A stretch of 64,000 bases of DNA from NCBI GenBank assembly GCA_905178155.1, contig CAJINV010000022.1:372001-436000 (forward strand). Direction: 5' to 3'. Under the pieces are notes generated by a model. That model saw nothing but the letters and a program-made list of their open reading frames with translations. It was not told where the DNA came from and did no database searches. Positions within the stretch are counted from its first letter, which is position 1. Every line of letters starts with the position of its first letter. The stretch is from Amoebophrya sp. A120 (taxonomy: Eukaryota > Protista > Dinoflagellata). A program made the translations under genes and the position numbers. Of the stretch, positions 1 to 64,000 are shown in pieces.

Positions 1-102
1 CACGACGAGAAATGAAATTTGTAATGCGGATTGAACTTGAAAAAAAAAAAATTGCAATGCGTAAATACGATTAGTACGAGTGCGATGCTTTTGCAATGCA
101 TA
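1..102. mobile_element. Introner family A, right part only
   Basis: Ends TACGAGTGCGATGCTTTTGCAATGCATA, the family A right TIR. Confidence 0.8.
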
Positions 103-1074
103 GAACAGTTTGAAGGACACGTTTGTCACGATCAACGAGACCATTTACGACTCCAAGTGGGCGAAGCAGTACCACGCGAACGAGCGTCTATTGTGAGGAA
201 AAATCCCCCCTCCCTGTATTGAAACGGAAATTTGTCTTGCTGGATTTGTGTACACAAAACAGCTCTGTCTTGCAGAGAGACACTGCAGGCAACGCCTAAG
301 CCTGTGTAGGTGGGTTTTGATGTAGGTGCTTAGCATAGCAGAGGCCTGCCATGTAGCCGCAGCAGCAGCACAAATCGCCCGCATAGGCCGGCGGATTCTT
401 TGGATTTGCCCTCTTGCAAGAGAGACAGGATTTGTGGTCACATATCAGCATCGCAAACTTTTAGGAACGTACCTGCTCAATATGGGGAGGGGGGATTTTT
501 CCTCACAATAGCGTCGGGTGACTGTTTTGAACATCCGGAAGGCGATGAAGGTCCGTCCGGTATCCCGTGTAAAAACGTCCCCACCCCAGAATTTTCATGC
601 AATTCTGCATGCCAAAAAAGTTTCTCATGCGGAGCCCTATGAGAAGCCGCGTTCTCCATTCGTGTTTTGGAATTTGTGATGCAAGAATCAGCATGCTACC
701 CAAGATCTGTGATGCTTCTGAACTAGCTCAACAGGATTACACTACGAGGACCACAAACTTACCATACCAAACAACCAAGGCTGGTTGATTTGTCTAGCAC
801 AGTTGCCATCTTGACTCTGGTGTGGGGACGCTTTTAATCAGGATATCCGGGCTTGGACTTTTACAAAAACGGGAAAACGGAGGAGGAGCACATGAATGTC
901 GAATACGGCAAGGTGATCGAATTCGATCTGCAAAAATGCACTGCTACGGTGGAATGGACGACCGAAGCTGGCTGGTTTTCCAAGGCGAAGACGCAGACCT
1001 TCGACTACAAAATCGGCCCGGTCGGGAAGTTCGAGTTGGCCAAGTGGTCCAAACACGAGCGAGATCAGTACTGA
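103..1074 (+). CDS. 3' part of a gene encoding a MIB/HERC2-like domain protein (5' end outside window); exons ~103-188, 516-560, 851-1074
   Basis: Removing elements 189-510 and 561-845 plus one TSD each gives a continuous frame NSLKDTFVTINETIYDSKWAKQYHANERRVTVLNIRKAMKVRPGLDFYKNG...YGKVIEF...ATVEW...DYKIGPVGKFELAKW...*. This resembles the Mib_herc2 pattern (RV.RGPDW...GTV...V.W...YR.G..G.YDL); recognised by eye. Confidence 0.65.
189..510. mobile_element. Introner family E
   Basis: TIR TATTGTGAGGAAAAATCCCCCCTCCC; TSD GCGTC. Confidence 0.9.
561..845. mobile_element. Introner family F
   Basis: TATCCCGTGTAAAAACGTCCCCAC...GTGGGGACGCTTTTAATCAGGATA; TSD TCCGG. Confidence 0.9.
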
Positions 1075-2263
1075 TCGATTCTGTCGTACTAGTGGAACGA
1101 CACCTTTCACCATCAGTAGAGGCGAAATTTACACATCGCAGTGCTGTAGCTGAGCGACATAATATCTGACCGCGACAACTTCAACTACGTAGAAGATCTT
1201 CACGAGGTGATGTATATTTATGAGCAGCAGCTGCTGTTAGCTGCTGTTCGTGTAGTTCCTCGACCCTTTGAGCTATTTTTCCTGCTTATTGACTATGTTG
1301 ACATCGAAGTCAAACCTGATGACGAGTTTTACTTGTGTAAAGAAATTGCAAGTGCAAGACGAAAAGATTAAATAGGACTAGTCTAGTACAACTTCTTTGG
1401 TGCATCTGATGATTCAAATCCCAACAGCAAGAGCGAGCCGTTTGGAAAATCACATTTCGAAGAAGAACCGACGATAGAAGGCGAGATAGTCGTCGAACTG
1501 TTGTAGGCCGAAGTAGTACTAGCATCTGGTGCAAGAAGAGGAACCGCTGTTGGTAGTACACAATTTTAGGACACAGAGCGACCGTACTGAGGAGAAGGAC
1601 AAATGATTGATTGCTGCGTATAGACTTGTGCCGCTTGGGCTTGTGGCCTCTCGCTCAGCTAGTTTCAAAAAATTTGCAAAAAAACAAAAAATCGAAAGAG
1701 TCAGAAATCGCGGCGCAGTGCAAGTCGGCTCCACCGTTGGAGCGAGCCGGCACGCTATAGCAGCATACTATGCTTCGGTGTTCGCACGATTCTTAGCAGA
1801 ATTCGTCATTCATATACAGCTTGCAATTCTTGAAATCGTGCTGTCGGGGATATGCTTAGTTGTGGGTCTTCTAAATTATTGGCTCCTCGAAAGAAAAAAG
1901 CCGTCGAGAGGGTCGTTGCAAAATTTTCGTCTGCCTGCAAATCGTGTCTCATAGATACCTCAGAAGTGGTGAGCCGTCGTTACTTATTAGTCACCACACA
2001 ACATCAATCAAAAGGTCCCCATTCAAGATATCTGAAATTGGAACTGTAGTCCCAATCGTGGTTACCAATCGTGAATAACGATATCGATAAGAGTCAAAGC
2101 TAGAGTGGCCAATTTGTTACTCGTGATCGTGTCCTCTCATGGTACGACGCTTTTCGAGCAGCAGCTTCAGAGTTTACGGTTTTTGTTGAATTGAAGTTAA
2201 GCGCATTGCTACTGCCTTTCTACCAATCTTCTTTTGCAGAAAGAAAAATCAAAGATCAAAAAA

Positions 2264-5200
2264 ATGTCCGGCGGTGGAGGCGAGCAGGCTTTCTACTACC
2301 AAGTCGTTCTGCCCGACAAGGAGCAGGCGACCGGGGAGTGGTCACAAATGGACCAAGAAGCGACGGCCGCTGTTGCGGTTTTCGTGATTCTGAAGCCTTA
2401 CTCCGATATCACGGAGTACAGCGGGAACGCAATTGTCACGTCAACGAACAGCAATCTCGAGGGGATCAAGAACGAGCATCTGTGGCAGAACAAAGGGTAC
2501 AGTAAAGGCGCCGACGCGGCCCTGCATAAAAAATGCGCGGGACAATCCGGGAACTTGACCAAATTGTCAAAATTGTGCAAAGAAGCCTTGGCGGCGAGGC
2601 GCGACGGGGTGAAGAGGAGGGCGAGGGCGAGACGGGATGACGATAGAAGAGCGGGGAACAGTAATGCTGATATCACCCCGCCCGCAAGTGGGAGAAAGTA
2701 CTCCAATACGATTTCTCCGAGTCCAAGACAGCCGAATTCCCGATCCGTCTCCAAGAGTCCACGGCCGACAAAGCCGGGTGCGAGCACGAGACAACCGGTG
2801 TTGCAGGGTTACGCATCCGGTACAACAACTTCGCCCAGGTTTCCCGGAGCGGACGATGCTGAAACCACGTGCGACCTACCTCTCCAACCACCACTCCAAG
2901 GGATTCTGAAGCACACGACTAATACGTCAGGTACAGCTAGGGACAACCAGCCGACCCCGGAAGCTACCGATGAGGAAGATGATTACGGCGGGATGACTGG
3001 GGCCCAGAATAAACGGATGCGACGGGGAAACACCACGACCAAAATCGCTTACCGCGGCACTGAGACGACCATTCCCTTTTCCCAGCGGGAGGATGTGACG
3101 GGGGTCAGGGAGAAGGTGATTGTCGGCAGCCGAAAGCCAACCGCCAGCCCGAGACCAATGAGCCAAGTGGGCGCACCGGTTCCGCACGGGTTGAAGCCGA
3201 GCCCGCGACCTCCAGGAGGGAACAATACCAGTCGGAACGTCACGCCTAGGTTGGAACCGGGGTCGGCGCGAAATGCGGGATCGGGGAGTGCCCAGCCAGC
3301 TTGGATGAACAGCGGGACGAATAAGCAAATCACGCCAAGATTGAACCAGCGGCAGGGCACGGCGTTTGCGGAGGGGAGTCACCTGTCGCCGGATGTTGAC
3401 GATCAACGAGAAGGTGATGTCTCTGCGGGAAGCCAGGGCGAGGAGGACGATGATGAAGCGGACTTTTCCATCCCCGACGAGTACAATTATGTTGTTGTGA
3501 CAGAAGATAACAACTATGTTAACGACGAGGAAGATTGCTCCTGGTCCTGCAGCTACGACTCCTGTGGTGATCAACAAGAACAACAACATCCCTCGCGATC
3601 TCACTCCAAAACGTCCTACTCAGCGAATTCCTATTCCTTCCAAACGGCGCTTGGTGAGAGCAAAAGCGTTAGTGCAGCTGAACAGGAGAAGTTGCAGTCC
3701 CGGTCCGGTTCCGGCACAGCAAATGACGAAGACCAAGTTGCCTCTATCAACGAGCTCTATCTCGAGGAGGGCGCCCATGCCGCCGTCGACACGGACAACC
3801 CGCTGAACAAAAAGCCCAAAGAAGGAAAGAAGGATATGGGGTTCTCAAACGTTACATTCTCAAGCGTTACATGAATTTGTAATGCAAGAATGGCAAAAGG
3901 AAAAGAAAAGTGAAAGGGGAAAGCGTGCGCCTTTTGGTTTTGCATTACAGGTTTGGCACGGAGTCCAATGCTATTTAGCGCGTCAAGACCTTGCCATGCG
4001 AGGCAGCTTGATGATGTAGATACTGACGAGAATCGAATAGCTTCGCCCGCTCGGCGTGACAACGCAAACTTGCGCTAGAATGGGTAGTAGGGTTAGTGGG
4101 GGTGGTGGGTGAGGAAGCAAGGAAGGCGGCTCACTCCTGGGGGGAGGGAGACCGGCCCCAACCTCCCGTCCTGTAGGAACGCGCAGCCGCTTGCGCGAAC
4201 TTTTTTCGCAGAGGCGCAGTGGTACTCGGTAGGGAACACACGCGAAGCCTTCGTTGGGGGATGGCGCCGCAGTTTCCCGGGCGCGGGGAAGACCGCCGGA
4301 AGCCCCCCCCCCTGTTTGCGCGATTCTGTCCCTGCGTACGTATTGAGGGTCCGACTTCTTACTTTTCCTGCGTACACATCAGAACCACCCAGACAGTAGA
4401 GGTCGCTTCTGCAGCAATGAAGGAACTAAAGTCGCCCTCTCCTGCTGCCACGAAGAAACTTTTTAGCCCTCTATTGCGCAATACCCCGCGCAGGATAGAC
4501 GATGGCGATGATGATGATGATGATGATAAGACGATGATAAAAAAGCAAATGATCGATTAGAAAAGAAGATACGCATCCAAGGCTTTTAGAAGTTCAAGTC
4601 GCGCGGCCGGCCACGCAGTCATGCTGGCTAGCCGGCATGCGAGATCTGCAGTAGGCCAGGCCCAGGAGCAGGAAACGATGATCAAAAAGCTACGCCGGGC
4701 ACGTATGCCACAGGCGAGGGCGCGGGCAGGTTGCTTCGTCCTCGCGCTGGCGAATCCGTAGGGGCCTTGCTGCGGTTCATACTTACAATCGCCCCACCCT
4801 CTCATATCCACGCTTCATCTCCGAACAGCGACGGTCTAGCTTTTGCTTTTCTTTTTACCACTGCAACCATTTACATTCATTTAGAGAAAGCCTAGCTTTT
4901 ACCCATTGCTATACTAAGCTCTGTCGTTGTGTTGTTGGCGCCATCGCTCCTTTTAGTAAGTCTCCATCATTGGCGCGCCGTCTTCTCCTGCAAGTGCAGC
5001 CGCGCATCTAGTAGAAGAAGCCTTATTTGAAACATTCTCCACTCCGCAACCAATGTCGAAGCCTGATTTCCCAAATCACCCGGATGAGAAGGGGCGGAAG
5101 GTGGATTTAATTCGGGGCGCCATGTACCACCGGCGCACGGGTTCGGAGAGAGAGGGGCGCGCCGACGGCGCAAACCGTGCGGAATACATCTGGGTCGGGG

Positions 5201-8200
5201 ACTCGAAGGCCGCTAGCGGCCACGTTGTTTGCTGGTTCTCCACGTCGCAGGAACCAAAGGGACAAAAGGGGCCCGGCAGTGCTATGCTTGCGGGCGAAGA
5301 TTGGTGGCTGATATCATGGCGCCCGGGGAAGTACATCATGGACCTGGACTGCCGAGCCTCGGAGAATTTTATAGACGTGGCGGATCGCGCTTTCCGCGAG
5401 TTGCGGCCTGGCGCGACTCTGCGGCCGAACTATTTCAGAAATATCTAAGGACAGGGCGCCGAGCTAGAGGCTGTAGACGAGAGCGAGTTTTTGGGAAGTC
5501 TCCGCGGCTAGGTTGTCACGCTGTTTCTGTGTTTTCAATTTCAAGACCCAAACCCCAACGCTGATTTTCGATTGCAGTACATTTGTCAAGCGGCACGCTA
5601 GCAGCCCCGTGCGCGTGGCCCTCTTGCGCATGTTGAGGAAACGCCGCGCGCATCGAAAGAATGTTTTTCCCTGTGCCTGGAGCTCGAGCGTGTGTGGCGC
5701 CACTGTTGTGCACGTGGTGTCATTAGAACGAAGTGGACGCGTTGGCGTCTGTAGCCAATGTTGCCTCCTACGTAGGAAGCTGCTTGTCGATGGGTAGTTG
5801 AAATGTGGCGCCTCGATCGGTCTACTTTCGTCTTCCGCTCGGCTTCTTCTTTGCGTTAGGGCGCTGCCACGCGCCACTTGTCGGTCCCTCGGTCGTCGCT
5901 TGCGCGGAAAAAAGTCAGGCCGTTCGTGTTTTGGAAGCTGAAAAACAAAAATGAAGCACGGCCCCCGCCTCGCCTTTGAGGAAATGGCGCACGGTGCAGC
6001 TTGCTCTTCGCCGCTATCTTCTCGGATAGGAATGAAGGCGATGATGATGAAGATGATGACTGAAGAGTCGCGGCTATCTCATGAATGATGACGATGATGG
6101 TGATTATTATCCCCGCCCCACGTACATGATGACCATGATGATCAATATGATGACGATGGTGATGAAGTGCGGGGGGCCCTCGCCCCCCGGCCGCGCCCCC
6201 CCCGCCCATTCGATATGATGACGGTGATGCGTCGCGATTTTCAGTGCAGAGTATGACTCTAAGACTGCGATGAAGATTTCAAGATTGAAATAGTGACGGT
6301 ATGAAAGTGTTTATAATTTTTCCATGATGGAGATTATGGATGAGATTGAGACGAAGGCTCTGAGATCGAGATAAGTGCGGGGGGCCCTCGCCCCCCCCCG
6401 CACCCCCCCCGCCCATTCGATATGATGATGGTGATGCATTGCGATTTTCAGTGCAGAGCATGACTTTAAGACTGCGACGAAGATAGTGACGGTATGAAAG
6501 TGTTTATAATTTTTTCAAGATGGAGATTATGGATGAGATTGAGACGAAGGCTCTGAGATCGAGATAAGTGCGGGGGGCCCTCGCCCCCCCCCCGCACCCC
6601 CCCCGCCCATTCGATATGATGATGGTGATGCATTGCGATTTTCAGTGCGAAGTAGGATTTTAAGACTGCGATGAAGATTTTAAGATTGGAATAGTGGTGG
6701 TTTGAAAGTGTTTATAATTTTTCCACGATGGAGATTATGAATGAGATGGAGGCGAAGACTCTGCGATCGAGATAAGTGCGGGGGGCCCTCGCCCCCCCCC
6801 CCCCCCCCCCCCCCGCCCATTCGATATGATGATGGTGATGCATTGCGATTTTCAGTGCAGAGCATGACTTTAAGACTGCGATGAAGATTTTACGATTGGA
6901 ATAGTGATGGTATGAGTGTGTGTATAATTTTTCCAAGATGGAGATTATGAATGGGATTTAGATGAAGGCTCTGCGATCGAGATATTGTGTCTGAGATCGA
7001 AGATTATGACTTTCGAAAAGGGCTTACGACTTTAAGATCGCGATAAGGATTCGGAGATCGAGATGATGGATTATGATTTTCTAAATGAGATTATGACTTG
7101 AAGATCGAGATAGTGGCTCGGTGAGTGAGATGATGATTGTAAGATTGATGATTCTCAGATCAAGATTGAATTTTGTGAACTCTGTGAATTCTGTGAATTT
7201 TGTGAACTCTCGCGAACTATGTATGATGTGTGATGAAGAAGAACTCAAAAGGTTTAGTGAACTCAAAAGGTGCACTGAACACAAAAGATGCACTGAACTC
7301 AAAAGGTGCACTGAACTCAAAAGGTGCATTGAATTCAAGAGATGCGCTGAACTCTTTTGAATTTTTGTTAAAGTTGTAGATATGACTATCAATGAGAATT
7401 TTGCATGGCAAAAAAAAACAAGTTAGTAACAGTTGAGAATGTAACGCTTGAAATTTCCATAAAGGAGAAACCCCCCAACCTCCGGGTGTCCGAAGATGGG
7501 AACAAGTTCAAATTCAACGGGGAGAAAACTTTATCCCTAGACGACACCTTCCCCAACCCGACGTTTTTAAAAGTGATGCGCACCCGCAACATTTCGGAAA
7601 AGGACCCGCATTCCCGCTTCCCAGGGATGCAGCCGAATTTCTTGCAAAACGCGAGCCGGACGACACAGAAACTGTACCAGAACATGCCTTTGTCCACCGC
7701 CCCGCCGGGGAGAAAGCGCTTGACGGTCGAAGACGTCGAGCCGAAGAAGCAGGATGACTCGAAGAAGCTCCCCTCGAACCAAGTCGCGATCAAGCAGTAC
7801 ACAATTCATAGGGGGGGAGGGATGTTAAACGAGGAGGACGACGATGAGCTGAAGACGAAAAACGGCAGCAAAGCCACGCGGATGCAGTTGAAAGGAACGG
7901 AGGCGTCTCCGCGTGATCCTTTTGTCGACTACGGAATGCAAAATAAGTCCCGTAGCCGTACACGACGAACAAAATGCATCACAAATTTCGCCAACAGACA
8001 CTGCAACACTTGTCATGCTGACTAGGAATTGAAGGCGAGTTTTGTCATGCAGCAAGAGCATGCAACCAACATCTTCCACAACTGTTGTACATAACTTCAT
8101 CGTGTGCGGGAAATTTCCTGTTCATATCGACGGCACGGAAATAACCCCCAGATCCGTCGCGGCAATTGGTGCTGATGACTTCACGAACAACCTGGAGTAT

Positions 8201-9275
8201 TTCGAGAAACTCGCGCCGTTTGAGATTTTGGAGACGAATTTGGTGCCGAAAAAGTTCCCGATGATGAAATGCTTCCGGATTCTCCACATTTCCCTACCGG
8301 CTTTTCCGAGGGAAAGCAGGGACGACATCTTCGATAGTAGCAACGATCCGAGTTCCGACAGCAACGAGTCGGACTCCGCGTTGTTAGGCGATTTACGGCA
8401 AAGAAGGAACAAAGACAGCCTTCCCGGCGATGACAGGGCGCGGAAAAGGGCGCAGAAGCAGAAAAATAAATCCTCCACCGCGAAAAGGAAGGAAAAGGAG
8501 CAGAAATTGCTGACCGAAGTGTCGAAACTACTTTTGGAAGAGGTCGTGGAGACTGAAGCGGAGGCGGAGGAAAGGTTACGAGCGGGGTTTCGGGACACGC
8601 TGTGGTACGCTCTGCACTTCTATCACAGGGAAAAGTGTTTTAACGTTAGCGGAATTTGTGATGCAGTATATGCATCACATAAGGTGCCCAAATTTGTCAT
8701 GCATAGCATGCATATTAGGCAAAAACTGGCACACGTGACTGCATTCTGTGAAAACCGTTAACGTTATCACTTTTTTGCTTGATAACTTCGGACACAGCAC
8801 GGAAGTGACGTATTACCAAAAACAGATGGCGGAGGAATTGGAGTACGAGAAGAGGAGACAAAACCCAGACGCGGAACAAGACGAAGACGGGCAAACAGAT
8901 CCATCAAAACAGCACGAAAAGCAAGCGCGCGGCCAGCCCCGGCACATGAAGCTGGCGTATCCAGCGATAGGCTGCGGGTCTCTGAACTACCCGCCGAACC
9001 TTGCGGCGGGGCACGCGTTCGGCGGGTGGATGGAAGTGATGCGGATTTTGAAGGGGTCACTGTATCCGACGTTGGTGACCATCGAGATCCGGTTTGGCGG
9101 GGATATTCGGACCTTCAACGCGTGGAAAGAAGTGTCGGATGCGTTTTTGAGAAGAAACGTGAAGGACGAGCACGGTCGGAAGGTGAAGCAGATGCAGGCG
9201 AAAATTGACGGTCGAATGGAGGAAAACGTGAAGTGTTGCGGGCTGTTTGCGGAAAGGAAGCATTATCGACCATAG
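2264..9275 (+). CDS. Macro-domain (ADP-ribose-binding family) protein with long disordered N-terminus, ~1002 aa; exons 2264-3834, 7467-7929, 8132-8620, 8790-9275
   Basis: AAAAATG start; three TSD-flanked elements join ORFs 2234-3874, 7405-8025, 8042-8761 and 8748-9275 in frame (3009 nt). Motifs LQNAS..., TIHRGGG, RILHISLP, LRAGFRDTLWYAL and LAYPAIGCGSLNYPPNLAA match, in order, macro-domain VNAAN, AIHRAAG, VIHAVGP, L..AY..SL and IAFPAISTGIYGFP...AA. Confidence 0.75.
5053..5448 (+). CDS. Possible 131-aa cargo ORF inside the insertion nested in the 3835-7461 intron
   Basis: ATG-initiated, GC-rich, globular-looking ORF; no family recognised. Confidence 0.3.
   Translation: MSKPDFPNHPDEKGRKVDLIRGAMYHRRTGSEREGRADGANRAEYIWVGDSKAASGHVVCWFSTSQEPKGQKGPGSAMLAGEDWWLISWRPGKYIMDLDCRASENFIDVADRAFRELRPGATLRPNYFRNI
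6165..6984. repeat. Tandem repeat, 4 copies of a ~193-210 bp unit with GGGGGGCCCTCG(C)n tracts
   Basis: Units start AAGTGCGGGGGGCCCTCG at 6165, 6373, 6566 and 6774. Confidence 0.9.
7171..7354. repeat. Minisatellites: 9-bp T(T/C)TGTGAA(C/T) x~5 and 18-bp GAACTCAAAAGGTGCACT x6
   Basis: Directly visible at 7171-7218 and 7241-7354. Confidence 0.85.
7930..8126. mobile_element. Introner family J (degenerate, TAC start)
   Basis: TSD TCGAC; ends ...GTGTGCGGGAAATTTCCTGTTCATA. Confidence 0.85.
8621..8784. mobile_element. Introner family H
   Basis: TATCACAGGGAAAAGTGTTTTAACGTTA...TAACGTTATCACTTTTTTGCTTGATA; TSD ACTTC. Confidence 0.9.
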
Positions 9276-10121
9276 GAAGGTGTGGTGATGAAGACGAGAG
9301 CACTATCGATGTCCCTGTTGGACCCACTGGTGCCGACCATTGTCATCAGGAACCAAATAGAAAAACGCTATATTAAATAAATGTTGATGTTTCTGTTTCC
9401 GGCGTTTCCCAGAAAATGATTGCGATGCGACCAACGACCAAGGTGAACGACTTTGGCACCATAATTTCTAAATTGGTATACGTGAAACTCGAGCTGACTC
9501 CTTGCAAGAAAGAAATCAACGTCCTGCTGGTGTTCCGCGCTGCATTGCAATCTAAATCTCTACGCTCATATTTACATAAACTGCTCTTGTAAACGAGGGA
9601 CCAATCATTCTGTCAGCATCGGTTTTTGCCATCGTCCGGCTTTTGGTCCGACGATGAACATGAAAATAAAGATAAACTCCTCTCTAATTATCTCAGTCGG
9701 TTTGTTAGCGCAGAGGACGTCGAAGCCTCCTCGGTCATAATTTCCGTTGCATCAACTACATCGACATCTTCTTCAAAGAAAAGCTATCATGGTCGGTCAT
9801 CTGTGGATGCTGTTGCTGATAATAGAAATGGCTCCTTCGTGGTTCATTCTCCTATCGGTCAACATCCACCTAGAACGCTCATCGAGCAACTTGGAAAATC
9901 GGCATCCACTTTCAATAAACAGAGCTCGCTGGTTGTAAGTAGTTCACGCGATTCTCACACAGCTCGTTCCCGCTTTATTGCGTCTTCTATTTTTTATACT
10001 AGATTCTGTTGCTCCTGGTAGCGCTTCCAGCATCCATTTGATACACACATTTATTTTTCTGTTTTGAAAAGAGAAGTCGATCAGTACAACTTGATACAAG
10101 TTCGTCCAATATTTTTCCAAA

Positions 10122-10517
10122 ATGCACCGCAACATCAACCACCACCACCGCACTTCCAAAAACGCGGAAGAGGCGAAAAAACAGCCCACCGGTGAAGGCG
10201 AGTCGATGGAAGAGCGGCTCCAGTTCACGGATAAGAATGGTAACACGAAATACGTCGGCCACGAGGCTCGCACCGCGAAACCGAAGATCTTAGCGGACCC
10301 GTACGGCTTCGCGGGCATCGCGATCGGTAAGCCGCCCCCGGGGGGCAAGGGGTTTACCGGGTACGGAGGCTCGGGCGGCGGGTATTTCGGGAGCGGAAAG
10401 AAGATGCAGAAAATTGTTATCGGAGTGGTTGTAGGGTGCGCTCTGGTATACTCCTACACGTCTTACTGCGGGTCCTTCGGCTGGTGGGGAAAACCGTGGT
10501 ATTGTGATCTGGTGTAA
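10122..10517 (+). CDS. Small intronless hypothetical membrane protein (131 aa, Gly-rich, C-terminal TM helix)
   Basis: CAAAATG start context like neighbouring genes, GC3-rich codons, hydrophobic IVIGVVVGCALVYSY segment. Confidence 0.6.
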   Translation: MHRNINHHHRTSKNAEEAKKQPTGEGESMEERLQFTDKNGNTKYVGHEARTAKPKILADPYGFAGIAIGKPPPGGKGFTGYGGSGGGYFGSGKKMQKIVIGVVVGCALVYSYTSYCGSFGWWGKPWYCDLV

Positions 10518-11574
10518 GTAGGATCAGATGATGGAGTAGACGCAAATCTTGTGTTTTTCTGAGTTTTTTTTAGTTTTACAGCATTACCATTCTCTCCTTG
10601 CACAGTTCGCTGTCATCTTATTCATATTCTCGAGGACTAGTATTCTATTTCGAAAAGTATAGCTGCAGCGCCAGACGTTCGCGTCTAAGTTGTCGTTATC
10701 GCTTTACTTACCCACAGATCTTCGTGACTAAATTTTGTCATCATGGACGCACATCCACGGCGTCGTCGTCGAACTACCATGAACGCAAATTTATTTACTG
10801 GCAAAAACTAAAATAAAACAGCCTGATGCCATTTTCCTACACTCTGGTAGTACCTACAAAGATAAAGAAACGGTTATCTTCCTATTGTGGCGCTTTGGTG
10901 CCATTGTTCTTGGTTTGGGGAAGGTGATGCTTGCTCGACGTCGAAGAAGAAGATGCAGTCTTATTAGGTTGCTCGACAACACTCAAGGGGCTGTCGTCTT
11001 TAGGGGGAGTTTGTTCATCCTTCTTCGTCATTTGAGTGAAGTATTTGAGTAGATGAAGAAGGACGAAAAATTTATTGTCTTTCGTTGAACAAGTCCTTCA
11101 CCTTCATTTTTCTGTTTGTCGTCATCGCAACTAGTACTGGGCCTTGTAGAGTACTGCGTAACGTCGGGGCTCGATCTTTCTTCAAGTCGTAGCTCGATTT
11201 CGGTCTAGTACATCGATAGCGAAAGATCCAGCAAGACGACGATCTCGGGCTCGTTCGTGATCGCTGTCGTGATCAACATCGTGGGAATGAACAACTTCGA
11301 TTCATCGTGTGATGGCGTGATGTAGTCCCTCGTCGTACAGGTGGTTTTATTTCGCTTGCTTCCGCCTCGTCGATGATCATAAGGCTTCAGAGCATTTATT
11401 TTCATTGATAGGATAGTTATTTTGTAAAAGCAGTAGCTCCTGGTGAGCTGCCCCATGAGGAGCGCCATGCCTCGTAGAAGACAGAAAATCCTGTTGCGTA
11501 GATGAAGCCAAATCTCCTGTTGTAAGTACCTCCTTTGCAGCAGCAGCACCACTGAGACAGGAAAGAACCACAAA

Positions 11575-12369
11575 ATGGCCTTCAATAACGCCCCCACACC
11601 CGCGGTTTTCCCATGGATGCCAGAGCGGTATCACAAGAAAAAGTGTTAACGTTAACGGAATTTGTTATGCTGTGATGCATCAGAAATGGTGCGCAAATTT
11701 GTATTGCGTAGCATGCATGGAAGACGAAATTTGTAGTGCATGACTGCAATCTATGAAAACCGTTAATGTTAACGCTTTTTTGTTTGATAAGCGGGGCAAG
11801 GTCTCCATGATCGCCACACCGATAATGTACGCACTGCAAATATGTCTGGGTCTGGAAGGTTGCAACTTGTGATGCTATCTCTGGATTCTGAAAAAAATTT
11901 GTATTGCATGACCAGCAAGACGAGGAGTCCTCGGAGTCCAGTTTGCTCTACGCGGAGAGGCCATTTCTCATGCGGAGTAGGCATCAGGAAACCGTCTAAA
12001 AATCTGTGAAGATGCTACGTCATGCATTACAGGCGTTATGGGTCATGGAAAATCTGCATGACAAGTCCAGACCCCGACATGTTTGCATTTGATACTATGA
12101 CCGCGGGGACGAAACGAAACCCAAGTAAGAAATGGTGGAAGAGAAATCCAAAAATGATCCGGCAATCCATCTTCCTCCTGGACCCGCTACGACGGCCGAA
12201 CTTCGAGGAGGTCCACGCGTTTCAGTGGATCGGAATGAAACCGAATGAGAATTTGCCGATAGGGATGAGGAATTACTTCGCGCGGCCACGGGTGCAAACC
12301 CCGGGAGACAGGCCGAAGCAGATACGATCATTCGGAATTTGGGGAGGGTTTGGGAAGGACTTCAGGTAA
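11575..12369 (+). CDS. Hypothetical basic protein, 118 aa; exons 11575-11628, 11795-11827, 12100-12369
   Basis: CAAAATG start; removing two elements gives MAFNNAPTPAVFPWMPERGKVSMIATPIMTAGTKRNPSKKWWKRNPK...GGFGKDFR* (357 nt). Confidence 0.7.
11629..11789. mobile_element. Introner family H
   Basis: TATCACAAGAAAAAGTGTTAACGTTAACGG; TSD AGCGG. Confidence 0.9.
11828..12094. mobile_element. Introner family B
   Basis: TGCAAATATGTCTGGGTCTGGA...TCCAGACCCCGACATGTTTGCATTTGATA; imperfect TSD TAATG/CTATG. Confidence 0.85.
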
Positions 12370-12559
12370 GGTAGGATGATTCGTTTGGTAGGGTTGCATT
12401 TTGGTTTTCTGTTTATGGAGACCGTAAAATGAAGGTTTTTTTTGCATCAGCACCAAGTAATATGAAGAAGTTGTCACTCGGCAAGAAAAGTTGCTGGTGA
12501 CACAACATCCAAACTCTTGCCGCAAGAAAGAAGGAGCGGCAGCAGCTCCCGCTGACAAT

Positions 12560-15411
12560 ATGAACTTCCTCAGGAGAAAACAACAATGTACATCGGTCAG
12601 CCGAGTTTTGCTGGATTTCAATCCGCAAATAAAGTAAGGAGGATCTTCAGGACAGATAGAAGGAATCCTCGTAAAATAGAAGCCCGTCTACTTCTCCGTC
12701 GTGTTGATCATCTGCAGGACCCCTTGCCCTACCTGAATGACAATGAGGAACTTCTATATCATGAGAAGTTTGACCCTTGAAGAATAAACATCAACTCATC
12801 GGACTTAGAATTCTCTCCTCCTCCACAAAACAGCGAAGTGAAACCGGAAACACCACTCTCCCCACGGCTCCTCGTATCCAAGGAAGAAAGTGTTACAGTT
12901 ACACATTTGATGTTGGAATTTCAGCATCACAAATTTGCTCTGCATGGCGAAGAAAACATGTAATGCGCAGACTACAAGGGAAAACACGAGTGGAATGAGG
13001 CTGGCACGCGTTTCTTGCATGACAGAGGTTGTCTGTCTTGCTTGTCTTGCATGAGAGTGTGTAACTGAAGCACTTTTTTCTCACGATACCTCGAGCGCGA
13101 AGCGAACTGGGACGTACGGCACCACGCGGTCGTGAAGAACGAGGGATTTCTATCCTTTGTAAAAACATTCCCAACGCATAGTAAAGTTACTAGTTGGTAA
13201 ATCTGCAAGACAAATCTCTAAGCTAAGGGAGTTGCGCATGACAAGTTTCCGTCTGCAGTGTAGTGCTGGTTAACAAAGGCAGCGGCATAAGAAAGCCACT
13301 TTCTGATCCTATTTAGCGCAATACAAATGTTGCCAAAACACGATCATTGGAAATGCCTGTCATCATGATGCAGAGGCGCATTACAAACGTTGCTGTCATT
13401 GCGCATTTGCATGACAACTCTGGGTTGGGCACGTTTTTGCTCAGGATAATTTCACCAGTTCGAACGCAGTTACTTCGGTCGAATCCGGGACTTTGACCAT
13501 GGCTTCGACCCCGATGAACCAGTATCGACGCTCTTGCAGGATGAAATGCGATACGACCTGGACCAAGCCTTGCTCGCTCTCGAAAACCGAGCGGACAACC
13601 GGCTGAACAGAGGCACGGGGAATTCTCGGTCGATGAACCAACTCGCTTTGGCAGATCAGGAACATCAAAATAACTCTGCGACAGTGGACGATAGTGCGAA
13701 AGAAGCTGTGGAGAAGATTTTGTTGGTAAACAACGCAGAAAACAACGAGATGAACAAGTCCTCCAGTTCTTCTCTAGCAAAAAACATCAAAACCCTCCAG
13801 CAAGAGAAGGAGGAACTCGATCGGCAAGAGTCGGAGGCGCGGCAGGAACGGCTGAAGAAGGATTTTAAGATGCCCGTGAAGGAGAGGAGAAAGTTGGAAG
13901 CGATGGAAAAGGACTACCAGAAGCAGCTGCTGAAAACGAATTTAGCGAAGATCAAAGTCGGGTTTGAGAAGGAAAAGCGAAACTGGAAACCGCCGAAGGG
14001 GGGATTGGATTTACACTTGGAGCTGTTGGAAAAACACGGATATCCTGTGCAAAAGTATCGTACTCGTACAAAGACAAATGCAAGTCTTGCATTACATACA
14101 AATCTTATTATTTCCAAGGCAAATCTGCATTACAAATTTTATTTCTCATGCTGAGGACGAAATTTGTAATGCATTTATACGAATACGATACTTTTGCAAT
14201 GCATAACGGAGGCGCGATGCTTGGCGGCACCAGGTACGGTGGCAGGGGCGGGAAGGGATCCAACCTCCACTTCATGCTGGATGTATCCGGTGCAAAAGTA
14301 TCGTACTCGTATTGCAATCATGCATTACAAATTTTTTTCTCAAGGCAAAACAGCATTACAAATTTTATTTCTCATGCTGAGGGAATTTGTCATGCATTTA
14401 TACGAATACGATACTTTTGCAGTTCATAGGATGACCCGTTAGGCGATACGACGAGTCTCGACATGGGAGCCAACGCGAAGAGGGCGATGCTTGCGAAAAA
14501 CAACGGGTTGAGTACGACAAAACGTAGGAGCGGATCGCTCAGTGGAACGAGGAACAAGCGGTATATCTCGCGTTTTGTCATGCAGATTAGGCATAATGAG
14601 ATTGTGATTATCATGTCAACATTGCAAAATGTTTCTTGTTTTAGCCTGTAATCATGTTGTGTTTATTTTAACCACTCTACATCTACAGAGCCATCCTTTC
14701 CCCGCGCAGCGCAAACGGCGCGCCACAGCTCCAGAATGTGCCGGCGGTGGCAAGACTGTCCTACCAGCGCCAACCGTCCTCTCCACGGACTATCCAGAGA
14801 TTGGAGGACCGGCCCGGCTGGGACAACAATTTCCAAGTATGCATTGCAAATATGTCTGGGTCCGGAAGATCCCAAGACTTGTAATGCTGAACGCGGTATA
14901 CTCGTGAATCCTGTAATGCATGGCGCGGAATAGCACTGCGTCCCTCTGATGCAACACGCACTACAGGAGCGCTAAAATTAAAACTTGTCATGCGTGGCTT
15001 CGTATGTGCATTCAGTTTGTCATTCATGTATTAGCATGAGAAGTTTCCAGACCAACCAGACATGTTTGCATTTGATACCAAGTGCTGCTCGACAACGAGA
15101 AAGCTGCGGCTGGGAACCGAAACTACTTCGATCGGAAAGTGGAGAAAAAATCCAACTACGTGGAGAGCAGATACGCATTGCAAAAGGATCGCCACTGTAG
15201 TAGAAATTGCATGACAAGTTTGAGTGGCAAGAAGAAAAATAGGATTTGTGATGCTGATTCATGTTGCCAAAGAGGTTTCTCATGCGTGATTGCAATGAAC
15301 AATTCCTACAACTGCGATCCTTTTGCAGATGATAGCAGGAATTTCGCGCGGATTTCCGATCGACCGGTCGTCACAGGAGTGCTCGGCGTCAGTGTGGATT
15401 TGGACATATGA
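12560..15411 (+). CDS. Hypothetical coiled-coil protein (~420 aa) with two W-D...N...R-x-Y-F motifs; 5' end uncertain
   Basis: Six TIR elements (12875, 13151, 14041, 14284, 14838, 15172) plus putative GT-AG introns 12634-12833 and 14561-14688 give one frame containing NWDVRHHAVVKNEGFHQFERSYFGR and GWDNNFQVLLDNEKAAAGNRNYFDR, stop at 15411. Confidence 0.6.
12875..13088. mobile_element. Introner family D
   Basis: AAGTGTTACAGTTACAC...GTGTAACTGAAGCACTT; TSD CCTCG. Confidence 0.9.
13151..13448. mobile_element. Introner family F
   Basis: TATCCTTTGTAAAAAC...GTTTTTGCTCAGGATA; TSD ATTTC. Confidence 0.9.
14041..14205. mobile_element. Introner family A
   Basis: TIR core TGCAAAAGTATCGTA; TSD ACGGA. Confidence 0.9.
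14284..14428. mobile_element. Introner family A
   Basis: TIR core TGCAAAAGTATCGTA; TSD GGATG. Confidence 0.9.
14838..15077. mobile_element. Introner family B
   Basis: TIR core TGCAAATATGTCTGG; TSD CCAAG. Confidence 0.9.
15172..15334. mobile_element. Introner family A (TAC start)
   Basis: TGCAAAAGGATCGC...GCGATCCTTTTGCA; TSD GCAGA/GCAGG. Confidence 0.85.
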
Positions 15412-16703
15412 AGAAGATGATGACTTCTCGCTCTTCACCGTGGAGGTCATGACCTGTTCTTGTACAACTGCAAGATTTGTTACCTGTAGACCTTCTTTCG
15501 ATATCACTGTACAATTTTTCGACAACTCTTATCACTACACATCAAACCGAAACAAATAGCACAAAGGCGAACGCTATCAAACTGATCACCTACTTGAAAG
15601 AAACATACGTGCTGACTTTGATTTTTGCACTCGTTTTCTACTTCGAATTTCCTGTACAGGGCTTGAAAATTGCATATTTTTCGCCGTATTCTTGTACAAA
15701 ATTGAAATTGATGTGTGATGCAGCAGCTACAACCATCCCTAAGTACCCTTTTTACACTTCTGCCCTGTACATATATCAACCACCTTCTTCGCCGCACGGT
15801 AAAGAACCCTTGCCGTACTCGCCTCTGAATTTTCACTGTACATTGGTCTCTGTATGTTTTGCGTTGCCCTTGACCTAGCGGAGTTGTAGTACAACCACGT
15901 AACGTAAACTCACCTGAATCTGCTCACATCACTGGTGTTGGAGAACAAAATGTAGTATACCTACATGTATAAAATGTTTCAAGATCCTTATACGTGCTCA
16001 GAATAAGCGCTAGTGTGCGTGTGGGCATCACGTTTATTTTCGGGAGAGATTCAGTAGATCGTCGTCTCTTACGCGGCTCACTTCTACCTTGCTTAATCGT
16101 CTTCGAGCTCGATCTTCGTATGAAAATATCGCGAAAATGTTGACTATTACTCGAGCTTGTGGGTTAGTCAAGATCCAATTCACCCTGCGTGGGTACCGGG
16201 GAAGTCCTTAAAATGAAAGTCGCATGGCACTACATCAAAAACTTCATGGAGGTCGTCCTTTGCTTGTACTCGTTATCGTGATCATGGGGTAAAATTTGCT
16301 TATCGTGCTGCAGTCTCTATTCTAGATCTAGAAAAAGTTCAAGTTGTCGCATCAACTACGAAGTCTTTTAAGAGTACCTGTTGCTCCAAAAGAAAAAATT
16401 AAGAACTTCATCTCCCGGTAAAGATTTCTCGTATGTGGGGGGACCACCTGGTGTTGAATCCACTACAATTTCTTTTTGGAAATCATTCTCCGGAACAAAG
16501 CTGCAGTTTTTTATTTCAAGGGGAGACAGAAGGACACCAGCGAGTGCGACGGGGGGTGTCCGTTTTCCTGGCACGAAGCAAAGGACCACTGTGCCTGTTC
16601 TACCTGCAAGTTAATACTCCTGCCGCGGTATTTCCTTTTGAAGACGTAAGTCAAAGAATTAGAATCTTAATTTGCAAAATCTAAATCACCCAGCACAAAA
16701 AAA

Positions 16704-17800
16704 ATGTCGACCTTTGACTACTATGCCCGCATGAATGGGCCGGCAACCCGGAACATGATATGGGTATTACAATGAAAAATGCCCCCACCCCGGAAGTTGC
16801 ACGAGTTTCCCATGCAAAGTTTCCAAGTGAATGCTTTTTGTCTTGCATGAAAGGACTGCGAGCCACCTTTCTGATGCAGTATTAAGGTGCGCAAGGTACG
16901 TTCTGCAAAACAGATCCGGCTGTTGTTGGGCTCCTTTGCAACACAGACTTGAGCTATTCAGCATGGAAGATTTGTGATGCCGATATATACAAGACGGGGA
17001 ATGTTTTTATTGGAAAGGTTGGCAATACAAATGTTGCCAAATCTTGGTGTGGGGACAGTTTTCTTTGTAATAATGGGCCGAGGTAGTACACATGGAGACG
17101 AAGGACCACCTATGCACTCTGCAAAAGTATCTTACTCATATTCAGTTACTAAAATCGCTGTCATGCATCTTCACAGATTTGCTTTGCTTTCTTCATTACT
17201 TACTTGGCTATGCATGACAAACTCGAAATGCGAAGATTTCTACGCGTAAACGAAATTCGTCATGCGAATATTTCTACGCGTACGACTACGATGCTTTTGC
17301 AATTGCATACCACCTGTACCACTGCAACAACTCGAAACTGGATATGGCACTCTCAACTGTTACATTCTCAACTGTTACACGAATTTGTGATGCAAGAATG
17401 GCAATAGTCAAAGGGGCAAGCTTGCTGCTTTCGCATCACAGATGTGGCTCAGATTTAGATGGTGTTTAGCCTCTCGGAGATTTGTCATGCGAAGCAGCTT
17501 GACCATCTGGCGTTTTAAAGTAGTCTTGCATGACAAATTCATGTAACAGCTGAGAATGTAACGTTTGAGAGCTCCATATTGGATGACTTTCAATCGATCG
17601 AGGGCTGCGAAGTAGGCGTGAAGGATTTCTACAAGCCGACCCTAGCGTGGATAAAAAACAAGTACTTGATCTTACATCTTTCTACCACTAACTCACGTCG
17701 AACTGCATATTACTGTACGTTGTTCCGCATGAAGATCATGAGTGCGACGTTCTACACGCGACACGACCCTGCTCGTCGCCTAATTAGCAATATGCTGTAG
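16704..17800 (+). CDS. Small hypothetical protein; exons 16704-16764, 17078-17110, 17315-17342, 17584 onward; 3' end uncertain (17800, or 18013 via a GT-AG intron 17662-17847)
   Basis: AAAAATG start; removing three elements gives MSTFDYYARMNGPATRNMIWAEVVHMETKDHLYHCNNSKLDDFQSIEGCEVGVKDFYKPTLAWIKNK. Confidence 0.6.
16765..17072. mobile_element. Introner family I
   Basis: TATTACAATGAAAAATGCCCCCAC...GTGGGGACAGTTTTCTTTGTAATA; TSD ATGGG. Confidence 0.9.
17111..17309. mobile_element. Introner family A
   Basis: TGCAAAAGTATC...GATGCTTTTGCA; TSD CCACC. Confidence 0.85.
17343..17578. mobile_element. Introner family C
   Basis: CTCTCAACTGTTACATTCTCAACTGTTACA TIR; TSD CTGGA/TTGGA. Confidence 0.9.
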
Positions 17801-19450
17801 CTGTTTCTTCATTGCAATAATAATACACAAAATGAAACTATCCAAAGGTATTACCAGGCTGCGGGCCAACCAACCGAGATGGTGAAGATGGCGAGGGTGA
17901 ACAGTTACGATGGAAAGGACCGAGTTTTGTTTGTCATGCATTTTCATCATCATCTCAAAGCCAAAGCCTCCATACATTTGCCATGCCCTGGCAGCTGCAC
18001 CATCGTGGCCTGAACAGTGCCAAAGCTCCCGATCATGCAGGAGCAGCAGCAAGAGAAAATATGCACACAACAAACCTCCTTTTCATCTTGTCCATAAAAA
18101 AATAAATCCCTTCAAGCAACTCGCAGAGGCGCAATCATCTCAAGCAAGAACGGCAGCACAGGCACCTGGTGCGATGAAGCACAGCAGCAGTGCAGTGAAC
18201 CTGTATAGTCCTTCTATGCTGATATTGTTTGTATTTGTGATCTTGATGATCTTGTTCTGCATGATTGAGACCCGATTTTTGTCTTGTAAATGATAAAGTC
18301 AGTCTGATGTTGTCCATGACAAACAGAATTCACTATGACCACAAAAAGAATTCGCTACAAATACAATCAAGAAAAACATCAAAAAACAGCGGTACGCCGA
18401 TGCCATCTGCGAGAAGTGCCAGAAGTAACGCCTATCCTACGTAAAATCATCACACCAAAAAAACGCAACGTGTCGCTGTCGACACGGTCATGCGCATAGG
18501 AGTAAGCCAAAGTCTGCTCCATTCTTTGTACGGTAATGGATGCTGTGTGTACTTACTTAACTTCTACAGAGCAAGCGCGAAAATAAATCAACGGTGTTGG
18601 TGGTTTTCCATAGGATACCGCCTCAAGAAGCGCGAGAAGCGGTGCTAGTAGCGCACGGATTATGGCGCGAACAGAGTCGGTGCCGACCCTGAAAATGCCG
18701 ATCAAGGGAAAGTGAGAGTGACGATGGAATAGTAAACTGGTTTGACTGTGTATGTACAAAATTTCTCCAGATCTTACTTTACGTGTGCTGGACAACAATA
18801 TCGCCAAATTGTGAGGAAGATGAACTTCACCAACAAACTCAAAAAATGATTTCGATCACGATTTCATTCGCCCATTTACATTTCCACTTTTACAAAATTT
18901 CAAACGCACGTAATCTTTGAACTACTAAAACTGTCAATTACACTTGCGCATCAAAAGTACTGTCTGAGGCAGTAACTCTAGTGCTATGATTCACCTTACA
19001 CTTACAACATCACGCGCCTGCTTCTACAGCCCTGTAATGGAGGGCGGGTTGTGCTAGTTGTTGACAAGAAGAACTAAACACTTTCCACTGCATGCAAATG
19101 TTGGACTTGATGGTACAAATGCGGTTGAAGTTGATGCCCTCTCCTCTTGTAAACTAAGGCATCAGCATGATTGATCTAAAAACAAAAAAAATTGTCCCTG
19201 ACGGTAGTGGTTCGCCTTTGTAGGATTGGCAGAAATGCGATGAGACGAAGATCATGATGATCAAAGTGGTTCATGCTGGCTGTCGCGAATACTACAAATT
19301 GTCTTGATCATTCGCCTATCGGATTCGAAAAGTCGGCGCAACATCAAGAAAGCCGAAATCAATACAGTCGGAAACATCAAACCTCTTGAAAATAGTTCTC
19401 GACGATTTGTCACAAGCTGTACTATCTATTCGTTGTTGAAACAAATGACC

Positions 19451-19626
19451 AAAAACCTCACTCCAGCCGCGCGAGTGACAAGTTGTTACTGCGAAGCATC
19501 ATCTTCAATGTATAATCACGCGAAACAAATTTGTAACGAAAAACCTCACTCCAGCCGCGCGAGTGACAAGTTGTTACTGCGAAGCATCATCTTCAATGTA
19601 TAATCACGCGAAACAAATTTGTAACG
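19451..19626. repeat. Perfect 88-bp tandem duplication (intergenic)
   Basis: AAAAACCTCACTCCAGCC...AAATTTGTAACG at 19451-19538 and 19539-19626. Confidence 0.9.
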
Positions 19627-19866
19627 CTATACAAATTCAACGACTCCGAAAGTAGAGGCAAATGTAAGAAAAAAAAACTGCAAGTCACCAAGTGCAAGTA
19701 GTATTAAATTCAAAAACAAACCGCCTTGTTGTGTTTTCTTACTGTTATCAGTTCACAATAAGTCGTGTAGGATAGGAAACAGTGCATTCGAGTACAGCTA
19801 CAGATTTGTAATTTCTATTTGAGAGTATTTGTTTTTGTGTTTTACTGCGTTTTTTCCTATTCCAAA

Positions 19867-22708
19867 ATGGTGCAGCAACATCTCGCTCTGCGTGGACTCC
19901 GCGCTTTCGCGTATGCAACAGCGTTGCTGTTTGGTAATGTCAATGTGATGTTTTTCCGGGTGGATAATTATGGGGATCACCTTCATCACGCTGGGTTTCT
20001 TGTACGCGCAGCTCCTGCGTCGTCTGGAGGACTTCTCACTCGGCTTTTCGGAAATGGATCTCGTCGTCCCAGTCTTTTCAGCCGGCGTGGGGGCCACGAC
20101 GTCAATGCTCGTCATTTTTCAGGAAGAGCAGCTACCACTGCTGCAAGAACTTCTAGTTCAGCAGGCGTCGTGGCTACACGGGGACCAGCGCCACTAGCCA
20201 ACGACGGCACTGGAACTTCTACCGAAGCTGTTGGACGAGGACCAGCTGGATCTTCTTCTACTCCTGCTCCTTCTCCACCACCGCAGCCGGGCCGGTCGGA
20301 GAGGAGGACCGCTTCTCCCGCCGGTGACCAAGACATCGTTCTGGACTTTGATCACCTCGCCCGACGAGCTAAGGAACAACAGGAAGAAGACCGCGTCAGC
20401 TCGTTTCGCCCACCGGAGCAGGGAAAAGAACATGGACAAGGAGGTGTTCATTATGATGCGGCATCTGTAACCCCACAAGACAAACGCACACACCGGCTGG
20501 CTATCCATAGTGATGAACAAAATCCTGCCGTCACCTCCACCGGGTACCTCAGTTACCTGGAAACGCTCGGACACGTTCTTCTGCCCAGGGCCACCGCCTT
20601 TCTGCAACGGGAACTTGCGAAGTACGCCGGTTCTTGTACAGGAACTAGCGGGACGAGGACGAACAACTTGACGAGAAGCGAGCCGGTGTCTTGCGTGGAG
20701 CGGCTGCAAATCCCGGGCCAGTGCAGCCAGGCTTGCGGAACTCTTTGCAGAGACGGTGACCGTCGCGACGAGCGTGGGCGGGCCACGAGCACCAGCTGCA
20801 CGACTCGTGTGTGCCGGGAATGTTGGGGAGACTACATTGCAGACCGGACAGCCTTGCTAGCATACGCGCTAAACATAAGCGAAGCGCTGCGGGTTAGACT
20901 CGGAGGGCTGGATGAGATTTACGAAGGGATTACAAAACCGGATGAAAAATATAAGACTGTCAGACTCGAGAAGAAGTTGAACGAAAAGAAGACCACTGAC
21001 CCACCTAGCGGATCAACTTCGACAGCCTCCGCACCAAGAACCGAAAAAAGTCCCGTCGAAATTTATGGAATCATCAGGATCGAAAGTAGCGCACCAGTTG
21101 AAAGAATTTACTGTGCATAAAAAAATGCAAGGTCTGAAGTGCCTGTCTTGCAGGAATGGCAAGTGAGGCTGATTGTGAGCCTAATATTTCAGGTTCGCGA
21201 TGCAGCTGCTAAAGTGCTTAGCATGACAGAAGCAGTCCTCCTCCTCTGCTCGTCCCAAAAACAGCATAACAGATTCGGTGTCATTGCTGCCAAAATTTGT
21301 CGTGCGCCACTTAGATGAAACTGGCGTCCGACTGATATCCATTGTTCCATGCATGGTAGAGTTTTATTTCAACTTGGTCCATTTCGCTTCTGACGCTTCC
21401 ATAGAAAGCAAAAGCTGCAGGAAATAATGCAAAACTTCCTGGTTACCCAGCAGCCGCGGATCGATTATGTCATGGCGCACATCATATGGATCTGTCAGGA
21501 TTGAAATCGTCAAAGTTGAAATGATTTGCCATGCATAAAATGCAAGGCATGAATTGCCTGTCTTGCCGGGTTGGCAAGTGAGGCAGATTGTGAGCCTATT
21601 TAGGGTTTGGGATAGAGCTGCTAAAGCTGCATGACAAAAGCAGTCTTCTGTGCCCAAACAGCATGACAAATTGGATTCCGGTGCTCCGAAAATTTGTCAT
21701 GCGCCGCTTGGAAATTGGTCTTCCAACTGGTATCCATTTTATGCATGACAAATCATTTCAACTTTGTCGATTTCAAACCTGACGCTTCCATACATCATTC
21801 AGGCACTCTACATTCTGAGCCTAGTGCCGTTGTATCCAATACAAATCGAATATGCCTGGACCATTTCTGGAAGTAGAAATGAAGTGCCCCTATCGTTATG
21901 CATCGTTTAGTCCTCACACAAATCCAATCACGTGGAATTATGCGAATACACCAAGCTACAAAGCTGAGCTTTGTGTGGTCTTCCGGAAGTTGTAGATGAA
22001 CTTAGCATGATCACAGGTTCGCATTTTTCGTCCACTTCTTCCACCAGGCCCAGACATTTAATTTGCAATGCATATGTTGAATGGCAGAAGACCAAGAACC
22101 TCTACGAGATCTGCCATAATTCGTGCGGTCCGTCCGGTACCGACGCTGGAAGAGCATATGCACTAGAAAAGCATCGTACTCGTATTGCAATAAAGCAGTA
22201 CAAATCTTTTTCTTAAGGTAAACCAGCATTACAAATTTTATTTCTCATGCTGAGGAAATGCATTTATACGAGTGCGATACTTTTGCAATGCATAGAGCAA
22301 CAAGAAGAGCTGTTTCAATCTCTCAACCGTCGGGCCGCGCCGGAAGGCCTTAGGCTCGCCTGGGAACTCTTCACGGATTTGGACGAGATTCCGTATGCCG
22401 CTGCTTATTTCTACGACCGGGACTACAGCACAAACAATAGTTCTCCCCCCGGGCAGCTCTCTTCTGGCTCGCTTCGGGGGCCAAGCTTTCAGGCTCATTT
22501 GCTGAAACATCAGCATATCAAAAGCGCTGTTTTCGCCTCACGCGGTGCCGGTGTAGCTCCTGGGCAAGAAGAAGGAACAAGCCGGGCACGAAAAATTGCC
22601 CAGCTGGTCAATGCCAGGAAGGGCCGGTTGTTCACGCAAGAATCGTTGGAGAAGGCGATTGAAGACGGCGTGGCGGAGGTGGTGAGAAAGGTCAAGAACC
22701 TCTTGTAA
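19867..22708 (+). CDS. Hypothetical protein ~597 aa with N-terminal hydrophobic (signal-like) segment and a Cys cluster; exons 19867-21063, 21409-21484, 21798-21832, 22080-22156, 22300-22708
   Basis: CAAAATG start; removing four elements plus 5 nt each gives a 1794-nt open frame linking ORF 19819-21120 to ORF 22247-22708; Cys motifs CSQACGTLC and CTTRVCRECW. Confidence 0.7.
21064..21403. mobile_element. Introner family G (degenerate TSD)
   Basis: TATGGAATCATCAGG...CTGACGCTTCCATA; flanks AAATT/GAAAG; removing element plus 5 nt keeps frame. Confidence 0.8.
21485..21792. mobile_element. Introner family G
   Basis: GTCAGGATTGAAATCGTCAAAGTTGAAATGATTTG TIR; TSD CATCA. Confidence 0.9.
21833..22074. 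mobile_element. Introner family L (single copy here)
   Basis: TATCCAATACAAATCGAATATGCCTGGACC...GGCCCAGACATTTAATTTGCAATGCATA; TSD CGTTG/TGTTG. Confidence 0.75.
22157..22294. mobile_element. Introner family A
   Basis: AAAAGCATCGTACTCGTA TIR; TSD GAGCA. Confidence 0.9.
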
Positions 22709-23953
22709 AAAAAAGAAGTAGTGGTAATACTGTATTACCATTACGAGACCTCCGAGAAGTAGGAGGACGGGTAGCAGTACGAAAGTAAGTAGTGGACTGT
22801 TGCTGTATGATAATTTTTCTGCAGAAGAACGAAAGGCAAATGAAAGCTATGCAAATGTAAATGAAAGTGCAGTAGTGAAAGGGCAAAGAACGCGCGTCCC
22901 TGCCCTGTTGAACGATATCATTGTATGCCATGCTCCTGGCAACCAGGCAGCAGCATGATCCGCTACAGGGCAGGATGCGCGATGTGAAGCTGCAGTCAGC
23001 TCTCAGCCCAAGCTGCAGTCAGCACTCCGCTGAAGCTGCTTCGTATCCAAACACCGTTGTAAGATCAAGCAGCGCGACGCTTGCAGCGAGAAACGCATCG
23101 GTATTGCCATCTTCAGGAACAAGGAACAGAGATTGCCGGAGCGACGTTTCACCGCCCCGCCCAAGGGGTCGCACAGGCTCCTCCCGGCTCCAACTTTCAC
23201 CTCTTGAGATGTTCGTATGGTCCGGCACAGATCAAGGAGACCGAGGGTCGCGCTGCACTCTCGCTCGTTCGTCTCCAATCGATGTTTGAGTGGATGTGGA
23301 TCAGATGAGAAAAGCCATCAAATAAACTATTCTCGGTGTCTGTGTTTTTTTGGCCGTCAGTTCTTTCAGGAGTATTTTTTTTCGTGTGAAAATGAAACTG
23401 CTCCTCCTGCTGCAAGTCTGTAGTTGTCATTTCTTCAAACCTTTGAAAGCAGCCCGTCATGGATCCTGCGTCATTGTGATCATGATGGTGATGCGCTTCT
23501 ACAACTACTAGCATCATTCATCTACTACTGTTTTTCGAGTTCAGTCTGTCACTATCGAAGCCTCCTTCCAGTAAAAAGAGAAGACTCGGTCTGGCGGTCC
23601 TGTTTTTATTGACTTCAACAGTTCTCCTTCGTTCCCTTCGATGTTGGGTCGGTCCAGGGACTGACGGAACTGTATCGGTAGAAGTCGGAGGCTCAGAAAC
23701 ATACTGCTACTAGTTGTCTCAGCATGCTGCAAATTATCCGACGGTGGACTCGCTTTATGAAAAATCTTTCTGACAAGGGGCAATGTTATGGTACGATTGC
23801 CTTATCTCGGAATGAATTGTCGCAGTGTCATCAGTCCCCATTGAAGCTCGTTGACAGCACTGCTCCTACGAAGTAAGCGTTCTCATCGTATTTTTAAATA
23901 AATGAGACGACCTGTTTGCGATTCTGTAAATTTATTTTGATTTTCGACTTGAA

Positions 23954-26877
23954 ATGCCACCCATGGTCGACGAAACAATCTTCGAGAAAGTGATCGTGAT
24001 TGACCTGGGTTATGCATTGCAAAAGTATCGTACCTCGTATAAATGCATTACAAATCTTTATCTTCTCAGCATGAGAAATAGAATTTGTAATGCAGGTTTA
24101 TCGTAAGAAAAGGATTTGTAAATGCATGATTGCAATTACTACGAGTGCGATACTTTTGCACAGGATATGGGTTCGCGGGTAACCAAGGTCGGCCTCGCGG
24201 GCGACGACCAACCTTTGTATGTACTTCCGACGGCCGTGGCGCTGAAGCTCGATATTGTTAACTCAGGACAGGAAACCACTGATGCTGATCATGTCGTAGA
24301 GCCTGGCCGCGAGGGAGAAAGAAAGGAGGAACCCGACAAAGACACGGCGACTCAAGGTCAAGAAAATGGGAGCGACGAGAGCCCCGAGAGCACGACCACA
24401 TCAGCTCCGACCTACGAGGCTTTAGCTTTACACCTCTGTAATTCATCCACCGGCCGCGGTGGGTCGTTTTTGGACGTCAATCCATTTGAGTATGATGTGA
24501 GCAGTATGAACTGCAAAAGTATCGTACCTACTAGTAGTAATTGCAATACAAATTAGCTCAGCATGACCAATGGAATTTGTCATGCTGTTTGACCTTAGTA
24601 TCGAGATTTGTAATGCATGACTGCGATTACTGCGAGTACGATATTTTTGCAGTGCATAAACAGTCTGGTCTTTCCGATCGACCCGAAAACCGGCTTAGTT
24701 TCGGATACCATAAGGAAAAGTGTATAACGTTGACGGTTTTCACAGATTGCAGTCATGCATCACAAATGGAGCCCAATACGCATGCTATGCATTACAAATT
24801 TTGGCATGTTTTGCGATGCATTGCTGCATCACAAATTCCGTTAACGTTAACACTCTTTGCTGTGATATCGGATTGGGAGAAACTAGAGATAATTTTACGA
24901 AAAATTCTCTCCAACAGCTGCTGCCCCGAATTCCAGCCCCTGGAGGACTGTGCAGTGCTACTTTTGCAGCCGCCAGTAGAAGGACAAGCAGAGGACGAGA
25001 CTAGCTGCGCCGAGGAGAACGGATTACCGTCAACACGACCTCCCTTGGAGGATGAAAAGGAAAACGATGGGCGGCAAACAGATGCATCAGCACACGAGAA
25101 CACCGGCGTTCATCAACACAAGATAACCCGCCTCGTCAGCAGCAAACTTGCCTCTCTGCTCTTCGAAAAGTTCAGCGTCCCTGCTTGTCACGTTGTTCCA
25201 ACCGCGCCGGCTCTCTCGGCGCTGCCAGCCGGTCGAGGATCCACTGCGCTTGTGGTGAGCAGCGGCTTATGGAAGCGTCAGGACCGAAATCGACAAAGTT
25301 GAAACAATTTGTGATGCATAAAAGGGATAACAGTTGGCGCACAGTTTTCAAGTGGCGCATGACAAACTTGGGAAGAACCTAAATCCAGTTTGTCATGCAG
25401 TTTGGGTAAGGAAGACACCGTTTGTCATGCTGCTTTAGCAGCTCTATTTGTATTTCTACACCTCAACAGGCTTACAACCTGCCTCCCTTGGCTACTCTGC
25501 AAGACAGGCACTTTTTGGGTTGCATTTTATGCATCACAAACTATTTCAACTTTCACGATTTCAATCCTGACGCTTCCATATGGCTTTTCGAAAACCTACG
25601 TGGTTCCAGTGATCGACGGGGCTCCGGTGTTGTCCGCGGTCTGTTCTTCTGAAATGGGCGGGAAGGATCTGTCATTGTACCTGGCGAGATTGTTGGAGAA
25701 GAACAGACTTGGGATGCTGGCGGACAAGATAGAAAATGTTGACGGCTCCACCGGACCCGGAGGAGCCGGCTCTATGTCTGCTTTCAACGTAAATGTTCAT
25801 GTTGTTGATGCTGTGGGCGCCGGCGACTCGCCGATGATAAATCCGTGGCACATCGACGTTATCGACGATATTAAGGAAAATTACTGCTTCGTTAGCCCCC
25901 ACTACGACACATCGGTTTGGCTTACAGGCAGTACGGAAGAGGATCTTTACGAAATGCGGAGAGGAGCGAGTGCTGGTTTGTACAAGAACCAAAATGGAGA
26001 TGAAATCCTCAGCGGGGAAGTAGGTAGGGCCGATACTGACAACCACAATGCTGAGATGAGTGAGCGTCAAGTTCAAAACAGCAGCCAAATGCCAATGTCT
26101 AGCGACGGCTCATTTCTCAGCATCTTGGAGAGAACCCGCTTCCAAGTGCCGGAAGTTTTGTTTAAGCCAGAACTGATAGGAGGAGATAGAAAAGACTCGC
26201 TACCGGAACTGATTCTGCGGTCGTTGGACAGTGTAGATGTTCAAAAAGTAGCCACCAAAGAGGGGCTCGAAGAAGAAGAAGGACAAGGAGAAAATCAAGA
26301 CCAAGACGTCCGCCCCCTGCAGCTGCTGGAACTAATCGAAATGAAACAAAAACTCCTTCGCAACATTGTCCTGTCTGGGGGGAATTTGAAATTTCCGAAT
26401 CTTGAAAGTCGATTGAAGGACGAAGTAGTGTCTTTGTTGTACAAATCAGGCAGGGTGTATACCCTCTTTCCAGACGATGACGAGCAGCAGGAGGTCTACA
26501 ACTCGATGAAAAGCCCGACCGATCCGGTAGACGTGGATGAAAGTAGTAGAAGTTTTGCTTTTTCAGCACGACACGACGTGCAAATCGTGGAACATCATCA
26601 AAGCCGGGCGGTGAGAAACAATCTCGATTGGGCTGGCGGATCGATTCTGGCAAGTTTGGACGAGGCAATTATCAAAGAAGAAGAAGGTTTTCACAAATTA
26701 CAGCCCCCGTGCTGGGTTACGAAAGAAGAATGGGAAGAAGTGGCTTCCGAGGGGGCGTTTGCGGATTATGAGTACTTCGAAGCGTTGCGGAGGAAACAGC
26801 AAGTAGAGGAAGTTTCGATAATTCCTTCGGAGGTGGACGTCGAGGAGGATGCTGTAGAGGAGCCTGAGTCAGAATAG
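23954..26877 (+). CDS. Divergent actin-related protein, ~705 aa; exons 23954-24010, 24173-24504, 24664-24705, 24873-25267, 25586-26877
   Basis: Spliced frame has actin motifs in order: VIVIDLGSRVTKVGLAGDDQPLYVLPT, LVFPIDPKTGLVSDWEKLE, LLFEKFSVPA, ALVVSSGFSKTYVVPVIDG, MGGKDLSLYLARLL, DIKENYCFV, RFQVPEVLFKP, NIVLSGG, WAGGSILASL. Confidence 0.9.
24011..24167. mobile_element. Introner family A
   Basis: TSD TGGGT; splits actin motif DLG/S. Confidence 0.9.
24505..24658. mobile_element. Introner family A
   Basis: Family A TIR; TSD AGCAG/AACAG. Confidence 0.85.
24706..24867. mobile_element. Introner family H (TAC start)
   Basis: Family H TIR; TSD TCGGA. Confidence 0.9.
25268..25580. mobile_element. 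Introner family G
   Basis: TATGGAAGCGTCAGGA...TCCTGACGCTTCCATA; TSD CGGCT/TGGCT. Confidence 0.9.
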
Positions 26878-27465
26878 GTAGGGCTCGAGCAAGTCCAGGT
26901 ATGCAAGAACAAATCTGCCACTCACCGTGACGACCACTTCTTGAGCCGTGGGCTGATGAGTATCAATGAGGACCACTGCAGCCAAAAAATTTCTGTCCCG
27001 CAACAAGCAACTGTTTTCTATTTTTTTTCGTGTGGTGAAAGGTGGCTTTGTGATCATGCATAGACACGACCGGCGAATGAAACTCTGTGTACTACGGAGG
27101 ACTATATCTTCTTCTTTTTCCAAAGATAACAAATTTTTCGGTGACACAACAGTCGACAGGCAACCTCCAGAGAAACACACAATGCGAAGCACAAGCAGGT
27201 GTGTTGACGCCTATTGTTCGCTCTTCTTTGTTGGTACCATTTATTTCTACGCGAATGTAGAGCCTTTGTTTTCTTTTTTGGTTTTTGATCTGGTCGCGGC
27301 CCAGCGACGAAGGAGAAGCTGTCGTGCTCTTTCTCTCCGTCCGGACGGGGTACTACACAGTAGAGCTGTAAGTGTTGATGTAGTGATGAACTTCGTGCTT
27401 GTTTGGCTTTCTATGTGATAGATCATCCCTTCCGAACTAGGAAGTAGCGGTGCCTTTCTAAAAGG

Positions 27466-30400
27466 ATGAGGAAAATAAATCGGGAGCCTCCTCGTCCCAA
27501 GTCCGTGTTCCAAAATGTTGTCGCGTTTCATCTCGTATCTACAGCTACTACATCCCTTGTTTTCCATGCCATCACGTCGAGCCTTGTCAACATCGTTGTC
27601 GACGACAGTGGACGAGCTCCTGGTGCGACTACCTCGGTCCTGGCATTGAATTTGAATACACGAAGCGCCAGCTCATCCTCATCTACCTCGAGAGCAGCAG
27701 CTCCGTCTGTAGAAGGATCATCTTCATCTGCGCAGCAACGGCCAGCCCGAGCCCCACCGGCCGCTAGGAATAAACAAAACTTTCGGCCGAAGCTGGGTGC
27801 AGATCAGTTTGCAAGGGACGATAGGGAACATCAGGCAGTGGTTGGAGGAGTAACTTTAACTGCCCGGCCGAGCGCTTCGGATCTACCGCATGGAGACTCC
27901 TCTTCGTCTTCTGAATCTGAAGCGGAACAAGATCAGGATGACGAAGCGACCGTTCGCGCGCAGCAGAAAACGCAAGATCACGTTCGTGACAAGAATGACT
28001 CCAGCTCATCAAACTCGACCTCGTCCGACCCAGAAAGTAACAGCGCCAGCGAGGACGAAGAGGATGATACAAAATCTCTCGACTCTGTGGACTTGCGATT
28101 AAAATCCGCGAAGGAGATTGCGTTGACGCAGTCGAGTAGAAGTGTGAACTCGCCCGCGGATTCGACCAAGAGTTTGAAAAAAAGCATCAAGTGGGCAAAT
28201 TTGCCGCTGGACGATGAGAAGGAGCAGTCGGAACAAGAATGGAAAACGACGAAGCAAGTGTTCGAACACGAGAGGACTGGACCAGCTGTGGACAAGCACC
28301 CCTGGAAAAGCGCGGATTTGGCTTTCGCGACCTCGGGCGGAGGCACGATCGGGAGGAACAAAAATGTACTACAGCCTGGGTCTGGACCTGGTTCTGGTTC
28401 ACAGGGTGCTAGGCGTAGGGTCGAAGCTTCTGCAGACGCGTCACCTGTGGGTCTGGACGATGATGATGAAGTTTCTAGCAGAGAAGTGGGTGCCGCTGTC
28501 GCAGCTTCCTCGACTAAAGATGGCGAGTCTACTGACAAGCACGCAGGGACAAACAGGAACAATGCACCACGACCCGCAAGAACGTCCTGTCTGCGCATCG
28601 ACAGTCCACAAAGCGGTCTTCTTGGAACAAGTTCGTCCGCGGCCGATGCTACAGCTGCTCTGAGTAGTGGTTTTCTCTGTGCGAACGATGGCCACGTAAC
28701 TCTCGCGGGAGGTGCAAGGGCCAGTCCAGGTTCCAGTACTGCTGGTAGGATTGCGCAGTCAGCGCATGATGGTGATAAGAAGTCACCAGGAACTACCTCT
28801 TCTACTAAAGAAGCTCAGTCTCCGACTCGGCAAAAAGCTGTCTTGCAATTCTCGGAAGATGAGGCGGGTCCTGGCCGGGACCGAGAGGAAGTGTTGCGAC
28901 AGAATGTTCAGAGACCCACGGCAGCATCATCTTCTTCGTCACACCTACCCGCTGTGGTCACTTCCGGGGTTTGGTCCCCCGTAGTGGTGGGAGATCAGCT
29001 TCCTCTTGATAGTGCACCAGCAGGAGGAGGTCCTTCCTCTTCCCCCAAACGTCGCTACAGCTCGCCCCCGCCAGCACATACTGCATCGAGCCGGTTCAAT
29101 AAAGGAACTGCAACAAGCAGCTCAAGTTCTTCCTTTTCCCCTGCGGCCGCAGCAGCTCTCGCATCGTCTTCCTCCTCCGCCTCCTCGACCTCCCGGTCGC
29201 GCCGCTCAGGTGGGAGGAGGGGAACTGCCGGCTCATCGGCGGCTGCGCTTGGACTGTCCGCGGGCATCGTGGAGCGGATCGACGCGACCGCGGCCTTTGA
29301 AGACTTGAATCTGGAGAATAGCAACGAAAGGCCAGAAGGAGCGTCTGCATCTATTTCTCGTACTCCTGTGACAAGAACTACTGCAAGTAGACAACCTCTG
29401 CGACTCCTCGACCACAGCAAAAACGCGGGCGACCAGAACACAGACGCCACGAGGGACGCGTATTTTTCCCAAGATGGAGGTGCCACTGCCAGCCCAGTTG
29501 CATCACAACTTGCACAAGAACTGCTTCCAAAAAGCCCTCCCGATCTAGAGCACTATCCTTTCCAGGACGACACGCCGCCTTCCGGCGATCATAGCAGTGT
29601 AGCGGCGAGTCCGGCAGTTGATGCCGCTAGCGCTACTGGCTCTTCCTATTACAATTTCGATTCCGGGAATTACTACCCTGACCCAACCGTGGAAGTCGAA
29701 GTTAATCTGTCCAACGCGGCTTCTTCTACTTTTTCTGCTACTGCTTCTCTGCCTTCGCGAGAACCGACCAGCAGTATGAAAGTTCGATCTAGCAACGACG
29801 GAGAACTATTAGCTGAGTCGCTGGCGAAGCTGAGCATTGCGTCTTCCGCGGAAGTAGATCATGTGATGCGTCGGAAAAGCAGGACGACGACCACCACACG
29901 ACCGGATGATCAAGCTGCAACTGACACTCCTGGTCGTCCTACCGCAACGTCGATCCTGCCGAAGGTCGTGCGGTCAGGCAACAGAAACAAAAAGAAGAAA
30001 AAACAACCGGGAGAAAAAATTAACACCTTCGGTGTTGTAGCAGCAGCACCTTCTGGCTCGTCTCCAGTTGCAGTTGTAGCAGCCTCTTCCACCTCACCAT
30101 CAAGAAAGGCCGCTCCGACCTTCAATTCCGCGAACACGTTCGAAAGTGGCAGTGTCAAGGCGAAAGTTTCAAATTTGTCGAAGAAAAAAATTTCGCAGCT
30201 GGCACTGGAAGATAGTGGGCCGTCTTCAACATCGGATACTTCTTCTTCGGACACCAGTTCTGACTCCGCTTCTGAAGTCTATTCCGATGTTGAAAACATC
30301 ACTACGAGTCTTTCTCACTTCGTTTCGAAAGGTAGGAAGAAAGATAGGCGACCAACCGACACCTCCAGCACACCGACGACAGTGACCTTTGCAAGTATCA

Positions 30401-33400
30401 ACGACAGGGTGTTGGAGGATATTGACCTGGGTGTAGCTTCGCCGTCGGTGGATGGGAGAGACGGTCACGGAGAAGAGGAGCACGAGCATGAATATTACGA
30501 TGACATCGATGTGGAAATAACTCGAGCACTGTTGGCAGGGACAAGTTTGGATGAGTCCGCTGGTAACTACGACCCGGGCAACGAGCGTGGATCGTCTTAC
30601 GCCGCACAGGTGCCTGCTCTATCTGCTCCTGGCACCAAAATTGACACTCCGCAAAACGTCCAGGCACTTCTCGAAGCTAGCTTCCAGAGTGCAGTATCTG
30701 CCTCCTCGGTCGGCGCCGGCGCGGCGCCACAGCACCCGTCTAAGAGGAGTGGGAGGAAGAACCGCAAAAACAAAGGGAATGGAGGCGCTGGCACTACTTC
30801 ATCCGCTACTGCACCAGGGGCAGCATTTTCCGGTGCTCCAGCTTCGTCAAGCGCCGTCGCCTCATCTCCTGCGAAGTCTGCTTTCCCGTCGGGAACTACA
30901 ATGGTAAAGGGTCCTGGTCCACCTGAGCATCCAGCTCAGCCTTCTAGTGCTAGCTCCGGCGGGGGTGCTACAGCGTCTTCAGCAGCAGCCCAACCAGGAG
31001 TGCCGACAACGCTCCTCGGCAACAGAAGTAATAGGCAAGGACTGCCCGCGGCTGGCGCAGCAGGTGGTACTAATGCAGCTGCAACTTTCGTCGTAGACAA
31101 ACCTACTTCTGGCAGCTGCACCACCAGCAGCTTCCAACTACAAACGCTTTTAAAGCGCAACCAGAATTCCGATGACGATCTCGCTTTTCTTCGTCGCGCG
31201 GCCGAGGAAAACGATCCCAGAAAGTTGCTAAAAAAGCAGCTGTGGGAAAGAAGTAAGCGATTTCTGTGTCAAGTGCAGGACTTCACAGAAGGGGCAAAGG
31301 AAGGCTGTCGCAGCACGCCGCAGTTTGCACGAAATTTTTTTCAAAGGCGGTTAGAGGCGTGGAAAAAAACGCCGGCAAGTAGTTGTGATAAATCGGGGTC
31401 GTCTACTTCGAATTATCAGCGGGGGAACAGGAACAGGTCTAGGAACAAATCTGGCTGCGGATCTGCACTCTGCTGCGCGTGCCGCAACAAAATCGACGGG
31501 GCGGGAAGTAGAGTACTAGAACTGCTGGGTTCATCTTCTAGACGTCCCAGTAGAGCAGCAGGCTCTGCTCCCTCCTGCTGCAGTAGAAGGCTCCTCCGCG
31601 CGAAGAATCTCTCGGTGGAAAAGCTCACTTTCGCGTTAAACCGCTTTGCGAAAAAAGCGAAAATTTCCTGCCAGAAAAACAAAAAGTACATTCCGATTGG
31701 TGTGATGACACTGCTGTACATGCAAGGTATCAACTACCTGGCCTCCGAATGTCTGCGGAACGACTGCCCGCGTTTGAAAAAATACGAGTGTCTTTCGATG
31801 GACTTGCACCAGATGGGGTTTAGTGACCCTTTTGGCCTCCTCATCAACCAGCAGGACATCTGTGGCCACTGGGTCCCGAACCACCTCGGGGCGATGCAGG
31901 TGGGGAGGGGGTTCGCGTTGGAAAATGGCGGCGACGCTGGCAGTCGTGTGGAAGAACGAGTGGAGAATCAAAATCAACCGACTGCAGCCGGTGGTGATTT
32001 CTATCTGGTGATGTGGGAAAAGGGCGAGGAGTGCAGTGCAACTGCAACTGAAGCTGGTGGTGCAGATCTTCGTGACGAGAAAGGGAATGCTAATGCAAAA
32101 GATTCTACCCGGAGCAGATTGGTCCTAGTTCACGAAGATGAAGATCAACATTCGCCGGAACTGCAGCAAGCTGGTGATCAGTCGCGATCGTCCTCTACTA
32201 GCGCATCAGCATCAGAAATTCAAATTTCAACATCATCACAAAGCCGCATCGAGCAGGACAAAGCGAAAGAAGGTTTCTCCGACGAGGAAGCAAAATTTCG
32301 GGAGCAAACGCGCCTGCAGATGCTGGGTAAGGAGGGACTGGAGTTACTTACAGAAGCCAAAGAGCTGATGTTCGGGGAAAAATCTCTGTCCGCAATCATG
32401 GTGCAACAGGAGCTCCGGAGTCGGGGGCTGTCGCTGCGACAGGTTGGTGTGTCGGCAGGAGGTCATGATTCGCAGATGACAGAAGCATCTACTTCAAGAG
32501 CAGCGCCGACGAGTATCGAAGGAGAACAGGAGCCTAGTTCTTTATTAAAACTCGAGGGTACAACGAACACGAAACTTCGCATCTTCCGACTCTCGGATGA
32601 CAGTTGCGAGGAGGTGTTTTTTCCGTTTTCAGACGATGGCAAGGCGTTGACGCATGACAAAAACACACCAAAATTCGACTTCCGCATCGCAGACCTCGTG
32701 ACGACTTTCGTCCAAAAACAACTCTGCCACCCCTCCGAGGTCGGGTTGTTTCTCACCTACGCTGCGCCGGAGGAGGAGTTGGCCACGCGTGCTTTAGGAG
32801 TGTACGGGAAGACGCAATCGGAGCTGGATCATAGGGATAGAGGGGCAGGACAACACAGCGGCGGTGGCTCATCCTCTTCGTCTACTTCATCTATCCACAG
32901 TGAATAATTTGCCGTACACGTTGTACAAATGCGGTCTCTTCATGGCAAAACGCAGCTTCGGTCCTAGTTTAGCATGACAAGTGCGGCACCTCAAGTTGGC
33001 GAAATTTGTGATGCATCCTGTACATGTACGGGAAATTTGTATTGCATATCATCCAGCACTACAAAATACCGGCACGAGAAGAGACAGGACGACCAGGAGA
33101 GTACTAGTACCACCAGCGGCGAAAAAGAAAATTCTCTGGTCCCGATCCCCTACTTCAGCTTTCCGGTGCGGAATGAGAGGAACGGCACTATGCATTGCAA
33201 AAATATCATACTAGTAAAAATCGCATGGCAAATTCCCTCAGCATGAAAAATTGAATTTGTAATGCGGATTTGGGTTCAGTTTCAGAGGGAGCTTTGTAAT
33301 GCATGAAGATTGCGATTACTACGAGTGCGATACTTTTGCACAGGATAGGCACGCTATCCGTCCAAATCCCCTGGGACGAGCAGCCGTGGAACACGGACAT

Positions 33401-36400
33401 CAGGCCGTACTTATCAAATGTAAAAGTGTCTGGGTCTGGAAGGTTGGAACTTGTGATGCTAACTTTGAACTCTATAAAAAATCTGTATTGCATGAACAGC
33501 AAAAGAGGTGTAATCCGTGCTACGCGGAGAGGGCATTTTTCATGCGGTATGAGCATCAGAAAGCCCTCGCAAAATCTCTGATGCTAGGGCATGCATGATC
33601 ACAGACCTCATGGGTCATACAAAATCTGCATGACAAACTCCCGCAATCTTCCAGACCCAGACATTTTTGCATTTGATAGTACTTGACGAGAGACCATGTA
33701 ACCGGGAGATGGGGTAGCTCTCGTGTTGGCGCCCCCGGGGGCCCCGAGATACAACAGCCGACGAACGATGCACTTCTCAGTGAGAAGTTGTCACGAGCCC
33801 CCGCTGTAAATGTTGACACCACGCCGGAAAATGCCGGCCATCTTCACGCTGCTGGCGCCTACAAATTTGAAGAAAAAACCGAGCAGTTGAAGAAGGAACT
33901 GGCGAAAACGAAAAGGGAGTTGGACTTCGCGACCTTCAAAAGCCGAGTTTTGGAATTGGTGAATTCGCGGTACAAGCACGTTTCGAGACTGGCGAATGAC
34001 GTAATCCCCTTGGCGAGTTCGGGGCAGGTAGATAGCGGGAGTGGAGCGCAGAGTACTAGCGGTGGTGGTCCGTTTGGCGGGAAGTACGAGCTTCAGTGTT
34101 ACGATTCGGATACTATCGAAGAACAATCTCGAGAGTCTTCAGGTGGGCAAAATGAAATTCGGGAAATCATGCAAAGTTTGAACCAAGACTTGGCGGAGGA
34201 GGACAACATGCGGCGACAGAAAAAGAACAAAGCGCAACAAAGAACGCATCAACTTCCCCCGGCGATTTTCACCGCGGGAGAATATGCGTTAACGACGAAA
34301 TCCAACGGGGAAGTCCGGATGCTGCAGCGTGTGCCCGGAGATGGTGAATCCGGAACTACCGAAAATACCTTATGGATTGCAAAAGTGTCTGGGTCTGGAA
34401 GATTGCAACTTGTCATGCTAAATCCGAATCATGCAAAAATCTGTGTTGCATGATTACCAAAAGAGGTCCACTTTTGAACAAGTTTAGAGGCAGTTTCTCA
34501 TGCAGAATAGGCATGAAAGAGACCTCACAGACTCTGTCATGCTAGGTCCCGCATTCCAGGCCTCAAGGGCCATGGAAAACCTGCATGACAAGTTCACACT
34601 CTTCCAGACCCAGACATTTTTACATTTGATATACCTTCAGCCCGATCAATAAGCTGCAGTACGACCCGGCGACCGCTTTGATTCTCCATGTGAACCGGAT
34701 TTTGCAACAAACCTGGATGACAAAATCCCGGGGGTCTTTTTCCATTCTCATCGCGGAAGATTTGAAGGATGACGTCGACGTTTTTGACGACATTAACGAT
34801 AGCGAAGTTGTGGAGTTGAATAAGGAATTGCGAGGACATCACGGAGCAACACCAGCTGGTGCAGACAATTCCCACACCATGAACGCGATCAAAATTCTTT
34901 CCACCATGCCCAAAGACCAGGACATCGTCATCGTTTCCGATATTTCCCAGCGACGCGTTGTCATCTTCCGTGCGAGGCATCTCGTGGAGCAAACGTTGAA
35001 GCACCAGACAGGGCTCGCGATCACGAACCAGCAGGACAAACTAGCGGCACCAGAAGAATTTCCGGAGGAATTGAAACAGGAGATCGAGAAGTTGTACAAA
35101 ATGCAGTCCATGATGCCCTCGAATGTAGTCGAAGAAAACGAGGCGACTATTCGGCAGCTACTAGAGAGGATCAACGCGAAGGCGTTTTTGGGGGAAAAGG
35201 TGAAGATCCACGTGCTGACGAAGGTAGGCGAAAATCCCCGCACATATCAACTGCAAAAATGTCTGGGTCTGGAAACTTGTAATGCTGGGTGGCGTATCAT
35301 GAGGAGGCCACAAGTGCTGGCTCAGCATGACAAGTTTCTGAGCTTCTAGATGTTGCCCGTTCTGCATGACAAACTGCGTCTCTGCATGACAGAGAAATAG
35401 GGCTCTTGGGTAATGTGCATGACAGATTGCAGAGCCATGCGAGACAAGCATGACAACCTTGCAACCTTCCAGACCCAGACATATTTGCAATGCATAGCAC
35501 AGAAGTAGACGAAATACAGCAGCCGTGGCGGCTGAAGCGCTGGCGCGCCGAGGAGGAGAGGTATTTGAAAAGCGGCGATAAAGACAAATTTCTCCAAAAT
35601 CGACCGATTTTCACAGGGAGGGTGAGGGTGAGAAATATCAATAAAAACAGCGGGATCAGTGGCGCGACTACAGATGAAAGCGGTAGAAGTCCAGGAAGTG
35701 GAGCATTGAAAACTGAGGCACAGGAAGAGAGGTCTGTTGAACGGCGAAACGATGGAGATGACAGTGCAAAACTCCAAGAGCAGATGGAGATGCAGAATAT
35801 GGTAGATGACGCGGCAGCACGCGCAGAGAACCTTCGAGACAACCATCCTGTTGACGCTGATGAAACTGTGAAGCAGAAGTTAGAAGCTCGCGCGGCAAAA
35901 ATGGAATTTGGGTCAGCAGCTCATGCAGGACAAGATAAGACTCATATTCCTCTTCGCGGAGAAGATTCATTCGCCGAAGATGACGACGACATTGACGCAG
36001 CTGACGACGATGTTGATGAAGTTGACGGTCGCTTAGCTGCCTTAGCAAAAGGATTGAACCGGCTCTACCCAGACAAAGACCGTTATAACTACACGGAAAG
36101 ACAAAGAACTTCTTCTGCCAAAGAGCACGCGGCATTTGCTAGAATAAGCCACTGGATGTCAGCGTCGCCTAAGGAGACCACGCTGGACAAAACTCTTTTC
36201 TGGAAGAAGAGCGGTGGGAATCCTCGGGAAAATAAAAGACCACCGGGCGGGGGTGACGTGAGTGAGCCATTTGGAGTAGGACAAGAAGTTCCAACAGACG
36301 TAAACACTCAGGGGCCCACTGACCGCGATGTAGCCGCAGCTAGAGCCGACGGTGCGAGTCGACGTTCTGGCACAGAAAAAGCGTCGCTCCACGACCGAGA

Positions 36401-39400
36401 CACATCTTATGCGAAACAACGCGGCCCATCTTCCCCTTCTTCGATCAGTCAGATGGAGAAAGCCAAGCAGAACAAAAAGGCGAATAAACCAGCAAAAGAC
36501 CAACAAGAATCCGCCTTACCAACAAGCCAAATCAACGGTCCGGCGGAAGACCCGTACTCCTGCGTTTCCTTCGAGAAGCTCTGCCCTTTGAAAAAGCCGA
36601 GACCGAAAACGGGACAAGAATCCGACCTCAAAACTTGGGCGAAGGAGAACCAACGGGAGCTACTGGCCTGCTCGGAAAACTTCATCCACATCCTAGCGGC
36701 CATACCCCCGGAATTCCGCATGCACCCGGAGTTCTTCCAAAAGTTGGGTTCTGATTTTGTGCAATATTTCAAGAAAATCCGGCAAACGAGGCGCGGAGTG
36801 GTCGAGAAAAACGACGTTCTTGTCGAGGAAAAGCAACTACCGAGTCAGGTTGATCCTCAACACCAGGAACAAGAAAGCAAGGTAGACGAAAGCGACAACA
36901 CCTTTACCTACACAGCGTTCTCTTCTTCAACAGCACAACGACATCCGGAAAGTACTAGAACCACAAAAAGCCAAAACAACAACAAGCAGATTCAATATCT
37001 GAAGACCCTTGCAGGAAAAAACGTCGCCTTCGGCACTGGCGCGATCGGGTTGTCCCTCCAGCCGGACGAGCGGTTTAAACTGGTCAGACATTTGGAGCAC
37101 ACAAGACGAGTCTTACGGAACGTGTTCCGGGCGGACAATTACCTTGTGGTTGGGAAAATCTACGAGCACATATTGAAAACTGGTGTAGTCGTTGGGGATG
37201 CGAAATCTATGAAATTCTCCTCCAATCGGTGCATTAATTTGATTCCGTTCCGAACCATTTTCCGTGGGCTAGTGGAAAGATGCGACGCCCGGGGGGTACA
37301 CGCGGTGCCGTTTGCGGACTGGTTTTTGGAGAAAAAGATCGGAAAGGACTTGGAATTGGACTTGATCATGACAGAGAAATCAAATCAGGACAAAATAAAA
37401 ATCGCGAAGATAACGAAAGATTTGAACGCGAAAGAACGAGGTTTGTATGAAAACAACCAGGATGAACTGCAACACGGCGCAGTCTACCTCCCGCCGATGC
37501 CGGAAGAAGAGGTGGAAGGGGAGTTGCGGAAATATTTGGAAGATTTGGAATCCTCACCCTTTTTACCGGAAGAAGAAGTTGTTCTACCTAGTGGCACAAC
37601 TTCTCCTGGGCAACATCAACAACAGCCAAGAACGACGCAAAAAATCAACATTGCCACGAACATCGACCGTGTTGCGGTGATCAAACAGGGAGCAGGTGGA
37701 AATTCAGGCGGGTCTGCTCACCCGAAGGATTTTTTCTCAACTTTACCACTACCCGTCGTGAACGAATTCGCGAGGTTGAAGCAGTTCCAAACCGTCGAAC
37801 AGTCGTTTTTAAAATTCGCCTTCCCGCTTTATTTGGTTGAGGAATCGCAGACGAGTGGGAGGTGTTTAAGAGAAGGCTCTTGCTCCATTCTGACCGCGCC
37901 TGATCCGGCTAATGGCGGGAGTTTCTCCATTGCGCACCCGATGTTTTTGCACCGGGACGAAGTTGTAGGGGGAGGTGACGAAATACTAACCAGTGCTGAG
38001 CAGCAGCATCCCCATCCGAGGAACATCAAGGGCAGCACGAAAATAAACACTTCTATAAAACGAGATGTTGACTTCATCGGCATTGCGACCGAGAATGCCT
38101 GGATGCAACTGTTAGACGGGAAATCTCCGTTCGAAAGACAATACCTTTTGAAGCAAGCGCAGGGCATCGTCGGGCCGGAAACGGATGCGGTGCTGCTGTT
38201 GCACATGAGTAGGTACTTGAAAAAGGCAAGGAAGGTTCTTGTGGAGGTAACTACAACAAGCGGAAATAAAGACCATGATGCTGGTAATGTGCAGATCGAG
38301 GACGCCGAAAGCGACCAAAAACTCCAGCTGCCTCTTTCGTTCGCGCAACACGTCCTGAAGCACGACCATTTCTTTGTCCACATTGAAAGGGACTTGTACA
38401 CGCCGGCGAGGTTGGCGTCGGACTTGATCATGGCCATGGATATCACGAAAGAGATTGTGGACCAGCAGACCATCAATTCACCCTCATCTTCACAAAAGCG
38501 CAATACAAATCCGGCCCGCGCGAAACAAGCACAACAGGAAAGGAACCAGCAGACCGCTCGTGTGTCTGTTCAGGAGAAGAGGCAGAAGGGGTCGATCCAT
38601 TTCGCCAGCAGGTTGTTTTTAGACTTGATGCGGAAGCAAAGGGCCGATCAAGTCGCGGAGAGTCTGACACTGAGTAGGGAGCAGAGAAACAAGCTGAAGC
38701 CGTCGGGGAGCAGTAGTAGAAAAGGCACGGGCGATGAGGTACTAGATGAGCAGGACAACATGCAAGAGCTAGAGCCTTCTCTTGCTTCCGAACTTTTCCG
38801 TGAAGTGCAGGACCACACTTTTTACACCGGGCCAGCACCGTCGAGTAGTACCTTTGCAGGTGCTGAGACCACAGGCACTGATATGGAAATCGAAGAGGAC
38901 CCAGTGGACGAGGAGCTGCGCCACAGGGAGCACCCCCGGGGGGATGATGTTCTTGACGCAACTTCTCATACCAAGCAGGCGGCCGTCCGTGACAAGGGCG
39001 CCTTGTCTGGATCTTCAGATTCATCGTCGACAAAGAACCTCGAGCAGCAACCACCGACCTGCGACGGTGGAGTAAAGCCCGCCGATGGAAGAAGTACAAC
39101 TGGTAGTAGCTCCCCTGCGTCGACTTCTGGCAACTACGAAGCCCGATCTTCACCTCAGCCCTGCGCGTTGGCAAAACTCGCAGACGAGGAGGATCAACTT
39201 TTTCAGCAAATCAAGGAAAGCGAGTTATCTTGTGTAAAAACGTTCCCACCCCAGAGTCAAGATCACTGGGATTTTGCAACACAAAACCAGAAGTTTTGGG
39301 AGATGCGCATGACAAGTTTCTACCTGTAGCATAGTGCAGGGTAGCTACTGCGGCCGCATGAGAAATCCATCCCCTCATTCTGAAAACAGCATGACAACCT

Positions 39401-42400
39401 GCAAAACACCATGTTTAAACGCTTCTCATGTTATTGCTGCGCATGAGAAACGTTTCTGGCATGCAAACTTGCATTACAACTCCGGGGAGTTGGGGACGTT
39501 TTTACACAGGATACGAGTCGCCTGACTTTTACGAGCAAGACTTTGACGAGGAGATGTTGAAGGAGCAAGATTTGAATTTCCTGGAGAAAAACCGAGATTC
39601 GGATATGGATTTTGCACCACCAACACCTGTCGGCGCAACAGAAGATCTAGTAGTACCTACGGGAGCTGCTTCTTCAAAAGCTTCTGCAACAAACGCAAAC
39701 GATGCATCTCAGTCAAGTACGTCGTCGGCTTCGTCCCCAACCAGCTTGGCAAAATACCTCCGCCACCTCTTCTTGCCGACAAACCCGCCAAAAACCGACG
39801 GCGATAGCACTGATGGCGCATCTTCTGCATCACAAGAAATATTAAACGCAAGGACGAACTCCGTCTCAACTACGACCTGTGGCCGCAACAAGCAGCAAGA
39901 CACCGACTCAATCGACGCGGCGAAAGAGGCTTATGGGGCTCTCAACTGTTACATTCTCAACTGTTACATGATTTGTCATGCAAAATGACCATGAGCCACC
40001 ACAGGATCAAGCTGCTTCGCATGACAAATTGTCGGAGGTCTAAATTAATAGCACTAGAATCCGCACCAAATCTGTAATGCAAGACGCGCAATGTTCTCCA
40101 CCTCACCTGTGCTATTCTTGCATTACAAATTCATGTAACAGTTCAGAGTGTAACGTTTGAGAACGCCATAAGGCTAGTTTGGCCGTTTTGAAGCTTGGCA
40201 TGGTTCACCGACCGGAGTTGGTGGGGGAAATGTGGAATTTGCTGCAGCAAACCGCGGTGGTGATGACGCCAAATACGCAGAGTCCCTGTGTCGCTGGAAT
40301 CACAGAACTGGATGAGGATCATTCCTCGTCAACAACATCCTCAAGCAAGACCACTGGCCCGGAGTTTTTGGAGAAAGTGCGGAGACTGGCGAGAAGGCTA
40401 CCTTTACAAGAGGCGATGAGAATCATCGAAGAAGGGGTGGAATTAGAGAAAGAACTTTTACCAACTGCATTTTGCTCCAGCTTAACCTGCCAAAGCCCTC
40501 TGGGGAAAACGGCAGAAGAGGCTTTGCGGAGGGAAAAGAATTGGAAAAGTGAAAAAATCGCTCTTCCCGGGGGAAAGACGATTTTTGACCGCCGGGCGGA
40601 CCCTAGCAGAGGAGCGTCAGCGGGTACCGCAAGGCGGGTAGAGGTGAAAACAACTACAACGACTACTTCTTCTACCTCATCTGAGCAGATCCCCGCTGTT
40701 GAGGCAACTACCCCAGTAAAAAACGCGCCCGAGCAGACAGAGATCCTACCGTTACTCGAAAACCACATTTGCCGGGCGGCGCAGCAGGTGCAAGGGTTGA
40801 AAAGACAACAGCTCTCGGTGCCGAAAAGAATCCGGTACGCCATGAGAACGCTGTTTCTAGTGGCGGACATTACCTGGCTGGAATATTTGTTAACCAGGAT
40901 GGACAGTGTAGATTTGTTTTCCGGCGGGGGAACAGGAACAGCGTCTGCAGCAATGGATGATCATCCACAGAACGAGGGGCCAGGTCGTGCAGCCTCAATG
41001 CACCCTGTGCACGGAGCGTCAAATCTGTACTCCGCACAAAACACAGGGTCATCTCGTGCTGCTGACGGGAAACAGCCGACGACGTCGCCAGCCTTTTTCT
41101 TCCCGAGGGAGTTTTTCAATCGTCAAACTGTATTGTTGCCCCTGGTTCAGCAGTGGCAGACGGCTAGGAAGTTGCTGCCGACACAAGTAAATGCTGGTGG
41201 TGGAGCTGCAAGTAGAAACAGCCACCCGCAACAAGACGACGCTGGCACAGCCACCAGCAGCTCTTCGCCCGGAACTAACACCGAATTCAATTACGAGGGC
41301 AACGCCTGGCGCATGACACCGCAACAACGACGGGACTACGCGGATGCGATTAAAACCATTCAGGAATTGTTATGGCGCTCTCAACTGTTACATTCTCAAC
41401 TGTTACATGAATTTGTCATGGAGAACTACCATCAAGATTCACACGGGAAAGCTGCTTCGCATGACAAATTTGCGAAGGGCTAGACAGCGCCTGAATCTGT
41501 GCAAAACTTGTAATGCTAGAACCTCTCCCCTTTCACTTTTGCAATTCTTGCATCGCAAATCCATGTAACAGTTGAGAATGTAACAGTTGAGAGCGCCATA
41601 ATTGTTCGCGTCAATCCTATCCTGGGCAATTAAGAACAACCAGGTGGAGCGGAAATTAGCGGAGATCGGCGCTACGAACATGTTCCCAGGGAATAAAAGA
41701 CCGCAGTTGTTAAATTCCTTGAAAATGGACCAGCTCGCCGGGGAACTCCGCGACGGGAGCAATAGGGAGCAGGCGGAGAAGCATTTACCTTGGCACAATT
41801 GGCGGACTGATTTGTCGACAGAGATTTTGTTTGTTCAGCAAGACCAGCTCCCATTAACAGTAACTTCTATGAACTTTGTTTCCGCCGCATTGAACATCGG
41901 CACGAAAGTATCCATTAGATGAAAAACTGTGTAAGTGTAACTCTGTGTTGCAGACGATGCAAGACACTTACAACCGTCATGCTGGACATGCGTCAGAGGC
42001 TCTTTTCGTGCGTGTTTTCACGTACTAGCTACGCATGACAGGTTTTTTCTGTCATGCAGCGCAAACTTCTGATGCTGTTCCCCCAAGAAAGTTACACTTA
42101 CGCAGTTTTTTTCTTGCATAGAAAGTCGCGAGATTAAGACGGTTTCTGAAGAAGCACAGCAAGGACGCGCGGCCGGAAGTGTATTACGATAATGTCGAGC
42201 AGTTCCGGCAGATCAGGGAAGAAAATCACTTGTACGACAAAAATTTCGACGAAATGGAAAAGAAACAGCAGAACCGGGTAGCGCGAACCGTTTTGTCGAT
42301 CGCGGAGGAAGATATCCCAGACTTGAGGTGCAGAATTTCGACAGGCACGTCGACTCCTGCTGGTGTTCATCAAGGTGGTGCATCAACCTCCTCTGCGGAT

Positions 42401-43390
42401 CACAACATCCATACGGCTTCAAGAACATCATCCTCGCAAGTGGAAAATCACTTTTCCTGCCCTTTACAAGATTTAGAAGACTCGGTCCGGACTATGGTCC
42501 ACACCTGCGCCTATCCGGTAGACGACAGTTCCCAAGTTTTGCAGCTCGTCCAAGCCACTCTGTCGCTGACTTTCCACGCAAACAACGCTTTGACTGTAGG
42601 GATTCGAGACGCACACGGGCCATGGGGAAAACAAAGCGAGCGGGTAAGACAAAGGATGGAGGAGAGAAAGGATCTGTACAAAAAATCCTTCTTCGCCTGG
42701 ATGCGGAAGATGCTGTGGCTCATGATCCACGACGGATTACGGACCGGCGCGAAGGTGAAACTGAAAAGAACCTGCAACAACGATAAACTTTTTCCAACAA
42801 CCGTTGCTCTTTCCATGTACCCGCCGATTAAGATGCCAGCAAATAAAGAGTCCGCTGCAGGTCTACATCTCCCGAAACGCCTTTCCTGCTCGGAAAAAGC
42901 ACAGCACAGTGAAGTGGCGCGGTTGAGAAGAACAGGAGAGTACGTCACGGTGAAAGTCCTCCACTCGAACAATGCGGATTTTGACTTGACCGTGCAAACC
43001 GAGCCGGATCCGAGTGCAACGAGTTCTTCTTCTTCTTCTTGGGGTCGTTTCAGTCGCCAGCCGGCAGTGTCGATTATACCGCTGAAGATCACCGATTTGG
43101 ACTTGCAGAGCATCATCCCCTCCAAGGCAATGCGGGACGAATGGTTCAAGCTCGGGGCGAGGAAATGCATGTCCGAGGATTTTATGTTTGCACAGGACTG
43201 GGCAACGAATTTGTTGCAGGCGGTGAGTAAAGAAGTGGTGTTGGAGCAGAGAATAAATGCGGATGAGTCGATGATTTTGGAAGCGGCGATGATGCAAGAG
43301 GTGGCGGACAGCATGTCCCATGCGACTGGTAGTGGCGGTTCTGCTGGAGGTGTAAGAAATGTCAAGGGCGATGGGATCGCGGACGGTTGA
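27466..43390 (+). CDS. Giant hypothetical protein (~4,604 aa), Ser/Ala/Thr-rich, N-terminal hydrophobic segment and a probable TM helix; 10 exons separated by 9 introners
   Basis: ORFs starting at 27466, 32974, 33303, 33683, 34678, 35490, 39428, 40179, 41602 and 42179 join in frame when elements at 32892, 33189, 33412, 34371, 35245, 39226, 39932, 41371 and 41909 are removed with one TSD each (13,815 nt). Confidence 0.75.
32892..33048. mobile_element. Introner family J
   Basis: Ends ...TGTACATGTACGGGAAATTTGTATTGCATA; TSD TCATC. Confidence 0.9.
33189..33347. mobile_element. Introner family A
   Basis: Family A TIR; TSD GGCAC. Confidence 0.9.
33412..33678. mobile_element. Introner family B
   Basis: TATCAAATGTAAAAGTGTCTGGGTCTGGAAG TIR; TSD GTACT. 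Confidence 0.9.
34371..34631. mobile_element. Introner family B
   Basis: Family B TIR; TSD TACCT. Confidence 0.9.
35245..35496. mobile_element. Introner family B
   Basis: Family B TIR; TSD GCACA. Confidence 0.9.
39226..39513. mobile_element. Introner family F
   Basis: TATCTTGTGTAAAAACGT...ACGTTTTTACACAGGATA; TSD CGAGT. Confidence 0.9.
39932..40170. mobile_element. Introner family C
   Basis: Family C TIR; TSD AGGCT. Confidence 0.9.
41371..41600. mobile_element. Introner family C
   Basis: Perfect 39-bp TIR TATGGCGCTCTCAACTGTTACATTCTCAACTGTTACATG; TSD ATTGT. Confidence 0.95.
41909..42120. mobile_element. Introner family D-like
   Basis: AAAAACTGTGTAAGTGTAACT...AGTTACACTTACGCAGTTTTT; TSD GAAAG. 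Confidence 0.85.
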
Positions 43391-44940
43391 AATGTACACT
43401 ATTTCCAACGGTAGGTTAGTCCGCCTAGCTGTATTTCGGTCTATGAATCAACAGCATCAGGCCTTGAAATCAATGTAGATTTATTATTCTGGTTTGAATT
43501 TGTACGGCTATAGCTAGCGACTTGTTTCAGGTCGGTTTCAAGTTTCAGAGAATTTAGTCAAGGCGTTATTTTGAATCATTTTCATCACACATTTTAGTTT
43601 TTGCAACGTTAAGATCAAAAAACAAATTGCGATAGTATAACTGCTTTACGTTTTTCAAGAACATGAGTGCCCTTGCTTCTGCGGGTCGTGGCACAATAAG
43701 AAATCACTTCTGCAAAACGTCTTTCGATGGTTAAGTTGAGTTTGCATCAAACAAGAGAAATACCCTGTATGTCTGTTTGAATAAAACTACTCTTTGATGT
43801 ACACGTTGTTTCTTCAGCTCTCTTCAATAGATTGTCTCCATCTTTGCTTTCGAAAAATGAACTGCGAAAAGAAAAAATCAAACGAACGAACTGTGCTTCT
43901 TTTCATGCGAAAGGAAATTTCGGCTTTATCAATCTTTCAGTTGAGAACACAGATTTTGTCTAAGTATGCGCAGAACTGATGCCATTTGTTTTGAATTTTG
44001 CGTGTTGGAAAAAACTCAACAAGAAATGAAGTGTGCCAGTGCTTGCTGGTAAGCGGAAAAAATAACGCACCCACGGCTTTTTTGCTCACGGCCGACTTCT
44101 CTCTAGATGAAGGACTAGTGGAGAAATAACGGCAGCTGAATGTGTCGGTGTTGCAAGTCAGCAGCACTTACAGTTGCTTGAAGTAAGGAATAGAAAGTAG
44201 AACAAGCGTGCCATCGGTGCTAGAGGTTTTGCTGTGAGGACCTCGAGAGCGTCTCGTCTGTCTCGTGAGATAAATAAGTGGCCAACGGATTCTTCGACAT
44301 TGTGGCTCGACTTTGTAATTATATCTATCGGCTTTTTTGACTTTTTTTCCGCACGGAGCCGAGCATGTGTCTCCTTCGACTGGTAGAGACGAGAAGATGA
44401 AAGAGAGTTTTTTCGTCTTATCGATTCGGGTCATCTCGTTCGGTCCAAATTCGATCGGTTTTTATTCCGATCGGTTGGGAAACGATAACGAAAACGAGCC
44501 CAGAAGTGTCGACAGTCGAGCTCTCGAAGGCATATACTCATTTCTTTCGTTGCTGTTGTGTCGCCAAAATTCTTCACACCACACAGGCTTTTGTAGTTGT
44601 GCCCCCCACTTAACAATCCCTACCCCTTCGTCCCCGCGAAGAAAGAAATCTATCCCCCGACCCAACACCGCCCTCCAATATACTAACTTAGCTCCTTAAA
44701 ATCGCCGCTAATGTGGCACTATTTCTCCCATGAAGAACTTTCTTTGAGCCTCTTCTTACTTGGAAAATATCACGAGCCACGTCTGTAGTACAGTCGTTTT
44801 CTGTTTTTTTCCGCAATGACGGGGACGAGTTTCTAGAAAGTCAAGTATCAGTACAACTTTTGTTTCTGTGTTATGTCAACTTTTACAAATTTTCAACCCA
44901 AAGTCAAAATCTAAAGACAAAAATATAATTATATCAAAAA

Positions 44941-47900
44941 ATGCACGCGGACCTTGCAAGCACAAAGACGTTTCGCGCGTCGTTATCTTCATCAACAAAC
45001 ACCAACGCCTTCGTCTCCCCGCGACCGACTGTAGCTGCAATGACGCCAGCAATTGTGCCTGCCAGTGTCAGCATGACAAATCTCGGGCAAGAAACGAGCG
45101 ACATCATGCTTTTAACCAACAATCAGAAGCGAAGCCAGACATGGCACCAGCATCCGGTTTGGTCCAGACTGATGTTTCTCCTCTTCTACGCGACGTTATT
45201 CTATTCATCCGGTGGTCCGTTCTTCTTTCTGTCGCTGTTGCAGCAGACCAACGTGATTTCTTCTTTCGTGAAGACGCAGTGTGTGAAAACGACGACAAGT
45301 TCACCAGTGGAAGAGATCGTAGAAATCTGCGAGAAGCCGGAATTCCCGATATGCAAATTTTGCAAAAGTATCGTACTGTAGTGCAAATTGCATTATACAA
45401 GTTTTTTGCTCAGCATGACAAATGGAGCTTGTCATGCTGCTGTACCTTAGGAACAGCGCATTTGTCATGCATATTTGCAATCAGTATGATACTTTTGCAG
45501 AGGATACCCGAACAGTTACGAGAATTTCTTTTGGCGAGTCGGGTTTCCGTTAGTGTCTGACCCGTTCGCGGTGTTTTTTCCGACGTTTGAAGAGAAACAT
45601 TTTGAGAAACTAGAGCAGCTGGGAAGCAGTAGTACGACGCAGCTCCTTTTCGTGGAGCAACTGCAACAGACAGCGACAGCAACTCCGCCAGCGGAAGCTG
45701 CTACACCACGACAACCCTCGAACTACGAGATCGACCAAAGTACGGACAGCTACCTCTTTCCCGAAGCCGCCGTTGTGATCGCGGCGAAGGAAACGGCGGT
45801 AAGGGAGAAGGAAATTGCGGAAGGGAAAGATGTGAAAAAGCACACCCCGCCGATCCAGTATAAGAGCAAGGAGGAATTGGAGAAAGAACAGCAGAAAAAT
45901 CAACCGAAAGTCATCCACGCGGTAAGTGATGATGACGCGCTGTTTCCGAAGGGAGGGAGTAGTAGTAGTCACGGGGATGATCATACTAGCGCAGCAGCAT
46001 CAGCACCCGGAGCAGGTGTTGAAACATCTTCACAGTCAAACAGCATAGTAGATGAAGACAAAAACACGAAAACCTACTTCCACCTGATGTCCCTAATGGG
46101 GCAAAATTACTTTGCGTTTTCCCTGCCCTACTACGTTGCGGCGTTTTTATTGGAGAACTACATCATCTACTTCGTAATGACGAATATGCAATACAAATTT
46201 CCCTTACATGTACAATATGCATCACAAATAATCTTCCAGATTTCGCATTTGAGTGTAAAACTTGTCATGCTAAACTAGGATCGAAGCCAAGTTTTGCCGT
46301 GCAGGGATCGCATTTGTACGTGTACGGGAAATTTACTGTGGATAACAAAGGAGCTCCGGCACCAACCCTCGTTACCCGGCTCCATCGCGAACCTCGGGCA
46401 GGGGGTTCTCATGTTTCTCTGCAGCCAGATGCTGTTTCTAAACTACAAGGACCCGGTTTATTCGTTTATTTGGCGGCATTTTCGGGTGACAGACAACTAC
46501 GTCGCAATGGACGATGTGTCGAGCTACTACGCAATAGAAACAACGGGAGTTTCATCTTCAAGTGGCTTACCAGGCGTTACCAAAACTCTCGTCCCAAATC
46601 CGAATTTAGCGCAGACGAATTTCCAATACAACCGCTGGCAGCACGAGTACCCAGCGTTGTTTCAGATCTTCAGCTTCTACCTCTGTTTACTGTTGCTCGA
46701 TTTCTTCTACTACGCCTGGCACCGCGCGTCTCACCGGATTAGCTGGCTCTGGGCGGCGCACTGGGTGCACCACAGCACGGAAGAATACAACATTTCCGTC
46801 ACCTTCCGCGAACCCGTCTGGTGGAGCGAAATGCTAATCCCGTTGCAATTCGCCATCATGCGACTGCCATTGGCGATTTTAGGATTTCCAGTCGTCTACA
46901 TGAACACAATTTCGCTGAACGACACACTCTACATGAACATGCTCCACACGGAGTTGATCGATCCTCTCCCCACGGTGGAATTGCTCTTGATGACGCCATC
47001 GCTGCACCGAGTGCACCACGCGCGGAACCTCCGGGCGTTAGCGAAGAACTTCGGCTCTTTATTCAGCATCTGGGACCGGCTGTGCGGAACGTACGAGCCG
47101 GAGATCTTACCAGTGGTCATCGACGGGAAGAAAAAATCAGAAAACGAAGTTCTCACCGTGAAACACCCGACGCAGTTTGTCAGCGAGAAGGTCGTCGCGC
47201 CAATAGTGTCCGCGGAGAGTGGCTGTGTGGTGAAGGAGGAGACGACCGAGGAATCGGTGATGCAGGACGTGGAAAAAAGCAACAAGGAAAGTCTTGCTAC
47301 TTCCGGTTCCGCATCACAAGTTGTCGAAGATGATCCGACAGCGGCGACTGGCGGCTTGAAAAAGCGGATCGGGCAGTTTCTTTCCTGGACAGGTACAACT
47401 ACGAATATTTCCGGCCCACAGCTGCAACAGCCACTCGTAGTGCAGGAACAGCATGACAAAAAGGAATCACTACCGAAAACACCATCACAAAAACCACCGC
47501 CCGAGAACACTAAGACCAGATCCTTCTTTGCGAATAGATTCACCGAAACCCTCTACCTCTTGACGAAATTCTACCGAGTCAGGCGAGACACGAGGAAGTG
47601 CAAAGACGACAGAGAACCGCTGCGGTACGGCGTCATCCCGCAATTTCACTCCTACGACATTCTCCAGCAGAACTGCACCCACTGGTTCTACATGTTTCTG
47701 GAACAGCCACGGTTTAGAGGGCACGGAATTTTAGCCCCTTTTCTCCACTGGACGAAGCCAGGCTCGAAATGTCCGCCATTATCCGAACGGTCGAAAGTCA
47801 ACGGCTACAAGAAGTACAAAGCGGACGCTTTACACATCGGCTGGTCGTTGTACGTGATTTTCGAGTTCTTGATTTTCTTCGCCTCCGCGCTCGGTTTCGT

Positions 47901-50559
47901 CGCGACGAACTATGTTTTGAGCAAAAACCTAGCGAAGACGTTTTACGGTGCCTTTATCGCAAGAAAAAACTGTTTCACTGTAAACTTGTGATGCATAAAA
48001 ATGAAACACGGAAGTATTTGTCTTGCTACACATGCAAGAATAAGAAAGTGGATTTTTCGCTGTGTTTTCCCTTAGCCTTAGGAAGCTTGCATGGCAAATT
48101 TTCTTTGTCATGTAGAACGAACTTGTCATGCAAAACCTGCAAAGTCCTTACAGTGAAGCACTTTTTTCGTACGATAGCCTGCGACACCCCTCTAATGGAC
48201 CCGATTTCCTGCACCGCCGGCCCGCTAGCCGAGTACTTTATCCTGTGCAAAAGCATCGTACTCGTAGTAATTGCGTTTATGCATTACAAATTTCTTTCTC
48301 AAGGCAAATCAGCATTACAAATTCACTTTGTAATGCTGAGGAAATTTGTAATGCGATTTCTACTAGTACGATATCCATATACTTTTGCAATCCATATACT
48401 TCGGGCCGCAGCAATTAACCAGTGCCGTGTTGCAGGTGTTAGCTTTTCTCCTGGGGTTTTGGACCATGCACAACTTGGGATGCATTTTGATGGGAACGGA
48501 GAACGCGCCGGTGTTAGTCGGCGTGGAGGAAGGGTTTGTGGTGAAAGATAGCTTCGCGAACGCAAACAACTACTCCTTACTGGAAGAAACCGAAACTGTC
48601 TCTGCTTCAGCCATGAGCTACAACAATAGCAAACAACTGGTTTCGGCGAAACAAATGGAGAAGAGCATGTGCATGCAGGCAGGTACTGATGTTCGTCTGC
48701 AGCAACATCAATCCTCGCAAGGCGCAGCAGGCGGTGTATCTTCAACAGCAGTTCTTCTCCCGACGTCTGCTTCCGCAACGTGGTCGGGCGTTTCTTCCGT
48801 GGTTGCAGAGGAACAGCACAACCAGACGAATACGCATTGCAAAACTATCGCACCCGTGGTAATTGCAATCATGCGTGACAAGTCTCCTCTTCCAGGTAAA
48901 CCAGCATGACAAATTCCATTTCTCATGCTGCGCTAATTTGTAATGCAGTTACAACTACGTAGTTGTGCGATACCTTTGCAATTCATAACGAACAAGCTGC
49001 AACAAGTTCCCTCTTCCGCTGACTCCACCACCGCGGCGAGCTACGCGTCGACCTATTTTCCGATGTTAAACGCCGGTGCTACGCCGAACATCATGACTTC
49101 TACTTCCGGTTTTGTTCAGCTTCAGCAGCAGCCATCCGGAGGTGTGAGAAGAAATCGGTCGAGTAATCTCGCGCCAACCATTGAGAACAACTCAAATTTA
49201 TCAAGTGGCGCAGCGAGCGTAGCTTCGCGAGAAGGAGGAGATAATACCAGGTTTGAGCACCTACAACACGACACGCAGCACAACAATCCGGCGCTGGAAA
49301 CATCGGATTTGCTGTTACAGTCAACCGCGACCTACAATTCCATGATGAACATCACGGGCGGACCCGGAGCTGCTCCTGCGATCTCGCGGCAGACAACTGT
49401 GAACGCCGAAGTAAACCAGCAGAACTTTATTTACCACGACCCGAAGGTCGTGCAACTGGTTGAGAGCAATAAAAATGTGAGTTGTCAACAAGATGAACTA
49501 GATCGCCACAAGATGAATCACAAGTCCTCTTCGCAACAAGAAAACAAGATCTACTCTTGGCAGGCTCACGTGCTGGAGACCAATAGCCAGAACCTGATTT
49601 TTGACCCGATACCGGAAAACAACAACTTCTACAACGATCTAACGAACCCGGTCCCGTTTCTCACCCCCGGGGAGAAGGTGTACGAGCGGAACTGTGTCTA
49701 TGGATGTGTCAGGTTTGAAATCGTCAAAGTTGAAATAGTTTGTCATGCATAAAACGGATACTAGTTAGACCTACAGTTTGTAGTCGGCGCATGGCAAATT
49801 TTCCCGGTCCTGGAAGCGAGTCTGTCATGCGGTTTAGGGCAAAAGAGCTGCCTTCTGACATGCTAGTTAGCAGTCCAACTTTTGACCCTTACCAGGACTA
49901 TAATCTGCCTCCCTTGGGTCCTCTGCAATAGAGTCACTTTTTGCATCGCATTTTATGCATTACAAATTATTTCAACTCTGACGATTTCAAACCTGACGCT
50001 TCCATAGTGTCTACAAGGAGATGTTGCGGCACTGGTTTATCATCTTTATGCATTTTTGCAAAAGCATCGTACTAGTAGAAATAGCAAGACAAATAATGCC
50101 AAGAAGAAAACTTAAAGTAGAATTTGTAATGCTGATTTGCCTAAGATTGGAGATTTGTCATGCGTCACTGCAATTCCTACGAGTGCGATACTTTTGCAAT
50201 TCATAATCTTCACGGCGTTGCAATTCGGGGATGCGATGTACAACGACGCCAGTCTATGCAATGTAAATCTCCCGTACATGTACAAAATGCATGACAAATT
50301 TCGCTAACTTACAGTGTCCAACTTGTCATGCTAGACTAGGACTCAAGGCAAGTTTTGTCATGCAGAGACTGCATTTGTACGTGTACGGGAAATTTACTGT
50401 GGATACAGTCCGGAATCCGCGGCGACGGTGAGTCGGATGTGCACCTACGTGACTTTATTGTACACGGTCGTCCACTGCGTTCTGTTGCCGGGATTGGTGT
50501 TTTTTAGTGACACGAAGATCGCGAGGGAAAGCGCCGCACGGAGGAGGTACAGGGGGTGA
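44941..50559 (+). CDS. Fatty-acid hydroxylase/sterol desaturase superfamily membrane enzyme, alkylglycerol monooxygenase (AGMO/TMEM195)-like, ~1368 aa; 9 exons
   Basis: His boxes [31 protein letters not shown] and MLHTE...TPSLHRVHHARN...KNFGSLFSIWDRLCGTYEPE; removal of 8 elements gives a 4107-nt frame ending RRRYRG* at 50559. Confidence 0.85.
45350..45506. mobile_element. Introner family A
   Basis: Family A TIR; TSD CCCGA. Confidence 0.9.
46185..46344. mobile_element. Introner family J
   Basis: AAATTTCCCTTACATGTACAA...TTGTACGTGTACGGGAAATTT; TSD ACGAA/ACAAA. Confidence 0.85.
47955..48176. mobile_element. Introner family D
   Basis: TATCGCAAGAAAAAA...TTTTTTCGTACGATA; TSD GCCTT/GCCTG. Confidence 0.85.
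48239..48396. mobile_element. Introner family A
   Basis: Family A TIR; TSD TACTT. Confidence 0.9.
48831..48987. mobile_element. Introner family A (TAC start)
   Basis: Family A TIR; TSD ACGAA. Confidence 0.85.
49699..50006. mobile_element. Introner family G
   Basis: TSD GTGTC; empty site in the duplicate at ~51072-51076. Confidence 0.95.
50047..50205. mobile_element. Introner family A
   Basis: Family A TIR; TSD ATCTT. Confidence 0.9.
50255..50405. mobile_element. Introner family J
   Basis: TSD CAGTC; absent from the duplicate copy. Confidence 0.95.
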
Positions 50560-51111
50560 GGAAGATAAGTGCAGGATAAAAGCATCATAGGAAAAGAACT
50601 GAACACTTTTACAGAATGTGAGAACTAAGCGCAGCTGCCACTTGCCCTGTAGTGGTACTTAAGAATTGAAGCAAGAAGATGAAGAAGCATAAAGTGTAAG
50701 TGTGTTTTTGTCGTATGAAAACGTCGATCAACGGGCCGGTGGATAAAATCCGCCTCAACATAATTCATGACTGTGTAGGAGCTGTGTGCTGTCACAAGGA
50801 CCACCATGTGGCCTCATTTATATATGTGTAACGATACACTTTTGATTTTCTAGCAACATGCAGGCCGAGCTACTTATTTGAAACAAAAGCATCACACCAC
50901 CCTGGTACATCAACATTTTCCTGAAGTTTTGACAATACGACTTGCCGATCAGTTTTTTACTACGACACGCAAAAGTCCGCTCCTGTACGCTTTGTCATTA
51001 AGAAACAACTGAATATGAATTTAAAATGCCTGTAAATACAAACCTAGAGACAAAACTAAACGAGCGGAACTGTGTCTACAAGGAGATGTTGCGGCACTGG
51101 TTTATCATCTT

Positions 51112-51267
51112 TATGCACTGCAAAGGTATCGCTATCGTACTAGTAGAAATAGCATCACAAATTCGGTCAGCATGGCAAATGGCATTTGTCATGCTGTTTT
51201 ACCTTGGCATTGCGATTTGTAATGCATGACTTTGATTACTACCAGTACGATGCTTTTACACTGGATA
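51112..51267. mobile_element. Introner family A (same site as 50047-50205, in the duplicate)
   Basis: Family A TIR; TSD ATCTT. Confidence 0.9.
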
Positions 51268-51350
51268 ATCTTCACCGCGTTGCAATTCGGCGACGCCATG
51301 TACAACGACGCGAGCCCGGAATCCGCGGCGACGGTCAGCCGGATGTGCAC

Positions 51351-51560
51351 TATCGCAAGAAAAAAGTGTTACAGTTACGCACTGTGTTCTTGCAGGAGCC
51401 GCAAGGCAGCCAACCTTTGTCATGCAGGAAATGCTTGCGAGCCTCGTTTACTACGTGTTTTCCCTTATGATCTTTGCATTACTCTGCCACATAGAGAAAA
51501 TTTGTGATACAGAAACTCCAACAATGAGTGTAACTGTAACAGCACTTTTTTCGTGCGATA
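51351..51560. mobile_element. Introner family D
   Basis: TSD TGCAC; empty site (single TGCAC) in the upstream copy at ~50440-50444. Confidence 0.95.
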
Positions 51561-53900
51561 TGCACCTACGTGACTCTATTGTACACGGTCGTCCACTGCA
51601 TTTTGTTGCCAGGTTTGGTGTTTTTCAGTGACACGAAGATCGCGAGGGAAAGCGCTGCGCGGAGGAGGTACAGGGGGTGAAGAAGGTTTCGAGTACTTGT
51701 ACTTCACATTTTAGCAGGACATGAGAACTATTCAAAAGCGAATGAATTGCTGCTTTCGATTCCTTGTAGTAGTCGTAATTCAAGGAAGACAAAAGTGTGT
51801 TTTTGTCGTGTGAAAAGAGACATGCGCCATCAACCGGCGCTGGATAAAGATAAAATCCCCCTCAACATAATTCATGACTGTGTAGGAGCTGTGTGCTTTC
51901 ACAAGGACCACCATGTGGCCTCATTTGATATGAATGTGTAACGATACACTTTTGATGTTTTAGCACCAACATGTAGGCCGAGCTACTTATTTGAAAAGCA
52001 TCACACCAGCCTGGTAAATTTTCCTGAAATTTTGACAATACGAATTGCCGATCAATTTTTTACTACGACACGCAAAAGTCCGCTCCTGTACGCTTACTTT
52101 GTCATTATTTTCAGTGGAAGAAAAAATTGACTATGAATTAGAATACCTGTAAGTACAAACCTAGAGACAAAACTAAAAAAAAAAACTAGAAGCTAGCTGA
52201 TCACCGGGAAGACGAAGAACTCATTTTCACACGGCAAAAAGATTCACACATAGGGGAAATTGAAATTGAAAATTTTAATTTATCGTATTTTTCATGATAG
52301 ATATGGAGTCTGCTTATGGGCAACGACCTATTTCCATTGTTGCCCTGCAAATATCCATGCGTGAGAAGACATCAGGATGAAGGGAGCATTGCGAGAATCC
52401 AAATGAAGCAACTTTGTGAATTGGAATTCTATGGCACCAAGAAAAAATATATTTCTGCAACCCCGGTGCATGCATCGAAATAGTAGTTAATGGTCTACCA
52501 TAACATTTGTTGAACCTCTTTGATTTGATATCTGTATATCGATTCTTATCCATCGATCATCTTCATCATCTCGATGAAATGTCCATCGATACAGAAGATA
52601 TTTGATTTCTCATCAATTTCTCCAGATATTTCGAAAAATCATCAATTCAATCCATTTTCAATTCTTTCTTGATATCAAATAAATCATTTGAAAAAAAAGT
52701 GAGTCATCTCCTCATCTGTCTTTTTTCAATCTCATCTGGATCTGTCTTTTTTCATCCTCATCTGTCTTTTTTTTTCAATGATTTTCAAAACAATGAGGAT
52801 TTGGCTTGAAATAATGTTAAGAGAAAAGGATATGTAAATGTGTTTCCATCTTCACACATGAACAAAAAAATGGATTGTTTCTCTATTGATCCTCTATTTT
52901 TCTGTTTGTCTTCTGTCAATCTATTATTTCTCTGATTAATATCATATCATCAGATATATCATCCGATGAATGAAATATTGAAAAAATCATCTTTATCTTA
53001 GATTTATGTATCTGCCTCGAATATTTTGGAAGAAATATCCGAAATCTCTTTATGAGATCGAAAATATTACAATTTTATATTTTTCAATATTATTTTTGGA
53101 GGCGAGGAGGGCAGTATTTTCGATGTGGAAAACTTTTTTGGAATTTTTCGTCGAGCCTTTCAAACATAGTGGCCCTGGGTATTCCAGGTGGGAGAGGGTT
53201 GATTGGCCGCCCGGTATTTCTCGATGGCGATGGTCGTCGTTGTTGTCGTCCCGGTGATGTGGGTCGGAGATCGGCTGAAAAATTTTCCTTGATTTTTCGG
53301 AATTCATGGGGTGGCCCATGAAATGCAAACCGGGGCGGAATGCAGAGCCATGGGAGCAAGTCGGCTGGGGTTTTTTTTTCTGCGTCCCTTTCCGGTTTCT
53401 AAAGAAAAAACGCAAAAAAAGTTCAAAAAAACTTTCAAAAAATTTTTCAAAAACTTTGAATCACGAGCGGACTCCAACTTTTTCCGAAACAGTGGGAAAG
53501 TTTTTGAAAAGTTTTCGGAAAGTTTTTGAAAAGTTTTTTGCGATTTTTTATGTTGAAAATCGATTTCCCACATTTTTTGGGGTCGCCTGATTTCGTTTCA
53601 ACAAATGGCCATCATACCATGGGGATTTGTCTTCCCAGTCACATTCTTTTTCTTCTGGATATCGTTTCCCATTTTGAAAAGTTTCGAAAATCAAAAGAAA
53701 GTTGCCGCCCATTGTGATTTTTGGTAGGATGGTGAAGAGGATGGGAGGATCATCGTCGGTAGGTTTGGAGATGGCTCGACGAAAAATTCCGAAAAAGTTT
53801 GGGACCTCGGTATTAATCCAAGCCCTCCACTCCAATTATTTTATTATTTCTTCATCAATTTATCTTCTGAGAGAATGATGAGAAGATGAGAATGAAGAAA

Positions 53901-55041
53901 GACAATCTCGGATCGGGCCTATGAGACAATTTGAGTCATACCCAGACATGACAAGAAAGAAAGAAATCCGAAATCTCATCATGAAAAAAAATTCGAAAAT
54001 ATTTTTATTCCGATATTAATCCGGATCCTGAATTACAAGATATCCATGAAGAAAATGAGAATAATAGGTTAAATCATCCGGGGCGCCGATAATGGGAAGG
54101 GAGGATACCACGAGCGGGCTGCCGAGCATTGGACAACACACACGCGGGGGCGACCCGGGCCGTCTACACAACTGCACCGAGGACCTAGGGGCGACCCGGA
54201 ACACAGGAAGGCTACTCTCTGCGCTAGCAAAAACGCAGCGCCTGGACGTCCCCCGCCCACCCCGCGCACCCATACCACCCAACCACCGGATTGGTGGCGG
54301 GGGCGTCCGGCCCGGTATTTTTCTAATACTATGCTGCTACTTGTGTTATCTATCGATGGGGATGCGAAGTGGATATTTACATTAATCATCATTATCCAGC
54401 ATCACTCCTGCTCGTCGTCTTTTCCCTCCTGTACTAAACAGAGCCACACCCTACCCCCAACGACCGGGGAGAACGGACGACAAGATGATTGGAAAACACG
54501 ACAACACTCTGGCGCGGGAAATCCGAAAAAGAAGATGATGATGATGTGTGGCATCCATGAACATATCGATGCTGATCCGACACCGGGACCCACAATCCGA
54601 TGGAAACTACCCAAAAGTCTGGACACGGGAGGAATCACACAACGAGGAAAGCTAGCGAAGGAATTTTGGAATAGAAAAACAAAAAACAGAGACATTGGAT
54701 TTTTTATTGACAAATAGAAATCTCAAAGCAGATTTACTATTTTTATTCGCTTCTTTGATTTCAAAAGATCTGAATTTTTCTCGACGGGAACAACTTGCTT
54801 TTATTTTCTGAAATTTCGATACGAAGAACTTGACAATTATTTTCTTAGATGGATATCAAACTCAATTACGATTTCATTTTCTATTCGAATTATCTTCACA
54901 ACAATATTTGAGTTTTATCCTTACAATCCTTATCTTATTTTTGAGAAGAGAACGAATTGATGATGAAAAGACAGAGGACAATCTCGGACCGGGCCTTCGA
55001 CATATTTGAGTCATGCCCAGACATGACCAGAAAGAAAGAAA
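53901..55041. repeat. Pair of imperfect ~65-bp direct repeats (53901-53966, 54977-55041)
   Basis: GACAATCTCGGA(T/C)CGGGCCT...TTTGAGTCAT(A/G)CCCAGACATGAC(A/C)AGAAAGAAAGAAA. Confidence 0.8.
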
Positions 55042-56027
55042 GAAGGTTAAATCACATTGGATTTCATATCGAAAAAATTCATTTGTATATTTTCCTTTGA
55101 AGAAATATTCTAATCATTTCAATAGATACCATCCATCATCTTACAAATTCATCCCAATAAATTAATTACGAAATTTCTTAATAATTGCAATTTTCCAGAT
55201 TCATTTTATGTGAAAATATTCCCAAATTTTCGAATCCAATTCCATCATATCTCCATGTAGGAAGAGATTATGAAGATATTTTGGAAGATGTGTTATAATT
55301 CAAAAAATATTTCTCAATATGGTGAATCCATCACGCAAATTTGTGCGACCATCACACAAATGAATCCGATTTGTTTCTGATTGATCCGCATCTCATCCAT
55401 CCTTATGTAATCAATCTCACGCTGACAGATTTCGGAAAAGTAAGAGTGGGGGTATTCCTTCGATATGGTTGCCGAAAAACAAGCGAGAAACTGACAGAGT
55501 CAATGTGGGGATTGCTCTCCTACCTAGTCTAGCCCAACGGCAACGAAGGAGCGCGGCGCGTCCTATGGAAATGGATTAACATCGCGCCACCTTTCTTTCT
55601 TTTCAGGCTCATTAGTATGGGGCGCAGAGATCGACCGACACTCACATCGGATCGGTCCGTCGCGCAGGTATGACGGGCGCGGCCGGCGTCTGAAACAAAA
55701 GCCCCGCGCCCAGTCGCGCGATCATGAAAGAGCCGGCCAACATTCATAATCATACATCAGGACCGAAGAGCCTGGCGGACGGCAGGGCGCGCCTGCCTTT
55801 TTGCCTTCATCCCTCTCGCCCGACGGTCGGGCAATCCACCAAGCACGGGGGGGGGGGGCGGGCCCGAAACGCCAACGGCCCGGGGGGCGTATTAAATAAT
55901 TGGCCCGCAAGCGGCCGGCCACAACAAGCGGGCTCCCCGCCGCGGCGCGGGGGACGGGTTAGCTGCGACCGGCTTCGGGCGTTTCAGGGGGCTCGCTTCG
56001 CTTCTCTCGCGGGTCCTCACTATATAT

Positions 56028-56090
56028 GGGAAGAAGTGCGTGGGCCGGTTCCCTTATATTATAAGGGAACCGGTCCACGCACTTCTTCCC
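56028..56090. repeat. 63-bp near-perfect palindrome (31-bp arms, 1 mismatch, AT-rich centre)
   Basis: GGGAAGAAGTGCGTGGGCCGGTTCCCTTATA-T-TATAAGGGAACCGGTCCACGCACTTCTTCCC. Confidence 0.9.
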
Positions 56091-58613
56091 CCCCGCTCCG
56101 TCGGCTCCTTCTGCGCCAGGTCATGCAGGAATTTAGCGCGTTTCTTGCGTTCGACAGAGATCACAGCTGGCGCGCCACATTCGTGCGAATTCTCTGCGCC
56201 ATACGCAGGAACTAGCTCCCCAACACTCCGACGCCATAGCTTCCGCCGGAGTCACGGCCTTGGGGCCCCTTTCGGCAAGCGACGGCGCCGGAGACGCTTC
56301 CCGGCGCTTCTTTGTTGCGGGCTGCCGCTTCCTTGGTTTCTGTCTTTTCATTCTGGAGGTAGCCATTAAGGCCCGGACGGCTTCGCCCAGGTTTGAATAA
56401 CAACCCGGGGAAACTTAGTCCCGAGGTATGCAGTGGCCAGCACACCACACCGGCGGGCGGGAATCACGGAAAGACGAAGACGAGAAAACCGGCCGCGCCT
56501 GAAGATACGCCAGCGCCCGCTCGCCGCAGGGCGCGCCCGGTTTTCCGCCGCGCCTTGGCTTACAATTTGGGGCGGAGATTTCCTCGGGCACGCGGGCACC
56601 GCGCCCCAATGCCGGCCGAGCCGCGCCGCTCGCGTGGGTTGGGTTCTGGCTGCCTGCGGCAGCTGCCGGCGGCCGGCGGGTCCGCTCCCTCTGCAGTCAA
56701 TCAACCTCTATGCCGCCGGCCATATCTCCGAACCAGCTGAGCGACCAAGGGCCCCACGCCGCCCCTTTGGCAGGCCTCCCCTGTGGACTTGGGCGCCTCA
56801 AGTAGTTCGGCGGTGTTTCTCCCTCCCGAAGGCAAAGAAAGGGCTGGGCCTCGTCGCGGTTCATTTGGTTCGTTCGCTAGGTGCGGCGGCCATAGCTCCG
56901 GAGTCTTGGGCCCCATGCGAAGAACTTGCCACATGCCCACCGACCGTGAAGCCTTCGCCGGCTTTGTGGCTTCTCCGCTCCTCCGGACACTCCTGGTCTA
57001 TTGGTTCAGCTGCCCCAACGTTCGGTTCCCCAGGCTACCCCGGCGCAGTGCATGACCTCGACAAGCGCACGGCAGAACGACCGCAGTGGGGCGACTGCCG
57101 ACGGGGCCGCCCGCGACCGACTCCGGCCAAGCGACTCGGCCGGCCAATACTAAGCCAACGGGGCTGGGGCGCCAAGGTATCTAGAGCGTAAGGAAATGCG
57201 CGAAACGCGACGTCCCGAGGCTTCACAATTCACAGAAAAAAACGAAGCACGGGCCCACAAGGCCCACACAACGGGAACACACTTTAGAATGGTCCCACAG
57301 AAACCGCTTTAGAGGGGGACAAAGAGCCGGTCGCTGCGTTGCCAGGCTCTCTATCGATCGGCGGGTCGTAGAGCTGCTTTCGTCTACAACTGGAGTAAAT
57401 GAAAGACGGGCAACATACAGCATTTTTGAAACTGCGTGAAATCTACATTTTGAAAGCTGCCGGAGTTCAGCAGGCACGGTCTTGCTTACGTCAACGTCTG
57501 TCGTGCCGGTCGAGTCTCGGCATCCTCGCAAAAGGCGGGCAATTGACTTAGGCCCGAAGTGTTTCTTTTCGAAACGGAATCGGAACCTGCAAGCATCAAC
57601 ATCGCAAAAATCTTTGCCGCGATGTGAACGGTGCTACCAAATCATGTCTAGGTACTGCGAAACGCGAAGAAATCATAGAGAAAAGCCACACACTAAGCAA
57701 ACTTCTGGAAAAGAAAAAAGTGCGATTTTGTACCATAGATACTAAGCAGTGCTCGCATTTTTGTTGCATGCAAATAGATACTGAAAAAGGAAATAAAATT
57801 GGCACTGTAACGATTTGATAGTCTTTTCTGATTTGTCGCTTCCACAACCCTCGCCTCTGCATCCAGCAAGGGCGATCGGGATCGATGCTTGCCTTGTCCC
57901 GTTCAAGCTACCTAAAAAAGTCAATCGTAATAACACTAAATACATGGAATCGGATATCTCGAGCTCTACCAGCCCGTTCTTCTAGGTCGTCACGACACCA
58001 ATCGGACATCAACATGCCAAGCTATTTTTCTTGAAAAAAAAAGACATACCGATGGAGCCATGCGAAGCATTTCCGTTTTGTGACATAGACAAAAAATTAA
58101 ACTATAAATGGAATTGCAATTGTAAGCATAAGTGAGATGGTGAAGAATCTGTGAGAGTCATATTAATTGATCTTCGTCTTTCTACTTTGCGTCGACGCAA
58201 ATTTCTTCGGCAGTGCTTCTGGAAAATTATCGCTAATTTTGGGTTTATTTTTTTGTTCAACGTCGGTAAAAGTAAAACGAAAGCTAAAATTTTTGCTTCG
58301 GAAATTTATAAAACATTCTACAGAACGAGATGAAGCGAAAACGGATGGAAAAAAATACTATGATAGCTCTGTTTCTCAACCGCGTCGAGAGCATTAAAGT
58401 TGACCATGAGCTGAGTTAGTTGACACATCTATCTGAGTCTAAAAGTGATTTTCTCCTACCATTCTGTGTAGTAGTTGCTTGTAACTTTTTCAGGGTTTTT
58501 GGAATTGCGATAATGATAAAAAAAATCGACAACCAGCCTTGCCTGCACACCCTTGTTCCGACGGATAGGCCGTGAAGACCGCATCTGAACTACCTGTAGC
58601 CTGCTCGAAGGCC

Positions 58614-61600
58614 TTACATGTCCAACAATTCGTCTTCCCTGTTCGCAAACTCGCTTTGGTGTGGATTGAACAGAGACTGAATGTCCGAGATAAAAGTCCC
58701 CGGCTTTACAACAGGCACGATCAGTTTCCGTCGTCTTATCTTTTTCGGCGTCCGTGCGGTTTTCGAGGTAGTACCACTTGATCTGCTCTGATCGCTGGCC
58801 CCTATCAAGAAGAAAAATCCCTCCTCCCCATATTAAAGCGGAAGGCTATGATGCAGATTTGTGGCCACAAGTCAGCTTTGTCATGCTAGAAGGCAAAAAT
58901 ACGGACTGTAGTGCTGGGTGGCGTGGGACAGCCTTGCATCTTCAGCATGACAGGGGGCAGCTGGAAGCGGGAAACAGCATGACAAATTGCCTGCAAATGA
59001 GGCCACAACTGCGGCTCTTGGCCTTGTAGCAATACAAGTCGATTTGTGTACTCAAATACAGCATAACAAATTTCGTTTTCGATATGGAGAGGGGGAATTT
59101 TTCCTTGCAATAGTCCCGCCGGTCTCTTTATTACTCTTGCCGCCCGTTGTTCCTGATTTACTGTTTTCCGTCCCTTCGCCTTTTGCCCCGCGCAAGCTGC
59201 TGGTCGCCGCTGCGCGGGATTGTGCCTCCGCCACGACACGGTCGACAATCTTTTCCGGAATGTGCTTCAGCCCGTCACTGGTGTCAGGCTCCGTGGAAAT
59301 TTCTTCGACCGTCGACACCAGATTTCTGCATTCCTGTTCTCGCTCCTTCTCGTAAAACATAGACTCGGCCCACAGCTTCTCGCCGGGCGATGGCCGTGAC
59401 GGGTTTTGCGGCACGAAGAAGGGGGAATTTTCGTTGAACTCGTGATTCCTTCGCATGACGTAGTACCGGTTCTTCTGTAAAAGCTTTTCCTGATACATCG
59501 GCAGTGCTTGGTAGGCAATTACGTGCCAAAGCTGTCGATCATGCGCTTCCCCATTGTTATCATTGAAGGCATCACTGTAGGAAGCAGCTCCGCTGTGGTC
59601 ATAAGCCGAGGCATATCAAACGCAAAAATGACTGGGTCTGGAACAGTGGAACTTGTGATTCGTGTCTTGCATTCCTGGAAAATCTGTGTTGCATGAGCAG
59701 CAACAGAGAAACTTACTTTGTCATGCAAGAACGCAATTCGTGATGTGTGGTAGGCATCAGCAGGCGCCTCTAAAACTTGTCATGCCTGGCTGCCATTGCA
59801 AGCGCTTCAATCATGCTCAATCCAGCATCACAGATTTCCAGACCCAGACATTTTTGCATTTGATAAGGCAGCTCCTTCGTCCTCGTAGCCGTACCCACCA
59901 CCTGGACCTCGGGCAGCGCCGGCAGGGGAAGATGGTGAGCCGGCGTGGCTGTAGCTCTGATCGTACGGATGTTGCGCCCCCTCTGCAGCAGCTGCGAAAG
60001 GGTTCGCAGGACTCGTATGCAGTGCAAAAGTATCGTACTCACAGTAATTGCATTTGTGCATAATTGCCAAGGTAAATCAGCATTTACAAATTGAATTCGT
60101 AAGGCTGCGCTAATTTTTAATGCAATTTAAATTTATACGTAGTACGATGCTTTTGCATTGCATAATTCGGGACGAAGGGCGAGAAACCGTATGGACCTCC
60201 TGCTCCTTCGCTGTGGTACAACGGGTTATTAAAAGTGCCGTGTCCGCCGGGAGGTGGAGCACCAAAGGGCCCTCGCCCCGGCGCGTAAAGATCCCCCTGC
60301 CGGTCGTATGGCTTGCTCAAACGTTACAATCTCAAACGTTACAATAGAATCTGAGATTTGTCTTGCATGAACAGCATGAGTACCATACAGAGACTTGGGC
60401 TTTTTGCAATACAAATTTCGTCAGAATCTCATGGGGTTTGGGGCTCCGAAACTTGTCATGCGCGCTTCTTTGGGAGTAGGCCAGATGTTGGGGATTTTGC
60501 AACACAAATTCCAAATTCTATTGTAACGTTTGAGATTGTAACACCTGAGCGGGTTATAGGTCGGTTCCTCCGTTGGAGCTCCAGGTGGTCAGTCCCATTA
60601 CAGTGAAAAATGCCCCCACCCCCAAAGTTGCAATAATTTGTGATGCGAAGTTTCCAAATGAAAGGTTTTAACGCCAGACCGTCCGTTACCAAAAACAATT
60701 TCAAAACAATTTCAAACTGAATTCAAAATGCCAGCGTTTTTGACGTTTTGGAGCGCTTATGTTCCCGCTTGCGCGGATCGTTGAGGGCCGTGCTGTGGCA
60801 TCTGTGCCCACTTGATAGCGGGTTTTGGGTGCGCCAGCTTCGTGTGGCGCCTGTCTGAGGGATACAGGGGATCTTCGTTGGAGTTGCATTTTCGGAGCTC
60901 GCCCAGGTATGACACCAACCCGGCCAAAATGGCTCGGGCGGTAACACGGGGGCGGGCGGCTTCAGAGGGTCAAAGGAGCCCGCTCCGTCTGTTGATGGCA
61001 CGTTGCAGGCACGCTGCCTGATGCGCCGCCTTGCCTTCTAGGCGGGCCAGATGTTCCCATGGAGCGCACCGGTGACGAGACGCGAAGTCCCCGGCGGCTC
61101 CCGGGGCGCGAGCGGGGGGTTGGGGGGGAAATGTGTGCCCGCAACTGCATTTCCACGGCCTTGCTGTTCCGTTCGTTTTTTGTGAGCTGGTGGCAAGTGG
61201 CGTTGTGCGGTTGCACATGCTGCGATGCTTAAGATTGGCATGGGCTGCAGAGGGCGGGGCCCAGCCATCAACTGCGTGCCGAGGCAGAGGGCAGAACGCT
61301 TTGGGGTTCTCAGGGGATGGCGGCTGGGTCCAGCTTTCGCCACATGTCAAGGCGATGCGCCCTGACATGTAGCACGAGACGGACCCCGCATTCAATTTCA
61401 AAGCGAATCCGCGAATTCAAAACGAATCCGCGAATTCAAACTGAATCCGCGAATTCAAACTGAATCCGCGGACTCCTTTTCAATTTCAAACCAAATCCGT
61501 TGCTTCCTGGAGGGGCCCCACCAATTTCGAACTGAATCCGAATTGCATCCGAATTCCATCCGATTTCCATCCGAATTCGATTTCCCTAATAAGGAATTGG

Positions 61601-63879
61601 ATTCGGATGAAAAACGGATGGAATTCGGATTCCGTTTGAAATTGGTTGGATCAATTTGGGGTCCAGTCTGATGCCATCTTCTACATTACAACAGAGTCTC
61701 TGGGCTAGGTTGTACATTTTTTGGCGCGCGCTGCCGCGCGCGCCAATATCCATGTGTCTTTCAGTGCCCTTCTCTTTCATTCCGTGTCGGCTCGTTGGCG
61801 GCGTGGCGAATTGTGTTTCGTGGGGCTGTGTTGCAGCCTCTGAGCAGCAGAGTGGGTTGTCTCAGGTGACGCCGATCGTTTTCGCGCAGCCTTGCTGGTT
61901 TGGATTCGATTGAACCTACACCACCTGCGCGCGGCCTCTTGGGCGTTTGGGGCGAGCGAAGTAAAGGCGCGGGCCATGGACGGGCGCCGGTGGGGAGCCG
62001 GCGTCCCGCATGGAGCGCTTCTGCTCAGATTGCAAGGCCTTGGCCGTGAAGCACATGGGCCCTGCAAGTGCGCCGCCAACGGAGCTGGGGCTTCGTTCAT
62101 TCGAAAATCTTCGTCGAATGTGGATGACCAACCCGGAGCAGCTCCCTCTTCCGTGGTCGTGTTGCATCCTAAGTGCGCTTTCTACTTCTATCTTCTTTTC
62201 CCGCTTATGCCGCAAAGCCTTGCCGCGCTGTTCATCTTCCTTGCCCAGTCTGTACAGAATGTCGCGCGTCTGTCGAGCTTCTCTTCCTGCCGTGCCCGTG
62301 GTGGCATCTGTGGCCATGATGAGAGGGCTTTCGGTCGGAGGCCCTTGCGCAATTGCGTGCGGTTTCTGTGCTTCTGGGTGAGGCACTACAGGCCATGCCC
62401 GATGCGTCTCAGCAAGCTTTTCCAACTGTGTCTTTTTGAAAGCTGAGGCATTTTGAATTCAGTTTGAATTCAGTTCGAAATCGAATTACACGACGGCACG
62501 GCCAGAGTTAAAAAGGTTTTTGTCATGCATGAAAGGAGTCTGAATCTTTGTGATGCAGAGTCTTCTTGGCGTATATAGCATTGCTTGCATGATAAGCGCC
62601 GCTTTTGCTGGGATCTTTTGCAATACAAATTTTCGCTATTGACGATTGGAAATCTGTGATGCTGATAGATGCAAGAGGGCGAGTGTTTCACTTGGAAAGG
62701 TTTGCAATGCAAATGCTCCCGAGAAGTTCGGGGGTGGGGGCATTTTTCATTGTAATAAGTCCTCCTGCGTCTTTGAAGGTAGACATCTGGCGGCCCTGGA
62801 CGGCAATCAGGCGCACGATGTCGTGTTCGTCGAAGCCGATCTGGGAGTGGCGCTTGAACCATCTCTATGCATTGGTTGCAAATGTCATGTCTGAGTGGTC
62901 TGGATTTTTTGTGATGCTGGACCTAGTATCAAGGACAACAGCTTCATCTACATGTGATCTGTAGTGCATGTATACGATTATGGCCAGCTTCTTTCTCTTT
63001 GTCGTGCTGGATATGGAAGTTTGTTATTTGCTTGTTCTGCATGCGAATGAATCTGCAAGAAATAAAGTGAAGAAGGAAATAACTTCTCATGCTCTTCTGC
63101 CGTACAGGCAGCGCAGCCAGTATGTAACGCAAGTATAATCAGCAACACAAGTTTCCAGACATGATCCAGGGATGATAAGTATTTGCAGATCCATAACTTC
63201 ATGCGGGTTCCCGACTTCTTGTACCTTCTCCTTTTTTTATGGATTGCAAAAATGTCTGGGTCTGGAAGGATGTAACTTGTCATGCTGGTCTTGCATTCCT
63301 GTGAAAGCTGTATTGCGTGACCAACAAAAATGGTAGCCTCTCATGTCATACAAAAACGCAGTTTCTCATGCGGAATTCGGATGGGAAAGCGTTCTGCAAA
63401 CTTGTCATGCTTTTCTGCATAAGGAAGTGTTTTCCTCTTGCACATTTTAGCATTACAAGTTTCCAGACCCAGACATTTTTGCATTTGATATATTTTGGAT
63501 AATCGGATCCAAACCACACACCCCCTGCGAATTTTTGTTTCGCCCCGCGCCCTATCAAATGCAAAAGTGTCTGCATGTCTGGAAACTTGTGATGCTGGGT
63601 TGTGAATAATGAAAGCAACTGTAATGCACAGCCAAGCAACATGAGAAATATCTGCGCTTCTTTGTGTTGCGTTTTTCGCATGAGAAACTGCGTTTTTGCA
63701 TGACAGGCAAGAAAAGGGTCTCTTCTTGGACACGCATCACAAACTTGTTGCTCATGCCACACAAGCATGACAAGTCTCGCAATCTTCCAGACCCAGACAT
63801 TTTTGCATTTGATACGCCCACATCAGTTTCGGGTCGGCCCAGGCCACCGGGTCTCCGGACCGAAAGTCGATGTAGGTGA
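58614..63879 (-). CDS. 3' part of a hypothetical protein gene on the minus strand (5' end beyond window), interrupted by 8 complete introners
   Basis: Spliced frame TYIDFRSGDPVAWADPKLMWARGETKIRRGCVVWIRLSKKRRRYKKSGTRMKWFKRHSQIGFDEHDIVRLIAVQGRQMSTFKDAGGLTTWSSNGGTDRQGDLYAP...LWHVIAYQALPMYQEKLLQKNRYYVMRR...EDELLDM* stays open across all junctions. Confidence 0.75.
58803..59112. mobile_element. Introner family E
   Basis: GAAAAATCCCTCCTCCCCATAT...ATATGGAGAGGGGGAATTTTTCC; TSD GCCCC/GTCCC. Confidence 0.85.
59614..59865. mobile_element. Introner family B
   Basis: Family B TIR; TSD AGGCA. Confidence 0.9.
60016..60164. mobile_element. Introner family A
   Basis: Family A TIR; TSD ACTCG/ATTCG. Confidence 0.85.
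60307..60558. mobile_element. Introner family K
   Basis: GTTACAATCTCAAACGTTACAATAGAAT TIR; TSD GGTCG. Confidence 0.9.
60668..62511. mobile_element. Non-autonomous DNA-transposon-like insertion (1844 bp), TTAAC...GTTAA termini, 7-bp TSD AAAGGTT
   Basis: AAAGGTT at 60661-60667 and 62512-62518; subterminal inverted repeat TTCAAACTGAATTCAAAATGCC / GGCATTTTGAATTCAGTTTGAA. Confidence 0.75.
61390..61640. repeat. 19-bp tandem repeat (AATTCAAACTGAATCCGCG) and short CCGAATTCCAT-type direct/inverted repeats inside the nested element
   Basis: Directly visible; unit resembles the element's subterminal repeat. Confidence 0.75.
62866..63195. mobile_element. Degenerate introner
   Basis: TAT...ATA ends with weak TGCAAAT/ATTTGCA inverted repeat, flanks ATCTC/ACTTC; removing element plus 5 nt restores MKWFKRH. 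Confidence 0.7.
63238..63490. mobile_element. Introner family B
   Basis: Family B TIR; TSD TTTTT/TATTT. Confidence 0.85.
63553..63814. mobile_element. Introner family B
   Basis: Family B TIR; TSD CGCCC. Confidence 0.9.
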
Positions 63880-64000
63880 TATAACGCGCTCAGCTGTTAC
63901 AATCTCAAGCGTTACAATAGAATATGGAAATCTGTGATGTAAGAAGTGCATGATGTAGCTTACTCCCACAGGCCTGCGCATGACAAGTTCTAGAGTCCCA
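63880..64000. mobile_element. Introner family K, left part only
   Basis: TATAACGCGCTCAGCTGTTACAATCTCAAGCGTTACAATAGAAT matches the TIR of 60307-60558. Confidence 0.8.

Follow-up and report, generated by a model that had tools for sequence, protein, structure and literature searches.

Introner elements have been described in the dinoflagellate Amoebophrya sp. A120 by Farhat et al. (2021, PMC7789003). The elements studied here, in a window of 64,000 nucleotides of contig CAJINV010000022.1, are those introners; the system was already known, and the preliminary description, which placed it in Amoebophrya, was correct but understated, as A120 itself is the genome of description. The passages of that paper on introners agree with the window in the organism (annotated proteins P0001 and P0005 are named A120), the ends (TAT + 7 nt + AAA), direct repeats of 3–5 nt with a 5-bp example, a length of about 240 nt, RNA-seq support, a MITE-like character and a mechanism left open. 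They give a variable or undefined border and a direct repeat of 3–5 nt, whereas here a 5-bp target-site duplication (TSD) is proven by empty sites, the splice register is 4|1, +2T and +3A are strand-specific, inverted repeats reach 26 nt or more and an internal motif is shared. The literature searched gave neither the fixed register nor the strand-specific invariance of +2T/+3A for these introns.

Nonconventional introns of Euglena follow the code 5'-N3CDG...CH'GN5-6|R (Nomura et al. 2025, PMC12501133). They likewise lack GT-AG, carry an inverted motif whose distance to each junction is fixed, with the longer spacer at the 3' side, and have borders blurred by direct repeats and a proposed MITE origin; however, the spacers here are 1 and 4 nt, the motif is TAT...ATA, pairing is a prediction from folding, and a purine preference at the exon start was not evident (G+A 67/124 at TSD position 5). 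Introns of Fritillaria borealis (Soo et al. 2026, PMC13326754) are also transposon-derived and without GT-AG, and a conserved U2-type spliceosome, kept in both organisms, is held to process these mostly non-GT/AG introns; F. borealis keeps U1 and prefers ends AG-AC and AG-AT, in contrast to the free +1, -1 and -2 positions here and to A120, in which no U1 was found. MITE-type introners (Gozashti et al. 2022, PMC9860276; 2025, PMC12130899) are similarly gene-enriched DNA transposons giving scar-free introns, and A120 is named as a carrier of diverse TIR introners; the examples presented there have GT/GC and AG sites on the element or co-opted, unlike here, where neither is needed. Ginger2/Tdd transposons (Bao et al. 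2010, PMC2836005) are comparable in the 5-bp TSDs produced by TDD-4 as well as TDD-5, in TGT being one base apart from TAT, and in the integrase-like TIR element reported in A120; they differ in that the termini here are TAT, not TGTNR, with no transposase to classify. The relevant passage of Gozashti et al. (2025, PMC12130899) describes its A120 element as without Ginger termini and TSDs.

Elements of the window and their insertion

The end-library scan and catalogue of the window gave 52 complete elements and two cut by the window ends (Table 1); both window-edge copies had been recorded before, with 51 complete elements. The 5-bp TSD was perfect in 38/52 elements (38 of 51 in the previous count), with four matches in 11, three in two and two in one, against a chance expectation of 0.05 perfect 5-mers, so that the 5-bp rule was upheld. 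Perfect duplications numbered zero at lengths 3, 4 and 6–9 and five at length 2, and TSD base composition was without bias. In metagenome relatives a perfect 5-bp TSD was present in 216 of 306 elements (130 loci), and a 6–9-bp TSD in none. With an inverted-repeat scan blind to the TSD many elements scored 14–26, and no pair exceeded 12 in two shuffled windows.

In gene orientation, 5' ends were TAT (47) or TAC (5) and 3' ends ATA (51) or ATG (1), confirming the TA(T/C)...ATA ends; the 'CAT' noted earlier is the single ATG 3' end. Families numbered 8 to 12, a range that includes the earlier figure of about 12 but shifts with the threshold. Both orientations occur, as proposed: of the 45 pairs with the highest similarity, 24 are opposite and 21 the same. 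An internal motif, possibly a transposase site common to all families, was found in 44/50 short elements and in the canonical GT-AG intron. A GT-AG or GC-AG reading was possible at any TSD offset in only 3/52 elements.

A duplicated gene end includes three empty sites, each with one TSD copy; the 5-bp duplication is therefore made on insertion. The elements, MITE-like introners, belong to the short DNA transposons that are not autonomous, and they lie within coding exons in either orientation. Long copies sharing these TIRs and carrying a transposase ORF had been suggested as a search target; e3, whose removal would join a 1023-codon ORF, and e49 are long but hold no transposase domain, none was found in the window, and Farhat et al. 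(2021, PMC7789003), in the passages concerned, found no transposase in A120.

Table 1. Elements and canonical intron of the window. TSD, matching positions of five; offset, nucleotides of the upstream TSD copy kept at the junction.
Feature	Position	Strand	TSD	Evidence
truncated element, right end only (at 102)	1..102	+		end-library scan
e1	189..510	+	5/5	catalogue
e2	561..845	+	5/5	catalogue
e3, 3627 bp, short-family ends (e16/e32/e33 type), nested insert	3835..7461	+	5/5	ORF-based
e4, TAC start	7930..8126	+	5/5	RNA-like contig piece starts 8127
e5	8621..8784	+	5/5	RNA-like contig piece stops 8615
e6	11629..11789	+ (host strand from ORF only)	5/5	
e7, TAC start	11828..12094	+ (host strand from ORF only)	3/5	
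e8	12875..13088	+	5/5	catalogue
e9	13151..13448	+	5/5	RNA-like contig piece starts 13449
e10	14041..14205	+	5/5	missing in RNA-like contig
e11	14284..14428	+	5/5	missing in RNA-like contig
canonical GT-AG intron, 128 nt, internal motif	14561..14688	+		removed in contig of e10-e13
e12	14838..15077	+	5/5	missing in RNA-like contig
e13, TAC start	15172..15334	+	4/5	offset <=4; whole in DNA-like run
e14	16765..17072	+	5/5	catalogue
e15	17111..17309	+	5/5	catalogue
e16	17343..17578	+	4/5	catalogue
e17, 3 nt past predicted stop codon	18433..18617	+	4/5	offset >=1
e18, intron 21063-21407	21064..21403	+	2/5	offset pinned 4; whole in DNA-like run
e19	21485..21792	+	5/5	removed in RNA-like contigs and protein
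e20	21833..22074	+	4/5	offset >=1
e21	22157..22294	+	5/5	removed in RNA-like contigs and protein
e22, actin-like gene	24011..24167	+	5/5	
e23, actin-like gene	24505..24658	+	4/5	
e24, TAC start, actin-like gene	24706..24867	+	5/5	
e25, orientation opposite to e19	25268..25580	+	4/5	actin profile continuous across
e26, in 4610-codon ORF	32892..33048	+	5/5	
e27, GC-AG reading possible	33189..33347	+	5/5	
e28	33412..33678	+	5/5	catalogue
e29	34371..34631	+	5/5	catalogue
e30	35245..35496	+	5/5	catalogue
e31	39226..39513	+	5/5	catalogue
e32, GC-AG reading possible	39932..40170	+	5/5	
e33	41371..41600	+	5/5	catalogue
e34	41909..42120	+	5/5	catalogue
e35	45350..45506	+	5/5	removed in P0005
e36	46185..46344	+	4/5 (synonymous, uninformative)	removed in P0005
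e37, resulting Cys conserved in 2 orthologues	47955..48176	+	4/5	offset <=4
e38	48239..48396	+	5/5	removed in P0005
e39, TAC start	48831..48987	+	5/5	removed in P0005
e40	49699..50006	+	5/5	paralogous copy empty at 51061
e41, same site as e43 in paralogue	50047..50205	+	5/5	
e42	50255..50405	+	5/5	paralogous copy empty near 51310
e43, duplicated gene end	51112..51267	+	5/5	
e44	51351..51560	+	5/5	first copy empty near 50440
e45	58803..59112	-	4/5	offset >=4
e46	59614..59865	-	5/5	removed in P0002
e47	60016..60164	-	4/5	offset >=4
e48	60307..60558	-	5/5	removed in P0002
e49, 2162 bp, ATG 3' end, e14-type with nested insert	60596..62757	-	5/5	P0002
e50, GT-AG at offset 3 also possible	62866..63195	-	3/5	offset >=3
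e51	63238..63490	-	4/5	offset >=4
e52	63553..63814	-	5/5	removed in P0002
truncated element, one end only (left end at 63880)	63880..64000	-		end-library scan

Removal from transcripts and position of the junction

Element plus 5 nt was missing from transcripts for 24 distinct elements, 20 in annotated A120 proteins and eight in contigs of runs X1 and X2, which were taken as RNA by guess (hence RNA-like) and whose contigs can hide rare forms. These contigs fell short of the genome by 861 nt, the sum of e10–e13 with 5 nt each and the 128-nt GT-AG intron, and, over e18–e21, by 1048 nt, the sum of four elements with 5 nt each. Residues matched the +5 splice in 597/597 positions of P0001, 1367/1368 of P0005 and 416/416 of P0002. 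Contigs and proteins thus bear out removal at the RNA level, of exactly element plus 5 nt and away from nearby GT-AG sites.

Restoration of the frame had been claimed for all sites. The longest-frame test chose +5 in 39/52 elements and, of the 13 failing it, nine were settled by protein or RNA data, the others being e6, e8, e9 and e17. Continuity through domain motifs stood for actin, whose profile is at position 150 both before and after e25. It was not confirmed for the other two motifs: a scan of 33 pieces detected no macro domain at E<=0.01, and a single exon free of elements contains the fatty-acid-hydroxylase (His-box) domain.

Precise, IES-like excision from DNA before transcription, an option raised previously, is very improbable. 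The TA-rich, symmetric-looking ends would suit it and, with 15 of the 358 joints viewed, a rare empty-site form could escape; however, the DNA-like run X5 keeps in full both elements that it spans, e13 and e18, at a single-copy depth of about 44 with no alternative letters, the end constraints follow the transcript strand, and a unicellular lineage would presumably lose excised elements for good.

All nine placeable junctions fit one fixed cut position, with 4 nt of the upstream TSD copy kept plus 1 nt of the downstream copy, as 4 is the only value common to the nine offset bounds (Table 1); six of the nine come from annotated proteins, not reads, and e18 alone has an exact position. Six tests at the protein level followed that of e18, and each agreed with offset 4 (P=0.013 with offsets taken as uniform). 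This gives the intron the form N-TAY...ATR-NNNN, which may hold genome-wide. Only offset 4 places T second in 52/52 elements, and T is the second base of each of the nine non-canonical pairs that predominate in A120 according to Table S4 of Farhat et al. (PMC7789003). In a codon-preference test of 56 single-mismatch TSDs, positions 4 and 5 fit the register (8/10 each) and positions 1–3 do not (15/36).

A junction free within the TSD, as first supposed, is not what the informative sites gave (9/9 fit 4|1). It is improbable that the RNA-level cut slides and that the register is only apparent, from few sites, aligner or annotation choices. The single exact site, the GC-AG or GT-AG readings of e27, e32 and e50 at other offsets, and the statements of Farhat et al. 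(PMC7789003) that inverted repeats lie 1–5 nt from splice sites and, in the Fig. 3 legend, that splice sites are variable relative to the hairpin would agree with sliding. Nevertheless, it is the transcript base at a mismatched TSD position, not the aligner, that sets the residue, the three upper bounds coincide with the four lower ones at 4, and the published spread would be expected from alignment ambiguity of perfect TSDs.

Strand-specific ends and the machinery of removal

Among 311 oriented elements, drawn from the window and a related metagenome assembly, the transcript 5' end was invariant in +2T and +3A, while their mirror bases varied 17 times: non-T at end position 1 was counted 0 times at 5' ends vs 11 times at 3' ends (p=0.001), and non-A at end position 2, 0 vs 6 (p=0.03). 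End positions 4–16 were symmetric. Read on the sense strand, one asymmetry is A>G and the other T>C, so that a single mutational bias is unlikely to produce both. In function, therefore, the two ends differ, contrary to the earlier view of them as symmetric, and end recognition matters, as had been proposed.

No constraint was found at +1, -1 and -2: G at +1 numbered 68/259 vs 71 expected, AG at -2/-1 21 vs 18 expected, and first and last bases showed no pair preference (chi-square p=0.54). Splicing is said to need a non-Watson-Crick pair of the first with the last intron base, and this indifference stands against a spliceosomal reading.

The explanation we favour, giving it about an even chance, is that a modified major spliceosome cuts the elements from pre-mRNA, reading the 5' site by +2U/+3A; it would locate the 3' site by how far this lies from the element end, not by AG. 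The terminal repeats may bring the ends together. The bases +2U/+3A are the core of the spliceosomal 5' site, and they match the canonical GTAT and GTAC introns of the window. For A120, 83/89 spliceosomal proteins have been reported, together with U2, U4, U5 and U6, and 15% of its canonical introns are stated to have the repeat layout of the elements (PMC7789003).

The dedicated, non-U1/U2 machinery first proposed was right in that GT-AG signals are not used. Such a non-spliceosomal RNA machine (an endonuclease plus ligase, or a protein binding the paired ends), acting on the same elements and 4|1 register, is kept as a possible but less probable alternative. It would fit the complete indifference of +1, -1 and -2, the report that U1 was not found in A120, the removal of e49 (2.2 kb) from P0002 as exactly as 150-bp copies, and the Euglena introns, thought independent of the usual spliceosome, with fixed spacers of 3 and 5–6 nt round an inverted motif. 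The ends are also predicted to fold together (z -3.4 and -4.8; mean pairing probability 0.7–0.9 at end positions 1–3 and 11–14); however, there was no sign that RNA pairing of the arms is under selection (G-U vs A-C 59:60 and 243:210), nor of any sense-strand folding advantage. Moreover, the sole strand-specific bases are spliceosomal, a canonical intron and elements are removed from one transcript, and some canonical introns share the repeat layout.

Self-splicing through structure in the element itself is very improbable: predicted hairpins are stable and the internal motif is widespread, but interiors differ among the 8–12 families, work both ways round and tolerate kilobase inserts, and an Rfam search of the window found no family.

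Under the modified-spliceosome explanation, the A at -7 is a weak branch point candidate. In the window TAC occurs at five 5' ends and GTA at none of the 3' ends (p=0.057), an asymmetry of this A that was not replicated in the metagenome set (3 vs 2). A fixed spacing from branch to 3' site occurs in Giardia and Trichomonas and, like the Fritillaria case, counts in favour of a spliceosome.

Catalogue, identity and insertion of the elements

Elements were detected by a scan for inverted ends that was blind to the target duplication, and then with a library of ends. The window contained 52 complete elements (e1 to e52) plus two cut by its ends. Fifty of them measured 138–340 bp and the other two 3627 bp (e3) and 2162 bp (e49). 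They fell into 8–12 families of ends, and in end logos the inverted repeat reads TAT, seven variable nucleotides and AAA; two families differ at positions 11–12 and keep A at 13. The 5-bp target duplication (TSD) was perfect in 38/52 elements and matched at 4/5 bases in 11, 3/5 in two and 2/5 in one. Perfect repeats of 3, 4 or 6–9 bp were absent, and the chance expectation at 5 bp was 0.05. A GT-AG or GC-AG reading was possible, at any offset, in only three elements, and the absence of a GT-AG signal given in the preliminary description is thus confirmed for 49 of the 52. As in MITEs, the elements are short, bounded by terminal inverted repeats (TIRs), flanked by a TSD of fixed length, without coding capacity and present in many copies.

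Translation of the spliced window agreed with two proteins named Amoebophrya sp. A120 at 597/597 (P0001) and 1367/1368 (P0005) residues, and a 2158-residue protein (P0002) corresponded to the minus-strand gene, with 416/416 residues matching; used as a query, the minus-strand exon gave no match among longer proteins. The A120 introner elements described by Farhat et al. 2021 (PMC7789003) have inverted ends of the form TAT + 7 nt + AAA, direct repeats of 3–5 nt and RNA-seq support, and in the text available neither U1 nor a transposase was found in the strain. The window elements lie in an A120 genome, are repeated and non-canonical, carry TAT...AAA ends and a 5-nt direct repeat, and are absent from mRNA. 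Together with the two protein matches, these features therefore identify them as the published system. The element system is real and already known; the splice code is new and testable. According to the available text, the 2021 publication left border position and mechanism open. A literature search, with most subscription journals outside its reach, returned no paper with a fixed register or a strand-specific end code for Amoebophrya; part of either may already be shown in Fig. 3 and Figs S21–S23 of PMC7789003.

Three empty sites were present in a duplicated gene end (see table), each with one TSD copy, and hence the inserted unit is exactly the element plus 5 nt. Insertion would occur by DNA transposition through a 5-bp staggered cut. 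Insertion by reverse splicing of excised introns was considered and rejected, because the duplicated bases match each target. Related interiors occurred in both orientations relative to gene direction (24 of the 45 closest pairs opposite, 21 same). Same-family neighbours numbered 11 vs 7.3 expected in the window (p = 0.10), giving no significant indication of local hopping.

Fifty-one elements were located inside reading frames and e17 lay 3 nt past a predicted stop, with none in the approximately 16.8 kb of other sequence; introners are commonly enriched in genes (Gozashti et al., PMC9860276, PMC12130899, available text). Untranslated sequence under RNA-like contigs (about 2 kb, GC 0.43) was also element-free; the GC was 0.55 in insertion flanks and 0.53 in coding sequence. 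A GC preference or selection could explain the element-free untranslated DNA.

Removal from RNA and splice register

Contigs of X1 and X2, classified as RNA by an automated guess only, were 861 nt shorter than the genome over 13449–15940, which equals e10–e13 with 5 nt each plus a 128-nt GT-AG intron, and 1048 nt shorter over 19686–23127, which equals e18–e21 with 5 nt each. Further contig pieces begin or end at e4, e5, e9 and e17. Annotated proteins, which were built from transcript alignments, add the removal of e35–e42 and e45–e52, the 2.2-kb e49 included; over 46000–64000 the junctions come from these proteins. Run X8 (raw reads) placed one read on the window. Removal at the RNA level, and not at GT-AG sites, is supported. 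The earlier claim that removing the element plus 5 nt restores the frame at every complete site holds in part: such removal is shown for 24/52 elements, and the longest-frame test, which is unreliable near gene ends, picks +5 in 39/52.

The DNA-like run X5, of unrecorded kind and with an even depth of about 44, keeps e13 and e18 whole, and the end constraint follows the transcript strand; both observations argue against DNA-level excision of the ciliate IES type. The comparison of runs rests on the best 15 of 358 joints and the best 24 of 14190 pieces, so that rare forms may escape.

At mismatched TSD bases the transcript reveals the copy from which each base comes, and the number of upstream-copy bases kept (the offset, j) can be read. 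Of 14 imperfect sites, five were uninformative (e16, e25 and e36 synonymous, e7 and e23 without data). At e18, j was 4: both contigs end at 21062 and P0001 is identical only with this value. The other junctions gave j ≤ 4 (e13, e37), j ≥ 4 (e45, e47, e51), j ≥ 3 (e50) and j ≥ 1 (e17, e20), and 4 is the sole value common to all nine. The six protein-level tests after e18 all fit it (P = 0.013 under uniform offsets). The junction had been described as lying anywhere within the TSD; it instead fits register 4|1 at the nine informative sites, and with this register the intron reads N-TAY...ATR-NNNN. In the proposed removal step, the pre-mRNA would lose the element together with 1 nt beyond its left arm and 4 nt beyond its right arm, a position shown at one site and bounded at eight.

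T is second in 9/9 predominant non-canonical pairs of A120 (Farhat et al. 2021, PMC7789003, Table S4) and only j = 4 puts T second in 52/52 window elements, although an aligner effect on Table S4 is possible. The predominant borders of strain A25 in the same table are all TT-NN and A25 repeats start with TTA; these borders would again yield +2T/+3A despite a different transposon end. A codon-preference test of the register gave 31/56 in the predicted direction. With a fixed register, the ambiguous border becomes a precise code that gives the bases at both intron termini and a candidate branch A, and the low cost of elements filling coding exons is explained. If the register holds, tens of thousands of intron borders are correctable.

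Strand-specific ends and candidate machinery

A comparison set was obtained by an end pattern search of one metagenome assembly, which gave at least 130 loci (516 kb); detection disregarded the first three end bases. The 306 elements of the listed loci were up to 95% identical to window elements, with a perfect 5-bp TSD in 216. After exclusion of 21 elements whose TSD copies matched at fewer than 3/5 bases, ORF length gave the orientation of 124 and a codon model that of another 135; where the model was confident, it agreed with ORF length in 114 of 118 cases. The remaining 26, which include one end variant, stayed unoriented.

Among the 311 oriented elements of the window and the listed loci, all 5' ends had T at end position 1, against 11 exceptions among the 3' ends (p = 0.001), and all 5' ends had A at position 2, against six exceptions among the 3' ends (p = 0.03, direction not predicted beforehand). 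Departures at position 3 numbered eight at the 5' end and two at the 3' end (p = 0.11), and positions 4–16 were symmetric. Since positions 1–2 vary only at the 3' end, +2U and +3A are required on the transcript strand, and, contrary to the earlier proposal of symmetric ends, the ends are not functionally symmetric. A was present at −7, the candidate branch position, in 309/311 elements; the strand asymmetry of this base (5 vs 0 in the window) was not replicated in the metagenome set (3 vs 2) and lacked significance in the pooled elements (p = 0.11). The bases at +1, −1 and −2 were at exon background, singly and as pairs, and the test of first/last-base pairing was null.

The arms pair in prediction, best at positions 1–3 and 11–13 and poorly at 4–10. 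G-U and A-C mismatches were balanced (59:60 and 243:210), without G-U excess, and the sense strand folded better in 25/50 elements, without advantage. Selection on RNA pairing is consequently not shown, although the elements may be too young for this test to have much power.

Among the bases of spliceosomal 5' sites, +2U varies least. A modified major spliceosome may well be the catalyst, an assignment on which we are evenly divided. It is favoured because the sole strand-specific bases are the spliceosomal +2U/+3A, and because the machinery except U1 is reported in A120 and canonical introns can have the same repeat layout (both PMC7789003, available text). Fritillaria (free ends; PMC13326754) and Giardia/Trichomonas (fixed 3' spacing) offer precedents in the text available. 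On the other hand, the elements differ from U2-type introns in keeping +2T alone of the GT/GC...AG signal, and splicing is said, in the source available, to need the first/last intron base pair, which is without constraint here. If the spliceosome is responsible, its indifference to +1, −1 and −2 would go beyond the substrate range assumed for its active site.

The main rival, a dedicated machine like that of Euglena, is possible but rather doubtful. In its specific form, which we consider unlikely, a second, non-spliceosomal nuclear machine in A120 would read transposon ends on pre-mRNA (N-UA...AUR-NNNN) and cut 1 nt upstream and 4 nt downstream of the inverted repeat irrespective of the flanks. 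Any insertion of this transposon group into a gene would thereby be scar-free in either orientation, in convergence with Euglena nonconventional introns. The likeness is in geometry only: the euglenid N3-CDG...CH'G-N5-6 signature (PMC12501133, available text) is absent from A120 elements, which read N1-TAY...ATR-N4. With such a machine, Euglena would no longer be the only case.

Transposase search, internal motif and neighbouring sequence

No transposase domain was detected among 82 ORFs from e3, e49 and 52150–58500 (three matches with E 0.035–0.039 miss the cut-off), nor an integrase-like DDE transposase domain in the window. The longest copy in the 516 kb of listed metagenome loci was 593 bp, with no autonomous partner among them. 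Long copies sharing the TIRs and carrying a transposase ORF, whose existence had been raised earlier, were thus not seen in either set. Both e3 and e49 were rejected as autonomous parents, having short-family ends around nested inserts and no transposase among the 82 ORFs. Ginger2/Tdd TGTNR termini are absent; the ends are TAT, and TGT occurs in 6/306 elements of the listed metagenome loci. An Rfam search of the window gave no match, and neither did viral contigs.

An internal motif, GCATNACAA, had 103 occurrences across the 50 short elements vs 3.8 for shuffles (maximum 13 of 200). It was seen in both orientations; 44/50 short elements and 246/259 metagenome elements of the listed loci carried it, and the 16.8 kb of non-genic DNA held a single copy. 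Apart from lacking the first two bases, the motif is similar to the commonest end sequence, a likeness that suggests a shared transposase site.

Other features are detailed in the table. The region of odd composition gave no Pfam match above the cut-off and is perhaps an unrelated mobile insertion. Removal of nine elements leaves one ORF of about 4600 codons, in which six exon pieces scanned had no Pfam match.

Coordinates of features in the window and in two metagenome loci
Feature	Position	Observation
Untranslated stretch, element-free	9276-9431	RNA-like contig cover
Untranslated stretch, element-free	15453-15940	RNA-like contig cover
Untranslated stretch, element-free	18716-19199	RNA-like contig cover
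Untranslated stretch, element-free	19686-19868	RNA-like contig cover
Untranslated stretch, element-free	22709-23127	RNA-like contig cover
Untranslated stretch, element-free	26878-27134	RNA-like contig cover
GT-AG intron	14561-14688	
GT-AG intron	17662-17847	
GT-AG intron	17897-18389	
Nested insert of e3	within 4050-7400	131-codon ORF, 5053-5445; tandem repeat of about 200 bp, 6155-6984
Long ORF	27466-43387	First 5.4 kb element-free
Fatty-acid-hydroxylase-domain gene	44941-50556	Alignment with orthologues from A25 and from a transcriptome set spans 7/8 element sites
Tandem duplication	49680-52180	Last 80 codons and 3' end of gene
Duplicated gene end with empty sites	about 49680-50560 and 51061-51680	Three empty sites
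Region of odd composition	52200-57500	GC 0.36 then 0.58; element-free; inverted repeats 53130-53800, 56028-56090
Nested insert of e49	within 60680-62500	Own inverted repeat, 60698-60732 / 62447-62481
Metagenome element	L029:1598-1850	−7 not A; CTA end
Metagenome element	L026:2906-3208	−7 not A; GTA end; weak strand call

The Ile at 1343 of P0005 is the residue of the second copy of the tandem duplication. Copy switching may therefore occur in the gene model or in some transcripts; a possible route is use of the e41 left end with the e43 right end, which have a common TSD. The internal motif is present in two of the three GT-AG introns, which may have begun as elements and turned canonical with age. 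The intron at 17662 was rejected as a decayed element; its GT-AG reading to 17847 keeps the frame.
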